This document shows, in pieces, positions 1 through 64,000 of a stretch of 64,000 nt of DNA (positions are counted from its first letter, which is position 1; every line of letters starts with the position of its first letter). The notes beneath the pieces were generated by a model. It ran no database searches. It saw only the letters and a list, made by a program, of their open reading frames with translations, and had not been told where the DNA came from. The DNA comes from Amphiscolops sp. MND2022. Lineage: Eukaryota. The stretch spans positions 40,550,001 through 40,614,000 of the forward strand of contig OZ076409.1 in NCBI GenBank assembly GCA_964187785.1, read 5' to 3'. Position numbers and translations under genes: made by a program.

Positions 1-3000
1 TAGATTTGACATTGGCGTCAACGAAGAATTTACAGTCAAATTGACCCCAAAGGACGAATCACCTGCTTACAGTCAGAGCCTACCTACTCCGGTCCACCTC
101 AAAGAGGACATATTGGTCGAGCTGGCGTTACTTCACAAATATGGTATTATAACGACATTACCATTCTCAAAGTACGCCAGCCCAATATTTGCGCAGAAAA
201 AACCCAATGGAAAACTGAGACTGTTGGTGGATTTGAGAAAAATTAATAATCTGATCTCAGATGATTACGTCAATAACAACCACCCAGTCAGCACCTTGGC
301 GGACGCTGCGGAACACATGCCCGGCAAAAAACTTTTTTGTAAACTCGACTGTTCACAAGCTTACCATTGTCTCCCCATGGCAGACCAGAAATCCATTGAA
401 ATGCTAGCCTTTAACTTCGCCAGCAGGACATTTGCCGACAGGAGATTAGCTCAATGACTCAGCCGAGTCCTATCGGCCTTCTCCAGTTTCATGAGAGAAT
501 ATATGGATCGTGTTATAAAAGCCGACCAATGCGCTCAATATGTAGACGATATCGGCGTTGCGGCAACAGATGCCAGCCAACTCATCGCCAACTTAAGAGC
601 AACATTCCAATGCATTAGAGAAGCGGGATTGAAACTATCCATGCACAAATGCCATTTTGGGGCCACTGAAATCAATTTCCTTGAGAGTACAATTACCCCT
701 GAAGGGGTCAAACCACAAAAGGAAAGAATTACCAATTTCTTGGAAAAAACGAAATTTCCGAAGTCCAAGAAGGCCATGCAACCTTATCATGGCTCCTCAA
801 TTACTACAGGAACTACATACCGAGATTATCCGAAAAATTAGTTCCATTCTTCCAATTCCTCAAAAAAGACGAAAAGGTCCTAGTAACAACAGAACTAGTA
901 GAACAATTCAATGAGATCAACAGGGACGTAGACAGGTGTAGTCAATTAGCACAGAAACAACCCTTACCAATCAAACAATTGGCCCTTATGACCGACGCAA
1001 GTTTTCCGGCCGCCGGTCACGCCATACTGACCGAAGACGACCCAAATCAGAAATTCACGTCCGTCAAAAAATCCTATGCGCCAATAGCAAATGGATCAAA
1101 AACACTCCTTCTCAGCTCAAAATGTCAATATATGCAAGGAATTCCTAGCAATATATTATGCGTTCAGGGAGTTCGGACACATCTTCTGGGAACACCTAAA
1201 CCAGTAATCATCCTCACCGATTATAAATTGGTCACAAGGTTCTTCCAGACAAAGATAATACCAGCGCCACTCTGGAACGCATGTGACTTTGTGATCCAAT
1301 ACAACTTCACTATAGCTCACATTCCAGGTAAAAATACCACAGCGGCGGATTACCTGTCCCGCATGGAAGTGGACTCTAAGGAAAAATTAGTCCTGAAAAT
1401 ACGTGAGGAAGTGGAAACACAACCAATCGAAGTTAATGTCCAATCGGCGGGAGTGTCTGAATCAGAATCTTCTTTTCACTGGAGAAGACAATGAAACGGA
1501 AGAACAGATTTGGGAACGGAAAAAACTATCCCAAAAGGGATTCAAGGTCCCTGAGCCAATAATACACATTGACGCAATTACGGAAAATTCTGAGGAAGAA
1601 ATCACCAATTTCACTTAGAAATTACGACGAACAAACCAAATATTACTAGAGCAATCTAAAGATCAGACGCTACGACAATTGAAAGCAAAAATCCAACAGG
1701 AGGAATATTCAGAGGGAATTCTTCAACAAGATATTCGGTACAAACATTACCTCCAAAATTTGGACCGTCTAGTCCTGAAAGATGAAGTTACAACACGACA
1801 ATACTATGATGAAACTGGACAAGTTAAATATCACCAAATCCTACTGCCAAAACATTTACTGAAAGAGCTGCTGCAAGCAATTCACGGCACGACACATCGA
1901 CACCCAGGCATTTCAAAAATGCTACCGGAAATACGACAAAAATACTACTACCCAGGAATAGCAAAACATGTTAAGAAGTGGGTAGAAGGATGCGAGATTT
2001 GTGCCAAGGACAAGCGTGTCCCGAACAACGCAATAACACCGGAACTCCTTAATCTGCCTGAATGGGACCTTGGACCAGAAGATGCCATGCAAATTGACTT
2101 GCTACCAAATTTGCCCGCTAGTAGAGGATACCAAACGGTAATGACAGCGGTTGACGTCTTTTCAAGATTTTTATTTGCATACCCGCTAATTGAGGCAACT
2201 GCCACAAATGTAGCGAAAGTGATAATTGATATCATGACGAAACCATCATACCTGCCAACAACCGTCATCACGGACAAAGGGTCCGCGTTTACCTCCACAA
2301 TTATAGCGGAAATTACAAATACTTTGGGCATAACTCTCAGATGCGCCACAAAGAAACACCCGCAGACCATTGGCAAACTAGAAGGGACGCATGCCTCACT
2401 TAAAACAAATTGAAAAACGGCCTCAGGGGAATATCGACGACAATGGCACTAATACCTGCGATTAGCTGTGCTCAACTATAATACTCCACACCATTCTAGT
2501 ATTGGATGCGAGCCAAACAAAGTCTTTCATGGCCGAATCCCCTTCAACGTCCTGGATCATAAATTGGGAAACAACCCCAACAAAAATTTCCTGCCAACTA
2601 CAGAATTTGCAGAAGAAGTACAAAATAGGAAACGAATCCTCACAGATCAAAACAAAAAGAATATTATGCAGTCTTATTTGAAATACAAAGACTACTATAA
2701 CAGAAAAGCCAAAGCTGCTCCGCTTAAAGAAAAGGATTATTGCTTTATATTGCAACCCAAAGCTGACAGTCAAGCATCAAAAATTCAATTTAGAGAATAC
2801 CGATGGATTGGACCTTACATCATTCAAAAAGTCTTAACAAACGATAACTATATCGTGCGTCGGATTATTACCAATAAAACGCAAATACTACACCGGATTG
2901 GATTTAAAAAATTTGTACCTTATACGCCCTTACAGGACAATTACTCCGGCGAAAAGCTACAACCCGACGAGGAGATAGTAATACCGCAAGACGATTTGTA

Positions 3001-3095
3001 TACTATTTCAAGGGAGGTAGACTTTGACTATGACTTATTTGAAACAAGAAAAGATGATTGGCCGGACACAGCCAAGCGTCTGCCGAATGACGCAA
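1..3095 (+). pseudogene. pol: Gypsy pol (RT, RNase H, integrase) with stops and frameshifts
   Basis: ORF pieces 41-457 (KLRLLVDLR, KLDCSQAYH), 491-841 (YVDDI), 979-1494 (RNase H, ADYLSR), 1679-2413 (H-x4/5-H...CEIC zinc site, QIDLL, TDKG) and 2468-3127. Confidence 0.95.
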
Positions 3096-6000
3096 CCAGG
3101 GATCACTGGATATATTACCAGAGCTAAATTGCTGTTCACGCTCTTTAAACTGGTCCACGGAAGCTTCGCTCGTAGAGTGGGCAATTCCATTGAGCACCAT
3201 TGTCAAGTAAGACTGTGCGGGTAAGAGGACATCAGTAAGGCGACAACGTGGACTCTGGGCATCGACATCTTGGAACTTGATAGCTGGCAACAAAGCTGTC
3301 TCCTCACTTAAGCATAAGCAGCTCAGTCGAAATAGACGACACAAATGAGGCCGATCCTGAAGCTCAGGCATTGAAATCAATAAATCAACCATGTCAGTGA
3401 AACCGTCGGTGGAACCCTTTAAAGCAGAATGAGTATGCTGGAAGTGGTCAACAAACTCCATATACTCATCTCGGCAATCCGCCTCAGAGAAATCTTCAAG
3501 CCAACCGCGTAGTTGGAAACTACGGACTAACGGGACGAAACAATGAGTGGCCTGCTCCATAGAATTGCCCAGTAATATGTGAGGATCGAATGTGGCCATC
3601 CCCTTGACAATGTCGGCATTGAGGCTGATATGGTTCAAAAACTCTTCAAGTGAGAAAACTAGATAACTGCATGCCCGACTAGCAAATTCATCTTAATAGG
3701 TAGCAGCGAGTTCAGTTTTAGCAGCCTCTGTGGTCTTCTGCTCACCCAGTTCCCTCTCGGCCTTAGCTACGGCGGCAGCGTCCAGATCTGTTCTAAGATT
3801 GAGGCGAATCAAGAAATCCTCAGTGGACAACTGACGATGAGTTGCAGTTTGTAACTCTCCCAATCGGGTCCAATCTCCCTCTCGAGGACCGAATTTTGGA
3901 AGCAGGGAACGGTAACCAAGCTTTCTCACGTATTGGTTGAGTTGGCCGTAAGTGAAGAAACCAAAATCGCATCGGCCTTGCAAGCTCCGCTTGAAACACT
4001 TGTTGTCTAAAGACAGAAAAGAATCAGGTAATGCAATTTCAACCAAGAGTAAACACCTTGAGGAGACCTTAAAGGTTTACGGAAGAAAAGAATATGTGGG
4101 TGAAAGATTATAGAATACTAACAATCAGTGACGATCCGCCCAAAGAAGTCTAGCTTGCAAACGAAGAAGTCGTCTGTGATCATGAGCCACTCAAGTCTTT
4201 GGGGCTGTAAAATCAAAACAAAACGTTAGCCTCTTGGATAACCCACCATCAATTACACTAATCGGCAGACAAAGTTGGAACACTTGCATTGTTCTTGGTT
4301 CCTTCCATGCCATAAGTTGGGGCGTGTTTCATCAAGTAGTTTAAGATAGGTTCCCACTGACAGATGATCTCAGAACAAATTGTCGGGATAGCCTTAACTG
4401 GAAGGTCACTTGAGTCGAGAGCCTGGAAGAAAACGGAAAATGTACATACTCATTGGCTCCAGCCATCTTGGATAACATAGTAATACTACCTTAGACAACT
4501 CAGGAGTATGGACGATCCATGGTTCACAATGGCAGCCATTGAGGAACGCAACCAGGTACTTCAATTGAGTGTAAAAGTCAATGCGTACGAAGACACTCCC
4601 CTCTTTACGATGCATCAAGGTAGTCAGTGAGAGCGAGTTGAATCGAAATGGGTACTCGATACCCTTCTTTAACAAGGTGGAATTTTCAAGAGAACGAAGG
4701 GTAGCAAAGGAACAACCAGACAGACAGACGCCCTGTGGCCCAGTTGAGAAAGAAGAGAGAACCTTGGTGATACTCTGTAACTGGCCTACTGCTAAGTCTG
4801 TGGAAGAAGGGTAACGGGTTAACTGACACTTGGTCAAAAGAATCGTTCTTCCAGACTCGGAGTGACATCACACTGAAATTGCCCTTGTACTCAAATTCCA
4901 GTGAGTAAAAGCCACTGGTATTCACGTGCTGTCCAATGTCCTCAAGGCCACGAAGAAAGACGTGGTGGAAGATAGTCTGAAAAGAACACAAAAAAGGTGC
5001 TAGGTTTAGAATTTGACTCTAAAGCGGAAAGGCAAACTACTGAATGATACGTACTGTAAGTGCACTCGACCCCCAGTCCAAGTCTGAGAAGAGATCCTGG
5101 TGGTTCTTGAAGGCACCGACTTCGGTCCACAGGGATTGAAGCACGGAGATGTTGCCGCAGTGTCGAGTAAAGAATACCAACAGGGAAATCTGGGTGCCGA
5201 GACGCACATCAGCCCGGGTAGTGTTACCCCCCATTCTCTCCAGGTATTCGTCATAGAATGGATACTTGGGTCCGATGTTGACGAGCACAGTAGTTTCAAA
5301 GAGGGGCTCTTCTTTCTCCAACTCCATTGCTGTTAAAATATGGCCGTCTTTGGCCCCAACTTCATGTTTGGTGACTCCTGTTATTCTGTCTTTTTTTCCT
5401 AGGTGCTCATATCTCCAGCGCTGATCCTTACGGAGATGAGCCTCCGACTGGTTTGGCCTGATGATTTCGCGTGCTCTTTTGGAGAATATCGACACGTTGC
5501 TCTTACAAATTTGACAATGAAATTTGTATTTATTGTGTACAGGGTCTAGTGGTCCGGTGACGAAGATCCTCGTCCACTGAATGCCCTTGAAATACGCAGG
5601 CTTCGTTACCTTTCCAGGCTTGCTAATCATCCTGCGTCTTTTACGGGGCGGACTTCGGCCAGATGGAGTAGCTGTCGGTGAGGCCCTAATGGTTGATAAA
5701 GGAGCATAATCTCCTTCACTGAATCCTGAACTTGGAATCCCGAATTGAGTTGGACTGAGGGTAGTCTCATTAGGGTCATCAGGGCCCTGAGCGTCCATCA
5801 CTCCGAGGCAATGTGAGTGCTGGGACTCACATCGAAAGTAGCAATTTCTTCATCGAAGGGTAAAGCGCCACTTGTATAACCATCTGTGGAATACCCCTCA
5901 GTGTCTGTCCCCCCGTCTGAACTATCAGACATGCGTTGAGAAGCAGATGTCGTTCGCTGTACAGTCTTTCGGAAATGACTGAGTCTCTGTATTCCCCTGT

Positions 6001-6839
6001 GAGCTGCATGCATCAATAAGGCTTTCGTACCATGCACGGAAGACTGGACTGTTTCTGAAGAAATATTGCGCAAGATGGCATGAAGTTGGGGTTCAGTAAA
6101 TGCAACGGTAGGATGTCCCATAGGAATGGTGACTGGTTCGGCCTTGGCAAAGAACTTACGCAGGATGGCCCGCCCATTAGCTGAAAGCTGTTCTGGAATT
6201 TTTGGTCCAGCGTAGGAAGTACTGGTTTGAGGCCCAACTGGAAGTCCTTCAGCGGTGAAATTTCCCTCATCCTGCGTAGTGAGATTTTCAGACCCAACGA
6301 TACTGGAAGCTGCTCGATTAGGGACTCCTATCACCCCTTCACTGTCAATCAGGTCCTCCACTTCGCTTGTGTCAGTTGCAAAGAAGTCAGAATGGACTGT
6401 ATCCCGTGCAGGTCTATCAGTGGATTCAAGGACATTCGTTGGATCATCACCCTTAGTTTGGGTCTGTGGAATTAAATCGCCCTCAATTGCGTCCGACACA
6501 GAGGCCTTAACATGGGCGTCCTGTTGAAGAACTTCCTGACCAGAGTTCTCAGGGGCATCTAGGAAGGAGACGTCTAAGTTGGCGTCAACTGCTCCAAGGT
6601 TGTGCAAAGGTGCGTTCAGCATATGCAGTAAGGCTCTCTTCTGTGGCACCACTTGAAGAGGAGAACTTGGAGAGTGGACGTGCCTCAGTAGGAGGATTGG
6701 TTTGTTCCACTATTGCCGTGTCTGTCCGTTCGTCAGGGTTTCTGTCTGGCAAGATGTTAGCCGTATCCTGTGCTTCAGTTGTCATTCCTAAATAGTAAAA
6801 GGCAAAGTCAAGCGGAAAGCTTCCTGAATATGAATCCAT
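3095..6839 (-). pseudogene. Antisense 5-exon accessory gene of element 1 (Zn-finger, hAT-transposase-like protein). Exons 6839-5055, 4976-4490, 4422-4288, 4204-4123, 4006-~3095
   Basis: Donors GTACGT, GTAGTA, GCAAGT, GTTAGT with pyrimidine-rich AG acceptors. The spliced translation aligns exon by exon with the element 2 gene. Zn finger CQIC...H present. Contains a few frameshifts and stops. Confidence 0.85.
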
Positions 6840-8043
6840 TTACCGCATTTAAAAATCTTCCGAAAGTAGATAAAGTTGAACACTCGTGAAAACTTGTGTT
6901 ATTGGACAGGAATTACATGAGTTGATTGGGAGTCCTGATCAACCTAATTCAGTTCAGAATGAAACAGGAAGGCAACTTACTCTGAAGTTGATGGAATGAA
7001 GACTCGTGATAGAAAGGGCAAGTTGATCTAGTCGACTGAATTGTTAATGAAGTCTGGAGCAATCCGGCAAAGCTGTAGCTCGATGTAATTGAACAGGACA
7101 ACACTGCGTGAAGAAATTCAGATCTGAGGAGGAAATCAGGAATCGTGGTAGGGAGCTGCCAAGAAGGGGACTGGAAGTCGATTGTCCGGGAAAATCCGAA
7201 AAATCCACAAGGGAAAGGGCGATTGGACACTGAGTCCCAAAAGGAAGATTATGTTAGAGAGGAGTACAAATAAATACAAAGAGAAACTAATTGACTAACT
7301 ATCGGCTAAATACTAATATTGACAATGATTAAATACTGGGAAATACGAGTGAAGAAGGAAATAAAGGAATTTAATATAAACGAATTGAAAGTTGATGGTG
7401 TCAAATTTGGTGTCAAATTTGTTGTTATTTACAATTTGCAGCGTTATGTGGATAAAGTCTGCCAGCGGTATCTACATCATTTCATTTATTTCGAAAACTT
7501 TGTTATTTTTGAGAATTATTTCATGATTTTATCATTATTTTATTTAATTTCAAGGTCATTTTATATTATTCTTTATATGGACTTACGACCTTGGGAAGCC
7601 ATTTTAACTGGGGAGGAATTTTGCTGCATTTCTATTGGGTGATCAGATTGTTGGTGGACGGCGTGGCTGATTGCCATATCTTCACCTACTTGAAACTCTC
7701 AAGTACCTGATGAGTGTTACTAAACACTTGAAGTAACACTCCTAGACTGAGAGTGCTAGCATAACTGATGATGATCAACAAAGAAATTGTCGGCAGATAT
7801 GAAGGGCCTTAGCGGCTTGATGAAAGGTTTTAGGAAGGAACATTTTGTTTTTGAAAACTTACCAGACGGGAAACGAAACAGAAAACACGGGAAGAAAACT
7901 CGTGATTTGGTGAAAATCCCGTGAGGCGGTGAAGAGAAGGATCGCCATTCGTATGATTTTAACCGCTCAAGTCAGCTGCCTCCGAACCCCAAAATACCAA
8001 AGTCCTTTTCAAAATTGCCAAAAAAGTAATAAAAGCTAGATTC
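6840..8043. promoter_or_regulatory. Putative bidirectional internal promoter between the antisense gene and ORF3 (element 1)
   Basis: Divergent ATGs at 6839(-) and 8044(+). The motifs GTCTGCCAGCG, GAAGCCATTTT and ATTTTAACCGCT recur in the same order in element 2. Confidence 0.55.
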
Positions 8044-8865
8044 ATGTCTGACGTTTCTGAGACATTCCCTATGGACTTCCTGGGCGCTGCTCAATCTGAG
8101 GGAGCTCCTGCAAAAATATACATTTCAAGCGATGAAGATGAAAGGATGGATTCCTTCGACGGTGACTCAGTGGACGACGTCTACGTCTCATCTGAAGAAG
8201 AAACGCTGGATATCGAAATTATAGCGAGATGCATAGAGAGACAAATGACCGAACCCAGTAAAAGTCCCAACTCTGAGACATCAGGTACCCAGGCTAGGTG
8301 CGGGACACCCAAGCCCGATTTGCCGCCCTTCCCTACGTTTACACAACAGTTTTTCAACCTGGGTATGGGCAACGGACCTATTGGACGGGATGACCGAGTT
8401 AGACCCAGTCATCCCATTAATATTTGCAGAGACCTACGACCTAATATTGATACCCCAATGCCGCCACCGCCAGAAGATAGGGGACCAGCCTACGAGCAAG
8501 ATATACCGACTTGCTTTTACTCGGCGAGCTCTACTTCAGTCGAGACTGTGGCAAATCACTTCAATGATATGACAGTGTCTGGAAACGCTGGCCTGTTGGG
8601 CTGCTCAGACTGCGTAGTTTGTGGGAAGCCAGATCAACAAATACAGGATGAAGCAGTCAATGACTTTCTCAACAAAACAGTTGTTCCAGGCGAGACGTTA
8701 GCTGAAACCGAGAGAAGAAAGAGAGCTTTCCTAGACGGTATGGCTGCTGGCACGTTTTGACTCATGCCAGGGGGAGTGTCGCAGGCGGCCGCCTGCGATG
8801 GTAAGTGGTACACAGTCGCATATAGTTATTGCAGGGCCCTACCCGGAACAATTCCACTAGATTGA
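8044..8865 (+). pseudogene. ORF3, acidic accessory protein that crosses the PPT into the 3' LTR (one in-frame TGA at 8758-8760)
   Basis: The 238-aa ORF continues in frame as LMPGGVSQAAACDG...PGTIPLD*. SQAAACDG and PGT are conserved, with synonymous changes, at the start of element 2's LTR. Confidence 0.7.
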
Positions 8866-10031
8866 GGAAATACAAGCAGTTGGGCCAAGAAGTCCAAGGC
8901 AGAAATAATTAAAACTTTTACGATAAAACTGGTTTGTAATACTGGTTTGTGTTATTATAGCATGTAATTGCATTCCGGTGGTAGCTATATTACTTGTAAG
9001 GTATATTTTAAAACATGTAAAAATAATTAGATGTGCTGTGAATTGGACACAAGGCGTACAGGCAGAGGAAACGCGTTCAGAGTGTTTCCTCTCCTGTCGC
9101 CGTGGACAAGCAGTCCAAATTAAGTTCAACCAATCACATTTCATCATTCAACTGAGCACTGCCTTCTTTGTCATAGAAGTGCAGTTGTCCCTTAAGGGCG
9201 AACGAGGCGCTGTAACGCCTTTGATGTGCCAATAGGTCATTACGTCATGTAACCCGCAAACAAGTGATGCTATTTTTAGATTAGTAATTATCTATTTTTA
9301 GAACATGACAGTTATTTTTTCGATAGTCATGCAGTCTATCATATATATACCCGGGACTCTTGGACCGGGGGACACAATTTGATGATATATGCAGCCTATC
9401 AAATGGTTTTATTCTTTTTGCAAGCCTAAAGATAATTAATTCTTACCCCTTGCAATTGTCTCTTATGCCTTCTACAAGGAAACAAAAGGCAAAAGCTAGA
9501 AAGTCAAGGGAAGTGGACATGATGTCTGACTTTGAAAATATGGACGTAATGATAGGAAATGAAAACACTAATCCTATTGAACGCGAACTTTCAAACATGA
9601 TCGGAAATGGGGTAAATGGTCAAGACATTGAGTCCAATCCCCAATCTTCGAGGTATGAAACACATGAAAATGAATTTGGGCATTATGCTCATGAAAATGC
9701 AATTCCTTGCAAGACAGGGTTCAAGAGACGCTGGAAACCTTTACTAGCGAGTTCAACATGAGACTTTCGCAAGAAATGGATTCAATGATGTCATTAATGC
9801 ATAGTCAGATAAACAGGGCGATTAGTGCAGCGATAACTGAGAGAGTAATTCCAGAGATTTAAATTATAGTGAGTTCGATTTCATCCTCCGGGAATCGAGA
9901 CACTGAGGCCAGTTCGTCTCCCAATAGCCAGGAAAACGCTGAAATGAACAATGGGTTTAGAAACAAAATTGCGAAAAAGGACTCACAGTCTACTGGTGAC
10001 CTTAGAACACCTAGAGACAGCAGTCCTTACA
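8777..10031 (+). repeat. 3' LTR of element 1 (~1.26 kb), containing the ORF3 C-terminus and the gag N-terminus (ATG 9465)
   Basis: PPT immediately upstream and TG...CA ends. Homology to element 2 starts at TGTCGCAGG. The gag-like MPSTRKQKAKARKS...GDLRTPRDSSPY stops where element 2's LTR ends. Confidence 0.8.
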
Positions 10032-11180
10032 GATTGTTCGTTGTTGGTTGCCACCCAATGTAAAATATCTTGAAACTCTTGCCAAGATCTTGAATTTTCC
10101 TGCCAATTCCCGTTTCCTCTTGAAACCCTTGATAAGATCTTGAACTATCTTGAACCGCTAAAAATCTTAAAATTCTTGAAGTTTCTTAAGGTTCGTGAAT
10201 TCTTAGGTTTTGAAAAATGTCAAGTACATAATCTCATACATAAAAGAACAATATTAAATTGTAGATTTGTTTGAATTTTTTAGGAAGTTTATCCTCGTAT
10301 TTTGGGGCTTTTTGCCAGTTTTTAGGACTTTTATTTTGACACACTTCTCATTGAGAAATTAAATTACATGTTTCTACAAAAAATTAATCATCGGAACTCT
10401 GCGGAAGAACCTCTATCTTATGAATATAAAATATGATTTGCAAAAAAAAACAGAAAATTTGGGAAAAGTTGCGGTCAAGATTTTAGGTTTCCTTTCTCAT
10501 TTAGAAATTGGTGCCGAATTTTTTAAACGCTGCTGAGAGATAAATATTCCTTGCCATGTGTGAGAAATATTCTTTGCTCTTTAATAGTCAACATTTGATT
10601 GTTTCTATTCTGGACTTCACTGACATACAGAGGGATGTGAAAAATTCGGTACTGATTTCTTTCGTACATTTTCCCAAGAAACGTGTTTGATAATTTTTGA
10701 TCTTGAACTATCCAATAAACAATATGGATCAACCTTACTTTACAATTGATTTATTTCGCTTTCCACCAACCCTTAGGACTAATGTTCGAAAACTGTGAAC
10801 GATACCATGTTAAAGTTTGATCATGGTATAAACTATCACTATAGTGTGGTCATAGTTTGTTCACATTGGGAAAGCAAGACAAAGTCTATGATTTTGGGAC
10901 GACAAAGCATGTTAGAACTTTTTTTGCAAAGATTCGATGTCACTTAGCACGTTTTTCTAGGAAATTGGCCTGCAACACATATTTTCACAAACTTTTTGCT
11001 TCCAAGTCGAAAAGTTCAAGGGTTGTGCTAACGAATACTATTCTAGCTGATAAGTTGCTAATCTGATGAAGAGATAGGTTGACAAATCTAAATTAACTGC
11101 ACTCTATCAAGACCATGTGGCAACTGATGTTATATGCATTTTGTGTCTTGATATAATTATGTTTGTCCACAACAATTCTG

Positions 11181-11682
11181 TTTTTAGTCGGGGCTTTTCT
11201 TAAGAAAAGAGCCCGACTATTACAGTCACTCGTTTTTTTTTCTTTTTTTTATTTAAGACAGACTCGAAGCGACGAACGTTAAAATTAACGTTCAACTACT
11301 AAATACAGTACTACTAAAATACTGGCAGCGCATTTGAGATAGTGCAAAGGGTCCCCCCTTTCAGTAAGTCCATTTTTATCGTAAGATACAAAAGAGGACG
11401 AGACTATAGGGTCCCCCCTTTGAGTTTTTTTCGGCACTGTGCGACTTTTTTTTCGAAAATTTTTTTGTCCCCAAAGGGTCCCCCCTTCGAGTTTTTTGAT
11501 ATTTTGCAACGAAATGTATGTTAATAAATCCAGAAGAGTCCCCCTTTTACATTTATCGGCACTATGCGACTTTTTTTGAAAGAAAAAAATTTTTCAAAAA
11601 TTTCAATTTTTTTTCCAAAAAAAATCTTTTGCGCTTTTTGAGCCTTAGATATGGCGCCGACTTTAGACGTTCCCGTCTTGTT
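11181..11682 (+). mobile_element. Helentron-associated-like non-autonomous element (HINE family A)
   Basis: 5' TTTTTAGTCGG...CCGACTA hairpin, internal AAGGGTCCCCC and CGGCACTGTGCGAC subrepeats, 3' GCGCCGACT plus stem-loop AGACGttccCGTCT and TGTT. Many copies in the window. Confidence 0.7.
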
Positions 11683-11689
11683 AATTAAA

Positions 11690-12135
11690 TTTTCAAGTAC
11701 ACTGCATTTTCCACTACTTCAATTAAATTTGAAAATAAATTCCTGTCCCATACCAACACGATCACTTTGTATTTACACTTTGTTTTCTCAAATCCTCATC
11801 TGTTGTGACCACCGCTTCTCAAATAACACGCTAAGCATGAAGCTAGTTTGCAGTTTACTACGAGACTGAAGTTACTTTGCATTTAATTAGCGGTAAAACT
11901 GATGACAAATTATTCGCATTCAAAATGATAGCTGCTGCTTAATGAACCCTGCAAAACTTCAAGGCTTAAAATTGCGGCCAAAATTTTGATCAATCTTTCA
12001 AGCAGATTGATAGAAGTTAAAAACAACAGGGAACTATTTTCGCACGAAAGTTTCCGGAAGAGTTCTAGAAAATCATAATACAATTTGCTGCCAACATTTA
12101 AGCACATGCAAAAAGTTCAAGCAGTTTCAACAAGA
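11690..12135 (-). repeat. Interspersed repeat family E (reverse copy)
   Basis: Reverse-complement similarity to 48812-49250 and 58411-59400, for example AAAAGTTCAAGCAGTTTCAAC. Confidence 0.6.
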
Positions 12136-12142
12136 GTAACTT

Positions 12143-12144
<2 letters not shown>

Positions 12145-12181
<37 letters not shown>
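12145..12181. repeat. (CT)n microsatellite
   Basis: Pure CT dinucleotide run. Confidence 0.95.
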
Positions 12182-12183
<2 letters not shown>

Positions 12184-12699
12184 GATGTGGAGACTTATCT
12201 GTGGAGACTTTTTTAAATCTGTGGAGACTTAAAAACGTATTTTGGAAACCGATATGTAGATTGTTTTGTATTTTGGAAGAAACTTTATAACTTTGTGACT
12301 AAACGAGCTCATGTTTTGTATACTAGTTACTGTATAATGGATATCTATTATTTTCATGTTTGGATTAAAAGAACTCACGTCTCAGATTTAATTCCTGTAC
12401 CTTCACCTTGAAACTTTCATCATTCCGTGGCTATGTTATTCAATTTTCAGAAGTATTTGTCTGGAATTTGAAAAGCAAAAGGTGCAGATTTTAGATTCTC
12501 TTTCCTTTCGAAATATAGCCCAGCTCTTACATTCAATTCTTGTAAATGAGTTTTCTTCCTAACCTAATAATTTGATCTAATATATTGTGAACTTAGTTTG
12601 CAAGCGGTTGTCGTATCCGACATCTTGATTCCTTATCTAGCATTCATTCTACCTCATACTATGACCAAACTTTGAATAATGATGGATCATACTATAATC

Positions 12700-13597
12700 A
12701 CTGTTGTTGAAAAAATTCATACCTTTGCAAAATTTATTGAAACGCTTGTGAGAAAATGCAAGACTCTTACAATTTTCTTGCAAAATTTGCGAATTTCAGC
12801 TAAAATTGGTACAACGAATGCATCAGTTTTTACAAACTCTAACAAATTTGGAATCCTTCGACGTTGCGAGGAAATACTGAATATTCAATTTTTATATAAT
12901 GCTTCAATAGCATTGTAAATGCGTCTATTGACCAATATTGGGAGAATTGAGAAGCGTAGTACAAAGCAGTTGCTTCGCAACAGTAATAGCTTCCAACTTT
13001 CACCGCTTCAAGCTGTAGAATTATAGTTTTAAGAGTGACTTTCCTGATGTAGTTTTTTTTCTTTTTCTTGCTCGTTTTCAATATTGGGGGTTTCGCCTGG
13101 GCCAATTTTTGATCCCGGGAGTCGCTCGTTGAGTCGTAGTTTGAGCTGCTAGAGGGACGAGAGTGTGATGGCTTTGCATTTGTGTAAATTAATGAATTGT
13201 TGTTTGCTGGTGGGTTACCGGAAGACGTTAAAGTAATTTTTGGTTTGAAATTGCATGTAAATTCTTCTTGATCGAAATTAACATCTTAGACCCTTTTGCT
13301 GGGATACGGAGGCAGTCTGTGCATTGTAAACGGTGAATGTGGCTATTGTTGCTGTTAAGATGATAATTTTTGATATTTTTGTCTAAATAACACATCGCAT
13401 TTTGCGTAAGAGTTTCTGATGAATATATTCAAATTTTGTTATAATTTTGTCAGATTCTTCTAAGAAATGTTTAAAATTGTAACAAGTTTGCAAAAGTTGC
13501 AATTCTTGTACAAACTTGTGAGATTCTCGTGAGAAATGCATAATTGGTGAGAATTCAGGGAGAATTTTGCAAAATTTGTGATTTCCGAAAACTAGGG
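12700..13597 (-). mobile_element. MITE-like family D (reverse copy)
   Basis: Its end ...TTGTGATTTCCGAAAACTAGGG matches the reverse complement of 52295 CCCTAGTTTTCTGAAATCACAA. TTGCAAAA-rich arms. Confidence 0.55.
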
Positions 13598-15236
13598 CAT
13601 ACTATGAAACTTGATGACCACAGTATGACTATACTACCAAACATGCATGGTCACCGTGCTACGGTCTTGGCATGATCATGATGGGTGAAAGTTATGAGAC
13701 AAAGGAATTTGCATCACAAAATTGCCGAAAAACCTATTGAGGAGCAGTTAGCACTTCAGCTCAGCTTCAAAAAATTCCAAAACTGAACTCTTCTGGCAAG
13801 GAATAAATAGCATGAAATTCTTCGTTGATATAGATTTTTCCATTCATCCTCTACTTTCCTTGGATAGGTTCTTTCCGTATTTTGTAATTGACAGATTGAA
13901 CTAGAAGTGACACGAAGGTTTGGTATTTTGACGCTTGGTGTGAGTTTTGATGGCTTCTCAAAAGGACCTTTCGAACTATTTTCCTGTGCGATATGAGTTT
14001 TAAGATTCCGGGAATCTAGAAATCTCGTCAAAACACTTATCTGTAGTTTGATGTGTATTCGCCTATGTTCAGACACCATGTGCTTCCATGAATGGTCTAT
14101 GTGAATTTCATGCATGGTCCATATACGAATGAAAGACAAACAGCTCTCATGTCAGTGGAACCCATTCAAAGGGGTTGACAAAAACTTGAAACTCAGACTT
14201 CCAGCTGACCATGGTTTTACACTGCATCAAGTTCTGCTGATTGAGAAAACAAAACTTGGCAAATCAACATCAAGTATAACATATAAAATCACTGCAATAA
14301 CATCTAGACTTCAACCAACAATGCAAATATATGAAAATGCGCAATAACTTTTGCAATAATTTCGTTTCTTTTTAAAAATTTCTGTGCACCAGAAAAAGAT
14401 ATTAAAACTCTTAGTGCTCCTTCTTTTCCCAAAAAAGTGAAGTCATAAGTGGCGAATGATTCCGTGAATTTTATGAATTGATTCAACAACCTTAATTTTG
14501 ACTTAGGATCTCGGGGCTTTTTCATCCATTAGTAACACAGATTTGAGAATTCCTTTGTCTTTAAATTGTTGCAACGTGTATATTTTTGCATACAGGTGAC
14601 AAATAACAAGTCGTTTTTTCAATGATTTAGAGCATGGATCATGTTTTGTCAAAATGATTTTAATAATTGTGTTATCTGGTCACTTTTTATAAACTGAAAA
14701 GACATATGAACGACTCAGAGATGTGGTGGATTTGAAAAGCACAAAATCATGGAATGTAATACTTGCTTTTACTGGAGTTTCCTATTCTCCAGCTCAATAA
14801 ACTGACGTATATCCAAGTTTTAAATCTCTGAGCCAAGTAACAGCTGCTGTGACTTTCTTTCTAGTGACCAATTACCAACGATGGTAAATACGTAATACCG
14901 CGTTTTACCCACGAACAACTTAGTGGCTCTTGTTCAACGAGGTGTGAAAGCCAGATGAAAAAGTGTGAAAACTCGATCCGTGCATGTCAATCAGAGCGAT
15001 GGACAAAAATGGAAGAACCTGCTGTTAGAATATGAAAGCTGCTTTTTCATGTATCACTTCACGCATGGCGACTATTCGATGACAGAAAGATTTCATAACT
15101 ATTGGAGCCTATTGCTAGCTTTCCCAATTCTCACTCGGCTGAGCACGAATTCAACATCTGGCACATTGCGTTTTAAAAAAGTTTTCTTACCATTTTTCAG
15201 CTAATTTTTACGTCACAAATCCCAAGTTGTGCAGAA

Positions 15237-17047
15237 ATGTTATCGTCCCTAATTTACATTTTCGGTGAGTAAACATATAGACTCCGTCTTTTCCTTTGAA
15301 AAACTGTTGATTGGTTTTCAATTTTGACTTTAACAGAGGTCTCGGACTTACCATTTCATTGATTTCGAATTCGAAAAAAAACCTAAGTTATTCAAATATA
15401 ATTTTAGATACTTTTCATTGGAAAAAAGTTTCCCTGCATTTAAATGCAGAGACTATGATGGTTTAAATTAGTTTTTGTAGGTATTCAATTCAGTTCACTG
15501 TTCCTCTGAAAAACGTGGAATATTCGACAAAACCTGATAAATTTCATTTTGAAAAAAAGTTCAAACGCACAATTTTTTCTTTCAATACAATTTGTAGTAT
15601 TTGCACAAAAAGATTGACAGCTCTGTGTTTTTTCAGCATTTAGTGCCGCGATCTTCTCTGTGAGATCCGAAGACTGCGATTCCGCCAAAAATGGAACCGC
15701 TGGTCCCATTGTTGTCATTCCCGAAGACGACGCTCTGAGATACGCAGAGGCGATCGGTTTTGAAGCCGAAGATGCGGCTGAAGACAACATCGATTCTTGC
15801 AAGGCTATTTTGGAACTGGCAGAGGGCATCAAAAACGAGAGTGCAGATGCTGCTAACGAAGTAGATACCGCCGACACCGTTTCAGGACCCGAATCTGTCG
15901 ATGCTTATTCGTACATTCTCCGAGAAGTGGAAGAAATAAATGCCGTGGCCCAAAGTTGTATTAAAAGCATGGGTAATGTTTCTCTCGTCGGCATGGCTGA
16001 GTCGCTGGCCAATATGCTCTCGCCGGGTGAGTCGGTTCGCAATAGGGCTTAAAAGGATTGGTGATTAAATAAATACCAGTACCAATTGGCTTCTTGAAAA
16101 TCAATGTTAAACTGAAAATCACTCAATCAATTCAAAGTTTAAAAAACATCATTGCAAAAAAGTAACTTTTTATCAAACACGGGCACAATTGATGCTCTGT
16201 ACAAACTCAGTTAAGATGAAACAGAAACAGTTAATTTCATCAGATTATAGGCATATAAGATATAAGGAATATACATATTTATAGAATAATTCAATGAGGA
16301 CGCAAAATGAGCATTTTTATAATTCCTGTTATTCTCAGCACAATTAAACATGTACACCTTGGTTGAAAAACATGCGCAAAGATTCCATGTTATCTACGAT
16401 GTATGCCGAAAGCACATTCATGATGGAATGACTGCAGAATCTCTCTTATTTCATACAAATTCTTGTACTTTTCAGAGATGAGTATACCCTGAATCATAAA
16501 TCATAACAACCACATGCATGATACGCCAAGAAGTGCATTAATTGAGGCGAATAATTGTTTCTTTTGAACTAAAAGTCTATGTATATGGAACCTTACAGAC
16601 GACCAGGGTTTTGGGTATTGATAATTAACGGGTTGTTGAATATTACTTAGCAAAATATTGAGTAATCTAGCTAAAATGTTCAATTGGTTACGCTTGATTG
16701 CTTCAACAGGTGAGAATGCTACTAAGGACAGCGCGGCTGTGAACGATCAAATCAAAGGCATGATGGATCAAATTGACGAAAGCAGCTCTATGGTTGACAA
16801 ATGGATCACGAAGATCGAGGAAATAGCCCAAAATATCATCGCTGCTGCCCGGGACGCTTACGAAGAAGTGTCTGAAGACGTGGGCGCTTCAAATGAAGCT
16901 AAAGACGACGCTAAGGACTCCAAGAATGAGATCAAAGAATTCGCCGAAGGAATCATGGAGGTCACCCAAGACATGCGAAGAGATAGCAGAGAGTCTTTTA
17001 ACGATATGCGTGATGATCTTGACAAGGTTTCGGCAAGCCAGGTTTGA
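15237..17047 (+). CDS. Three-exon gene for a ~251-aa secreted, acidic, alpha-helical protein of unknown family. Exons 15237-15264, 15637-16026, 16710-17047
   Basis: Both donors are G|GTGAGT, acceptors are TTTCAG and CAACAG, and both introns are phase 1. The joined ORF is 756 nt and uninterrupted. The N-terminus MLSSLIYIFAFSAAIFSVRS looks like a signal peptide. ATTAAA lies at ~17127. Confidence 0.85.
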
Positions 17048-18387
17048 ATGACGTCATAACGAGTCCAACACAACGAGGGTGCCCTCCAATCAACCAGCGA
17101 AAATCGGCAATGAAGCAGCCCATGAAATTAAAAGTCAAACTTTACTAAAAGTGGATTTTGAGCAGGTTCTAATTTATGAGGTTTGGGATCTATCTTTCTC
17201 ACATTTACTGTAATTTCAAAAGTTTCCCAAAGCTCTTGTCACTCTTTTTTTAAACAGAACTAATCGTCGAATTAATTGCAGGAAATGTAAAATTTGAACA
17301 AACAGACAATCCTTGGAAAAATCAACAAGCATGTTTTAGAGATTTTTCATAATTGGAAATATAAAGTTAAGTTAATGTCGTCTGGTTTGACGGAGTTCCA
17401 TTTTTGTTAACAGTAATTGGAAAATAACTCAATTTAGCGATCTAATTTTGTTGCACGAAAGTTGGTTAATTGAGACTTGAGAAATAAAGCATGATCCTAC
17501 GCGTCAATCAGTGGCCAGCTTAGAAATTGAGTTACGCAAAGGTTGGCGTGATGCAATTTTTACCAGCATGGTACAGACAGGAAAACCAATTATGGGAAGC
17601 GAAAAGCATTGACAAACATACGCAATGTTTTTTGTGTGACGTTAATTACTTCCTTCATAATCTTGACGTCCTCTGTCAATCAAAATTGATGAATATTCAC
17701 TCGGATGTTGTTGCCCATGTATGAAAAAAATCGATTCTGCTAAGTTAAGTCTGGAGCAAAGATTTCGTTCGCGTGTCAATCATAATTCAATGCAATTTGA
17801 AAGCGAATCAGCAGAGAACGTTGAATGAATTTTAAACTCAACTTTTGTTTGTATTCCATCAAATTGATTCCAGAAAAATTACCCAAAATCTCTGGCAATT
17901 GTTACCACCAGGTGTTTTTTCACGATTGTAACAAACAAAGTTTTTGAGTCTGTTTCTTGTAAAAGAAAAACTTTACAGGATCTAAATATCTAACATTCAG
18001 GACTGACATCAATTGATAGAAATCTTTGAATACGATTGGATGTGTATTTTTCAGAGATATATGTCGCTCAGAATTGCGGCAATGCCAAAAAACTTTAGCA
18101 AAGCAGCGTAGAAAACTTCCAAAAAGTCACCTATAAGCCTACTTTGTTCAAGCTATAACCCTATATAACCTAAAATTGTCAACTCACAATCATATTTGGC
18201 TTATAAAAAGGTCAGCCTGGAGTCATCAATTTTGATAATTCACCAGAGTTGCACTGACAAATGATCTATAACAAGACGCCCGCTGAGCAACGGGTAATTA
18301 CCCGCACGAACTATATCAGCAACGACATACTTTTAGGGCCCTAGCGTAGCCTGTAAAATAAACTGACGCTTTGCGACTATTCTTATC

Positions 18388-19007
18388 CCCGTACTGAGAT
18401 TCCACTCAATGGGCCCATCGATGGGATTTCAATTATAGGCCAACGCGCTGTAGCCCCTTGGAAGCCTTTTAGAGATGCAAATGTCTAATTTTAACCAACT
18501 GATATTCCCTTTTTAGCGTATCCTAAGATTTATCGCGCCTGAAAATCACTCATTTCAATTTTTTGCCTAGACATTGGTTCTTTTCAATTGGTTGTTGCTC
18601 AACTAGTAGCAGTGGTGACTGAAATCCGAAAAAGTTTCCGCTGCACAATGCAGTTTTGCCAAAAATTTCAATTCAGCTTTGAGATCCATAAAATTTAGGG
18701 CAAAATTATATTGAAAACAGAAAATCTTCATGTGAAACAATGCCCGATCAGAGGAGTTGAGTATTCAAACTGTTATTCAACCAAAACTGCAACGTGAAAA
18801 ACTGCAGTTTTGGTTGAATCTATAGAATCCGCTGAAATTTTGAACATGGCCGGTTCGAACGAATTTTTGTAATAAAAAAAATTGATTTCCATCGATGGGC
18901 CGTCGATGGGATCTTCCTTCACAAAAATTCATCGATGGCCATCGATGGGCCCAATGGGACTTTGATAACCATCGATGAACTGCAATGGGATCCCATCCCA
19001 GTACGGG
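18388..19007. mobile_element. MITE with CCCGTACTG terminal inverted repeats
   Basis: CCCGTACTGAGAT at 18388 and ATCCCAGTACGGG at 19007. CCATCGATGG palindromes repeat near both ends. Confidence 0.65.
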
Positions 19008-19367
19008 TTCCTTTTTCAGAGTGAGATTGACAGCTGAAAAAAACTACCCACTGTAATAGTCGGTTTTTTTCCTGAAGGGAAAAAGACTAAAAACAAGGTA
19101 AAAGAGTGGAAACAGTAAAGTTTCTTTGAAAAAAATGCCATTATGAAAACATTTATTTTCAAACTCTGTTTTCAGAATGACAATGAATCAACAAATGGTA
19201 TTGAACAAGTTTATCTGAAGAAGGTAACCGATTAGGCTGCTGATCCCATGCCCCCAGAGTTTTCCTGCTTCAGTCTATTAGTGTAGGCCTGGCAACCAGT
19301 TTAAACGTGTCCAGGTAGCGGTCAGTGCAATCAGCAAGACACGTTGACTCACACCTGGGTAACAGAA

Positions 19368-19901
19368 AACAAGCCGGGAACGGCCAAAGTCGGCGCTATA
19401 TCTAAGGCTCAAAATTGTAAAAGGGGGGACCCTTTGGGCTTTGTGAAACTCCAGTTGGTTGCAAAATATCAAAAATTGAAGGGGACCCTTTGGAGACAGT
19501 AAAAAATTTTAAAATTGAGTGTCACAGTGTCACAGTGCCGAAAAATGTAATAGGGTGTACCCTTTGGGATTTTTTGACATCCATTTTGTTGCAAAATATA
19601 AAGAAATTTGATGGGGGGACCCTTTGGAGCAATAAAAAATTTCGGAAAAAAAGAGAAGTTCGAAAGTGCCGAAAAAAGGGGGAAAGTCTCGTAGTGTCAA
19701 AAAAAGTTGAAAGGGGGACCCTTCTGCTTTGGAATGGCTTTTCCATTTCATGTTAGAGGCTTTGGATGTGTTGAAAATGAAGTATTGAGTACATATGGTA
19801 AAAGGGCATAATGCACAAAAAGTGGACCGATCGCGTTGAACTGACGAAAAAAACTAGCCACTGAAATAGCCGGGTTTTTCTTCGACAACGCCGACTAAAA
19901 A
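19368..19901 (-). mobile_element. HINE family A copy
   Basis: AACAAGCCGGGAACGGCCAAAGTCGGCGC ... CGCCGACTAAAAA, the reverse complement of the family A ends. Confidence 0.7.
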
Positions 19902-20213
19902 CTCTATATTTTGATTTACAAGGCTATGCCATGCAGCAGTGACATCTCTGCAATTTATTATTCCAAAAACTTACCAAAAAATACCATAAAACAATCGATA
20001 GTTGAGAACAAAGATGAAGAATGAATTCTCTATTCTGTGGGGTAGAGGCCGAAGAATCATATGTGCTTTTCTGAAACGGTGCTTTTTTCGGATAGTCAGG
20101 ATAGTTATATAGCAAGCTACGGTCATCATTTACAGCCAAGTAGTAATATATAGTGAGTTTAAAGCTGTGATTTCAACGTGACTTCTTTAAGGTCACAAAA
20201 TTAAGACTGCTGG

Positions 20214-20522
20214 TTGTTATTTTCCGCCCACATATAATGGGGGAGGAAAATCATGATCTGTGTTGCGTTTTTTTACAATTCTGCCAAATCTCCACTATCT
20301 CCATCACTTGAATATTTCAACTACTTCTCTATTATACAGTTACTTGACTATTTTAGTTACTTGACCAATTTTAGTTACCAAATCTACCAAACCGTTTTTA
20401 GTTACCAAATGGCGCAGTTGGTATTGCGTCTGCCTGGCAGACACGAGGTTGCGTGTTCGAACCCAGGCTGATGCGTTACATTTTTAGCGGAAAATATCCC
20501 CGTGCTCAGCGGGCGTCTTGTT
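20214..20522 (+). mobile_element. HINE-like family B with tRNA-like A/B boxes and a 17-bp tandem subrepeat
   Basis: TATTTTCCGC...GCGGAAAATA sub-terminal inverted repeats, 3' hairpin CCCG-x7-CGGG and end CTTGTT. TGGCGCAGTTGG and GTTCGAACC boxes. Confidence 0.6.
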
Positions 20523-21004
20523 GTTCTTTTCATGTTTTGTTTTCTTCGTCAAATATTCTTTCTTCACTCTGTTTTGAAACTATGCTGGGTAGTCTAAGTG
20601 GCTGTTGTTCTTATTCTTTTAATCTTCGTATCGTTTAAAAGCTGCCAGAAAAGTTCGAAGCTCGATTTTCAAGTTTACAAGTACATTTGCTCTGTGGAAA
20701 TTATTCACTTTCCTTTTAATAGCTGCGCTAATTGCTTCATTCAGTTTCTGTGATTTTTCAAATCCTAAAAAAGGTCTATGAGTCGAACAAAAAATGCATA
20801 AAATAGTCAAAAAAGTGAACTCGAAAAACGTTTTTTTTTCACGCAAGTTTTTGATTGATTTACTCACATTGTTTCTCCAGAAAACTATGCTCAGCAGCAA
20901 ATTGTATGTAATAATTGAACTCTGTAAAGCCTCACAGCCGTGCAAGTGTCTTTGAATTCTGTGTCTAGTAATACTCACTCAACCGTCCAAAATCTGAACA
21001 AAAG

Positions 21005-21291
21005 TTGTTATTTTCCGCCCACATAAATGGGGAGGAAAATCATGATATGAGTTGCTTTTTTTCCCAAATTCTGCCAAATCTCCTCCCAGCTTAACCTCAC
21101 TTAGTTACTTGGCTATTTTAGTTACTTGGCTATTTTAGTTACTTGGCTATTTTAGTTACTTGACTATTCTAGTTTTTTAGTAACTATTCTAGTTACTGCT
21201 TACTGGCAGACACGAGGTCGTGGGTTCGAACACGGGCTAATGCGTTACATTTTTAGCGAAAAATATCCCGGTGTTTAGCGGGCGTCTTGTT
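21005..21291 (+). mobile_element. HINE-like family B, second copy
   Basis: Same termini as 20214-20522, with an expanded TTAGTTACTTGGCTATT array. Confidence 0.6.
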
Positions 21292-21609
21292 CGAAAACAG
21301 AAACTCTTTAAACAAAGACGTTTTTCTTTTTATGAGAAAATTTAAATGATGAACTTCTCATGTCAAAAAGCATCCTAAGCAAGTGCATGGTTCGTTTTTC
21401 AAACTTTTGAAAATTTCATTGGAACGAAAACAGTCAAAAAATGTTCAAAAAAGCTGAGACTGTTCGAAATTCCTGAAAAAAACTTCTGTTTTTTGGGCAT
21501 CTTCCCCTTCTTTTTAAAAGTAAAAACCTCAAGTTTCTCCCCTCAAAGAATATGTTGGATAGCGTATTGTTTAATTGTTTTGTCCAGTTTCCATGGACAT
21601 TTAATTTTC

Positions 21610-22628
21610 AACAAGCTGAAAACGGCCCAAGTCGGCCCCACTCAATGTTCAAAAGGAGCAATGTGTTTGAGACACTGAGGCGCCAATTATTGAAACATTT
21701 CAATTATCAAACAGTTTTAGAAAATACCTGAACTGAACTGAAAACATCGGAATAACTTATACGTTGAAAAAATTGAACCTTTTTCTCTCAAATAAAATTT
21801 CAGTTCTGAAAAACTCAGAAGGAGACACATTTTTAGTGATGCAAAAGGACACGATAGTGATATTTATATCACATTTACTGAGCCAATTAACCGAAGGCAT
21901 ATTCATGACACTTTTTCCTTCTTTCTAACTGGAAAAATCACACAACCCAGTTTTGGAAAAAAAATTAGGAAAATTTTTCGCCGGAAAAATTTCAATGCCG
22001 AGCAAAAGTTTTTTTGCGATCAAGGCGCAATTTCAAGTCACTAATTTTTTCATAAAGGGGTGCCTACCATCTGACCGAATCGAATTTTTCAAAAAAATAG
22101 CATAATCCGTAAAAAAACAATAGGTCATTTCCAAAACGAATTCGTTTGACAGGAGACCTCAAAGAACTGAAAATTGAATGGGAAAAACTTTTCAACATTT
22201 TTGGATTCAAAATTTTTTTTTCTAAAATGTCTTAAAAAAGTCGCATAGGGATGAAGAATCTAAGGAACCCACCATGTTCCCAAAACGCTTCTTTTCGGCT
22301 AGAAACTGGAGGCCAAGTAGGTTGTTAGAAAAAAGATAAAAGAAATCGCATAGTAACGAAAAACTCAAAGAGGGGACCCTTTGGTCTTTCCTCAACCGTT
22401 GTAATCATGAATAAAACTTTTCTATAAAAGTTTCACAATGCCAAAAAAAGTAAAACCAAACTTTCTGAGTTTTCTAGTAACGACAAAGGCTTTAAAAGCT
22501 ATGATAGTCCAAGTTAGGAAGGCCTAGAGAATTTCTGTAAAAAGTGCACCTTTCAGGTATGTGGTCTGGAGAAAAAAGAGTCTCTGTAAAGGTCGGGCAT
22601 TTTTTACACAAAAAGTGCCGACTAAAAA
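21610..22628 (-). mobile_element. Diverged HINE family A copy
   Basis: AACAAGC...CGGCCCAAGTCGGC start and GTGCCGACTAAAAA end, with internal GGGGACCCTTT. Confidence 0.5.
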
Positions 22629-23330
22629 CTCTACAAAAGTGAATACAAAGATTCGAGAAAGGTTCCAAGAAAGGTTCAAAAACGTAAAAATGTTAAAACA
22701 GGTGTATTTTTGCTCGCAACGTACATTTTATTTTTAATACGAACCTAAGTTTGTGGTATTTGAACTCGGTTGACCGACCTCTTTGATTTGGGACACATTG
22801 GAACACGGCTAATGTTAAAAAAATTGTAGAAAGCAATTTTTTCTCCCCAAAAAAATGTGCGGAAAGTATTGAATTCACAAAAGTATTCTGTTTTATTCAG
22901 CATATGCCTCTAAAATTGAAACGCTAGTCTCAAACTACTGAACTATTAGACTGTTAACCTCATTTTAACCGTCAACCAACCGTAATAAATGACAAACTTG
23001 AAGAGCATTTCAACTGTTTGTTTTAATCAACAATCAGAAATGAATCCTTCGCTGTTGACATCAGTTTTTGTCCTTCAACTTAAATTCTGGAAGCGGCAAT
23101 CATTCTAGAACGTTTTAAACGGCTGACGCTTAGCTCTCTTCAAAACGGCATAAACGGGTTCACCGTTTTGACCTTTTGTCGTCAGTTGTTCATCCCCCAC
23201 GTCATTTTTCATATTTGTTTTTAGTTGACATTATCCAAAAAAAATACGTTTTATCTTCAAAAAATGTGTGTTCTTTTTGGTACCGAACTTCTGTTTCAAC
23301 AGAAAACTTCGTGTTATTTTGAGCAATGCT

Positions 23331-23529
23331 TGTTTATACAATCACTTTGATTGTCTTCTTGAAGCTGGGAATTGCGGTGAAAGCAATTTGATGATCAGTC
23401 AAATTCAATTCAAAACAAAAAGTATGATTCACGAGTAGATCAAATTATCCATGCATTAACAATAATATTTGTCAAAGAAATCAAAAAAAGTCAAAGTAGA
23501 AAAGGAAAGAGTCAAGTTTGATAGTACCA
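23331..23529 (-). repeat. BEL/Pao 3' LTR
   Basis: Near-identical to 28714-28922. Confidence 0.93.
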
Positions 23530-23718
23530 TATCCCGCCGGGCATTGAACAGCTAGGTTCAACAATTGGCGTTGAATTCCAATACAAGACAGCCATGGAAG
23601 GAGGCTGAAAAGACAATTCAAGCCATGATATACGTTTCACTAAAAATGAGTGAGTTTGTAATATTGAAAATCTGTAAGAGTTTGAGTACTGATGAAGTTC
23701 AGTCGTTCGGACAAATCA

Positions 23719-26700
23719 TCAAAATGTTGGCCGAGTGAAAGGAAGGTGACGAAGCTTCACAATATGTCGATTTGCCACCCAGTTTTGTGTTCGAACTTCG
23801 ACCACTCGAGCACAGCCATCGTTGCCTTTGAATATTTTCAGGACACGTCCGAGAAGCCACTGCAATGCTTGAACGACGACCTTGAAGGTTTCATCACCAT
23901 CGTTAGTCCACTTATTTCTTTTCTGAAGGGTAGTTAAGTACGATCTATACCATTCTTTCCATATTCGTTTTGATCTTCTCTCCATTTCTTGAAAATCCTT
24001 GAAAGTAGCGGGTTTGGGTTTGAAGTTCTTGGTCAGTATTCGTCTAATATTCATCGGTCGCCCAATCAGAAAGTGTCCTGGAGTCAAGGCTGTGAAGTCA
24101 TTGGGGTCATTCGAAATTGGTGTTAAAGGTCGTGAGTTCAGCAGGCTTTTTTTTGAGTCAACAAGGTTTGGAAGTTTTCACAGCTCATAACTAACGTCCG
24201 CATTTCTCGCCGCAAGTGATGCTTCATTGATTTAATCACAGATTCCCAGAGGCCACCTAAGTGTGGTGCATGAGTGGGAATTACTAGCCATTCAGTTCCC
24301 AAATTATTGACAGATGTTTGAAAGCTGGTTGACGAAACAGTTTGGTAAAAGGAGAGATCGGTTTCTTCTTGCATTGACAAGGTTTCTCGCGCAGCTAGGA
24401 AACTGGGAGCATTGTCGGAAAATATCTTAGAACTTTTTCCCCGCCTGGCAAAGAACCGCTTGAGAGCTGCGAGGCAGGACGCTTCAGTCATTGATAGCAT
24501 ATGTTCGATATGACAGGCGATAGTACTCATGCAAGCAAAAATAAAAAAAAATGGCAACTGACATTGCAAATAAAGGGTCCCGAAACATCTACACCAACAT
24601 TTTCGAAATCCATACTCTGGTTTACAGTCTCTTCCGGAAGATCGCCCATCAATTGGTGCGTATGTTTCTGTGAGAAACGGCAGCAAATGATACAAATCTT
24701 CAAGAGCTTCTTTATCAAGCTTTTAGCGGAAATAATCCAAAAATGTTGGCGAGTAATTGACAATAACAACTGACAACCACCGTGCAATGATTCTATAAGC
24801 GTATCGAATATTATCATCTCAGCAATAAGAGAAGCCTTCGAAATTAAATACGGATGCTTCATTAGCGTTGGGCAATCAGAGTTTCTCAAACGTCCACCGA
24901 CTCGAATCAAACACTTCTCGTCAATAAAAGGAGTGAGATTCTCGAACTTGAATTTTTTCGGAACAGCCTTATTGCCATTGAGATAATCTTTCAGCCTTGA
25001 TAAATAAAATTCTTGATGACACTTGATCAAATGTTCAGTTGCAGTTTGAATTTCTTTGGCCTTCAAAGGAGCTATAATCTTTACATTTCGACTCAACATT
25101 TTCGCAAAACGTGTGACGTAGACAAATACGCGTACCAATTTTTTGAAGCTACGGAAACGAGAATGATTTATTATTTAAATAGAATTTTAATGATGTCTAA
25201 GTTATTTGAAGTCCACTTACGCAGCTGGAAGCCTGCGGATTGCAACAAATCGATCAACTCGGTTTGTATTGCGAGTGCCCTTTCAATCGAATCTGCCCCC
25301 GACAGTAGACCATCCTCATACATGTCTCTTTCTATGATTCTCCGAACTTCGGGCGAAGCTGTTCTAGCTAGAACCATGAGACATTTGATCGAATGATGAG
25401 AAGAGGACGCAACCCCGTAAAAGAGTCGAGTCATGCGCAAGTGCTGCACCGGTCATTGGTCTGTTCACGCCATAACAGTCTGTGGTAATCCCGGTCTGGT
25501 TTGTCAAGAGCCACTTGTCGGTACATTTTCGCTATATCGGCGCTAAACGCAACAGCGTGTAAGCGCAATCGCAGAACAATATAGAAAAGGTCACTTTGTA
25601 GCTTTGGCCCGATCATTAGTCGTTTATTCAAAGAGACACCAGAAGAGGTTTTAGCAGATGCATCAAAGACAACACGCAACTTGGTAGTGATGCTGTCTTC
25701 GTTGAAAACGCAGTGATGTGGCAAATAATAAGAATCGCTGTTGCTAATAACAATTTCCTTGTCTGGGATTACCTCCATATGTCCTAGTGAAAGAAACTCA
25801 TTAATAAAGGCAGAGTATCTCTGTTTCAGATCCGGATTCATGTTTAGTTTGCGTTCCAATGCATAAAAGCGACGAAGAGAAGGAAAAAGAATTTCCTCGA
25901 ACACCGATGGATTGTTTGAAAGGTAGTTTTACAACGAAGCGACCAGTTTCATCGCGGTATGTAGTTTGGTCAAAAAAGTTCTTGCATTCCATTTCCTCTT
26001 CAGTCTGATTACCTATATCAGGGACTTCTTCGAGTCGCCAGAAGTTTTGGAGTTGGGAGTCCAGTGTGTGGAGGCTTTGTATGCTAATACTATGTTTTGC
26101 CTGCACTGCGCCCATTACAACCCATCCAAGTTTAGTTTCTGTGAGAGCCAAACCTGTACCAAGTTTGGTTTTGCTAGATAGCAGTAATTCTTCCAAAACA
26201 TCTGCTCCTAGGATCAAATCGACTGGTGCGGGTTCAGAGAAGTAAGGGTCGGCCAGTTGCATGTTTTTAAGTTTGCTCCAGTTGAAATTTTGAACCTTTC
26301 TACTGGGCAGTTTCTGAGTAAGTTTTGGTAGTATGAAGCCTTTAACATTTATGGGGTCGAATTGTTTGGGTAAGATCATGAAGTCACTGAACGCCCTAGA
26401 GAGGCTTGTTGAATGACCACCAATGCCATTAACGAGAAGATTTGATGATTGCTTCGGCAACTGCAGTAATTGATGAGCACTTTCAGTTATGAAAGACGCC
26501 TGCGAGCCAGAATCTAGTAAGGCTCGAGGATGAGTGATTCCAAGTTTGCCTTGAACAGGAATAAGAGCTGTGGGAAGGACAGTTTGTGTATCTGTTACTT
26601 TTGAATGCATGGCTGCCGTGTCTGAGTGACAGTTCACTTCATTTCCTCTACAAGGATTCAAGCGCAGTTTAGGATGAAATGAGGTATGATGCCTTTTTTG

Positions 26701-27901
26701 ACACTCACGGCAGCTTGACTGACTGGGACATGCATCGAGTCGATGTCCCACCCGCAAACAATTGAAACATAAGTTATTTCGTTTTATGAAACTCACCTTT
26801 TCTTGTCTTGACATTTTTTCAAACTTTGGACAACCATATAGCTTGTGATCGTTGGCATCACATTCTAGACAAGAATCCTTCTTCCAATGAGTAGCATAAG
26901 AGTGTGTAAAAGATCTCGGATCCCGTTGATTAACCTTCACTTCGAAATCGTTATGTTTATTAACATTAACAACAGCCGCTTCAACACCTGCTCTCAACGA
27001 AGGTTTTAAGTTGCTGGTAAGTCTGGAAGTCAGTGCCAGGAGTGGATAATTCTCATTGTTTCCTGGTTTCAGAGTCCAACTTGTTGCTCACAATATAAAC
27101 GAAGACAAGGTCAAAGTGATTAACAGGTTGGCCAAGATTCTCCAGACCAAGGCGATGTGGCTTAGTTGTCCCTATTAACTTTCGCAGATCTTTTGAGCTC
27201 TCCGACTTCACATTCGGATATTCGAAAATACTCGTCAAATGCGTTCAGGCTATCATCCGAGGATTCGCAAAGCGTTCTTCAAGTGTTTGCAGAGCAATTG
27301 AATATATAGCATCAGTTATTGCAAGAGAGGTTAATAGTTTGGCTGCATCACCTTGCAGAGAAGCTTTCAAATACTGAAGACGCTGCGAGTCCGTTAACGA
27401 GCGGTTATCGTGAACAGAGCTTTTGAACAAGTCATAGAACGAAAGCCAGTTCTATTAGTCACCCTTGAAAGTGGGCAAGTTTAACTTTGGTAATTTGGCA
27501 CTGGCTACTTGACGTGATATTGGCATTGAGCCACTAGAACTGGCAGACGGCTCTCTTCCACCAACATTATCATGTGCGTTTTCAGAACGAACGCGCCGAC
27601 GGATAGTATCAATGTTTAGAAAAATAATGTCATTGGCATCGTTAGCTTCCGTTATTGTATCTTCCATCTCGTATATTTCCGTGTGTCCTTGTATTTGAAG
27701 GTCAAGCGTGGTAATCTGATTCAATTTACTTTCGAGGATTGTGGCTAGTTGTTCAAGTCGGACAAATTGATTGGACGTCAATACATGATGGCTCAGGAGT
27801 TTTTCAGCTTCACTCTTATACTTCGTGCAGATGCCACAAAAAGCAGCCTTCGAACGCTTCAAACTATCAACATTCACAGATATTGACAAAGATGGAGACA
27901 A
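23719..27901 (-). pseudogene. BEL/Pao gag-pol polyprotein (fragmented)
   Basis: KLPKLNLPTFKGD (gag), CFNCLRVGHRLDAC and CRECQKRHHT knuckles, ALLDSGSQ protease, YYLPHH/KLRVVFDAS/ADIAKMYRQ RT, RVGGRL, SDNAPSF, PHLGGLWE and LTPGHFLIG integrase. Confidence 0.95.
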
Positions 27902-27999
27902 ACATATGTAAATGTGATATGCCTAACAACTCCGAACGATAGAACGCTCAGGAGATGAAAGACAATCACAAAGAAAAACAAATGTCACTCGTCCGAGAA

Positions 28000-28592
28000 C
28001 TGCAGATCTTTTGTTTTGCTGACTTCTGCGATTTTTCTTTGAAGGTTTTTTCTTTTTGAGATCTTCTAGTTTTCAAAAGAGCTGATAATTGATATTGATA
28101 ACGCCAGAGTGTTATGAGAATGTTCAACTCACTCTGCGACTAGGATGAAGGCTTGAAAAATCCTTCAGTACTGAAATTTTTCTTTTTCCGTGGAGATAAG
28201 AGATGTTTCTGTACGTGCAAAACTAAAATTCCAGTATTTGTAAGTTCCTCGTAAATATTAGGCAATCCCGCTCGCTGACAGTAGACAATTGCGGTTATAT
28301 GATCTTTCAATTGTAAAAGAGTTGTACAGAGATTAGAAACAGTGTTCGCTCGAAAATTATTGCTTCTGTGAGCGTTCAACGAATTATTAATAATATCGTG
28401 CCAAATGAGAAATTTTTTGTGGTGTAAGTATCCTTGCGTGCACAGAAATTTCAAGTTTTTCAGATTGCTTTTCGCGCGAGGGTTTAAAGACAATCCGGAA
28501 ATTGCAGTGAAGTGCTTTCTCAAGTCGACTTTATTGGACTGACAATATTCAAAAAGTCTTTTCAGAGAGCTGGCTCCAACAATTCGAACCAT
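28000..28592 (-). pseudogene. Extra ORF upstream of BEL gag, SGNH-hydrolase-like motif pattern
   Basis: 150-aa ORF with IVGASSL, ISGLSL and IWHDIINNS, plus a frameshifted KDFSSLHPS. It lies between the PBS and gag. Confidence 0.45.
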
Positions 28593-28713
28593 AATAAGAA
28601 GGAAAACTTAGCTGAGAAGTCTTTGGTGTCTCGGCAGGGGAGACGTCTTCCTCGGCGATGGATGGTGGGTGATCCTCAGATCCTCGGTTCGAAATTTGTG
28701 CGGCACCAAAATA

Positions 28714-28922
28714 TGTTTATACAATCACTTTGATTGTCTTTTTGAAGTTGGGAATTGCGGTGAAAGCAATTTGATGATCAGTGATGATCAGTCAATTTCA
28801 ATTCAAAACAAAAGTATGATTCAGAAGTAGTTCAAAGTATTCATGCATTAACAATAATATTTGTCAATGAAATCAAAATAAAGTCAAAGTAGAAAAGGAA
28901 AGAGTCAAGTTTGATAGTACCA
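28714..28922 (-). repeat. BEL/Pao 5' LTR
   Basis: Near-identical to 23331-23529, with a TGATGATCAG duplication. Confidence 0.93.
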
Positions 28923-29218
28923 ATGCTAACCAGATTGAAGTATGATAGTTTCTTACGAAACGTTTTGACAACCTTATAACCGAGCTGACAAGTGTATAAG
29001 GACATAGACGTCAATTTGGTTTTGAAAAAATTGAGTTTTCGTGGTATTTTGAGGTTTTTTTTCTTACCAAAACTCAGATTTCACTAATAAAAACTGCTGC
29101 AAACAGAAATTGTTTCAAATTTTACGCATTTATAAACCACCAAACCCTCCAGAAATTCAATAAAAAATGTGTAAAAACGTCAAAAATGTTTTTAAAATGT
29201 TTTTTTTTTGTTTTATGG

Positions 29219-30394
29219 CCTGGGTTGACCCTCCATGGTTATCGTAGTAAGATCTTGGCAAGATCTTGGAACAATCTTGGCTAAGATCCTGTCAAGATCT
29301 TGCCATGGCATTACGACGCATAACCCTACACTTTTTGAAAACAGCGGAATTGACTGCTAGCACCTACCAGACCTGGAATCCGCTGTTTTAAGTGACGGAT
29401 TTCAAAGACACACTTTATAACACGTGCAGCGGAATCGGCTTGCATTCTTCCGGGATTCCGGGGACAAATCTCTTTACATTGAGTTTTCGGTGGATTCCGG
29501 AGGCAAATCTTATTACATTACCGGGTATGCATTTTGCCATGGTAAGATCTTATCAAGGAAGCCATGTTTCCAAGAAAAAATTTATTGTAAAATCATGTTT
29601 GGCAAGAAAAAATATGGAAGGAAGACAACAAAAATCAAGATCTATGCAGATTTACATTGATGGACATGGCAATTTTCTGTTAGCAATGTATGAATTTTGA
29701 TTCAAGAGGTAATGTTTATTTAGGAAGGCACTGGTTAAATGGTTCTTTCAATTGCAAAACTATCGCCAACAAGGGTGTCAGATAAGCCTCGAGCTTAATC
29801 ATTACCCAAACTGCGCAATGACCGCGGTTTCTAGCAGAAATAGGGCTGCTGAAACAAGCTCAAAGAAATCTGGAGATATTATTTGGCGAAAAGTTCCGGA
29901 TTTTTAGGTGTTTACTGTATAACTTTCCGATAGTGGCTCTGGACGTTTGGGAGCAGTTTTCACCGTCTCTGGAATCAACAGAAGTGATAAATTACAAGTT
30001 TTGAAAAGCCCCTAAAATGACCTTTCAATTGGTACGTTCGCAAATGTCAGTCTTAAACAGCTGAGGAGTTTTTAAGATTCTCGACAAAATTTCGGAAACC
30101 AGAGTACGTTGTCGTAATTTTTCGCAAAGTTTTGCGTGCAAATTTTTTTCAGCGGGTTGAAGCATTGAAAAGAGTCTTCCGATTGAGTCTCGGCTGCTCG
30201 TACCGAAGGTATAAGGATTTTTATAACCTTAGAATTTTGTCCATCGTGATAAGATACCATCTTGGAATAATGTATTATCTTAGTAAGATCTTAATAAGAA
30301 TTTTGCCATGGCATCCATGGTTGCCAAGATATAGTAAGAATTTGGCAAGCTCTTGCCGAGACAGTCAAGATGCTAGTAAGAGGGTCAACCAGGG
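29219..30394. mobile_element. MITE-like element with CCCTGGTTGACCCT-type TIRs
   Basis: CCTGGGTTGACCCT at 29219 and AGGGTCAACCAGGG at 30394. AAGATCTT and CCATGG palindromes in the arms. Confidence 0.6.
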
Positions 30395-30505
30395 TGGTGC
30401 TTTTTAAAGGTTCTTTGGTACGAAAACGTTCTAAAATTGTACAGAAATAGCCTGAATCGGTCGGTATTCAGAAGAAAAATATGTTTTTTTTCGAGGATGC
30501 CATGC

Positions 30506-32279
30506 TGTCGCAGGCTGCCGCCTGTGATGGCACACTGATAACGACAACGGCAACAAACCAAGAAATGGTACCCGGAACTCTACCTACATTTTGAGCAAGT
30601 ACACTGTTGAACTTTAAAAACTCGCATTTAGCAATAATATTTGTTTGCAAACCGTTATATTTGTCAATATGTTGCAGTTTATATTAGTCTGTTAATATCA
30701 AGATTTGGGATTAGCCAAATCGATTCGTTGATGTAGTATACTGAGAAGTGAAATTGAAATGCGAAGTTGAATTGGTGCATTAGCAAACAATAAGCAAGTT
30801 AATCGCGAGAAAGAAACGTGTTCAAGTGCGAAAACGTCCTTTCTAGGCGATGTGACTTGCTGCGTATTTGTCAACCAATCAGATCGTTTCTTTTGATGTA
30901 TAGGTGCTTTTATGCTATAATGGCCGAATAAGGCCTTTTGACTTAATGGAGCTTACGTTCACTAGCACTTTGGTCAAATGGCCTGTTCCGGCCAATTCAT
31001 GCATCATAGTACTTTGTTGTTTAATTAGACTGGTATTTATTCGGAGCTGGTAAATCCATAATTTTAAACTAAATAGAAGCATTTGTAACCCTTTGATACC
31101 CAAATAACCCCAACCAAAATATAATGGACAATTAGGGCCATTTTACCATGTCCCCTTAATGTGCCGTTTATTTTATGGTTTTGAACCCATTCCGGCCTTG
31201 ACATGAAAATATACCTTCACACATATTTGAGTTGTATTAAATTCCTACATGCAATAATACATTCCATTCTTGATGTGGTCAGAAGTAGTCTTGTGTCGGC
31301 ACGTGCCTTCACTTCACTCCGTTGTAAAATATGTAAGCGGAGGTTTTTGTTGACACTTCGATACAATTGCCTTAGTCGGTAATTTGTTTGTAGCTGCTGT
31401 TTTATCAGATGACTTTCAGATGCCATTTCTTAAATGTCCCCTAAAATATGTAGGTGTTGGGACCTTTTTGCTATGAAGTTGTAAAACAGTTGATTCCATT
31501 TTTCTCAACTAGTCATGTAAAAATTGTGATTGTCATTCTCCGAGCAGTACAAAAAGTACCACCCTGCTGGGGAGAGTGATTAAATCAGTTGTTCTGGTAC
31601 TAGTAAAGATACTCAAAATACTCAAAATACAGTTACTCTGATAGTTTTCCGGTTTCAATAATTGAAATTTTCAACCCGGTTCTGTCGTAATGCCTACCAC
31701 AAGGAAACAAAAGAAAGCGAGAAAGTCAAAAAGTTTAGAAATGTTATTTGACATTGAAAGGCTTGATATCATGTTGGGTGAAAATCATTCCAATAGAACC
31801 GAAAGGGACGGAAGCCTTGATAGTACTTCAGTTAGAAGGCATGAAAGTGTTATCATTAATAACTTAGATGAAGGGGAGGAAAACCCCTACTCTGATCATA
31901 GAAATTCCAATGTAAAGTCAAATGCCAATTACGGCCAAAACTCAGCGGACATGAATTCTCAGGCTGAAATTAACAGGTTGTCGAGTGAGTTAAACTCTAG
32001 AATATCTAGAGAAATGGATGAGATGATGAGTAGCGTTAGTTCCCAAATCCAAAGAGCCATAAATGAGGCTATAAGCACTCAAGTCTTGCCTCAAATTCAA
32101 AATGTTATAATGGCCGGACCGGGACGCGAGACTAGAAGAAGATGGGAAACTTCTGTTGAGAGACCGGAAATTAACTCCGAAGTTCAGCCCAATTCCAACG
32201 TGAAAATTATTCTTGGAAATGAACGAGCAATGTGGTGACCACCGCACCGGAGAGTTCACTAACCGAAGTGTTCATGACA
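30506..32279 (+). repeat. 5' LTR of element 2 (~1.77 kb)
   Basis: Starts TGTCGCAGG like element 1's LTR and ends CATGACA (4-bp terminal inverted repeat). Followed by the PBS-like TTGTGACAGGAG, probably a mutated TGG. Confidence 0.75.
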
Positions 32280-33393
32280 TTGTGACAGGAGAAAACGAAT
32301 ATTCAAATCCAGTTCCTGAGTTTCTCACAGGACGTATCCCATCAAGTCATTCCGATCAATCCAATGAGGACATCAACCTTGACACGACGATCCCAGCGCA
32401 CGAGAGAGTCACTACAGCTGCAGATCCTGACCCCATTTCTAGATTGGCCGATGTCTTGACTACTATGCAGAATAGACCAACAGCCCAACAACTCACCATA
32501 CGCCCGGTCAATTCCAAAACCATGACCTTTGACGGCAAAAGTGAGAAGTTTGAGTTGTTCGAAGATCGTTTCCACACTATGATCAAGATGCAGCCAGAAA
32601 TGACCGAACAAATGATAATTAACCATTTTCATTCACTATTAAGGAAAAACGCTCTCCAGACGTTCAGGAATATCAATTCGACAAACAAACAAACTCTTGA
32701 AGACGTACTAGTCATCTTCCGACAAAAATACGTCAAACCTGAGTCACAGGTGACTGCCAAGCATAAATGGCACCGTCTGGTCTTTAATCCCAATACGATG
32801 AAGCTGCCCGATTTCTTTGAAGAATCAAATCAAGGGGCAGAAAAAGCGTCTGGAGACCATGCGCAAAAATGATTAACAGTTTGCTTTACGCAAAACTGCC
32901 ACCGGAATTAAAACAGTCCGTCAACATGACCAGATTAGAAAACGGCTCATACGATGAACTAGTTGCTCATTTGGAAAGAGAACTATAGCTCAACGCCCTG
33001 GAGGAGTCAGACGACCTACCGATGGCAACAATGACTTCCTCATCTGCTAAGCCCAAAACTCCTCTGTCCACTGGGCAACTGTCTGACATCACCTGCAATT
33101 ACTGCAAGGAAAAGGGCCACATGGTCAAGGACTGTGAAAAGAAAAAAGAGAAAGATGCCCAACAAGGCAAAGAGACTCAGGAGAAAATATACCCTGAGTG
33201 TGGGACTTGTGGCAAAAAGAATCATCCGGAGGAGAGTTGTTGGCAAGGCGCTGGTGCGCATCTTAAACCCAAATGCACCAGGTCTGACGACTCAAATGAC
33301 AATAAGCCCAATTCAAAGGCTCAGAAGCCTCAGAACGAACAGACATCTTCAAGCTCTCAATCCTCATCTTCCAACGATGAGTCAAAAAACTAA
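31690..33393 (+). pseudogene. gag: Gypsy gag (frameshifted), starting inside the LTR
   Basis: MPTTRKQKKARKS start, FDGKSEKFELFED capsid-like segment, knuckles CNYCKEKGHMVKDC and CGTCGKKNHPEESC. Confidence 0.9.
33384..33390 (+). promoter_or_regulatory. Putative -1 ribosomal frameshift heptamer A AAA AAC at the gag/pol junction
   Basis: X XXY YYZ heptamer in the gag frame directly before the gag TAA. The -1 frame is open (KLTSPRLQYNELISVRQY...). Confidence 0.65.
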
Positions 33394-36300
33394 CTTCGCC
33401 ACGACTCCAATATAACGAACTAATATCCGTCCGCCAATATATCAGGTCGGATCCTCCAACAAAAACCTTTCATCAATACAACAGCAGTTGATGGGTTATC
33501 CCTCTGTTGTCTGGCAGCAACAGATGGACAAAGCTATCATCATTACCTACAACAATACCCATTTATTCCAAAAACCAATTCCGGTTTGGGACCCTGACTA
33601 TACAACCATCTTCACTACCCGATTCAGGCCCATTCCCCTGATCGACGATTACAATCCAACATACATCGACCCAGACTATGGCAGAGATCCCTATTGGGAC
33701 ACTTAGATTTATAATCAGGATCTATTGCAATTTCAGTTTGTTCTAGATGACATTGAACACTACAACAAAACAGTCCATGAGAACCCTCCAATTATCCACA
33801 ACCAGAAAACACGAGCACTAATTGAAAACTGGCAAATGAACGATGGTACAAACCACCCAGTGATCCCTAACCCCTTGGGGATCGAGAATCTTGAAAATTG
33901 TGCTGAATCAATACCACAATCGCTTTTAGACGGGAAACAATTCCAAAATGTACTCATTACCAAAGATGGTGAACCAGATTGTATACCCCTGTCAACCAAC
34001 ATTAACCGCAAGTGCAAGAAACGCATGCTTTACTTCCCAATGGACCTTGGGGAATTGACCATTGATAGACTCATAGACACTGGGGCGCTGTCCAGCGCAA
34101 TTCCTGAAATGGACCTCCGGAAAATCCGCCTTCTATCTCCGCAATCTGTCATCCGGGAAGGTCCGCCTCCTATCTTCCAAATCATGGTCGCTAATGGGCA
34201 ACTGGAAACTCCCAAGAGTACCATAGAGCTCAAATTCGAAGTTGGTGACATTGAGTTCCATGAAATTTTCATAGTAATGGAACATTTGACAGGACCGATT
34301 ATTTGACTAATGTTCCTTCAGAGAAATCATACAGTCCTGGACATGAGACAAGGAACTTGAATTTCCCGTTCTTTTCAATGCAGCTCAAAACAGCTGATAA
34401 TAAATATTCAAATGTGCTAGAACCAATACTCAACCCCACTGAGATAAACATTCCTTGGCATTTTACAACCAAGTCACCTCCTACATGAAGAATGGGATAT
34501 AACATTTTGCCCAGCCTTGCTCACCCTAAATGACGTCAGTATGTTGATACCAATGAACAATTTCACAGACCACCCTTACAAACTCAAAAAAAACTTCACA
34601 TTGCCAATTTTTCTGTCATGACGCCGGAACAAATGAAATACGTCAAACCAATAGACCCGGCATCAACATGGCTTTTCCTTCAACAAGACCAAGAGCAAGA
34701 GGGACATTATGTCAGCAGCCTCATCTAATAAAAATCCGCAAAACCAAGAAAATTACTGGTTTCCAACCCCAGAAAACCCAGGCAACCCAGAAGAACATAC
34801 ACCAATACAGAAAAGGACCTTACGAGATTTACAAGCCTTACAGGACCTGGAGACCCTTGATCCTACAGAAAATCCAGAATCTCGGGCGAAGTTCCTAGAA
34901 CATTTTGACTGGAAAGATTTCACCCTGACTCCTGAAGACAAGGTGAAAATAGAAGACTTATTAGTGAAATTCCATGACATCTTCGCCCGACACAGATTCG
35001 ACATAGGCATGAATGAGGAATATAAGGTAAAACTTACACCTAAAGACGATTCCCCAGCCTATAGCCAAAGCCTCCCAGCACCAATTAACCTAAGGGAGGA
35101 CATATTAGTCGAACTAGCAATGCTTAATAAATATGGAATAATAACGACTCTACCATTTTCGAAAGACGCCAGTCCAATCTTTGCTCAGAAGAACCCGAAT
35201 GGGAAACTGCGACCCCTGGTTGATTTGAGAAAAGTCAACAACCTAATCTCCGACGATTATATCAATAATAATCACCCAGTCAGTACGCTAGTCAACGCTG
35301 CCAATATATGGCAGGCAAGAAACTCTTTTGCAAATTGGACTGTTCACAAGCGTATCATTGCCTCCAGATGGCTGACCAACGTTCAATCGAAATGTTAGCA
35401 TTCAACTTTGCAAGCCGCACATTTGCCTACCTACGTTTGGCACAGGGCCTTAGTCGGTCACTGTCCGCATTTTTAAGTTTCATGAGGGAATACCTTGACA
35501 AAGTCATAAAAGTGGATCAGTGTGCCCAGTACGTGGACGATATCGGCATCGCCGCCAACGATGCTGATCACCTCATAGCTTGGAAACCTGAGAGCAACGT
35601 TCAAATGCATTCAGGAAGCTGGCCTCAAGTTGACCCACTTGGAGTCAAATTAGTTATACCACAAATGTCACTTCGGTGCAAAAGAAATTGATTTTCTTGG
35701 ACGAACAATTACCCCACAAGGCGTCAAACCCCAGAAACAGAATGTAAAAAACTTTCTGGAAAAAACCAAATTCCCGAAGTCGAAAAAAGTTTTACAACGC
35801 TATTTGGGATTCTTGAACTACTACAGAAATTATGTCCCGAGACTTTCAGAACGCCTTGCCCCATTCTACAAGATGCTGAAAGGTGACGAAAAGGTCATAG
35901 TATCGAAAGAATTAGTGCAACAAATTGAAAAAATCAGTAAAGCACTCGACAAATGTTGCGATTTGGCCCTCCAACAACCTATCCCAAACAAGCAAATTGC
36001 ACTACTGACTGATGCATGTTTTGGTGCAGCAGGGTATGCGGTCTTAATGGAATACGATCCAAGTCAGAAATTTACGTCACTCAGAAAGTCGTATGCTCAG
36101 GTGGCATATGGATCAAAAACCTTCACTCCGGGACAGATCAAGATGTCAATTTATGCCAAAAAATTTCTTGCAATTTACTTTGCATTTAAAGAATTTGGGC
36201 ATATCTTCTGAGGTGCCCCAAAGCCGGTCATCATCCTTACAGACAACAAAACTGCCACGCGATTTTTTCAAACGAAAATAATACCCCCAGCGCTGTGGAA

Positions 36301-38544
36301 TGCTTGTGATTATGTGATTCAGTTCAATTTTGTCATAGTGCACATCCCGCGGGCACAAAATACAGCTGCCGACTATCTGTCCCGTTTGGAAGCGGACCCG
36401 AAGGACAAATTAGTCATGAAGATCCGCGAAGATGTACAAACGCTACCAATCGAAATAAACGTCCAATCCGCAGGGGTATCACAAGAGGAACAAATCTTCT
36501 ACACAAATGATGACGATGAGACAGAGGAACAATATTGGGCAAGGAAAGAAGCAATCAGGAAAAATCCAGCTATTGATGAGCCCACTGTTACAATACAAAC
36601 TCTGTCATTAAATCTGGTCGAGCAACAAAGTGACATACAAGTCCGATTAAGGAACACCAACCAGATCGTTGTCGAGCAATCCAAAGATGAAGTGCTACAA
36701 CAATTGAAGGCAAAACTCCTTCATGAGGAGTATTCAGAGAACCTACTGCAGCAGGATGCTCGATACAGACATTATGCAAGCAATCTGGAACGAATTGTAC
36801 CTAAGGATGAAATCCTGACGAGGCAATACTTTGACGAAACAGGGAACGTTAAATACTATCGAATTTTGCTCCTGCAACACTTACTCCAGGAATTGCTTCA
36901 GTCCCTTCATGGGACAGCACATAAACATCCTAGTATCTCAAAAATGTTGCAGGAAATTCGACAGAGGTTTTACTACCCTAGCATGGCTAAACACGTCAAA
37001 AAGTGGGTAGAAGGGTGCGAACAATGTGCCAGAGACAAAAGAGTCCCTAACGCAACAATTACACCTGAACTGCTAGATTTGCCCGAATGGGACCTTGGAC
37101 CTGAAGATGCCATGCAGATCGACCTATTGCCGAATCTTCCCCCAAGTGGAGGCTATGAAAACGTCCTAACAGCAATTGACGTATTTTCCAAATATCTGTT
37201 CGCATATCCCCTTACGGACGCAACAGCGATCAATGTAGCAAAAGCGCTCATTGACATCATGACCAAGCATGCATACTTACCGACAACACTTACTTACTGA
37301 CAAAGGTACTGCATTCACTTCTACAATTATTGCGGAAATTACGCAATGTTTGGGCATAACACTCAAATGTGCAACAACAAAACATCCGCAAACAATTGGG
37401 AAATTAGAGCCGACACATGCCTCATTGAAAACAAACCTCAAAATAGCATGCGGAGAATACCGCCGACAATGGCACAAATACTTACCATTAGCAGTACTAA
37501 ATCATAATACTAGTTACCATGCCAGCATCGGTTGTGAACCGACGAGAGTATTTCATGGACGGTTTCCATACAATATCTTGGATCACAAGCTAGGAAACAA
37601 TCCAAACGAGCAGATTAATCCTACAACCGAATTTGCAGAAGGATTACAAAACCGGACAAAAATCTTGATTGACAAAACAAAGCAGAATATTATGCAGTCG
37701 TATATCAAGTACAAAGAGTATTACGACCGCAAAGCAAAAGCCGCCCCATTAAAGGAGAATGATTACTGCTTTGTCTTACAGCCGAAAGCAGATCATGAAG
37801 AATCAAAATTCCAATCCGCGAGTACCGTTGGGTTGGACCATAAATAGTCCAGAAAGTTTTGCCCAATGAAAATTATATAATACGACGGATCAATACAAAC
37901 AAAACTCAAATATTGCATCGGATTTGCCTCAAAAAGTTTATCCCCAATCAACCGCTCGAGGACAATTTCCGAGAACAGCGTTTACAGCCTGATGAAGAAA
38001 TTGTTATTCCGCAAGATGACTTATACATCATAACGTGGGAGACAGATTTTGGCGCGCAGCTAGTTACACGAGAACACGATCCTATTCCGACTAGCTTGCC
38101 GAATGGCGAACAGCCGAATGCGGCAGAACCGATCCAAAGTGACTTAGATGGGAATGAAGCGGATTACATAATCACGAGAGACGAATTCAATCAAGCCGAC
38201 CGTGCGTCGCATAACCAGAATGAAAGATTGAAAGATGACGTCACTAAAAGAAGTGAAGCTACTAGAAATGAAGAATCTGATTGGCCGAATCCGGCCGTTT
38301 ACCCAAAAATCAAGAAAAACCTTTGCCGGATACGGCAGAAAGACTGAAAAACGATGCAAACTTTTCAGAAGGAAATTCAACGATTGAAAATGATGCAAAA
38401 AATTCTCCAAACAGGGGCGATGATATTATCGTGCCCAAAATATCGCAAGATGATGTTAGAAACGAAAATCTGAGTCCTAGAGGCGGGAGATATAATCTCA
38501 GACCTAATCCTAATCCAAACTACTCAGAAGACTTCAGATACTAA
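33390..38544 (+). pseudogene. pol: Gypsy pol (protease, RT, RNase H, integrase), decayed
   Basis: LIDTGA protease, YVDDI, LLTDACF, HGTAHKH...CEQC, QIDLL, TDKG, and the C-terminal GRYNLRPNP motif. Confidence 0.95.
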
Positions 38545-38690
38545 GAATTGAATTTTTTCGGGCCCCTCGAGCATCTTTTGAATAAATAACGGGGCATTCT
38601 AAAGGATCCCTCTCGAAGAGTAAATACGGGATCAAAAGAAACAAAGCGGAAACAAATGACTACACAACAGAAATAAACAAAGTTTACAAT

Positions 38691-41600
38691 CTAGGTGTAC
38701 ACAGATACATATGTACAATTCGTTTTTAGTAGTGCTGGGCTGGGGAGATACAGTAACTGAAGAGGCGGAGGGCCGAGAAGCCCTTCGTTCCATCTTTCTT
38801 CAGCGACAGAACTGGCATCTCCAGAATCAATTTGGACAGAGACCTTCTCTGGAACAGATTTCGCAATACGGCAGGAAACCAACAAGGACTTGTAAATCTT
38901 CGAGCGCCCAAAGGTGTCAACATATGTCCAAGGATCATACTCTTCGGCAAAAGCGGAACGCCCAAAGGAGGAAGAGAGTAGAGAAAAGCTAGCTAAGTTG
39001 TCATCATTACTGCAGAAGGCCACAGAATCACGAACATTGGCCAGATAACTTTGACAGGGGAGAATGACGTCGGTAAAGCGATTCTGACGCCCCGCGGTAG
39101 TAACTGCACCAAGCGTAACGCCAGGAAAGACTGGACTCACGGAAGTTGCACACAAACAGCACAGCTTGAACAAGTGGAACAGGTGTGCTCGGTCCTGCAA
39201 GAATTCAAGACCAACCAGGAACTCTATCAGATCTGAGGAGGTGCTGGTCAGATCGAAATTGGGGCCATAGGAAGTCCGTAAATGGTCCAGTAGCTGCATG
39301 TACTGGTCCCGGCACAAAGACTCATTGGCGCTGGAGACCCAAGAGCGGAGAGCAAAGGTACTATACAGCATGTCAAAATGCTTCAGAGCAACGTCCATCG
39401 GCCTTTTAAACATGATGAATGGGTCGAAGGCAGCTAACCCTTTCAATATATTGCTCGTCAGCCCAACTCGTTTCAAGATCTCATTGATGAGAAACTGTAC
39501 ATATAGCTGGCTGTCCTTGACGAAGGCTGTCTTTACAGTTTCTGCGGTGGCCTGTATTGCTGGACGCTCGGACTTTTTTCCGAAGTGGATGCATCTGCTC
39601 GAGCCTTGCTTGCAGTCCCCACACGGTTAGACAACTTGAGCTTGACCAGGTACTCATCTACAGGCAAAAAGGTCCCTTCACTGGTATGGAACCGGAGGAG
39701 CATGAACCAGTCATTCTCTAGGGGAACTGTGTCGGGGGTGTAGACCCGGGAGCATAGTAAAATCACGAATCGGCTAACCTCCGCGCAGAGGCAGAATGAG
39801 GCGTCACGCCTGTATTGGAGATTCACAGTGAATCTGGTGACTTATAGAAACACAAAACAGTGTCAAATTACGGAATGTAACCTAATACCATCTCCCTACC
39901 GAAATATACATACAGTCACTGACAAGTTTGCGAAAGAATTCCAGTTTGACGGCAAAGAACTCGTCAAAAATCAAGGACCACTCGAAGCTCTGCACCTGGA
40001 ACAAAAGTCACATTTACTTCGGCACATAAAGTCTGAGGGACAGGCAGGGACTAGAGAAACCCATTTATGACTGAACCTGCCTAACTGAAATGATACAAAT
40101 GGTTTGATGGGAGAATAACCCTATTACGAGATCCTTGACCTTCTTGAAGCGGAGCGTGGGCCGTCAAGTAACGCTGCACAGACTTCCACTCGTCTAGCAA
40201 TTCTTGACAGACAATAGGGAGAGTTTTGACGTCGAGTTGGCAGGTGGTGTTAGCCTATAAATCCACAGGGTCGAATGAATTTCAAATAGTGGATTCTGAG
40301 ACCCACTCCCCCCTTTTTTTTACCATTAGAACCACATGAAAAAGGGAATACACCATTAGATTACTTACCCTAGTGAGTTCTGGATGACGCATCACCCAAT
40401 CTTCAATGAGGGAACCACCCAGCGAGACCATCAGGGCTTGCAACACTGAGAAGAAGTCTATGTGACCAAAGACAGAATAACTCGTCTTCTGCATGAGCCT
40501 TGCTAGTGACAGTTGCTCAAAACGAAAGCAACTCTGAACTCCTTGGGCGAAATACTCGGACTGGTCAATTGTTTTGGCAAATTCAACCAGACATCCCGAG
40601 AATGCGACCATATCGGGCCGTGTGGAGACTGCTGACAGGAATCGAGCAAGTGATCCCAGTTCCCCGGTCGCATCAGTCGCCGGGAGAGAACTTCGGCAGA
40701 CGTAGACTCTACAAAGCTCTAGGTTCTTCCAGAATTTGACTAACATGTATTTGTTGGTGCCAACTGTCTCGAACTCGACTGAGAAACACTGTTGGGAGGA
40801 CACTTGCTCAGCAATGTCATGTAGCGCACAAACGAAGAAATGTTAAAATATGGCCTGAAATGGAACCTAAACCTCAGTACCTGGTGAAGTTTAGAAGAAA
40901 TAGTTTGGCTTAGAAAGCATTACTTACAGTGAGTCGTTCTTCCTCCCAATCGAAATCAGTGACAGTGGCTTGATGATTGGTGAACGATCCCATCCGAGAC
41001 AGAGAATAGGGAGAGTTTTGACGTCGAGTTGGCAGGTGGTGTTAGCCTATAAATCCACAGGGTCGACTGAATTTCAAATAGTGGATTCTGAGACCCACTC
41101 CCCCCTTTTTTACCATTAGAAACACATGAAAAAGGGAATACACCATTAGATTACATACCCTAGTGAGTTCTGGATGACGCATCACCCAATATTCAATGAG
41201 GGAACTACCCAGCGAGACCATCAGGGCTTGCAACACTGTGAAGAAGTCTATGTGACCAAAGACAGAATAACTCGTCTTGTGCATGAGCCTTGCTAGTGAT
41301 AGTTGCTCAAAACGAAAGCAACTCTGAACTCCTTGGGCGAAATACTCGAACATTGGCCAGATAACTTTGACAGGGGAGAATGACGTCGGTAAAGCGATTC
41401 TGACGCCCCGTGGTAGTAACTGCACCAAACGTAACGCCAGGAAAGACTGGACTCAGGGAAGTTGCACACAAACAGCACAGCTTGAGTAAGTAGAACAGGT
41501 GTGCTCGGTCCTGCAAGAATTCAAGACCAACCAGGAAATCTATCAGATCTGAGGAGGTGCTGGTCAGATCGAAATTGGGGCCATAGGAAGTCCGTAAATG

Positions 41601-44600
41601 GTCCAGTAGCTGCATGTACTGGTCCCGGCACAGAGACTCATTGGCGCTGGGGACCCAAGAGCGGAGAGCAAAGGTACTATACAGCATGTCAAAATGCTTC
41701 ACAGCAACGTCCATCGGCCTTTTAAACATGATGAATGGGTCGAAGGCAGCTAACACTTTCACTATATTGCTCGTCAACCCAACTCAATTCAAGATCTCTT
41801 TGATGAGAAACTGTACATATAGCTGGCTGTCCTTGACGAAGGCTGTCTTTACAGTTTCTGCGGTGGCCTGTATGGCTGGACGCTCGGACTTTTTTCCGAA
41901 GTGGATGCCCTCTGCTCGAGCCTTGCTTGCAGTCCCCACACGGTTAGACAACTTGAGCCTGACCAGGTACTCATCTTCAGGCAAAAAGGTCCCTTCACTG
42001 GTCTGGAACCGGAGGAGCATGAACCAGGCATTCTCTAGGGGAACTGTGTTGGGGGTGTAGACCCGGGAGCATAGTAAACTCACGAATCGGCTAACCTCCG
42101 CGCAGAGGTAGAATGAGGCGTCACGCCTGTATTGGAGATTCACAGTGAATCTGGTAACTTATAGAAACACAAAACAGTGTCAAAATACGGAATGTAACCT
42201 AATACCATCTCCCTACCGAAATATACTTACAGTCACTGACAAGTTTGCGAAAGAATTCCAGTTTGACGGCAAAGAACTCGTCAAAAATCAAGGACCACTC
42301 GAAGCTCTGCACCTGGAACAAAAGTCACATTTACTTCGGCACATAAAGTCTGAGGGACGGGCAGGGACTAGAGAAACCCATTTATGACTGAACCTGCCTA
42401 ACTGAAATAATACAAATGGTTTGATGGGAGACTAACCCTATTACGAGATCCTTGACCTTCTTGAAGCGGAGCGTGGGCCGTCAAGTAACGCTGCACAGAC
42501 TTCCACTCGTCTAGCAATTCTTGACAGAGAATAGGGAGAGTTTTGACGTCGAGTTGGCAGGTGGTGTTAGCCTATAAATCCACAGGGTCGAATGAATTTC
42601 AAATAGTGGATTCTGAGATCCACTCCCCCCTTTTTTTTACCATTAGAACCACATGAAAAAGGGAATACACCATTAGATTACTTACCCTAGTGAGTTCTGG
42701 ATGACGCATCACCCAATCTTCAATGAGGGAACCACCCAGCGAGACCATCAGGGCTTGCAACACTGAGAAGAAGTCTCTGTGACCAAAGACAGAATAACTC
42801 GTCTTCTGCATGAGCCTTGCTAGTGACAGTTGCTCAAAACGAAAGCAACTCCGAACTCCTTGGGCGAAATACTCGGACTGGTCAATTGTTTTGGCAAATT
42901 CAACCAGACATCCCGAGAATGCGACCATATCGGGCCGTGTGGAGACTGCTGACAGGAATCGAGCAAGTGATCCCAGTTCCCCGGTCGCATCAGTCGCCGG
43001 GAGAGAACTTCGGCAGACGTAGACTCTACAAAGCTCTAGGTTCTTCCAGAATTTGACTAACATGTATTTGTTGGTGCCAACTGTCTCGAACTCGACTGAG
43101 AAACACTGTTGGGAGGACACTTGCTCAGCAATGTCATGTATCGCACAAACGAAGAAATGTTGAAATATGGCCTGAAATGGAACCTAAACCTCAGTACCTG
43201 GTGAAGTTTAGAAGAAATAGTTTGGCTTAGAAAGCATTACTTACAGTGAGTCGTTCTTCCTCCCAATCGAAATCAGTGACAGTGGCTTGATGATTGGTGA
43301 ACGATCCCATCCGAGACCACAGATTCCTCAGCACCATCAGGTCTCCTTGAGTCTTTGCAAAATCTCCCACGAGACAGAGTTGAGTTTTGGCTCTAGATTC
43401 CGTTGTGACTAGTGCTGTGGTGGAACCCTTGATGTAGTCATCATAAAAAGGGAGTCTTTCTCCAATGTCCACCAGCTCCTCATTGATGAAATGGGGAAGT
43501 TCCTTTGCAAGTTCCATCTTAGTTAGGATCCTCCCGTTGGCTCCTCGAACCCGATGTTGCACCTTACCCGTGATGGGGTCTGTACTTCGCAGGTGCTCAT
43601 ATCGCCAACGCTGGTCGCGACGTAGGTGTCGCTGGGTACGGTGATGCCTGAGAATTTCATATGGGGCTTTGGACTTGATGGAAAAGTTTTTTTTGCAGAT
43701 GTGGCACCAGACCATCAAGGGGTTGTGGACGGGATCAGCGGGTCCCGAGATGAAAGATCTGGTCCAACCTGTTTTCGAGAAGAACTCCTCTCTCATGGGA
43801 ACTCCTCGTCTCGTAAGCCTTCGGTCACTTTTCCGTTTCTTGAACTTAGAGGCGGTACGCGTAATGGGCCGAGCTTGCTCCCTCAACTCCTGTAGAGTAG
43901 TGTCTTGGCTACTGAATTCTGACACGTCGGGCTCGTTCTGCTGTTGGCTGAAGGGAGTTCGGGTTTCGTCTGGATTTTTCGGAGGAACAGTGGTTTTCTT
44001 GAAGGTTATCAAATCCATCTCTGTCGCGCTATCACTCTCCTCTTAGTATGAAGACTCCCCAGTGCCCTCTGAGGACGAGTCAGGTTGACGTGCCGCAGCT
44101 GTTGCTCCTTCTTCGTCGGATTCCGTCTCACTCGAGCCGCTAGGAGACCTTCGCATAGGAGTCTGACATCGGCCCTTGGAGTGGAAATGAGCGGTGCGGG
44201 AAGGTGCAACGGTTGGGAGAACCCCGAACAGCATCTATGACCATCCGCTCCATGGTGGAAAATGACCGATTAAGGGTTTCTTCTGTCGAAACCCTGAGGA
44301 GGTGGTATATCAGGGGCTCAGTGAAGGCAACGGTGGAGTGTCCCACGGGGAGACGTATGGGAGCGGCTTCGTCGAAGTACTCCTTCAGAATTGCCCTGCT
44401 TCGACCAGAAAGGTCTGAAAATCTACTTTGGGTAGGCTGTGGATTGGGAGCGGAATCCTTGCTGGTTCCATGGATTAACACCTCGGAGCTCGTCTCATCC
44501 CCGCCTTCAGTCCCTGACTCAGTGTAGAAGGGATTAAAGCCATATAGGCAACAGGGTTGATCTGACTGGCCTCTTCAATTGCCTTTTCTTCATCACTCTG

Positions 44601-45240
44601 CCCTCCTAAGAAATGGACCTGAGGAGAATCTCCAGGCAAACCTGGCGCGTCACAAATCGATGAGGCGTTCTCGTCGTCCGTTCTGGAATGTACTCCACTG
44701 ATGTTGGCCGATTTAGGGTCAGTTCTGTCCCGCAACTCAGGTAGTTGAGACTCCGACGTGATGATGACGTGTAGTGCCGACTCTAAGGCTGACAAATCAG
44801 CTTGGCAAGTTTCTTCACCTCCCTCAGACGAAATTGAGGTACTTGACCTCCGGATTTCGGGGACATCAGGCGCCACTGGAGTAGCTTCTTCGGCAGGGGG
44901 TACATTGCCATTCGGACCTGAAGTTGAAGTGCCAACTTGCTGTGGAGCGTGCTCTTGCTGCTGCTCTATTTTTCAAACCATAGCTTCCGCATATGCGGTA
45001 ACGTCGGTACTGCTACCCTGGCTGTTAGCTGGACTGTCTTTTTCAATGATTGCTGGTGAATGAACAGGAAGCCGATCAGTACTCTCTACTTGAAGCCCTA
45101 TAGGTTTCGAAAGACGAACCTCCAGAAGTGGCATGGACATTGGCTTGGGACGTGGTTGGTTCAGCAGCGTTCTTTTTCGGAAGATTTTCTAAACGAATGG
45201 GAATGAAACTTAGCGGTGTACTTCCTTGATATGAATCCAT
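38691..45240 (-). pseudogene. Antisense 5-exon accessory gene of element 2 (Zn-finger, hAT-transposase-like). Exons 45240-43245, 43171-42686, 42571-42437, 42312-42231 and 42157 onward; exon 5 is completed in the duplicate copy 39840-~38691
   Basis: Donors GTAAGT, GTAAGT, GTTAGT, GTAAGT; acceptors TTTCAG, TTATAG, TTCCAG, TATAAG. CHIC...HHRTQRH finger. The start MDSYQGSTPL matches element 1's MDSYSGSFPL. Confidence 0.85.
39031..43317. repeat. Internal tandem duplication with partial triplication: 39031-41000, 40998-41348, 41347-43317
   Basis: Near-identical ~1.97-kb copies offset by ~2317 bp. The middle 350 bp is a third copy of the intron-2 region. Confidence 0.92.
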
Positions 45241-46297
45241 TTTACCGCGATTAGAAACCTTCCGGAAGTGTTTGACAAATTCGAATGAAACGTGTTATCA
45301 GGTTTTTAGTGATGGAAACAGGAAGTATATTTTGAACAAATTTGACCTTGATCAAGTTGAATGAGTTCTAAAATGGAAATCCAAACCAACCTGAGTCAGT
45401 AGACATGTCACTGAAGAATTGATCTGCTACATGTTGGTCCAAGTTGGGACGATTACTGGAAGTAGGGGAATTAACCGAATCCGGCAGGAAAGGAAAGGAA
45501 CACTCTGACAGGAAAATGGGTCTGCAACTGAGATGAGGATGGAGAGAAACAAGTGCCTATGGAGCAAATCCAAGTAAAAGAAACAATTGGAATATAAATG
45601 GAATTGAATTGGAATTAAAATTGGGTAAAGAAATTAGAAAAATGGAGTTCGTGGCTGAAGAAGATTACCAGACTAATATTGTGCGGCTATTTACACATTT
45701 AAATTGTGCTTGGAGTCTGCCAGCGACATGTACAAAGTCTTTCATTATTTACAGCTTACTTAGTTACTGGCTGGTTATGTCCGTTTGCCCTGTTTCGTAT
45801 CACCATTTCGTTCAGTTACCATAATTACCCTTAGTTAGAATTTTCGCCATTTTGGATTATTCAGATTTATTATTTTCGCCATCTTTATCATTTATTTTTC
45901 AATTCACCAAAGCTTGATTCTGATTGGTCGAAGCCATTTTGAGAAAGATTTGTTGTCTCGTGCCGTTAATTACCTTCACGCGGCTCACTAATTACCCACT
46001 TGAAATGATGAAAGTTGATATTTACAACTCAAGCGTTGTTCACACTTCTTATAGTGATGATATTGATGAGGGGTAAATACTAAGTTATCAAAGGATGCCG
46101 ACTGGTTATGAAATTCCATTCAGGAAAGTTTACGACGGATCAGGATGATCAACCGAAATTTTAACCGCTAAATTGGCAACTTCGGGGGAAAAAACCTGAC
46201 TCGGCTAAGTTCTCGGATCAGACAATTTCATTCTACCCCAAATTTCATTTCAATTCTGTTGCCCCTATCATTTTCAAAAATAGCGAAAAAAGTCATC
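45241..46297. promoter_or_regulatory. Putative bidirectional internal promoter (element 2)
   Basis: Divergent ATGs at 45240(-) and 46298(+). Shares ordered motifs with 6840-8043. Confidence 0.5.
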
Positions 46298-46349
46298 ATG
46301 AGTAAATACAGCCTCGCGAGAAAACTCTTTGGCCTAGAAGAATCTGACA

Positions 46350-46549
46350 NNNNNNNNNNNNNNNNNNNNNNNNNNNNNNNNNNNNNNNNNNNNNNNNNNN
46401 NNNNNNNNNNNNNNNNNNNNNNNNNNNNNNNNNNNNNNNNNNNNNNNNNNNNNNNNNNNNNNNNNNNNNNNNNNNNNNNNNNNNNNNNNNNNNNNNNNNN
46501 NNNNNNNNNNNNNNNNNNNNNNNNNNNNNNNNNNNNNNNNNNNNNNNNN
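46350..46549. other. Assembly gap (200 N)
   Basis: Run of N. Confidence 1.
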
Positions 46550-48811
46550 CGGCTTGAAGAATTCTACTAGGTAGTAAAGGACATTGGAAGTTTGAAAGGT
46601 TTATTGATTATCAAAAAACGGATCAGAAGACCAAAATTTCGCAAAAAATTTAAACTGAAATCAATTTCGAAATCACCAGTCTTTATACTTTCACTCGCAA
46701 GAGCGGGGGAAATTGCACACAACCTTTACGCCTCGTTCAACCCGGCGTCAGTCCAAGGCAGGGAAACCGGAAGTTCAGTTCCGCTTTGTCGAACTCAGAC
46801 TCTCAGTTTGTTCATGCTTTCCAAGGAAAGCAAGCTTCCACTTCCTGTCTGACTTGCGACTGCGCTTCCCTTTGCTTCAATTCCCGCTTTTTTGAGACGC
46901 CGAAGCTGAACTTGGCAATGAAAGTATACGGATGAAACACAAAATTACAGCTGACAAAGAATAAATGAAAACAAAAAGAGTGACACTCAAATTCACAGAG
47001 GAAGAAAATCTTCAATTCACTGCACAAAATGAAGCTTAAGTCGAAACACTGGATTTTAAATCGTTAAATGATAAAATCAAGAAGTGATGAAACCCCGGTC
47101 GTATGCCGTGGTCTGGGACGTTTAATAAATTAAACCTTGTTTACATGAAAAATGGTACTATAAACTGCATGTAAATAACGACTGTCCTTTACAGACACTC
47201 TTATTAAACCTTACTTCGTCCGTTAGAAAGAAAACAAAATCATTCGTATCACCAACATTATCCATTCCTACAATGGAATAAATTTTATTTGGCCTGGAGA
47301 CGTGTTACATGATTACTGCACTTTTCACAGTGTAATTGTATTATTCGCAACAGTTACATATTCTACGTCGTTTAAACGATTGGTTGAACGTAAAATTAAT
47401 TTACATGTAATCGGTAGCAACGCATTAAGGATTGAATTGGAGTGAATTAAGTATAGCTAGCTGAGGCCGCTTGCCAGGCCGGCGTCTCGCTGTTCTCATT
47501 TGGGGCAACCTACCAGGCCGCGGTGTGGCTGTTAGATTTCTCAGGCTGTTCGCCAGGCCACGTGTTTCCCGTTATTATTAACTATATAGCACTGTATTAA
47601 TTACCATTAACTGCATATCTTCCTAATGGTTGGTACGTTATGTGTTTGTATGTGTATGTATATAAACATTTATATAATTGTATACCAATATAGAATTTTG
47701 GTGTGTGAGTCTTTTTGATTACTATATTATTTTAGCGCCGTAATTTTTGGGTTATAAGTAGAAATATAGCTCAAAGAACAGTCACTTATTGATTGTTTTA
47801 GGTGTTGTTTCTTCAGTTGTTTTCCTTTCCTATATTTCCCATTTTGTGCTCCGTAGCATGGGTATTTCGTATTACACTGTTCACAGCTCAGCTGGGGCTT
47901 TGACAGTAGCATCTATGAGGCCCAAAAAAATGAGGTCCGAAGCTACTGTAATTAGAGGGATTATATTCATCACTGAATTTTAGATCTTGTTCCCCCTTGC
48001 TAAACAATAAGATTGACTGTTAACTGTATTTAATAATGGCGATCAGGAATGATCTCAGAAATTTCGGAAATTTACCTGATTTCTTCGAATTCGAATTTTT
48101 GCAAAAAATAAATTCAAAGTTTTCCTTCGGAAAAAAACTATCAGAATTTGATGATTCGTCAGCAATTCGAATCGAGATGCTCAAAACAACATTTACTAAC
48201 TGATTGTTTCTGACTATTTTGAACGAGTTTTGCGACTTAAAAAAGTTTGACATTTCAACGTATCAAAACACTTGATTTTGATATTCCGCTCTCAAAGTGG
48301 TTCCCTTGAAAAACAGTTCAAAACTTTAAATACGACAATGATTCTGATTTTTGAAACCTGAAAACTTTCAAAATTGCGTTTCTCAACAGTTTGCGAGCAA
48401 AAAACATTTTACACTAACAAAATTTCCGGATTTGTTTGCCACACTGTCACTCTTATACTATTTGTTTACGTCATATTGTAACGTCTGTGCTTACAAAATT
48501 TAAAGCATTGCCCACAAAAACCTTCAATAATTCGCGGGTATTTTGGGTTTAAAATCCTTGATGTTACTTTGAAAACCCGCCAACTTGTAAAGAAATCATA
48601 ATAAATACTTGAAGATTTAGTGAAGTAGCATGAAAAGTTTGAGCTTGAAATTTTTTTGGTACATATGCCAAACTATTACAGTGACTAGTTTTGTTTCGTA
48701 CGACCACAAACTGTAGGCGAATAGTCCATTTTTTCAACAGAGTTTATTCTCGCCGCGAGTAGACGGCCGTCGGTTCGATGCCTACGAAGGACTGAATATT
48801 TTTGTTTGCAA

Positions 48812-49250
48812 ACCCTGATTGCAACTGCTTGAACTTTTTACAAGTTTTTGTAGGCTACCAAGCTAATTTTTCATGATTTTATAAAATTCTCAAGGAAACG
48901 TCCATGCATAAAAACTTCACTAATGCAACCTAATTCCGAGCTGCGAAGTTTTGCAGATTTCATCAAGACGCCGTTCTAATTTTGAATGCAACTGAGACCT
49001 TCATCAATTTTACCGCGGTTTCAATGCAAATAATTTTCAGTCACATTATAAGTTTTTAAGTAGCGTCATATTGAGCGTGCTATTTGACTAATGGTGTTTA
49101 CATAAGGTAGTTGCTTGAGAAACTCACGCGTGAAAACAAAGTGATCGCGGTGGTGAAGAAGGTGAAATGTTTTCAGTTTTAATTCAAACAGTGAAAGTTG
49201 CATAGTAATCCTACAAAATGTTGCCATGCCTGGTTCCTGAATATTCCATG
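48812..49250 (+). repeat. Interspersed repeat family E
   Basis: AACTGCTTGAACTTTT...CTGAGACCT...CAGTCACATTAT...ACGCGTGAAAACAAAGTGATCGCGG is shared with 58411-59400. Confidence 0.7.
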
Positions 49251-49264
49251 TTTTTTAAAAAAAA

Positions 49265-49686
49265 ATTAGCCGGCATTTTTTGAAGGTGCCTGTAAAACTT
49301 CGCGGCAACTTTGACTAGCGAATCCTTGATTTGTTTGGATTTTTTCAGCGTTGTACGACTTTGGGTTCGAAATTTTTCATTTCATAAATTGTTCCCCATT
49401 TCGGTTTGTCCATGTTTTCAACGTCCAAAAGGACATTTTTCAAGCCTAGAGGATATAATTTTTGAGTTTTTCGGCCATGTGAGACTTCTTTTCGTAAACT
49501 TTTTCTGTTCAGTCTGATTGTTTTTTGACATTTTTATCGAAAGAAAATCGTTTTTCGAGACCGTAGGTCACCCCGTCTGATATTTTTGCAACACCGGGAT
49601 TTATGAAAACTTCCCAAAAGCCACCCTGAGCATTTGCGCCATTTTGAACCTTAAGCGGGGCGTCGATAATAAATGTTCCCGTCTTG
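49265..49686 (+). mobile_element. Diverged HINE family A copy
   Basis: TTAGCCGGCA start and GGCGTCGAT...GTTCCCGTCTTG end. Confidence 0.45.
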
Positions 49687-51092
49687 ATTATCTTGTGATA
49701 TATTCTTGACATCGTGATTTTATCAATGTGAAAGAACTTCAGGTCTGTATAATGTTACTCAATGCTAATTTGCTGTTTATAGAGACAACCTTGCAAGTTT
49801 TCGACAATTTGAGTCAATGTTTTCGATTTTGAATTGAATTGATTTTTAATTTCTGATAGTAATTTTCATCAGGATAAAAAGACATCAAAACTATGCATTT
49901 ATTTTGATCATCTAGTCAATCAACATACAGTTTGGTCATACATGTAGTAGCATCAGGGTCAACAAACAAATATCTAAGGTTTGTTTTTCAAATAATCATG
50001 TTATGATCAAAGAAACAACTGCACGTTAAACTGCAGCAAGACAAGGAGAACTCTATTTCATATCTAGGAAGCAATTTTGAACATCGATTTTGTGAATAGT
50101 TACAATATACATGTATTGCAAAGCCCTCTAAACATTGAAATTTATCAACTACATTATTAGCGGCGGTCCCATGTCTATACAGGCCGGGATGATACTGGGT
50201 GCAATTCTAACCACTAAATTCATGAAATCTCATTCTTCAACAAAATAGGGAATCATTGGGGAAATACAAAAATGAAAAAAAAATGTTTTAACTTCGATCA
50301 CATTTTTGTACTTTTACATTTTTGATATTTGCAATTCAGTTTTTTACTTGTTTGTCGATCGAAACTTGCAACAAAATTATTTAAAGTCAAAATAATTAGG
50401 ATCAATTTATGCAAGATAGAAGATGATTAATTTCAAATAAACTTGAAAACTAAAACTGTCTGCAACATATACCACTCGGCCTTCCTTTTTTTGCTCAAGT
50501 AGTGACACGTCGCTCCCTTCCAAGGAGAGCTTGGTTGGAAGTCTAGGTAGTAAAATGGAGTGACCGTTAAATGTGCTTCCTTTTTGATCTCAGATAAATG
50601 TATCTTATCTTATGTATCTTAGCGAATTTTTTGATACCTAAGTAAATCGACTCGACACAACAATGCATAGTTTTTAGAATTAATAATTTTCAGTTGTTTT
50701 TTTTTCAGAAAGGTGGCAAAAAATTGATGATTCCACAGATTGATAATCAAATAAAGCTCCTTGTTTACACCGATTGCACTGTAAACGTTGCTGGCCAGTT
50801 CACATGAAGTTTCTCAAATTCATCTTGAATCATATTTTCGTTGATCTGATATCTGATCATATAAATTGGTCAATGGTTATGAAGTCTGCAAACCCGACCC
50901 AAATTAAAACCGAGTTTAAACAATCGGAGAACTTTTTAAAAGTAGTTTGATTTTCCAGATGAAAGAAAATCATGACAATCTCGACGCAACTTTTTCAACC
51001 AATAGAAGTGATTCTCTTGTCAAAACTTCAGCTTTATTAAGAGTCGGCCAATCGATGGGACGGTTTTTTGTATGCGATGCAAGGAGGATGTC

Positions 51093-51287
51093 TCATTTGT
51101 CAGACATGCTTTCAGTCAACTCCTGCAGCGTGTGCCATTGCGCAATGGGGCGTCTGGGTGACGCAAGCATGTCACTCCAGTGACGTAACTCCGCGCCCAC
51201 GGCGTTGCACCCCAGAACAATTCCTCCTATCTCCTCGTTACTTCCCATTCTGTCGTAGTCAAGTACTATCACATGGAGCTCAACTCT
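51093..51287 (-). CDS. syt1: Synaptotagmin (Syt1-type) last coding exon, end of the C2B domain
   Basis: After a poly-T CTAG acceptor: [64 protein letters not shown]. Contains the diagnostic DYD and [18 protein letters not shown] motifs. Confidence 0.93.
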
Positions 51288-51807
51288 CTAGAAAAAAAAA
51301 GAATATTCTGAGTACATGGAAATTTTGATGATAAGTTAAGACTGCCCTGAGGCGATCCATTTTAACCTAATTTCCGGTCATTTTGAAAAGTCTCCGAATG
51401 ACGATATCAAAAAATCTCAAGTTCAAGGTCTGCGTCGAAAATAATCGACTTGCATTAACGTCACCAGTTAGTGTTAAATCAAGTGGACAACTGTGTTCTT
51501 TGAGATAGTTAACCAAAAAAAAGTTAACCAAAAATGGAAGTATACAATGAGGTGCAAAGTAAAGACCTTCTTTTCTCAGGAACCTCCTTTATCGGCGATT
51601 TTTGGCATATGATCCCATTTCGATAGAGGACTGGAGAGCATTTTTGCATCTTGAGTGAGGATATGCTTGTCCCTGATTTAAAAATTTGAGCTTCAAGACA
51701 GGCTCCGATGAATACCGTTTCTGTCTCGTTCGTGACGCATCTCATTAATTTATCAAAAGCTCTTGATTTCGTTCCATGGATGTTGAATAATTCCATAAAT
51801 AGTAAAC

Positions 51808-51941
51808 CTGTATTTGTTCGAACGGGACTTCGAACACGAAGCTCTCATTGTAGTACGGGTTCAGAGTCCTCTTTTTAATGGTTGTTTTCTTTTTCTTCAA
51901 CCTCTTGCCATTTTGTACCATCACCAACTTCACGTAGGGAT
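51808..51941 (-). CDS. syt1: Synaptotagmin (Syt1-type) penultimate coding exon (C2B polybasic region)
   Basis: 134-nt exon [45 protein letters not shown], flanked by TTTTAG and GT, in phase with the last exon. Confidence 0.95.
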
Positions 51942-52294
51942 CTAAAACACGCCATAATGTTTTCACCAAAGTCTGACCAGTTGTGAAGCTGATATGGAAC
52001 AATGTCAGACATTGTTATGTTAAATCAATATGAACTTTCAGTTATTATGTTGAATTAATATGAACTTTCAACACTTTTGACATCGCAAATATTTATTGCG
52101 ATTTGAAGTTTTTTGTCTGCGAAATCGATTGTTGTTAGCATTTTGGTAACATAGTTCGTCCTTACAAACTATGGTACCAAAAGGATAACGACAATCGATT
52201 TCGCTGACGAAAAATTTTAAATCGCAATAAATTTTTTTATATTCAGTCGGCACAAAAATCCTAGGAGCAAAACTTTTTGCAATTTATGATCAGA

Positions 52295-53684
52295 CCCTAG
52301 TTTTCTGAAATCACAAATTTTGCAAAATTCGGCCGAAATTCTTATCAATTTTGTATTTCTTACAAGAATCTTACAAGTTTGTACAAAAATAGCAAATTTT
52401 ACAAGTTTGTTACGATGTTGAACATTGCTTACAAGAGTCTGATAACATTTTTGCAAAATTTGCATCTATTCGTAAGAAATTCTTACAGAAAACGCGATGT
52501 GTAATTTCGACCAAAAATTCGTTCAAGATTTTTTTGACTCACTTTGCGTCTTGTTTTGAATAATATCTGAAGTAAAAGTCTGTATCTCTAACAGGGTTAC
52601 CTTAATGGCCCGGTAGCATTAAGGAAGCTTTTCGACACCGCGTTTCCTGAAGCCGCTAGATGGGTAGGATTTTAGGTTATGGATTTTGGGTTATGGATTT
52701 TGGGATATGGGTAGGGCAACCGCGATTTGCCTTTTATTTTTTAAAATTTTGCCCTTTATTTGCCGCCCTTTATTTTAAAATTTGCCCCTTATTTGCCCTT
52801 TATCGGCACGCGTTTGAAAGCGAGAATTTAACAAAAAAGTCAATTTCGTTTATTAAATTGAAATGTTACAATAAATGCAAATGTAATTCTCGATATTTGT
52901 AACATCAAAATTACGGTCTTTGGCTAGCATCTTATTGAGTTTGCTAAATGGTTATTTCTGAGAAATGTGTATGCCTCTACACAAACTCGGGGCGACTCGT
53001 ATTCCTCAGAAAAGGGGTGATTTTATACGGAAAAGTAAAAGATTCGAAGTGTTTTGCCTTTTTTGCCTTTTATTAAACTTTTTGCCCCTAACCCGCATTT
53101 CTGCCCTTTTTGCCCCTATTGCCCTTTTGCCCTTTTTGGTTGCCCTAATTATGGGTTTTGGGGTTTGTATTTTTTATGGATTTTGGGTTATGGAATTTGG
53201 GTTAGATTGTGATAAATTTTAGACAAAAATGGTCCCATTAAGAAGAATGTCATAGATTTTAGATGGAAACCGGCCAAATTTAAACAGTTTATGGAATAAA
53301 ATCTGAAACACCGTATTTTACCGGAATAGCGTCTAAAATCACCGTGTTTTGGTAGAATAAGATCTCAAAACAATGTATTTCACTGGAATAAAGCCTAAAA
53401 TCACTGTTTTTTGAGGGAGATAGGATCCTTTTGTTGCGAAAAGGTTGAGAGTATGGTACTATTAATAGCTTCTATAATTTTTCATGATTGATAGGTTAGA
53501 ACCGGCTTTTTCCAATAGTTCCTTAAGTCGAACGATGCACATTTTGTCAGATTTTTGTCAAACTTATGCATTTTTTGTACCATTTTTAGCTGGAAATCGC
53601 AAATTATACAAGAATCTTGTAAGAGTTAGTTTAAAATAATGCACTTTCTTACAAAACTTTTGTAATGAATTTTTTCAACTAGGG
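52295..53684 (+). mobile_element. MITE-like family D with nested insertions
   Basis: CCCTAGTT...AACTAGGG termini. Homologous to 12700-13597. Confidence 0.55.
52712..53147. mobile_element. Nested hAT-like MITE (TAGGGCAACC TIRs)
   Basis: TAGGGCAACC ... GGTTGCCCTA, an imperfect 8-bp flanking duplication GATATGGG/ATTATGGG, and TTGCCC subterminal repeats. Confidence 0.6.
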
Positions 53685-54912
53685 GAGTTACAGGGGTGTT
53701 TTTATAAAGTCAAACAAAAATTACATAAGTAACAACACTTGGCTGATTTTTGACTTTTGACATTTTTTTCGAAATTCATCTTGCAATAGCTCCAAAACCG
53801 CTGTTTGTAACAAACAACGCCGGAATCAAACTTTTGAACTTTGATTCAGATCTCTCACTTCTTTCTTTCATACATTTTCTCAAAACGCCCTCGTTTTGAA
53901 TTTACATCGCAATTTGATCACAAAATGCGATGTAACGGCAAGCGCTAAGCATTGGTGACGTAAAAATAGAGTGGAGGAACTAATGCCATGGATTAAGATT
54001 CGAGACCAATCACCATAACACTAGCTCATTTTGCCTCCTAAGGGTTGCCGGTCTCAAGGAGGGGGAACCGTCTGAAATGATGCCCTCTGGCCTGATACCA
54101 GTCTGTTACTGCTAAGAATCACGGGAATCGCACTGGGATTTGCAATCACCGCGTAGATAGCTCATAAAATTGTTTGGTTGTCGATAACTGATTTTTCTCC
54201 AGTGGGAATCTGGGTACATGCAAACACTAATAAACGACAACAACCCTCGGGCATTTTACAATCTAAATACAAATACCTCACAAATTAAGATAATAGAGTG
54301 CAGTTCGGCGAAAGCTGGGGGTAATGGGTCGTCATGGCATTAGCGCTCGAGCTGGGTACAACCCCTGGGCACGGGTAGACTCTTTAAGCTGTCATCAGAA
54401 CTCTGGATTCGGCACAGTAAATTACATGACTCTGCGGGCAAACACCGTGGCTTGGCACGTTTTAGCTTTTTTTCTACTGTCTACTCTCTCGGTCGTCTTG
54501 CTCTCCCTCGCCGGGCGGCTTTTTGACCGTCTTGCTTCACTTATTCTGACAGGTACTTGGCCAAATCATGCTCAGGATGGCACGTCAGATTTGAAGAAAA
54601 TTTTCAAAAATTGTCAAAAATTCGTTGATCACAGGATGCAGTTAAACCAAGTCTTCAGTTTTTAGGCTCTTCATTTATTTTTCAAGCAAGCATTTTCAGG
54701 AAATGTCGTGGAGACAGAAGTTAAAAAGTGGGGTCAAAGCTACAAAAATGAACTTGTGAGGTTTTTTCTGACCGATAAGTTTTGAGATAGTGTATTATAA
54801 GGTTCGAAAAATTCCAAAAACACGTCGAATTACGATTCAATTTTTTTTAAACTCTAACTCGACTTCTGCTGTCAGTTTGATCAAAGTTTGAGATACTTTT
54901 GCACCTGATATT

Positions 54913-55256
54913 TCTAGTCGGCGTAGAAAAACGCAGACTATAGTAGTGACTTTTTTGAAGACCAACGAAGTGACAGATTTTTTAAGCTTTATAAGCTGAC
55001 TTGAACTAACACTAAATGCCACACTACTTCTACTGGCACTTGACATAGAGGTTAATTAGGTTTTTTTGTGGTCTCTTTCACATTTTTCGGCACTATGCGA
55101 CTTATCGGCGACCAAGAAAAAACTTTGAAAAAAATCGGATTTTTTTCAATTTTTTCCTCATGCGGGTACTGAAGAAGAGAATACCTGACACTTTGAAGTC
55201 CTTTTGCTATTTTTGAGCATTGGTATGGCGCCGACTTGGGCCGTTCCCGGCTTGTT
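54913..55256 (+). mobile_element. HINE family A copy
   Basis: TAGTCGGCG start and GGCGCCGACTTGGGCCGTTCCCGGCTTGTT end. Confidence 0.65.
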
Positions 55257-56519
55257 TCTAAAATGAATATATTTAAAAAATTTCGCTCAGAAAATTTTTG
55301 GTAAACTTGTGTATGTTCTTTATTTTATGAATGGTTGGTTCTCCATTGAAGGTTGAAAATTTTTCACTCTTCGGAAACCGCAGCATTTCATCTACCAGCC
55401 CATGACTGTACGTGCATAATTACGGTAGACTGTCTTGCAATTATTCATTTCGGTATTTGTTAGAAGTTCAATTTCTGACAGTAGTAAACATAACTGAGAC
55501 GTCACCAATGTATCATGACGTCATAGTATTATTTTCATTGTAGCTAGGTTGATGTATCTGGTCTCGAGTGATCAATTTGTTCCCGTCAAAGGTCGCCTTT
55601 GGGTCACTTTTCGAGTTTAATCCTTGAGAATATTTGAGGTTATTTGTGTAAATGTGTAAGATTCGCAAAAAAATTCAAGAGACGGAAATAATTCAACAAA
55701 GAAACCTATGTGTAACATTGGGCAGAAAAAACAGACGAAACCACTGATCAAATGAAGCGTAAATATGTTTGAAAACATTTCTTAACGCTTTGTTTCAAAA
55801 AAAGGTAGACAAGAGCAATCACTCTATTTAGTTGAAAAAGAAGGTACTACAGTATCGACTTTTCAGTAGACTTAGTGTAATAATGCATAATTGAATAGTG
55901 ATCCCACTTTTCTAAGAAGAGAGGCTGATTTTTGGCTTTAAATGATTTCAGACATTGAATCATTTAATATTCTTTTCACCATTGCCAAAAAGTTTTTAGT
56001 ATAAGCGTTTAGCCGCAGACGCATATGCGAGTTCTGTTCTGATAAATACTCCTGGGTATTAAAAGATAAAATTCTTCAAAAGATCTTTTGCCGAAAGTTC
56101 TCACAAATGATTTAATTTAAAAAGATCCTTGGAGGTAACTAAATTCCTTTGGAGGTTCTAGATCATACTCAAACTCTCCAGAGGGTCCTTCGAAAAAAAG
56201 CCAAAGAAATATTTCCCATTGGATCCGCCTTTCTATCAATAATTTACGTAGACTAATCACCATGCACATTTTGCGATAATTCTCACTTTTCAGATTTTGT
56301 TCAGCGAGCACCATCAAAAGGTACCAACCGTGGCCCTGAGAGATTGAAAAATGGTTGCTTGACTCGCAAAAATTGCTCAGAAGTAGTTAGTTGGATTTTT
56401 TGATGTTTCAAATCAACAAACTTCTTGCTAAGAAATTGAGATTTTAAAAAATATTTTTTTGACAACTTTGCACAACAATCGCTGATCTAGTACTTTTCAT
56501 TTTTTACATTGAAGTCATG

Positions 56520-58381
56520 TTTTTAGTCGGCGCTTTTCCATTAAGGGAAAAATGCCCGACTATAGCAGTGACTGTTTTTAGTCGGCGCTTTTTACCTTAA
56601 GGAAAAAAGCCCGACTATTACAGTGGGTAGTTTTTTTTCTTTTTCAGCTTACAATCTCACTCTGAATGGTCAACTTTTTACAATTTGTTCATCTGTTCTG
56701 TTGTTCATCTTCGACTAAATTTCTGAAGCCGGAGAGCGGGGGTTCGATTCTCGCACTAAACCATAATATTTTTATGCTTCCAAAAGTACAGCAGGTGAGA
56801 CCAAAGGGTCCCCTCTTTGGGTTTTTTCGGCACTCTGCGACTTTTTTCGAAAATTTTCGAATATCATCAAAGGGTACCCCTTGCATTTTTTTGAAGTTTT
56901 CGGTTTGTAAAAAACGAAAAAACGTTTAATGGGCCTAAATGACCTCTTTTTGGGTTTTCCGGCACTGTGCGACTTTAACCGAATACTTTTAAAAAATATA
57001 TATATTTTTTTTCAAATGCTTCCAATAGTTGTTTTCGGCTTAGTGAGACTTTTTTTCGCAAATTTTCAAATGTCTCCAAAGGGTCCCCCGTTCATTTTTT
57101 CCTATTTTTCCAAAGAATGGATGTTCAAAAACTCCCAAATGCCCCCTTTTACATTTGTCGGCACTATGCGACTTACCGAAGACCAAAAAAATTCAAAAAA
57201 ATTTTCAAAAAAAATTAATTATTTTTCTATTTTTTCCTCACGTGGGTTTTGTAGAAGAGAATACTTGACACATTGAAGTCCTTTTGCTATTTTTGAACCT
57301 TAGATTTGCCGCCGATTTGGGCCGTTCCCGGCTTGTTTTTAGTCGGCGCGTTTTCCTTTTAAGGAAAAATGCCCGACTATAGCAGTGACCTTTTTTTTTC
57401 AGACTACAATCCTCACACTGATCGGTCCACTTTTTACAATCCTGCGCAGAGCACCTGAGGCAAGTCCGCCCAAGGCAAACTTTACTCCAAAGGGTCCCCC
57501 CTTTCATTTTTTACTTTTTCAAGGAAACACAAAACCGGACGTGCCCAAAGGGTCCCCCCTTTGGATTTTTTTTCGGCACTGTGCGACTTTTTTTCGAAAA
57601 TTTTTTAATGTCCCCAAAGGGTCCCCCCTTTGAGTTTTTTGATATTTTGCAACGGAATGTTTGTTAATAAATTCAGAAGGGTCCCCCCTTTTACATTTTT
57701 CGGCACTATGCGACTTCTTTTGAAAGAAAAATTTTTTTCAAAAATTTCAAGTTTTTTCCAAAAAAAGTGTTTTACGCTTTTTGAGCCTTAGATATGGCGC
57801 CGACTTTAGACGTTCTCGTCTTGTTTCTTCAGACTACAATCCTCACACTGATCGGTCCACTTTTTTAGAAACAATCCTGAAACCACCTAAGGCGCCCAGT
57901 CCGGCAAAGGGGCCGAGGCCAACTTAGTGCAAATGATCCCCCCTTTCATTTTTTAGTTTTTTAAGGTAACATACAAAACCGGACAGGACTAAAGAGTCCC
58001 CCCTTTCGGCACTGTGCGACATTTTTTCGAAAGTTTTTTTTTGTCTCCAAAAGGTCCCCCCATCAGTTTTTACTTTTTAACGTAATCTACAAAACCGGCC
58101 GAGGCTAAATGGTCCCCCTTTTTGATTTTTTTTGGCACTGCGCGACTTTTTTTCGAAAACTTTTTAATGTCTCCAAAGGGTCCTCTCTTTGAGTTTTTTG
58201 TTATTTTGCAACAAAATGCATGTTTGGAAATCAAAAAGGGTCCCGCTTTTACATTTTTCGGCACTGTCCGACATTTTCCGAAAGAAAAAAATTTCTATAA
58301 TTTCAAGTTTTTTCCCAAAAAAATGTTTTGCGCTTTTTGAGCCTTAGATATAGCGCCGACTTTAGACGTTCCTGTCTTGTT
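56520..58381 (+). mobile_element. Head-to-tail array of about three HINE family A units
   Basis: Units end in ...CTTGTT at 57337, 57825 and 58381. Junction GGCTTGTTTTTAGTCGG at ~57337. Confidence 0.75.
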
Positions 58382-58410
58382 GTAAAATGTTTCCGCAGTT
58401 TTTTCTAGCT

Positions 58411-59400
58411 CCCCTGGTTGGAACTGCTTGAACTTTTTACATGTTTTGCTTTTTGCAGGTTACCAACATAGTTTTCTATCATTTTATGAAATTCTCAAAG
58501 AAACGTCTAAGCAGTAAAACTTCACTGATTCGATTTAATTTTCTTAAGCTGTCTAAAAGATGTATACTGAAGTTGGCTGCAATTCTTCGCCGCAAAGTTT
58601 TGCAGGTTTCATTGAGACGCCGTTCTAGTTCTGAAAACAGCTGAGACCTTAAACAATTTTATCAACGATTTTAATGCGAATAAAATCAGTCACATTATGA
58701 GTTCCAAAATTGCGTCATTTTCAGCGTGTTATTTGACTAACGGTGATTACATAAGGTACTTACATAAAAAACTTACGCGTGAAAACAAAAAGATCGCGGA
58801 GGTGAAGGAGTTGAAATGCTTTCAGTTTCGCCTCAAACAGTGCAGGCTGCATTGTAATCCTACAAAATATTTCCATGCAGGCTCCCGGAATTTTCAATGT
58901 AAAGAGTTCAAGCAACCTCGACAAGGGTTGTTCATTGCCCTGGTTGAAACTGCTTGGACCTTTTACATGATTTTGTATGTTACCAAGTTAATTTTTCCTA
59001 ATTGTATAAAATTCTCAAGGAATTTTCCATGCAATAAAACTTCACTGATTCAATTCAATTTTATCAAGATGGATCCTAAATTTGGCGGCAGTTCCGAGCC
59101 GCGATGTTTTGCAAGTTTCATTAGGAAGCCGTTCTAATTTTGAAAGCCGCTGAGACCTCACCAATTTTACCTCGATCTCAATGCAAATAAACTTCAGTCA
59201 CATTATAGGTTTCAACGTGCCGTCACATTCAGCGTGCTATTTGGCTAACGGTGATCACAAGTAATTTACGCGTGAAAACAAAGTGATCGCGGCGGTGAAG
59301 AAGTGGAAGTGTTTTCAGTTGTAGTTGAAATAGTGGAAGCAGCATTGTAATCCTACCAAATGTTTTCATGTATGCTCCCTGAGTTTTCCATAATTTGCAA
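58411..59400 (+). repeat. Two tandem copies of repeat family E
   Basis: CCCTGGTTG(G/A)AACTGCTTG starts at ~58411 and ~58938, with colinear bodies. Confidence 0.75.
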
Positions 59401-60506
59401 AACAATTAGCCTGCATAATCCATGCAGCATGTAAAACGTTCAGCAATCTCTTCTAGGGTGCATTCTTCCTTTGCTGGTTCAGATGAAGCTCCGTTTTGTA
59501 ATATGGCAGGAAATGGGCCGGGTTTAGACTTGTCAAGCCAGACAGTCCGGAAGAAATGAGCGTCAGTTTCATGGAAGACCACCCGTACAAATTTTCTAAT
59601 CATTAAAAACCATGCGAAATTAATGAAGGGTATGAGAAACGAGATTTTGCTTAACCTTGTTAAATTCTCAGAGATTGTTGTTTTGTTCACATGATTAAAA
59701 AACATTCGCACCATTTTGAAGAAAGTGCTTCAATCTATTTGAACATTGGGAATTTGAGGGTTGTTTTTTTTCGGAATTTGAACTTTGATTCAAATTAAAG
59801 AAATTTAGCAATTAGATCATTTTTTTCTTCTGATTTTTGAAGTGAATTCATGTCACCATAAAAAGTTTGCGGCTTTGATGTAGAGCATTTCTAATTTCAT
59901 ATTTTTTTCCAAGTTCCTCTATATTATATATTAATGTAATTTATCGCCACGGATTCTGAGTCCTGTAAAAAAGTAAGACAGTGAAGAATCAAAATGTGTA
60001 AAATTGTTTTGGGGAAAGATTTATGACCTCATTGTAACTATAGTCATTGTTAACAATTTCTAAGGCCCTTTCAACTTTTCAACGAAAACCTTGATCTGTT
60101 TTCTGACAATCGGACAGTTTGTCTCTGAAATATCTGGTTTGTGACTTGATTGATCCGAAATATCTATATTTCCTCTGCAACGAGGCATATTTAGTGGCCT
60201 CGGGATAGACACAGCTGGAAAACGTAGAAAGAATCAAATGTGGCAAAACCAGTTCCACTAGTGACCATCTGCGGCTCATGAGGTGCAATCGCTGGATTGA
60301 CCTGAAGTGTAAGTACGGGTCGACAATAGTTGGCTGCTATCAAGAAATCAGCAAACTACCATTTTCATTCAACTATTAAATCGTCTAAAGTTACTAAATT
60401 TACAAGCGAAACGACGAAACTTTGCTTCTCAAGACTATACTATTGATTCGAAAGGTGTCTCGATCCCGGATATAGGACAAAAGAGTCATTTGATACTTCA
60501 GGTGAA

Positions 60507-61211
60507 CCCTGGTTGAGAAAAAATGCGTTCCTTGCAAGGATCTTGCAAGATCCTTGTAAAAATGCAATTACTTGTAAGATCTTGCAAGGAAATTTTTTCC
60601 TTGCAAGATCTTGCAAGGAAATGTTTTCCTTGCAGGATTCTTGAATTCAATGTACTTCATACTGAGAAATCACGTAGTCGTGATTTGAGTATATTGTCAA
60701 AAACGTTAATAACTATTATTTCGAAAGGGCAATTTAACAAATTGAAATATAATTTCAATCAGTAACTTATGCACAGCCTAATTTTAAATCATTAATCGGT
60801 ACATAACACTATTGGCCTGAAAAAACTTTCAAAATACTTTGAAACTGTATTTTAAATGTTCCGTCACTGAAATGTATTATTACTATTTTCAGAACTTCAC
60901 TAAGATCACACTTTTAGAGATATTTTCTAGAGTTTGCATCTGTATGGTAGTTGAATCAGTAAATAAACGCAGTTTGTGACTGCAATTTGATAGTCACAAT
61001 GCAGTAAGTCATAAACAATGAATATAAAAAATGAAAAAAATTTTGTCAAGAACCTTTCACGAAATTTTCCTCCTTGAAAGAATCTTGCAAGTAAATTTAT
61101 TCCTTGCAAGATTCTTGCAAGATGTCTGGCAGAAAAATGCATTATCTTGCAAGACCTTGAAAGAAAATCTTGCAAGATCCTTGCAAGGAACGCATTTTTT
61201 TTCAACCAGGG
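60507..61211. mobile_element. MITE with long TIRs built from TCTTGCAAGA palindromes
   Basis: CCCTGGTTGAGAAAAAATGCGTTCCTTGCAAGGATCTTGCAAGAT ... ATCTTGCAAGATCCTTGCAAGGAACGCATTTTTTTTCAACCAGGG. Confidence 0.85.
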
Positions 61212-61445
61212 AAGCTCTTAAAAGTTGTAATCGTCACAGTCAAACAGCCTACGACAACTACGAACAAACAATTTGCAAAATATTCATAATGGCAATAGCT
61301 TCCAAATTTAGCCTAAATTTCTAAAATTTGCGGTGAATTTTTTTTCCGAAGTGCTTGGTGAACAGACAGACGTAGCTCGTGACGAAGGCACCTGTTGTTT
61401 GTGTGTTTCAACCTTTATTTTCTGTTGGCCGTTTGCCTTCTAAGT

Positions 61446-61850
61446 GTTTTTAGTCGGCGCTTCATGAGCTGAAACGCGATTATACTAGTGACTCTTTCTT
61501 TTTCAATCCACACGAACAGACCAAAATAGTTCTACAAAAGGTTTACGAAATATTATGGTGTCAAATTGGACCATTTGGCCCAGGGAACTGAACCATGAAA
61601 GTTAATCCTTTTTTTTCAGCGTAACATACAATACGGGCGAGACTAAAGGGTCCCTTTTGTGAGACCTTCTTCGAAAATAGATAATGTCTCTAGAGGGTCC
61701 CCCTTCAATTTCTTTGATATTTTGCAACAGAATGGATGTTGAAAATCCGAAAGGGCGCCGTTTTAGCGCGCCAGTTCGGTCCAACTTTTGGGTTTTTCGG
61801 GTACTGTAGAAGAGAATAATACTTGACACTTTGCTCCTTGTGCTATTTTT
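61446..61850 (+). mobile_element. Truncated HINE family A copy
   Basis: TTTTTAGTCGGCGC start and AAGGGTCCC subrepeats; 3' hairpin missing. Confidence 0.55.
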
Positions 61851-62227
61851 GTGCTATATAGATTTTTTCATTTTTCAAGAAGAATGGTAACCCCATGAAA
61901 CATCAGCTAACTCCAGAGTCCGTGAAGCACCATTGCGATTCATGTTAATTTCAGAGCATAAAGTAAGAAAATGTCAATAAAATTACATGCTTTTCATTCA
62001 AACCTTACTTTCTATTCAAATGTGATATTGGGTTCATTATGTAAAGCTTCAAAAAATACACGAATCATGTTTTGAAACACAGCCACTAGTCAGCCTACGC
62101 ATCGATTATCTGAACATATATAAAAACTGAATAGATGAGTCTCGCCCTCTGAAAATGGCATTTAGCTTTGCTGTTTTGTAGGAACAAAACGTTTTCCTGT
62201 AAAATGAGACGATCTTTGGCTCCCGGA

Positions 62228-62464
62228 GTTTTAGTTTAAAAACCTCCGCTGTTTTGCATTCATTTGAACAAAAAAGTATTAAAGAAAAAGGAAACTTTAA
62301 TAAGTTGACATTTTAGGCTAGCTAACAACAGACAAAGTCATTTGGCCCAATTGACTTTGTATGTCGTTTGCTAGTCAGAAATGTCAACTTATCAAGTTTT
62401 CCTTTTCCTTTATTACTTTTTTGTTCAAATGGCTGCAAAATAGTGGACGTTTTCAAATTAAAAC
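62228..62464. repeat. Long imperfect palindrome (~115-bp arms, centre ~62346)
   Basis: CATTTGAACAAAAAAGTA...ATAAGTTGACATTT...ACAAAGTCA mirrored by TGACTTTGT...AAATGTCAACTTAT...TACTTTTTTGTTCAAATG. Confidence 0.85.
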
Positions 62465-64000
62465 ATCACAACTTTATAATACTCGACTGTCATTAAAGGT
62501 CTGAGCAAATATTGAGTTAATCAAATTTATCTGAGAGTTCTAGATAATTCTGCAACAAAGAAACTCAAATTCGATGAAAAGATTTTTTTATCAAAAAATG
62601 ATACCCGCAAGTGTTTCCTTAAAATTTGAATGAAGCACAACTGCCCGAGTGAAAAACTGAAAATCTTTTTTAGTGGATTGATAGTAGCTTAAAACCTTCA
62701 AAAAATCTATTCCTTTACATCTGAAGCTGTTTTTCATTTCAACATGGATAAAGAATTTGCATTACCAGACATAAGCGCCCCCAATCAAAGGCCACTGCTG
62801 GTTTATTGACTCTTTTCGTTCGTCACTTCAATTGAAACATTATTAATGCTTCATTTTGAAACGATACATTGACAAATTGTCACTAATGGTAATACAACTG
62901 AAACTATATGCTTTATCAATCAATACCTTCAATTCAATGAAGTATTAAAATCAACTCAGTTTTTAGATAGGTCTCTGAAGGGGGCGCTTTTCGTCGGGGA
63001 GCTCGTCCACAGAGTTTAGCTCGAAGTTAGAAAATTTTCATTCCTTAGTTACCTTACCTTTTGAGAAACCTACTCTAACCAACACTAATTACAGCATGAA
63101 AGAGTCAGCTATTTCATCCAAAAAGCTAATGTTTAAATAAAATATTTCATTCAGGATTAGCAAAATTCCGACAATTCATGTTTTATAGAAGACTCGCTGC
63201 TGCGTTGGAAACTGTCGGGACATTTCGTCCTTGGCAATTTGAACCTATGCTACTTCAATCGTCGCCATTTCAACCGCTCAGAAATTCAACCCAATACATT
63301 TTCGACTGACCGCTAATTCGACTCAAACGAATGTTGACTAAATGATCTTAATTCGTTAACCGACCATTTTCTTTGTCCAAAATGCATGAATTTTTCCCAT
63401 GTATTTAAAAGTTGTCTGACATTTATTGAAAAATTTTGGCAAGACTCTGTCAGACGTTTTCATGGTCGAAAATTACGCTAATGAGCGGATAGTTATTCGA
63501 GTATTTATCAAGGTTCATGTAAGATCTTTGGTTATTAGTATGTAATTAAATCAAAGGACGAGACAATAACAACGTAGCATAAAAAACCCACCCTGGAGCG
63601 CCAATGTCAGAGTTTTGATTTTCAGTAGCTTTAGCAAAGTGTTGAGAATTGCTCCCCTACAACTCAATTAGACCCTTAGTGTACCGGCTGCTTGCCCTTA
63701 TCCTGCGCTAAGGCTTGACAATTTTTACGCCGCCCTGATCCGTTGCTTAGTGCTGTGAACCGTCACTAAACAAATCCTGGTTTTCTTGTTTAAAGGACTG
63801 TATCTTTTGGCTTGATGGGTCCGATGTGACCCGTGGAATCTTCTGCGATTCTTCTTTGCACTGATTTGGATCCGATGTGATCCTGCACACACTTCCCTCA
63901 CTGTATCTTCACGCGCTCCTGCTCTCCAACTATGAGAGTAGCTACTTAGTCGCTCTAACTCTAGCGAAAAGTTGTGAAGATTGAGAAGTTGATTAATTAG

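Follow-up and report, generated by a model that had tools for sequence, protein, structure and literature searches.

An antisense five-exon gene with four conserved introns in a Ty3/Gypsy retrotransposon family of Amphiscolops sp.

A large Ty3/Gypsy retrotransposon family of Amphiscolops sp. MND2022 very probably carries, on the strand opposite to gag-pol, a spliced gene that is under selection and recombines between lineages. The same high probability applies jointly to the other parts of this explanation: two elements found in the DNA studied here would be decayed members of the family, and its full form would be 5' LTR (which includes the gag start), gag, pol, the antisense five-exon gene, ORF3 and 3' LTR, 16.3 kb in total. 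The window, i.e. the whole stretch of DNA analysed, comprises 64,000 nt (GCA_964187785.1 OZ076409.1:40550001-40614000), and the two Gypsy elements within it were compared. First-look candidate copies of the family number in the thousands, intact and recently inserted ones among them.

Copy A, a complete 16.3-kb element, is a young insertion that encloses the antisense gene between its LTRs. These LTRs of 1,846 bp (aligned repeat 1,847 bp, 99.946% identical) have the ends TGTCGC...CGACA (TG..CA) and a 5-bp target-site duplication, AGACG. Directly after the 5' LTR lies the PBS-like sequence TGGTGACAGGAG, a candidate PBS. As the ends, the PBS-like sequence and the target duplication fit, the repeat was taken to be a single long LTR that includes the gag start; its reading as a compound of one LTR and part of another element was rejected. 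The LTR terminus of the family is conserved in both window elements. Pfam placed RVT_1 at 136-301, RT_RNaseH at 393-491, Integrase_H2C2 at 689-744 and rve at 765-860 (residues of L031:1-3744). Paired LTRs with TG..CA ends, a target-site duplication and the pol order RT-RNase H-integrase are thus all present, as in Ty3/Gypsy elements. The gag ORF matched DUF1759 with 24.9 bits, slightly below the cut-off of 25.4. ORF3, a second conserved accessory ORF on the sense strand before the 3' LTR, gave nothing above noise against Pfam.

An earlier sequence-only reading had described the two window elements within one span, 3095-45240, which ends at the antisense ATG of element 2 and also takes in ~20 kb of unrelated DNA separating them. 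Both elements reach further than the antisense gene: element 1 runs to ~10,033 with ORF3 and the 3' LTR, and element 2 begins with its 5' LTR at 30,506. The 5' portion of element 1 lies beyond the window start. The revised features of element 1 are as follows.

2..3115, plus strand: pol (C-terminal part of RT, RNase H, integrase), from tblastn with copy A pol and ORFs
3003..4006, minus strand: exon 5, from homology to intact copies over 3096-3995
4007..4122, minus strand: intron 4, 116 nt, GT..AG, phase 1
4123..4204, minus strand: exon 4, 82 nt
4205..4287, minus strand: intron 3, 83 nt, GC..AG (GCAAGT)
4288..4422, minus strand: exon 3, 135 nt
4423..4489, minus strand: intron 2, 67 nt, GT..AG
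4490..4976, minus strand: exon 2, 487 nt, one surplus base (frameshift)
4977..5054, minus strand: intron 1, 78 nt, GT..AG
5055..6839, minus strand: exon 1, ATG at 6837-6839, frame broken
6840..7030, minus strand: conserved non-coding block 5' of the antisense ATG, from alignment; candidate promoter or 5' UTR
7963..8859, plus strand: ORF3, second accessory ORF, extending into the 3' LTR
8777..10033, plus strand: 3' LTR, start set by the conserved terminus TGTCGCAGGC, end approximate

The features of element 2 are as follows.

30506..32279, plus strand: 5' LTR, beginning TGTCGCAGGC and ending ..GACA, followed by PBS-like TTGTGACAGGAG
31690..33072, plus strand: gag, from tblastn-type homology to an intact copy
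33381..38541, plus strand: pol with frame breaks, from ORFs and homology
38691..39841, minus strand: pol-proximal duplicate, full exon 5, from ORFs and homology
39842..40999, minus strand: pol-proximal duplicate, intron 4 through intron 1 including exons 4, 3 and 2
41159..41347, minus strand: partial third copy of exon 2, codons 100-162
41322..42157, minus strand: distal exon 5, cut short at codon ~279 and with one in-frame stop
42158..42230, minus strand: intron 4, 73 nt, GT..AG
42231..42312, minus strand: exon 4, 82 nt
42313..42436, minus strand: intron 3, 124 nt, GT..AG
42437..42571, minus strand: exon 3, 135 nt
42572..42685, minus strand: intron 2, 114 nt, GT..AG
42686..43171, minus strand: exon 2, 486 nt
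43172..43244, minus strand: intron 1, 73 nt, GT..AG
43245..45240, minus strand: exon 1, ATG at 45238-45240, frame breaks in the N-terminal part
45241..45430, minus strand: conserved block 5' of the antisense ATG

Both antisense copies in the window are dead. Element 1 has the frameshift in exon 2, an in-frame stop in exon 5 (3693-3695) and a broken exon 1, in which the CCHH finger has its first His substituted; its 3' LTR holds a gag start at 9465. Element 2 suffered a 2.3-kb duplication and has broken exon 1 frames. This complex internal duplication has a period of ~2,316 bp, and as a result two copies of exons 2-5 are present, with a part of exon 2 in a third copy; the block 39842..40999 ends with the final 24 codons of exon 1. 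The gag ATG of element 2 (31690) lies inside the 5' LTR. ORF3 and the 3' LTR are missing from element 2, and there is an assembly gap at 46350-46549.

All eight introns proposed for the two elements have spliceosomal ends (GT-AG in seven, GC-AG in one) at homologous codons and are pyrimidine-rich at their 3' ends, and the phases 0,0,0,1 are indeed shared. Where intron 3 of element 1 has GC, the related copies L075-L078 have GT. Matching internal exon lengths had also been claimed; the 135 and 82 nt are equal, whereas the 487 versus 486 nt of exon 2 reflect the 1-nt frameshift in element 1. The peptide pairs quoted for the two elements were recovered from the spliced translations. When spliced at these coordinates, element 2 reads through from exon 1 to exon 5 in a single frame, interrupted by one stop within exon 5, and element 1 loses the frame within exon 2 at the 487th base.

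The same four positions, phases and exon lengths were found in three intact copies from other sub-lineages, with GT-AG ends in 12/12 introns. Four copies of the element-1-related lineage (L075-L078, read by eye) contain the same four introns with GT..AG. In 30 further copies mapped automatically, all four introns were GT..AG in 21, and precise intron loss was seen in none. The introns were found in all copies examined, among them one with nearly identical LTRs that is flanked by a target-site duplication. Since sites, phases and exon lengths are conserved and the frame is regained only after splicing, we infer that splicing removes four GT-AG introns from the antisense transcript. As a separate observation, there are distant homologues without intron 3 or without intron 4.

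A product of ~1,200-1,300 aa had been predicted, and the intact models agree: 1,284-1,290 aa in 3/3 full copies of different sub-lineages, with the same four introns. The N-terminal half of the protein is fast-evolving and of low complexity and is followed by a basic patch, an invariant finger C-x2-C-x16-H-x5-H (CCHH) and a region of ~800 aa, in which the last exon encodes a domain predicted to be all-helical. The predicted exon-5 model consists of helices only (pLDDT ~90 over residues 30-245); AlphaFold of the part from the finger to exon 2, for which a naturally occurring copy with a read-through intron 1 was used, reached pLDDT 45 and was unusable. No Pfam family was matched at E ≤ 1 by any exon or by 29 exon-5 homologues, and neither kinship to TRP28 (PF04195) nor to any other family was found in this set. 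The exon-5 profile against PDB sequences had a best E of 1.8, and a Foldseek search of PDB and viral structures with the exon-5 model gave no match at E ≤ 0.001. A wide comparison of this model with VIA-align reached at best Z 6.0 with helical look-alikes; the structure search with the finger-to-exon-2 model (pLDDT 45) stayed at Z ≤ 4.4. Among metagenome contigs, 123 pattern matches were obtained and none was confirmed as a relative. In public protein sets the ~1,290-aa product appears as separate ORF fragments: the best 150 of 418 exon-5-domain representatives were all ≤418 aa, and no proteins of 733-2,090 aa with this domain were found there. Owing to this fragmentation and the lack of longer proteins, repeat and gene annotation pipelines likely miss or mis-call the gene.

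It is possible, albeit doubtful, that the protein derives from a hAT transposase (Buster/FAM200/ZBED5/GTF2IRD2-type) that was captured as a DNA-binding or targeting factor and is probably catalytically dead. Such an origin would be compatible with the explanation given above and would refine it; what it predicts is a finger of the BED type, a core with an RNase-H-like fold that, as in Hermes, is interrupted by a helical insertion domain, and a C-terminal domain made of helices. The finger spacing C-x2-C-x16-H-x5-H presumably resembles that of a BED finger, and the ZBED2 finger was matched structurally with Z 3.4. The ten best family-bearing language-model clusters for the finger-to-exon-2 part were FAM200/ZBED5/GTF2IRD2/EPM2AIP1/DUF4371 (0.76-0.82), and the neighbours of exon 5 included FAM200-GTF2IRD2-like and Dimer_Tnp_hAT clusters (0.90), but these Atlas scores are at or under the 'lead only' level. 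For each of the two halves, the longest structural alignment was that with Hermes transposase (8edg_A), and the two are co-linear: residues 350-609 with 1-286 of the exon-5 model (Z 5.5, rmsd 6.4, 190 aligned) and residues 23-566 with 11-376 of the N-terminal model of pLDDT 45 (Z 4.0, rmsd 17.9, 177 aligned). However, these Z-scores are tied with those of unrelated helical proteins, and acidic catalytic residues are not evident. Moreover, hhalign (A1, A2) against seven hAT transposases of the same genome returned probabilities of 0.3% and 1.4%, and Dimer_Tnp_hAT (PF05699), zf-BED and DUF4371 were unmatched at E ≤ 1 in every exon and the 29 homologues. Elsewhere in the same genome the PF05699 model did match, at 150 of 150 scored places; a search of this genome with DUF4371 at 1e-10 returned none. 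The broader scenario, in which a class I super-family domesticated a DNA-transposase-derived (class II) gene, with BED-like finger, hAT/FAM200-like body and spliceosomal introns, as its own accessory factor, seems rather unlikely. In it, the antisense position would protect the introns from erasure by reverse transcription, the gene would recombine between lineages as an exchangeable cassette, and the distant homologues without intron 3 or intron 4 would reflect intron gain or loss within a mobile element.

The trees of RT and of the antisense gene, whose congruence had been at issue, agree in their deep split and conflict significantly among close lineages. In both genes element 1 stands apart, with 73-78% pol identity and 33-42% antisense-protein identity to the rest. 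In pol, L034 groups with c6/c20, whereas the antisense gene places it with L033, and both placements are strongly supported. AU tests of the conflicting trees gave p = 6e-4 and 3e-68, for clades that were named after the identity matrices had been seen. The conflict among close lineages is in keeping with recombination between elements and not with separate insertion. At 4-fold sites, pol differs by 0.29-0.34 versus 0.54-0.66 in the antisense gene, and the neutral divergence of the antisense module is 2.5-4 times that of pol. Together with the conflicting trees, this higher divergence points to an exchange of the accessory module among co-existing lineages by recombination. The divergence could instead reflect region-specific hypermutation, e.g. 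by editing of a sense/antisense RNA duplex before reverse transcription, so that the module mutates faster than pol and no exchange occurs. The sharp changes in divergence at the borders of the coding body and the 4-fold sites being ~twice as different as in pol would suit this alternative, which we nevertheless regard as improbable: it leaves the switch of L034 unexplained, and the 240-nt 3' spacer, expected to be transcribed as well, is 93% identical between copy A and L033.

Within the exons, dN/dS proved to be far below 1, ranging from 0.04 to 0.14 over ~1,290 codons. For L033-L034, dN was 0.131 and dS 1.94 (ratio 0.068; 0.041 for exons 2-5), and copy A compared with the others showed a dN of ~0.29 with saturated dS. 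Decay of copies after insertion can only raise these ratios. Introns had p-distances of 0.35-0.49 (~40% diverged) between copies. The antisense gene is thus evidently under strong purifying selection, and the low ratios against saturated synonymous and intron divergence indicate that it is protein coding. Regulatory antisense transcripts are described for several retroelements (PMC7264820, in its accessible part), and the antisense protein is a predicted one; nevertheless, it is very unlikely that the unit acts mainly as RNA, i.e. as a source of dsRNA or small RNA that regulates the element with the frames being incidental, as such a role would leave a reading frame across four introns unpreserved, and neither the low dN/dS nor the exactly conserved intron phases and exon lengths would be expected from it.

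The proposal that the gene is a heritable part of the element was borne out by its fixed geometry with pol and by the complete LTR element with target-site duplication that encloses it. The RNase H-integrase segment of pol lay convergent with exon 1 at the predicted place in 15/16 sampled exon-1 copies, which were the best-scoring matches and not a random draw. Co-located matches showed one geometry in 35/35 pairs: exon 1 and pol were spaced by 3,692-3,747 nt in 22/22 and exon 5 and pol by 1,488-1,530 nt in 13/13. In the window, the spacing of exon 1 to pol is 5,933 nt because of the duplication in that copy. Pol was absent from the expected place at L035 and L070. The gene flanks, up to ATG and stop, are conserved element sequence, and a block of ~190 nt 5' of the antisense ATG is conserved even in element 1 (alignment). 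From this conservation we infer that the antisense promoter lies in the block; poly(A) signals (AATAAA/ATTAAA) were not found in the 420 nt past the antisense stop. These results support the antisense gene as an integral component of the element. That it is an independent nested insertion, a DNA transposon or transduced host gene in a few Gypsy copies, is extremely improbable: its introns and zinc finger resemble those of host genes or transposons, the trees of pol and the antisense gene disagree and the expected pol is absent in one of the 16 sampled copies and at L035, but position, orientation and spacing are fixed in the other 15 copies and all co-located pairs, the gene also occurs in lineages with only 73-78% pol identity, and conserved element sequence and a complete element surround it.

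For the antisense gene as part of the element, the following course is the most likely. Transcription from the 5' LTR would give a sense-strand genomic RNA that contains the four introns as reverse complements, and since the spliceosome does not recognise these, the introns would be copied into each new insertion. The antisense gene would be transcribed from integrated copies by its own promoter in the ~190-nt block, and splicing of this transcript at the four GT-AG introns would lead to the protein of ~1,290 aa. This protein may be an accessory factor that binds nucleic acids in the nucleus and acts in trans for the element, be it in the control of transcription, in targeting or against silencing by the host. 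The chances of such a role, our best guess, are about even; the function is a guess because no known family or fold matched convincingly. A role of this kind has been proposed for the antisense aORFs of plants and the antisense genes of retroviruses. The accessory module would then be swapped among co-existing lineages via recombination.

As their genome goes through an RNA stage, retroelements should contain few introns. The family would represent a natural, long-lived way round intron loss for a large, host-style gene that is antisense and strongly selected, and indicates that a retroelement can stably own an intron-containing gene of this kind. It may serve as an animal counterpart of the unexplained plant antisense ORFs that exceeds them in size and conservation and lends itself better to tests, as a system for asking how a retrotransposon benefits from a trans-acting nuclear protein, and as a case in which accessory modules appear to be shuffled between lineages.

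The organisation had been put forward as unfamiliar from described Ty3/Gypsy clades. In this respect the claim was too broad: plant and fungal elements have antisense ORFs in the interval from pol to the 3' LTR, according to the consulted sections of PMC7264820 and PMC11963269, namely maize Grande gene23, rice RIRE2, Silene Retand (TRP28), Phaseolus PvRetro13 and Botrytis Boty. What stands is the multi-exon form, as a search of the open full-text literature yielded no description of an LTR retrotransposon whose antisense gene has several introns. As in the aORF-3R definition (Vicient and Casacuberta 2020), the gene lies between pol and the 3' LTR opposite to gag-pol in 15/16 copies; the plant and fungal aORFs occupy the same place on the opposite strand in most copies of a lineage, according to the same excerpts. 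For the Grande antisense ORF an own promoter was shown, and aORFs are suspected to be nuclear or DNA-binding regulators (PMC7264820, PMC11963269, as far as excerpted). The word 'intron' is absent from the available text of both sources. In contrast to these aORFs, the gene described here has an animal host, ~1,290 aa, five exons and four spliceosomal introns, and the likeness is one of organisation alone.

HTLV-1 HBZ (for which a spliced isoform exists), HTLV-2 APH-2 and HIV-1 ASP are likewise minus-strand protein genes of reverse-transcribing elements. They are short, share their DNA with sense genes or the LTR and contain no more than a single intron, which starts in the 3' LTR, whereas the gene here is a 4.2-kb transcription unit in its own space with four internal introns. 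Retroviral antisense proteins have nuclear regulatory function (PMC11963269, excerpted text). LTR retrotransposons of bdelloid rotifers are, like the present family, animal LTR elements with added genes, i.e. extra ORFs beyond gag and pol that are common to several element types; in the accessible text of PMC5408684 they are not described as antisense or intron-bearing ('intron' occurs 0 times and 'antisense' for small RNAs only). Nuclear group I introns, too, are mobile and contain antisense homing-endonuclease genes interrupted by spliceosomal introns (PMC9548176, available part). They belong, however, to another class of element with another type of mobility, without reverse transcription of a full-length sense RNA.

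A parallel in the logic of intron removal is engineered. Retrotransposition indicator cassettes (e.g. Ty1his3-AI) exploit that the strand of an intron decides on its removal from the genomic RNA before reverse transcription. Their reporter is antisense, as is the gene here, with a single intron that is sense-oriented and is therefore spliced from the genomic RNA, its loss marking the retrotransposed copy. The introns of the present family run with the antisense gene and would therefore remain unspliced in the genomic RNA, so that every new copy retains them. In contrast to the cassette, this arrangement is natural, long-lived and, judging from its exons, under selection.

The two GC-richer blocks of the window (1–10 kb and 30.5–46 kb) each carried Gypsy-type gag/pol on the plus strand, with integrase and RNase H domains, and in both copies (element 1 and element 2) a series of minus-strand open reading frame fragments lay downstream of pol. 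The sequence-only reading had joined these fragments into a five-exon gene with four introns at homologous codons in the two elements. All eight introns listed in that reading showed spliceosomal ends (seven GT..AG and one GC..AG, at 4205–4287) and a pyrimidine-rich 3' end. Once they were removed, exons 2–4 measured 487/135/82 nt in element 1 and 486/135/82 nt in element 2, where the frame ran on from exon 1 into exon 5, and the same positions recurred in intact copies, so that the proposed gene structure was borne out. The relevant features are listed here by window position, with their counterparts in copy A (the genomic stretches L031, L032, and L036) and in two further stretches, L033 and L034.

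Features of the two elements
8777–~10033 and 30506–32279: LTR (copy A: L032+L031+L036)
6839, minus strand: start codon of the antisense gene, element 1
45240, minus strand: start codon of the antisense gene, element 2
6840–7030 and 45241–45430: non-coding blocks upstream of the antisense ATG (L031: 8213–8400)
7963–8859, plus strand: ORF3 (L031: 9157 onward; L033: 9187–9999; L034: 9161–10000)
38691–43400: internal duplication of the antisense gene body in element 2, period ~2,316 bp, copies 96–99% identical
40998–41351: third short copy within this duplication

The window copies are both defunct. In element 1, exon 1 is broken, exon 2 carries a 1-nt frameshift, and a stop codon interrupts the frame at 3693–3695. 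Frame breaks also disrupt exon 1 of element 2, whose exon 5 contains one stop; the complex internal duplication has given this copy two sets of exons 2–5 and a third, partial exon 2. Its 3' end is missing beside an assembly gap (200 N at 46350–46549); the assembly itself, rather than a deletion, may account for the absent ORF3 and 3' LTR. A degraded second LTR-type retroelement with numerous frame breaks lies elsewhere in the window (23719–28000, minus strand). It looks BEL/Pao-like and matched DUF5641, aspartic protease, and the integrase domains H2C2 and rve. Beyond the elements, AT-rich DNA held dispersed and tandem direct repeat families (11354–11682, 48813–49263, and 57497–59405) with units of 100–215 nt that were 66–85% identical.

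When the exon-1 peptide of element 2 was searched against the eukaryotic assembly of 1.07 Gb, all 142 scored places matched (7,633 first-look candidates), many with an open frame of 676–694 aa. The element-1 peptide gave another 142 scored places (7,067 candidates), many of them open for 600–717 aa. Copies were sampled from the best-scoring matches and fetched from three sub-lineages (A, L033, and L034). The antisense gene was intact in all three, with exons of 1,986–2,007, 486, 135, 82, and 1,163 nt, twelve of twelve introns with GT-AG ends and lengths of 69–116 nt, and predicted products of 1,284–1,290 aa, in agreement with the spliced gene of ~1,200–1,300 aa proposed from the window. As the differences in intron length from lineage to lineage are not divisible by three, only splicing would restore the frame. 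Automatic mapping of 30 further loci found the four GT..AG pairs complete in 21 and exons 2–4 free of stops in 19. At least one splice site deviated in the other nine loci, window element 2 among them, by mutation, indel, or mis-alignment, and clean intron loss was found in none of the 30. In a lineage with 69% identity to element 1, the four copies L075–L078 had the same four intron positions with GT..AG ends, including a GT at the site where element 1 has GC. Element 1 shares only 33–42% identity with the others in the antisense protein and 73–78% in pol; the four intron positions have therefore been kept across a deep split.

Copy A is a complete insertion of 16,311 bp in the order LTR, gag, pol, antisense gene, ORF3 (sense), LTR. 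Its LTRs, with TG..CA ends, are 1,846 bp long and show 99.946% identity over an aligned repeat of 1,847 bp; a PBS-like TGGTGACAGGAG follows the 5' LTR, and the insertion is flanked by a 5-bp target-site duplication, AGACG. The pol frame of 1,738 aa contains RVT_1, RNase H, H2C2, and rve domains. Coordinates from three independent genome searches (exon 1, a pol segment, and exon 5) were then compared, and every co-located pair showed convergent orientation and fixed spacing: 3,692–3,747 nt between exon 1 and pol in 22 of 22 pairs, and 1,488–1,530 nt between exon 5 and pol in 13 of 13. The window copy, lengthened by its internal duplication, has an exon-1/pol distance of 5,933 nt. As the three lists are samples of best matches, unpaired entries are uninformative. 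Linkage was tested directly on 16 exon-1 matches spread down the list, for each of which 1.5 kb was retrieved where pol was predicted to lie; the pol segment was present on the opposite strand in 15 and absent in one (stretch L070), and L035 is another truncated copy. The antisense gene is part of the element, as the sequence-only reading had held, and not an independent insertion.

The LTR of copy A is unusually long and contains a TATA-like box. The gag ATG and the opening ~590 nt of the gag frame fall within it, so gag starts inside the LTR. The 5' terminus of the LTR, TGTCGCAGGC(G/T)GCCGCCTG, was kept in three lineages; no purine-rich tract was evident directly before the 3' LTR. Three identical-scoring exon-1 matches on another contig (G000:C12:14845913-14875645) were spaced by exactly 14,465 bp, the length of the element minus one LTR, which suggests tandem arrays of LTR-sharing elements.

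Just upstream of the antisense ATG, a stretch of ~190 nt contains blocks, terminating in ACTTCCGGAAGATTTCTAAT.GCGGTAAAATG, that element 1 and the four other copies compared have all kept. These blocks, which include the palindrome TTCCGGAA, were conserved even between lineages whose proteins are ~35–40% identical, and we infer that they would form the gene's own promoter or 5' UTR. A canonical poly(A) hexamer was not found in the 420 nt after the antisense stop. Between this putative promoter region and the 3' LTR lies ORF3 (~280–320 aa, sense strand), which ends ~86 nt inside the LTR and is common to A, L033, L034, L035, and element 1. Its motifs are KIAKKxI, IYISS, PMSPP..ERGPS, and C.VCG, and its dN is 0.22–0.34 with dS saturated; the frame does not open with an obvious start codon, and no family match was found. 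ORF3 is a putative second accessory gene.

The substitution pattern indicates that the antisense gene is protein-coding and under selection. For the spliced coding sequences of L033 and L034, dN was 0.131 and dS 1.94, a ratio of 0.068 (0.041 for exons 2–5 and 0.131 for the low-complexity N-terminal part); these values are upper bounds because copies decay neutrally after insertion, and they are well under 1, as expected of the maintained gene that had been proposed. Between A and either L033 or L034, dN was ~0.29 with dS saturated. Introns diverged at 35–49% of aligned sites. The N-terminal ~480 residues are of low complexity and fast-evolving. They are followed by a basic patch, an invariant C-x2-C-x16-H-x5-H finger (its first histidine lost in element 1), and DQRWR[YF]E. 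Modelled with 29 homologues, exon 5 was predicted with confidence as an all-helical domain (mean pLDDT 74, ~90 over residues 30–245). The exons of the antisense gene had no match in the Pfam set searched, and for exon 5 neither PDB sequences nor a Foldseek comparison of its model gave one.

An origin from hAT/FAM200-type transposases is possible on weak leads, though rather unlikely. Atlas neighbours of both halves were FAM200/ZBED5/GTF2IRD2/hAT clusters (scores 0.76–0.90), and the longest structural alignments, co-linear for the two halves, were with Hermes transposase (Z 5.5 and Z 4.0); however, these Z-scores are matched by proteins with no relationship to it, the model of the N-terminal part is of low quality (pLDDT 45), and hhalign against seven hAT transposases of this genome was negative. 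hAT transposons are numerous in this genome (the hAT dimerisation domain gave 2,215 first-look candidates, with 150 of 150 scored over the cut-off), and several transposase frames of 597–697 aa are open.

Homologues of the exon-5 domain were found in public protein sets as 418 cluster representatives, down to 27% identity. The best 150 of these are all ≤418 aa, and so are single-exon calls. For one representative, P0130, no sequence of this genome exceeds 42% identity, which places members of the family in other genomes as well. In the exon-5 homologue alignment, intron 4 is absent from P0130 and P0229, where exon 4 passes directly into exon 5, and intron 3 is absent from P0181, where exons 3 and 4 are continuous; the gene family has therefore lost or gained introns. 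All three are distant homologues, apparently from other genomes.

Nucleotide identity was measured region by region along the aligned copies.

Identity between aligned copies
pol: 77–94%, minimum near the pol 3' end
240-nt spacer after pol: 93% (A–L033)
antisense unit, exons and introns: 53–80%
block upstream of the antisense ATG: 94% (A–L033)
ORF3: 55–80%

The drop at the antisense unit was abrupt. At 4-fold degenerate sites, 0.29–0.34 differed in pol (dS 0.51–0.66) and 0.54–0.66 in the antisense gene; neutral-site divergence of the accessory module (antisense gene and ORF3) was 2.5–4 times that of pol, with sharp borders at the conserved flanks. Congruence of the RT and antisense-gene trees, raised in the sequence-only reading, broke down among close copies. 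In trees of nine copies, L034 grouped with the copies c6/c20 for pol (support 98/96) and with L033 for the antisense gene (support 100/99), and AU tests, for which the groups were named only after the identity matrices had been seen, rejected the swapped groupings (p = 6e-4 and 3e-68). The simplest reading would be that co-existing lineages recombine and that the accessory module behaves as a cassette; region-specific hypermutation in place of recombination, which the higher neutral-site divergence of the module might also suggest, is the weaker alternative beside the two conflicting trees.

The plant elements Grande, RIRE2, Retand (TRP28), and PvRetro13 and the fungal Boty are on record as carrying extra ORFs in antisense orientation in the interval from pol to the 3' LTR, and a nuclear role is suspected for these ORFs (PMC7264820, PMC11963269). 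A mussel Steamer-like element has been reported to have an antisense mRNA (PMC10974842), and rotifer elements to contain extra ORFs (PMC5408684). Introns are not mentioned in this context in the text searched of these four reports. The organisation had been put forward as unrecognised, which holds in part: antisense extra ORFs and the survival of antisense introns are known, and a full-text literature search yielded no multi-intron antisense gene in an LTR retrotransposon. That retrotransposition spares antisense-strand introns is an established principle. Antisense-reporter indicator cassettes are the counterpart of the present arrangement: their intron is sense-oriented and lost on retrotransposition, whereas the introns of the antisense gene survive.

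What the first reader, a model, noticed from the sequence alone, without database searches (positions are those of the whole stretch)
9465..10031. Gag begins ~190 codons inside the LTR and reads across the primer-binding site
Seen: element 1's 3' end carries a gag N-terminus (MPSTRKQKAKARKS...) that stops at ...CCTTACA (10031). The homologous position in element 2 is ...CATGACA (32279), followed by a PBS-like TTGTGACAGGAG, and gag (ATG 31690) reads through it. Established: yeast Ty1 Gag starts in the LTR, but only a short stretch lies there. Inference: ~570-590 nt of gag are LTR-encoded, so each 3' or solo LTR would encode a truncated Gag peptide or a Gag-flank fusion, possibly acting in copy-number control.
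Basis: partly seen in the sequence, partly recalled or inferred. Interest (0 to 1): 0.7.

Follow-up and report, generated by a model that had tools for sequence, protein, structure and literature searches.

The report
Retrotransposon LTR encoding third of Gag
In a family of animal jumping genes, the repeat at each end carries the first third (about 190 codons) of the coat-protein gene, so every right-hand or leftover repeat holds a cut-off copy of that gene; whether those copies do anything is untested.

Summary
Confirmed. Element 1's 3' LTR is 8777-10031 (purine tract, then TGT...ACA); element 2's 5' LTR is 30506-32279. Gag starts 567 and 590 nt before the LTR ends. In relatives, intact Gags (560-570 aa) read ...[D/H/Y]|MVTG across the junction. 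159 shorter ones stop matching exactly there and run into unrelated tails; in 158 of 159 the next residue fits a codon starting with the LTR's last A. The primer site matches tRNA-Leu: 11 of 12 bases in element 2, and one relative carries about 44 nt of the tRNA's complement. The same junction peptide marks far-diverged families (24 of 24). The tandem-element rival fails. Copy-number control is unsupported: the LTR piece lacks capsid and nucleocapsid, has no built-in stop, and is broken in element 1; its one ordered part is a conserved ~60-residue helix. Ty1 has the same layout with ~13 codons; my paper searches found no comparable case. Unchecked notes of this scan report 20-60 codons in microsporidian gypsy LTRs. 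No TSD or expression data. New variant of a known kind.

The parts
8769..8776 (+). Polypurine tract of element 1, directly before the 3' LTR
   Evidence: AGGGGGAG then TG; only such run in 6900-9460
8777..10031 (+). 3' LTR of element 1 (1255 bp, TGT...ACA)
   Evidence: same first 9 bases as element 2's start; 3' end fixed by relatives
9465..10031 (+). LTR-encoded gag N-terminus (about 189 codons plus the A of the junction codon); frame change near 9707-9710, stop at 9860-9862
   Evidence: 83% and 93% identical to the two parts of P0242, which continues ...RDSSPY|MVTG
9722..9859 (+). Conserved helical segment of the LTR-encoded part (residues ~91-145 of the reference Gag)
   Evidence: 23 of 46 aa identical to element 2, codon positions 28/31/14; only confident element of the model (helix 81-143)
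8044..8865 (+). Sense accessory frame that crosses the PPT and ends about 28 codons inside the LTR (in-frame stop at 8758); no Pfam match
   Evidence: its LTR part is kept in element 2 (13 of 26 aa, codon positions 15/17/9); continuity across the stop is inferred
9126..9139 (+). CCAAT-box-like 14-mer shared with element 2 (30871-30884), about 350 nt from each LTR start; weak promoter lead
   Evidence: 13 of 14 identical, but score 23 lies within the shuffle range (mean 22.4, max 32)
9342..9349 (+). TATA-like TATATATA, 123 nt before the gag ATG; no counterpart found in element 2
   Evidence: untested
30506..32279 (+). 5' LTR of element 2 (1774 bp, TGT...ACA)
   Evidence: 3' end fixed by 88 truncated relatives
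31690..33393 (+). gag of element 2; the first 590 nt lie in the LTR; frame changes near 32222-32229 and 32812-32869 and one in-frame stop; capsid region from about 32430, zinc knuckles, AAAAAAC heptamer at 33384 before the stop
32280..32291 (+). Primer-binding site inside gag, complementary to the 3' end of tRNA-Leu (11 of 12 in this copy)
   Evidence: best 12-mer match in the window; tRNA-Leu(TAG) in L001
33836..38100 (+). pol of element 2: protease, RT, RNase H, integrase (broken frames)
   Evidence: Pfam
1..3127 (+). pol of element 1 (RT to integrase), 69% DNA identity to element 2
3006..6709 (-). Antisense coding region of element 1 between pol and the 3' LTR; homologous frames in element 2 at about 38700-45000
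   Evidence: tblastx; open frames; no clear Pfam match

Best explanation
These are large Ty3/Gypsy-type LTR retrotransposons of an animal in which the gag start codon sits deep in the transcribed (R/U5) part of the LTR. Shown: the LTR ends after codon ~181-198 of gag; its terminal ...ACA and the tRNA-Leu primer site are read in frame as [D/H/Y/N]-M-V-T-G; capsid and nucleocapsid domains lie downstream in the internal region. Inferred: transcription starts upstream of the ATG in the 5' LTR, ribosomes cross the integrase end and the PBS (as in Ty1), and minus-strand strong-stop DNA is at least ~570-590 nt plus the leader. The LTR-encoded part is a true Gag N-terminal extension under protein-level selection: a basic start, loose linkers and a ~60-residue helix, probably an oligomerising or spacer segment. 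Reverse transcription copies it to both ends, so 3' and solo LTRs carry a stop-less gag fragment that runs into whatever host DNA follows. I read these fragments as by-products without a selected function.
For: Intact Gags: 80 of 84 (element 2 family) have D[MI][VM]TG at D189/195/198; 21 of 21 (element 1 family) have [YH]MVTG at 181/183. Truncated forms: 88 of 115 classified short hits (120 examined, 5 dropped) and 71 of 99 diverge at that residue; 158 of 159 have an ANN-codon residue next. 12 of 79 tails of 20 aa or more match host repeats of this window outside the elements; reversed tails give 0. PBS: P0094 continues MVTGVGFEPTHPKIL, 15 residues equal to the translated complement of a mature tRNA-Leu. 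24 of 24 internal M[VM]TG motifs among 146 distant representatives follow D, H, N or Y (background 0.17). Between elements 1 and 2 only the coding parts of the LTR are alike, and third codon positions differ most. By-product reading: tails average 23.9 aa (median 17) against 19.3 (13) simulated from host flank; only 2 similar pairs among 56 tails.
Against: No full-length element with both LTRs and TSDs was seen as DNA; sister copies are known only as predicted proteins, and 'same contig' rests on equal contig lengths (9 of 21 pairs were unrelated). No transcription start, poly(A) site or translation evidence; no canonical AATAAA in either LTR. For the distant families the boundary rests on the peptide motif alone, since their clusters held no truncated members. 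The protein set is biased to open frames, so selection on solo-LTR frames cannot be judged. Observed tails are somewhat longer than simulated, probably from clustering and length filters (inference).
Confidence: 0.8

Rival explanations
1. Same architecture, but 3'/solo LTRs are transcribed and make Gag N-terminal peptides that join assembling particles through the conserved helix and poison them, so restriction rises with LTR number (copy-number control).
For: Many open truncated frames exist (908 clusters at 100-319 aa; most of the 120 examined are LTR-end fusions). The helix is conserved (0.81-0.94 identity within families, 0.44 between, against 0.12-0.16 for the linkers). Ty1 shows that a Gag fragment can restrict its own element (PMC4551931, PMC10951436; passages).
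Against: The piece lacks capsid and nucleocapsid, whereas p22 and Drt2 contain CA-CTD. There is no built-in stop and the tails are random. Element 1's copy is broken after about 82 codons. Helix conservation is explained by its role in full Gag.
Confidence: 0.1
2. The main or a second Gag isoform starts at the junction Met (A|TG, formed by the LTR end and the PBS); the LTR frame gives a longer regulatory isoform.
For: The junction codon is an in-frame ATG in all families; capsid starts only 50-130 residues downstream; 8 of 150 representatives are called from this Met, although that may only reflect gene calling on broken copies.
Against: CA followed by TGG spells ATG by necessity. The upstream start is well conserved (first 30 aa 0.69 identical between families), and a scanning ribosome meets many earlier ATGs.
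Confidence: 0.07
3. The LTR ends before the ATG and 9465-10031 is the start of a second, truncated tandem element.
For: No TSD or paired LTR in the window; a host repeat begins about 30 bp after 10031 and could in principle have cut the element.
Against: No 10-of-12 PBS match lies inside either LTR; 159 independent relatives break at the same base; the tRNA-Leu site lies exactly there.
Confidence: 0.02

Closest known systems
Ty1 of Saccharomyces cerevisiae (Ty1/copia)
   Same: GAG starts before the PBS and reads through it: 53-nt 5'UTR (PMC7969010, passages); PBS at nt 94-104 inside GAG (PMC4974528, passages).
   Different: About 40 nt (13 codons, my subtraction) against 181-198 codons here, about 14 times more; copia domain order, tRNAi-Met primer; its restriction factor p22 comes from an internal transcript and contains CA-CTD.
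Ty3/Gypsy elements (Metaviridae) with a tRNA-Leu PBS
   Same: Order PR-RT-RH-IN, separate gag with zinc knuckle, TG...CA LTRs, PPT; tRNA-Leu priming is common in some gypsy clades (PMC13524379, passages).
   Different: In Ty3 the PBS lies next to the 5' UTR, not in gag. No env seen here. The RT is divergent: weak best PDB hits were retroviral RTs. The clade was not placed on a tree.
Plant Grande/RIRE2/Retand elements with antisense extra ORFs
   Same: Antisense ORFs between pol and the 3' LTR (PMC7264820, passages).
   Different: Plant lineages; the passages seen mention no gag inside the LTR; no homology tested.
LTR-overlapping retroviral genes (HIV nef, MMTV sag; recalled, no call)
   Same: A long coding frame inside the LTR; the sense accessory frame here also crosses the PPT into U3, as nef does.
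   Different: Those lie in U3 and are accessory genes; here it is the structural gag gene in R/U5, open towards the LTR end.
Microsporidian gypsy LTRs with a gag start
   Same: Gypsy-type gag start with a conserved short helix inside the LTR.
   Different: 20-60 codons and a palindromic site instead of a tRNA PBS, as the notes state.

Membership tests
Ty3/Gypsy LTR retrotransposon | pol order protease-RT-RNase H-integrase | tested here: met
   Pfam Asp_protease_2, RVT_1, RT_RNaseH_2, Integrase_H2C2/rve in this order in element 2
Ty3/Gypsy LTR retrotransposon | LTRs with TG...CA ends, PPT before the 3' LTR, tRNA PBS after the 5' LTR | tested here: met
   PBS matches tRNA-Leu(TAG) from L001, a record that need not be the host species
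Ty3/Gypsy LTR retrotransposon | Paired LTRs and target-site duplication | not testable with these tools
   only one LTR of each element in the window; no genome; no related loci; protein pairs agree
Ty3/Gypsy LTR retrotransposon | RT groups with Metaviridae on a tree | not tested
   no named reference RT set was at hand; Atlas gives RVT_1 clusters only
Ty3/Gypsy LTR retrotransposon | Gag with retroelement capsid fold and CCHC knuckle | tested here: inconclusive
   zf-CCHC E 0.003, DUF1759 just under cut-off; Ty3_capsid and Retrotrans_gag weak in relatives; capsid part of the model low-confidence, no fold hit at E 0.001
BEL/Pao | Single gag-pol frame with BEL-type domains such as DUF5641 | tested here: not met
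   gag ends in a stop after an AAAAAAC heptamer; no DUF5641 hit in the element 1/2 pol pieces scanned, while the separate element at 23.7-27.9 kb has it; the DUF1759 hit in gag is the one BEL-like feature
Ty1/copia | Integrase before RT | tested here: not met
   integrase follows RNase H
Ty1-type layout (gag starts in LTR, PBS inside gag) | Open gag frame from the LTR across the PBS | tested here: met
Gag-derived restriction factor (p22/p18, Drt2) | Contains the capsid C-terminal domain | tested here: not met
   the LTR piece ends at residue ~195; capsid-like region starts at ~250-280
Gag-derived restriction factor (p22/p18, Drt2) | Expressed and lowers transposition | not testable with these tools
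   needs RNA, protein and mobility data

The most novel reading that the evidence does not exclude
The LTR works as a copy counter: each of hundreds of 3' and solo LTRs can express the Gag N-terminal helix fused to a random tail, and these peptides co-assemble with full Gag and damp transposition in proportion to LTR number. In passing the family seeds the host genome with promoter-plus-190-codon gene starts.
Probability: 0.1. Interest if true: 0.85.

Novelty: new variant of a known kind. Interest (0 to 1): 0.58.

Why it matters
The usual picture has the LTR as regulatory DNA and gag starting after the primer site; Ty1 is the known small exception. Here a third to nearly half of the LTR codes for Gag, and the integrase end and primer site are fixed in the protein as a four-residue mark that reveals LTR boundaries and primer type from protein alone. 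It implies a strong-stop DNA of 600 nt or more. It also means that each insertion or solo LTR leaves a promoter with a long open gene start pointing into host DNA: raw material for fusion genes, a source of hundreds of false gene models, and a testable route to self-restriction.

Tried and rejected
No whole genome held. Sequencing runs: none was listed, so no reads were laid. Related loci: none in viral contigs, metagenome contigs (27) or prokaryote genomes (83). The 15-base junction motif gave 35 viral loci, none with gag or pol similarity: chance. No tRNA gene in the window. Folding: the alignment-based model was confident only for helix 81-143; the single-sequence model added nothing; Foldseek gave no match at E 0.001 in PDB or BFVD (PNMA2 and HML2 capsids appear at E 0.7-1.5, not evidence). 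Two-copy complex of residues 80-150: no verdict. Atlas search of residues 1-195: low scores only. The bacterial promoter scan does not apply. The shared CCAAT 14-mer does not beat shuffles. Paper searches for a precedent returned nothing relevant: each listed one paper on another subject (listing only). Phrase search is narrow and subscription journals, Repbase and GyDB are not covered; PMC4399242 and PMC311226 were not held. Rejected: tandem second element; truncation by the nearby host repeat; a non-tRNA primer site.

Full report
Setting. The window holds two diverged LTR retrotransposons on the + strand, about 69% identical over 3 kb of pol: element 1 (E1, 1-10031, 5' part off the window) and element 2 (E2, from 30506, running towards the N gap at 46350). 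The domain order protease, RT, RNase H, integrase is Ty3/Gypsy-like. A separate BEL/Pao-type element at about 23.7-27.9 kb (DUF5641) points to an animal host (BEL/Pao is described as a metazoan subclass in PMC3118150, passages). The host was not identified, and no genome is held.

LTR 5' end. TGTCGCAGG occurs twice in the window, at 8777 and 30506. In E1 it follows AGGGGGAG, the only purine run of 8 or more directly before a TG in 6900-9460. In E2 the first tblastx match to this region of E1 starts there. So 8777 starts E1's 3' LTR and 30506 starts E2's 5' LTR.

LTR 3' end. I searched E2's frame 31690-32235 twice (908 and 240 hits, best 120 of each listed) and E1's piece 9707-10030, with X at its stop, once (381 hits, best 120 listed). 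All hits came from one source type and carry no names. E2 family: 80 of 84 Gags of 555-580 aa carry D[MI][VM]TG at D189, 195 or 198. Of the 120 short hits 5 were dropped (best partner lacked the motif), 15 were classed as ending earlier, 12 continue with MVTG, and 88 run to the D and then diverge. E1 family: 21 of 21 full Gags carry [YH]MVTG at 181 or 183; of the other 99, 25 continue, 3 end earlier and 71 diverge at that residue. If the LTR ends in ...NAC A, the next residue must come from an ANN codon. It does in 88 of 88 and 70 of 71, against backgrounds of 0.40 and 0.43. P0242, 93% identical to the second half of E1's piece, reads RDSSPY|MVTG, and E1 reads RDSSPY|R. The tails are host DNA: 12 of 79 tails of 20 aa or more match repeats of this window outside both elements, 2 more hits came from tails cut at the wrong place, and reversed tails give none. 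Among 21 short/long pairs that I chose by equal 'longest contig' value, 10 had the partner as best match of 164, three of them 195/195 identical; 2 more were 97% identical; 9 were unrelated. This fits the two LTRs of single elements but is not DNA proof. The LTRs are 1255 bp (E1) and 1774 bp (E2), with 567 and 590 nt of gag.

Primer. One relative, P0094, continues after the junction with MVTGVGFEPTHPKIL. A degenerate pattern from the first part of this tail found one metagenome locus, a tRNA-Leu(TAG) gene by ARAGORN and Rfam. Its complement with the CCA end translates to the same 15 residues, the last three of which were not in the pattern. So this copy holds about 44 nt of mature tRNA-Leu complement at the LTR end, most simply an over-copied or unremoved primer (inference from protein only). 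The normal PBS is 12 nt; E2 matches 11 of 12 at 32280-32291, the best match in the window, and neither LTR holds a 10-of-12 match inside. L001 need not come from the host species.

Breadth. A full-library search with an E1-family Gag gave 2119 hits (best 150 listed). Among the 146 new representatives all 24 internal M[VM]TG motifs follow D, H, N or Y (background 0.17). These four residues are chemically unlike but share NAC codons, so the constraint is on the DNA. In eight exemplars the part before the motif is 114-223 aa and is often unalignable between families, while the capsid region stays 26-71% identical. With a looser motif, 22 of 32 representatives long enough to show it have it. For these distant families no truncated partners were seen, so their boundary is inferred.

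What the LTR encodes. Identity between the E1 and E2 families is 0.69 for residues 1-30, 0.16 for 31-90, 0.44 for 91-145, 0.12 for 146-195 and 0.85 for the capsid region. Between E1 and E2 DNA, codon positions 1/2/3 match 26/34/19 of 40 at the start and 28/31/14 of 46 in the helix; the non-coding middle of the LTR aligns no better than shuffles. AlphaFold is confident only for one helix, 81-143. The LTR's first ~28 codons also look constrained (13 of 26 aa, 15/17/9) and continue a sense frame from 8044 across the PPT, so both LTR ends seem to be coding. That frame has an in-frame stop at 8758 and no homologue could be fetched, so this part is tentative.

How it works. Shown: boundaries, frame, primer type, protein-level constraint. 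Inferred from established LTR replication: RNA starts upstream of the ATG, so R+U5 and the strong-stop DNA span at least 570-590 nt plus the leader; ribosomes cross the PBS as in Ty1; the segment is copied to both ends. The 3' and solo copies have no stop of their own. Their tails (mean 23.9, median 17 aa) are close to those simulated from host flank (19.3, 13), and E1's copy is broken twice. I therefore read them as by-products (0.8 for the whole account). Copy-number control stays possible through the helix (0.1), but Ty1 p22 and Drt2 contain CA-CTD (PMC10951436, passages; PMC4551931, passages), which is absent here.

Known cases. Ty1 has a 53-nt 5'UTR (PMC7969010, passages) and a PBS at nt 94-104 inside GAG (PMC4974528, passages): about 13 codons before the PBS. 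Seven phrase searches found no report of a long gag segment in an LTR; that is weak evidence, because the search is literal and omits subscription journals and repeat databases. I read no supplements. Passages of PMC4402516 (Tor), PMC13524379, PMC7264820 and PMC6317226 showed no such layout. Two unchecked notes of this scan describe 20-60 gag codons in microsporidian gypsy LTRs; nothing matched by sequence or in this genome.

Verdict. The feature is real and holds across at least two well-sampled families, probably a wider clade. It is a large extension of a layout known from Ty1, now in an animal Gypsy-type lineage, with a function for the truncated copies unproven. New variant of a known kind; interest 0.58.

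Noticed in passing
window 3006-6709 (-) and about 38700-45000 (-): Both elements carry several kb of conserved antisense coding frames between integrase and the 3' LTR, one with a C2H2/BED-like zinc-finger pattern (5037-5798, 43227-44018; label recalled, Pfam gives only E 0.014). No clear family.
   Followed up: partly
window 39031-41000 and 41347-43317: 2.3-kb tandem duplication (98% identical) inside element 2's antisense region, with a third 356-bp copy; real or an assembly error.
   Followed up: no
window 23719-27900 (-): Separate decayed BEL/Pao-type element (DUF5641, rve, protease).
   Followed up: partly
protein P0094 (no DNA at hand): LTR end followed by about 44 nt of mature tRNA-Leu complement: a primer copied into the genome.
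   Followed up: yes
protein P0366 residues 186-228: Several repeats of the junction-like motif (HHVVTG, HHMMTE, HHMVTG), suggesting tandem duplication of the LTR end and PBS inside gag.
   Followed up: no
window 7456-7491 and 45714-45750; also 6785-6841 and 45186-45242: Short conserved stretches upstream of the antisense frames in both elements; possible antisense promoter or first exon.
   Followed up: no
window 10062-10200, 29223-30395, 60507-61211, 11354-11690, 56800-58400: Host interspersed repeats, some with terminal inverted repeats; they supply many of the tails fused to truncated Gag in relatives.
   Followed up: partly
window 33384-33393: AAAAAAC heptamer directly before the gag stop: likely -1 frameshift site into pol (motif recalled).
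   Followed up: no

Follow-up and report, generated by a model that had tools for sequence, protein, structure and literature searches.

The window analysed here, 64,000 nucleotides of the Amphiscolops sp. MND2022 genome, contains parts of two LTR retrotransposon copies, each with a gene on the minus strand (Table 1). A preliminary description of segments on this strand had proposed a protein resembling a hAT transposase; these segments correspond to exons of an antisense gene, which a Gypsy element carries after pol and before its 3' LTR. In element 2 the gene is decayed and partly duplicated, and the remainder of the element past the start of ORF X, including the 3' LTR, is missing from the window owing to an N gap. 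Related copies provide the undamaged state: pol is a single 1738-aa frame in an intact relative, and antisense exon 1 is open over 675-686 aa in young copies.

Table 1. Features of the two elements in the window, with predicted exons of the antisense gene.
Feature	Coordinates	Strand	Remarks
Antisense gene, element 1 (clade B)	3006..6839	-	decayed
3' LTR, element 1	8777..10031	+	right end approximate
5' LTR, element 2	30506..32279	+	TG...CA; contains first ~200 codons of gag frame; ends set from paired LTRs of related copies
Primer-binding-site-like sequence, element 2	from 32280		directly after 5' LTR
gag, element 2	31666..33390	+	split over several frames; CCHC knuckle; zf-CCHC E 5e-4, narrowly short of Pfam cut-off
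pol, element 2	33707..38544	+	Gypsy order PR-RT-RH-IN; split over several frames
Internal duplicate region	38691..41000	-	39031-41000 repeats part of exon 1 to exon 5; runs on to exon-5 stop; frame break near 39.6 kb
Third copy of exon 2-3 border	40998..41351	.	356 bp
Antisense exon 5, 5' part	41347..42157	-	in-frame stop 41784-41786; truncated at duplication junction; acceptor position approximate
Antisense exon 4	42231..42312	-	27 aa + one base
Antisense exon 3	42437..42571	-	45 aa; likely hAT TRW motif region, TRW absent; register by eye
Antisense exon 2	42686..43171	-	162 aa; predicted RNase H-like core, aligned to Hermes 153-264
Antisense exon 1	43245..45240	-	~480-aa acidic Ser/Thr-rich N-terminal part, basic patch, C2H2 finger, linker; stops and frame breaks in window copy
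Finger C-x2-C-x16-H-x5-H	43626..43709	-	inside exon 1; motif read in 44/48 elements
ORF X (second extra frame), start	46172..46349	+	interrupted by N gap; 270-350-aa frames in relatives

The order of segments given in the preliminary description was recovered on the minus strand, running from the finger (43709-43626) through CFSVEFE (43105), VKFW (43057), VAFSGC (42925), FRFEQLSL (42844), ELLDEWKSVQRYL (42520) and DEFFAVKLEFF (42282) to NLQ (~42140), with the element-1 counterparts at 5522-3312. One position has to be revised: LQDRAHLFHLFKLCCLC lies at 39200-39150, in the internal duplicate and outside the range that had been assigned to the gene (41347..44018), and the copy of this segment inside that range, at 41516, reads LQDRAHLFYLLKLCCLC. 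The range itself is too small for the whole gene, which begins at 45240 and whose last exon is interrupted at 41347 by a duplication junction, 39031-41000 being identical to 41347-43317 at 98% of positions.

From the genomic sequence, the antisense gene is predicted to consist of five GT-AG exons encoding ~1,290 aa. Its exons recur at thousands of candidate places in the genome (6823 candidates, 150 of them scored), and among 48 elements fetched on the basis of their antisense gene, exon 2 is flanked by AG and GT in all 33 in which these positions are readable. Intron 1 measures 69-140 nt, and its length is divisible by three in no more than 7 of 25 cases. Median dN/dS was 0.019 for the finger region (6 usable pairs of 276), 0.079 for exon 2 (14 of 300) and 0.079 for exon 5 (15 of 276), compared with 0.041 for the reverse transcriptase (RT; 212 of 435). 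The antisense gene is thus under strong purifying selection (dN/dS 0.02-0.08), and its recurrence and conserved splice sites, together with dN/dS far below 1, argue that it did not arise by chance. The encoded protein changes approximately ten-fold faster than RT and carries basic patches on both sides of its folded part.

The carrier is an RNA transposon, as had been proposed, and not a DNA transposon. Gypsy RT-IN lies upstream on the opposite strand in 47 of the 48 fetched elements, with gag followed by pol in the order PR-RT-RH-IN, and LTRs of 1.6-1.95 kb with TG...CA ends are accompanied by a PBS-like site starting with TGG. Young copies have near-identical LTRs and 5-bp target duplications, which among the 16 copies with both ends in view were exact in 14 and had one mismatch in 2. 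In every clade sampled, the antisense gene is found at an identical position with unchanged orientation, and trees of RT and of exon 2 resolve the same three deep groups. Within clade A the antisense gene combines freely with different U3 and gag types, and it is unlinked to integrase type (rho 0.18-0.20). The LTR termini are conserved across all clades whereas U3 is variable, and no chromodomain match was found in the integrase. Terminal inverted repeats (TIRs) were absent around the antisense gene, the longest exact inverted match in 34 elements being 9-12 nt; a scan returned 431 inverted near-matches, 60% of them AT-rich and one accompanied by an 8-bp target site duplication, against 218 in a mononucleotide shuffle (a weak control). 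No close copy of P0316 was present among the scored places in the Amphiscolops genome (best 26-31%).

The exon-2 model (pLDDT 73) has an RNase H-like layout of helix-b1b2b3-helix-b4-helix, and in a Foldseek search, one of the checks that had been suggested, Hermes ranked first and filled 5 of the top 10 rows, at an E-value of 0.023 that falls short of the significance mark (0.001 or better). Against Hermes, VIA gave Z-scores of 6.4-6.8 and placed 101 residues of model positions 1-109 on Hermes 153-264 at 2.7 A, with the ISCth4 transposase at 5.8. In a wide VIA search Hermes scored 6.2, level with actin-like, pantothenate kinase and Argonaute chains. In the viral library the highest TMq (0.41) among the matches listed belonged to a hAT-domain protein. 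Foldseek found nothing with the exon-5 model; by structural alignment 156 residues of this model match Hermes 376-590 weakly, the longest alignment among the 50 matches listed (Z 4.9, rmsd 6.2, rank 14), in a range collinear with that of exon 2 on Hermes. Embedding neighbours (ESM) of exon 5 were GTF2IRD2, FAM200 and Dimer_Tnp_hAT proteins (score 0.90, PF05699 on 53% of members), and those of the finger plus exon 2 were DUF659, DUF4371 and ZBED1 RNase-like proteins with scores below 0.9; ESM recognition stood at 1856, under its mark of 2300.

Each of these hAT signals lies below the threshold of its own tool, yet they are consistent in order, and we predict with good confidence that the antisense protein has an RNase H-like fold and hAT ancestry. 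At the level of sequence the picture is different. Pfam, which had been proposed as a check for Dimer_Tnp_hAT and zf-BED, returned no hAT match with the window exons, 34 exon-5 relatives or finger pieces, the last giving no zf-BED match and weak C2H2 matches alone (E 0.001-0.01). A PDB profile search with the exon-5 alignment produced 0 matches at E 10, hhalign against Ac-type hAT profiles from the Amphiscolops genome (7 and 43 rows) gave probabilities below 1%, and an ungapped motif-block scan placed its best offsets wrongly, no better than shuffles or wrong-exon controls. The resemblance first noticed by eye gains support at the level of predicted fold, in both halves and in the right order, but the motif match has no statistical support in sequence.

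The key residues of Hermes have been described as D180, D248, R318, W319 and E572 (PMC6027215). With registers assigned from strand pattern and by-eye alignment, the first catalytic position, on the beta1 strand, is acidic in all 33 readable elements (31 Glu, 2 Asp), and the D248 register holds Ser in 29 and Thr in 4. The E572 register is hydrophobic, CxxH was found in no register, with no conserved Cys or His where it would be expected, and TRW is absent in the 8 exon-3 copies read. A further Asp, in a fixed-spacing exon-5 motif, was read in 42 of 48 elements with a search pattern that required it, and is invariant in the 63 rows of alignment A1. The second Asp, CxxH, Trp and final Glu thus appear replaced, as the preliminary description had held for all but the Trp; its further statement that both catalytic Asp residues were replaced is too strong, since beta1 retains an acidic residue throughout. 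An intact DDE triad, which together with flanking TIRs would have pointed to an ordinary DNA transposon, was not found in the elements read, and the antisense protein is likely to be catalytically disabled for DNA cutting.

On balance we favour the explanation that this Gypsy lineage carries, in its conserved five-exon antisense gene, a predicted hAT-derived and probably non-cutting nuclear helper that would bind DNA or chromatin and serve element expression or anti-silencing. In the common ancestor of all clades, a hAT element would have landed in reverse orientation behind pol and subsequently lost its TIRs, and its introns may have persisted because the RNA that is copied is the sense strand. 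Transcription of the antisense gene would start from the ~1-kb spacer that it shares with ORF X. The finger and the dead transposase body could bind a family-wide site, for example at the conserved ends of the LTRs, and host factors might be recruited or decoyed by the ~480-aa acidic region, so that the helper would maintain expression of the element or shield it from silencing. Pairing with differing U3 types, as seen for the antisense gene in clade A, would be surprising in a regulator specific to U3, and the gene's free shuffling among LTR types argues against a target in the variable U3 part.

The same observations are also consistent with a protein of the same hAT origin that acts in transposition, by binding the ends of the cDNA or by anchoring integrase on selected chromatin, and not in expression control. 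Transposases bind the ends of their elements, and here it is the LTR termini, and not U3, that are conserved across clades, while the antisense gene works with any U3 type and the integrase is without a chromodomain match. A nuclear-import function has also been suggested for plant antisense ORFs (PMC7264820). We nonetheless regard a role in transposition as unlikely, though worth serious consideration, as the antisense gene is unlinked to integrase type, and a trans-acting regulator would better account for the long acidic region and for a transcription unit of its own on the antisense strand.

The ancestry itself may be questioned, in that a real and selected gene could have obtained its RNase H-like domain from a MULE-type or other DDE transposase, or from a host gene, with the hAT appearance reflecting a generic fold match. 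Z-scores level with unrelated RNase H-like folds, the score of the ISCth4 transposase and the lack of a hAT match in sequence speak for such an origin; however, the models of two exons, folded individually, and two different ESM queries all lead to hAT, with collinear Hermes ranges, and Hermes spans the leading helix and sheet nearly gap-free (101/109), which makes another source rather improbable. We see a smaller chance still that the protein kept a non-canonical metal or nucleic-acid site and is a nuclease or a binder of RNA/DNA hybrids, acting for instance against small-RNA silencing. The acidic beta1 position, the exon-5 Asp and the proximity of Argonaute and RNase H domains to Hermes in score are compatible with this, but no readable element has a carboxylate at the second position, which is occupied by Ser or Thr, the E572 register is hydrophobic, and the exon-5 Asp is probably structural, since its register places it where a helix of the dimerisation block begins. 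That the gene is an ordinary hAT DNA transposon, nested inside the Gypsy element and passively carried, is contradicted by the fixed site and orientation in all clades, the absence of TIRs and continued selection without a DDE triad, even though the genome is rich in hAT elements (150 scored matches to Dimer_Tnp_hAT above the cut-off), and we give it next to no credence.

Antisense genes behind pol are already known in plants and fungi. Plant Gypsy elements carry additional antisense ORFs between pol and the 3' LTR, among them Retand TRP28 (PF04195), maize Grande gene23 and those of rice RIRE2 (PMC11963269, PMC7264820), and in Botrytis the Boty-like Gypsy elements carry brtn, likewise a conserved antisense gene placed after pol (PMC7264820); theirs is a non-plant lineage, like that described here. 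The Amphiscolops gene resembles the plant ORFs in position, orientation, presence in nearly all copies and a proposed nuclear DNA-binding role; an upstream promoter of its own has been shown for Grande and is presumed for Amphiscolops. It differs from them in its five exons, ~1,290 codons and predicted full hAT layout. TRP28 has been reported from flowering plants alone, and PF04195 had no Pfam match in the window exons, exon-5 relatives or finger pieces.

Like Hermes (structures PDB 2bw3, 4d1q, 8edg and 8sjd), the antisense protein has an N-terminal C2H2-type finger, followed in the same order by a predicted RNase H-like core (matching 153-264) and a helical part weakly aligned to 376-590. 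However, identity is 7-11%, the D248, W319 and E572 registers appear replaced, CxxH is absent, an acidic N-terminus of ~480 aa is added, and the gene lacks TIRs and spreads by retrotransposition. Host genomes have domesticated hAT genes as ZBED, GTF2IRD2 and FAM200. DAYSLEEPER is described as a further case, and as in these genes the scaffold is under purifying selection with no mobility of its own; here, in contrast, the domesticating party would be another mobile element, with very many fast-diverging copies. The VANC anti-silencing proteins offer a second comparison: they are carried by Mu-like DNA transposons, are proposed to originate from host MAIN-like proteins, and belong to a type of accessory gene with dN/dS above that of core genes (PMC13547354). 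The antisense gene is likewise a fast-evolving transposon accessory gene whose N-terminal part has a higher dN/dS than the core, but its carrier is an LTR retrotransposon, no homology to VANC was seen, and anti-silencing is in this case a proposal.

A 2020 review describes antisense genes behind pol as being of unknown origin and role, and lists insertion of another transposable element as an idea that the dissimilarity of the plant ORFs to other elements does not support (PMC7264820). The Amphiscolops Gypsy family is a candidate case of this route, and searches of open PMC and bioRxiv papers gave no report of an LTR element with a gene derived from hAT. A broader reading, which we rate as slightly less likely than not, is that a class I element domesticated a class II transposase. 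An entire Gypsy radiation within one genome would then rely on a hAT protein, spliced and catalytically dead, that attaches to the family's own conserved LTR ends or to chromatin and, as an exchangeable module, diversifies in a race with host silencing. If true, no antisense accessory gene of an LTR retrotransposon would have been traced to another transposon class before, and domestication of transposases would extend beyond host genomes to another mobile element. Its many young copies and a protein that changes some ten-fold faster than RT make the family a tractable system for the study of accessory-gene function.

The antisense gene, a minus-strand gene between pol and the 3' LTR of a Gypsy family in this 1.07 Gb eukaryotic genome, is probably of hAT descent. 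Single-exon genome searches returned 4176-7806 first-look candidates with 106-150 scored per search, figures which are not copy numbers, and 48 elements were taken from these lists in sets of 8, 20, 10 and 10. They were picked by minus-strand matches, mostly open frames and diversity, so that the sample is biased to young gene-bearing copies. All fetched elements share a single layout of LTR, gag, pol, antisense gene, sense-strand ORF X and LTR in a unit of ~14.4 kb, and RT-IN lies upstream of the antisense gene in 47 of 48, the other (L034) being rearranged. LTR pairs are 1.6-1.95 kb long, 95-100% identical and have TG...CA ends; both outer ends are visible for 16 copies, and the 5-bp TSD is exact in 14 of these and has one mismatch in two.

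The gene comprises five exons totaling ~1,290 codons; in three young copies its GT-AG introns fall at corresponding codons, with divergent intron sequence. With overlapping loci counted, GT ends exon 1 in 63/63 and 25/25 locus matches and exon 2 in 54/54 and 29/29, while exon 2, readable in 33 of the 48 elements, has AG before and GT after it in all 33. Intron 1 (69-140 nt) is a multiple of three in only 7/25, so that the frame is predicted to depend on splicing. In four copies the first ~480 residues form an acidic stretch rich in Ser and Thr, followed by a basic patch ahead of the finger. In a young subfamily (L139-L159; 21 places, 99-100% identity) intron 1 is in frame and free of stops, and an 847-codon frame runs through it in 20 of the 21 places.

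Selection was assessed by pairwise Nei-Gojobori dN/dS on natural copies from 38 elements, using pairs with dS 0.1-1.5, which are not independent. Values were 0.019 for the finger region (6/276 pairs), 0.079 for exon 2 (14/300; upper quartile 0.42), 0.079 for exon 5 (15/276) and 0.47 for the N-terminal part (27/325), with RT (0.041) and IN (0.014) as comparison genes. Synonymous sites are saturated in most antisense pairs, with protein identity still at 56-78% within clade A, one of the element groups. For 27 elements, the RT tree and the exon-2 tree contain three groups in common, with strong support in exon 2 and weak in RT, and branches are far longer in the exon-2 tree; a single ancient capture, after which the gene descended with the element, fits these trees, which include no outgroup or donor. 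Within clade A the gene and its upstream spacer travel together (rho 0.33-0.74), and the gene shows hardly any linkage to gag, RT, IN or U3, a part of the LTR (rho 0.04-0.22); three U3 types, for instance, are found with a single antisense type, and two antisense types with a single U3 type. Clade A (L032-L047, L079-L118) is modular, with median protein identities of 96-98% for RT and IN versus 56% for exon 5, and shows mixed combinations of antisense, ORF X, U3 and gag types.

We consider it most likely, at somewhat better than even chances and with hAT ancestry included, that the antisense protein would be a non-cutting nuclear accessory that binds DNA or chromatin and may support element expression or shield the element from silencing. 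This is suggested by the conserved finger, the transposase body, basic patches, the acidic region and a sequence that diverges fast while under purifying selection, as well as by analogy with VANC (PMC13547354) and with host-domesticated hAT proteins. The free pairing of the gene with U3 types points to a family-wide target or host factor. Action in integration is an unlikely alternative for a gene so loosely tied to IN.

The hAT resemblance set out in the preliminary description holds in part: weak fold and ESM signals agree with it, whereas sequence methods are all silent. These gave no hAT signal for the antisense gene exons, the comparison profile being Ac-type only (it recovers Hermes, a hAT transposase of known structure, at 6e-70), and an ungapped block scan cannot separate the by-eye motif match from chance. 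The predicted exon-2 model (80 natural rows; pLDDT 73, pTM 0.64) runs helix, three antiparallel-type strands, helix, strand, helix. Foldseek against PDB placed Hermes in row 1 and in 5 of the top 10 rows (E 0.023, probability 0.91-0.97), and VIA superposed model residues 1-109 onto Hermes 153-264 over 101 residues at 2.7 A. A wide VIA search scored Hermes at Z 6.2, level with actin-like and Argonaute chains, as a fold from a non-hAT source might, a possibility we judge slightly more doubtful than a role in integration. The exon-5 model (63 rows, pLDDT 65) covers Hermes 376-590 over 156 residues (Z 4.9, rmsd 6.2; rank 14 of 48,161), and Foldseek with this model did not recover Hermes. The ranges matched by exons 2 and 5 are collinear, and exons 3-4 fit the intervening length. 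ESM neighbors of the finger and exon 2 are DUF659, DUF4371 and ZBED1 RNase-like clusters (0.78-0.82); for exon 5 an unnamed cluster comes first, and GTF2IRD2/FAM200 and Dimer_Tnp_hAT clusters follow at 0.90, recognition falling short of the mark. These four weak structure-level signals (two folds, two ESM queries) tentatively agree on hAT, and we regard hAT ancestry as likely. Ordinary hAT transposases, whose motifs are canonical and whose open frames span 600-700 aa, also occur in the genome (L169-L178).

Hermes requires D180, D248, R318, W319 and E572 (PMC6027215). We infer the corresponding registers, which do not come from a residue-level alignment. By superposition, D180 falls near positions 27-29 of the exon-2 model. 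Among 33 elements, 31 carry Glu and two carry Asp at residue 27, and at residue 29 there are 29 with Glu and four with Ala, so an acidic residue is kept on beta1 whichever register applies. Of the claim that both catalytic Asp were replaced, the part concerning D248 appears to stand, its inferred register on beta4 holding Ser (29/33) or Thr (4/33), but beta1 is still acidic (Glu or Asp at residue 27 in 33/33). The CxxH motif is visible in the Hermes match of the Ac-type profile; no Cys-x-x-His follows exon-2 model residue 109, which we take to be its start in Hermes, in keeping with the proposed loss, and no TRW was seen in exon 3 of eight copies read. The distance in exon 5 between the final long helix and an R-x-R-like motif is free of gaps across clades (42/48 read), and the E572 register, aligned by eye, is hydrophobic, in line with replacement of the final Glu. 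An intact triad is unlikely, and a retained non-canonical site, for which the acidic beta1 might speak, is improbable beside the Ser/Thr on beta4.

An intact DDE triad with flanking TIRs, as in an ordinary active DNA transposon, was not found: no TIR surrounds the antisense gene in 34 elements (longest exact inverted match 9-12 nt), and an 8-bp duplication accompanies 1 of 431 inverted near-matches (33 elements). A hAT transposon nested passively in the Gypsy element is very improbable. Instead of being an active hAT transposon, the gene resembles known antisense accessory ORFs behind pol. Such ORFs occur in plant Retand, Grande and RIRE2 and fungal Boty (PMC11963269, PMC7264820), an additional ORF of sunflower Athila contains a domain called transposase, PF03078 (PMC11728184), and LTR elements occasionally capture ORFs after pol (PMC6431247). 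A review gives their origin as unknown and finds insertion of another TE unsupported (PMC7264820). Searches of the open PMC and bioRxiv literature turned up no LTR element with a gene derived from hAT. Every relative of the antisense gene that was recovered is an unnamed ENA protein.

Several further features mark the family. The gag frame begins ~200 codons within the 5' LTR and runs through the LTR end and PBS; the part inside the LTR is under selection (dN/dS 0.14), and the gag N-terminal frame is therefore also present in every 3' LTR. ORF X, a second extra gene (270-350 aa, a single CxxC), sits between the start of the antisense gene and the 3' LTR, ends inside U3, has dN/dS 0.14 and matched no Pfam family. 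Ahead of the 3' LTR, clade A (L081-L117) lacks a purine tract, and a short G-rich tract is present in the other clades (L211-L295). Four loci (L036, L038, L213, L283) are tandem elements with one LTR apparently common to neighbors and a period of ~14.1-14.6 kb.

In the window, every segment quoted in the preliminary description was re-located on the minus strand in the order claimed; one string derives from the duplicate at 39200, outside 41347-44018. Their carrier is a decayed Gypsy element.

Coordinates of features in the window and in related loci
Feature	Position	Strand
gag knuckle, protease, RT, RNase H, integrase of the Gypsy element	31.7-38.5 kb	plus
Internal duplication, 1971 bp, 98% (third copy, 356 bp)	39031-41000 = 41347-43317	
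N gap interrupting the Gypsy element	46350	
Element 1, more distant relative	1-10 kb	
gag frame from within 5' LTR	31666-32279; L036:1018-2760	
ORF X	46172-46349; 7963-8757; L037:3376-4338	sense
Decayed BEL/Pao-like LTR element, ~200-bp repeats, DUF5641 match	23331-28922	minus
AT-rich dispersed repeat family, internal sub-repeats	11340-11973; 19366-19726; 48813-49276; 55075-59416	
Inverted repeats, palindromic or MITE-like	52087-52236; 60507-61211; 62228-62464	

The BEL/Pao-like element, the one ground in this analysis for taking the host to be a likely animal, belongs to a type found mainly in animals.
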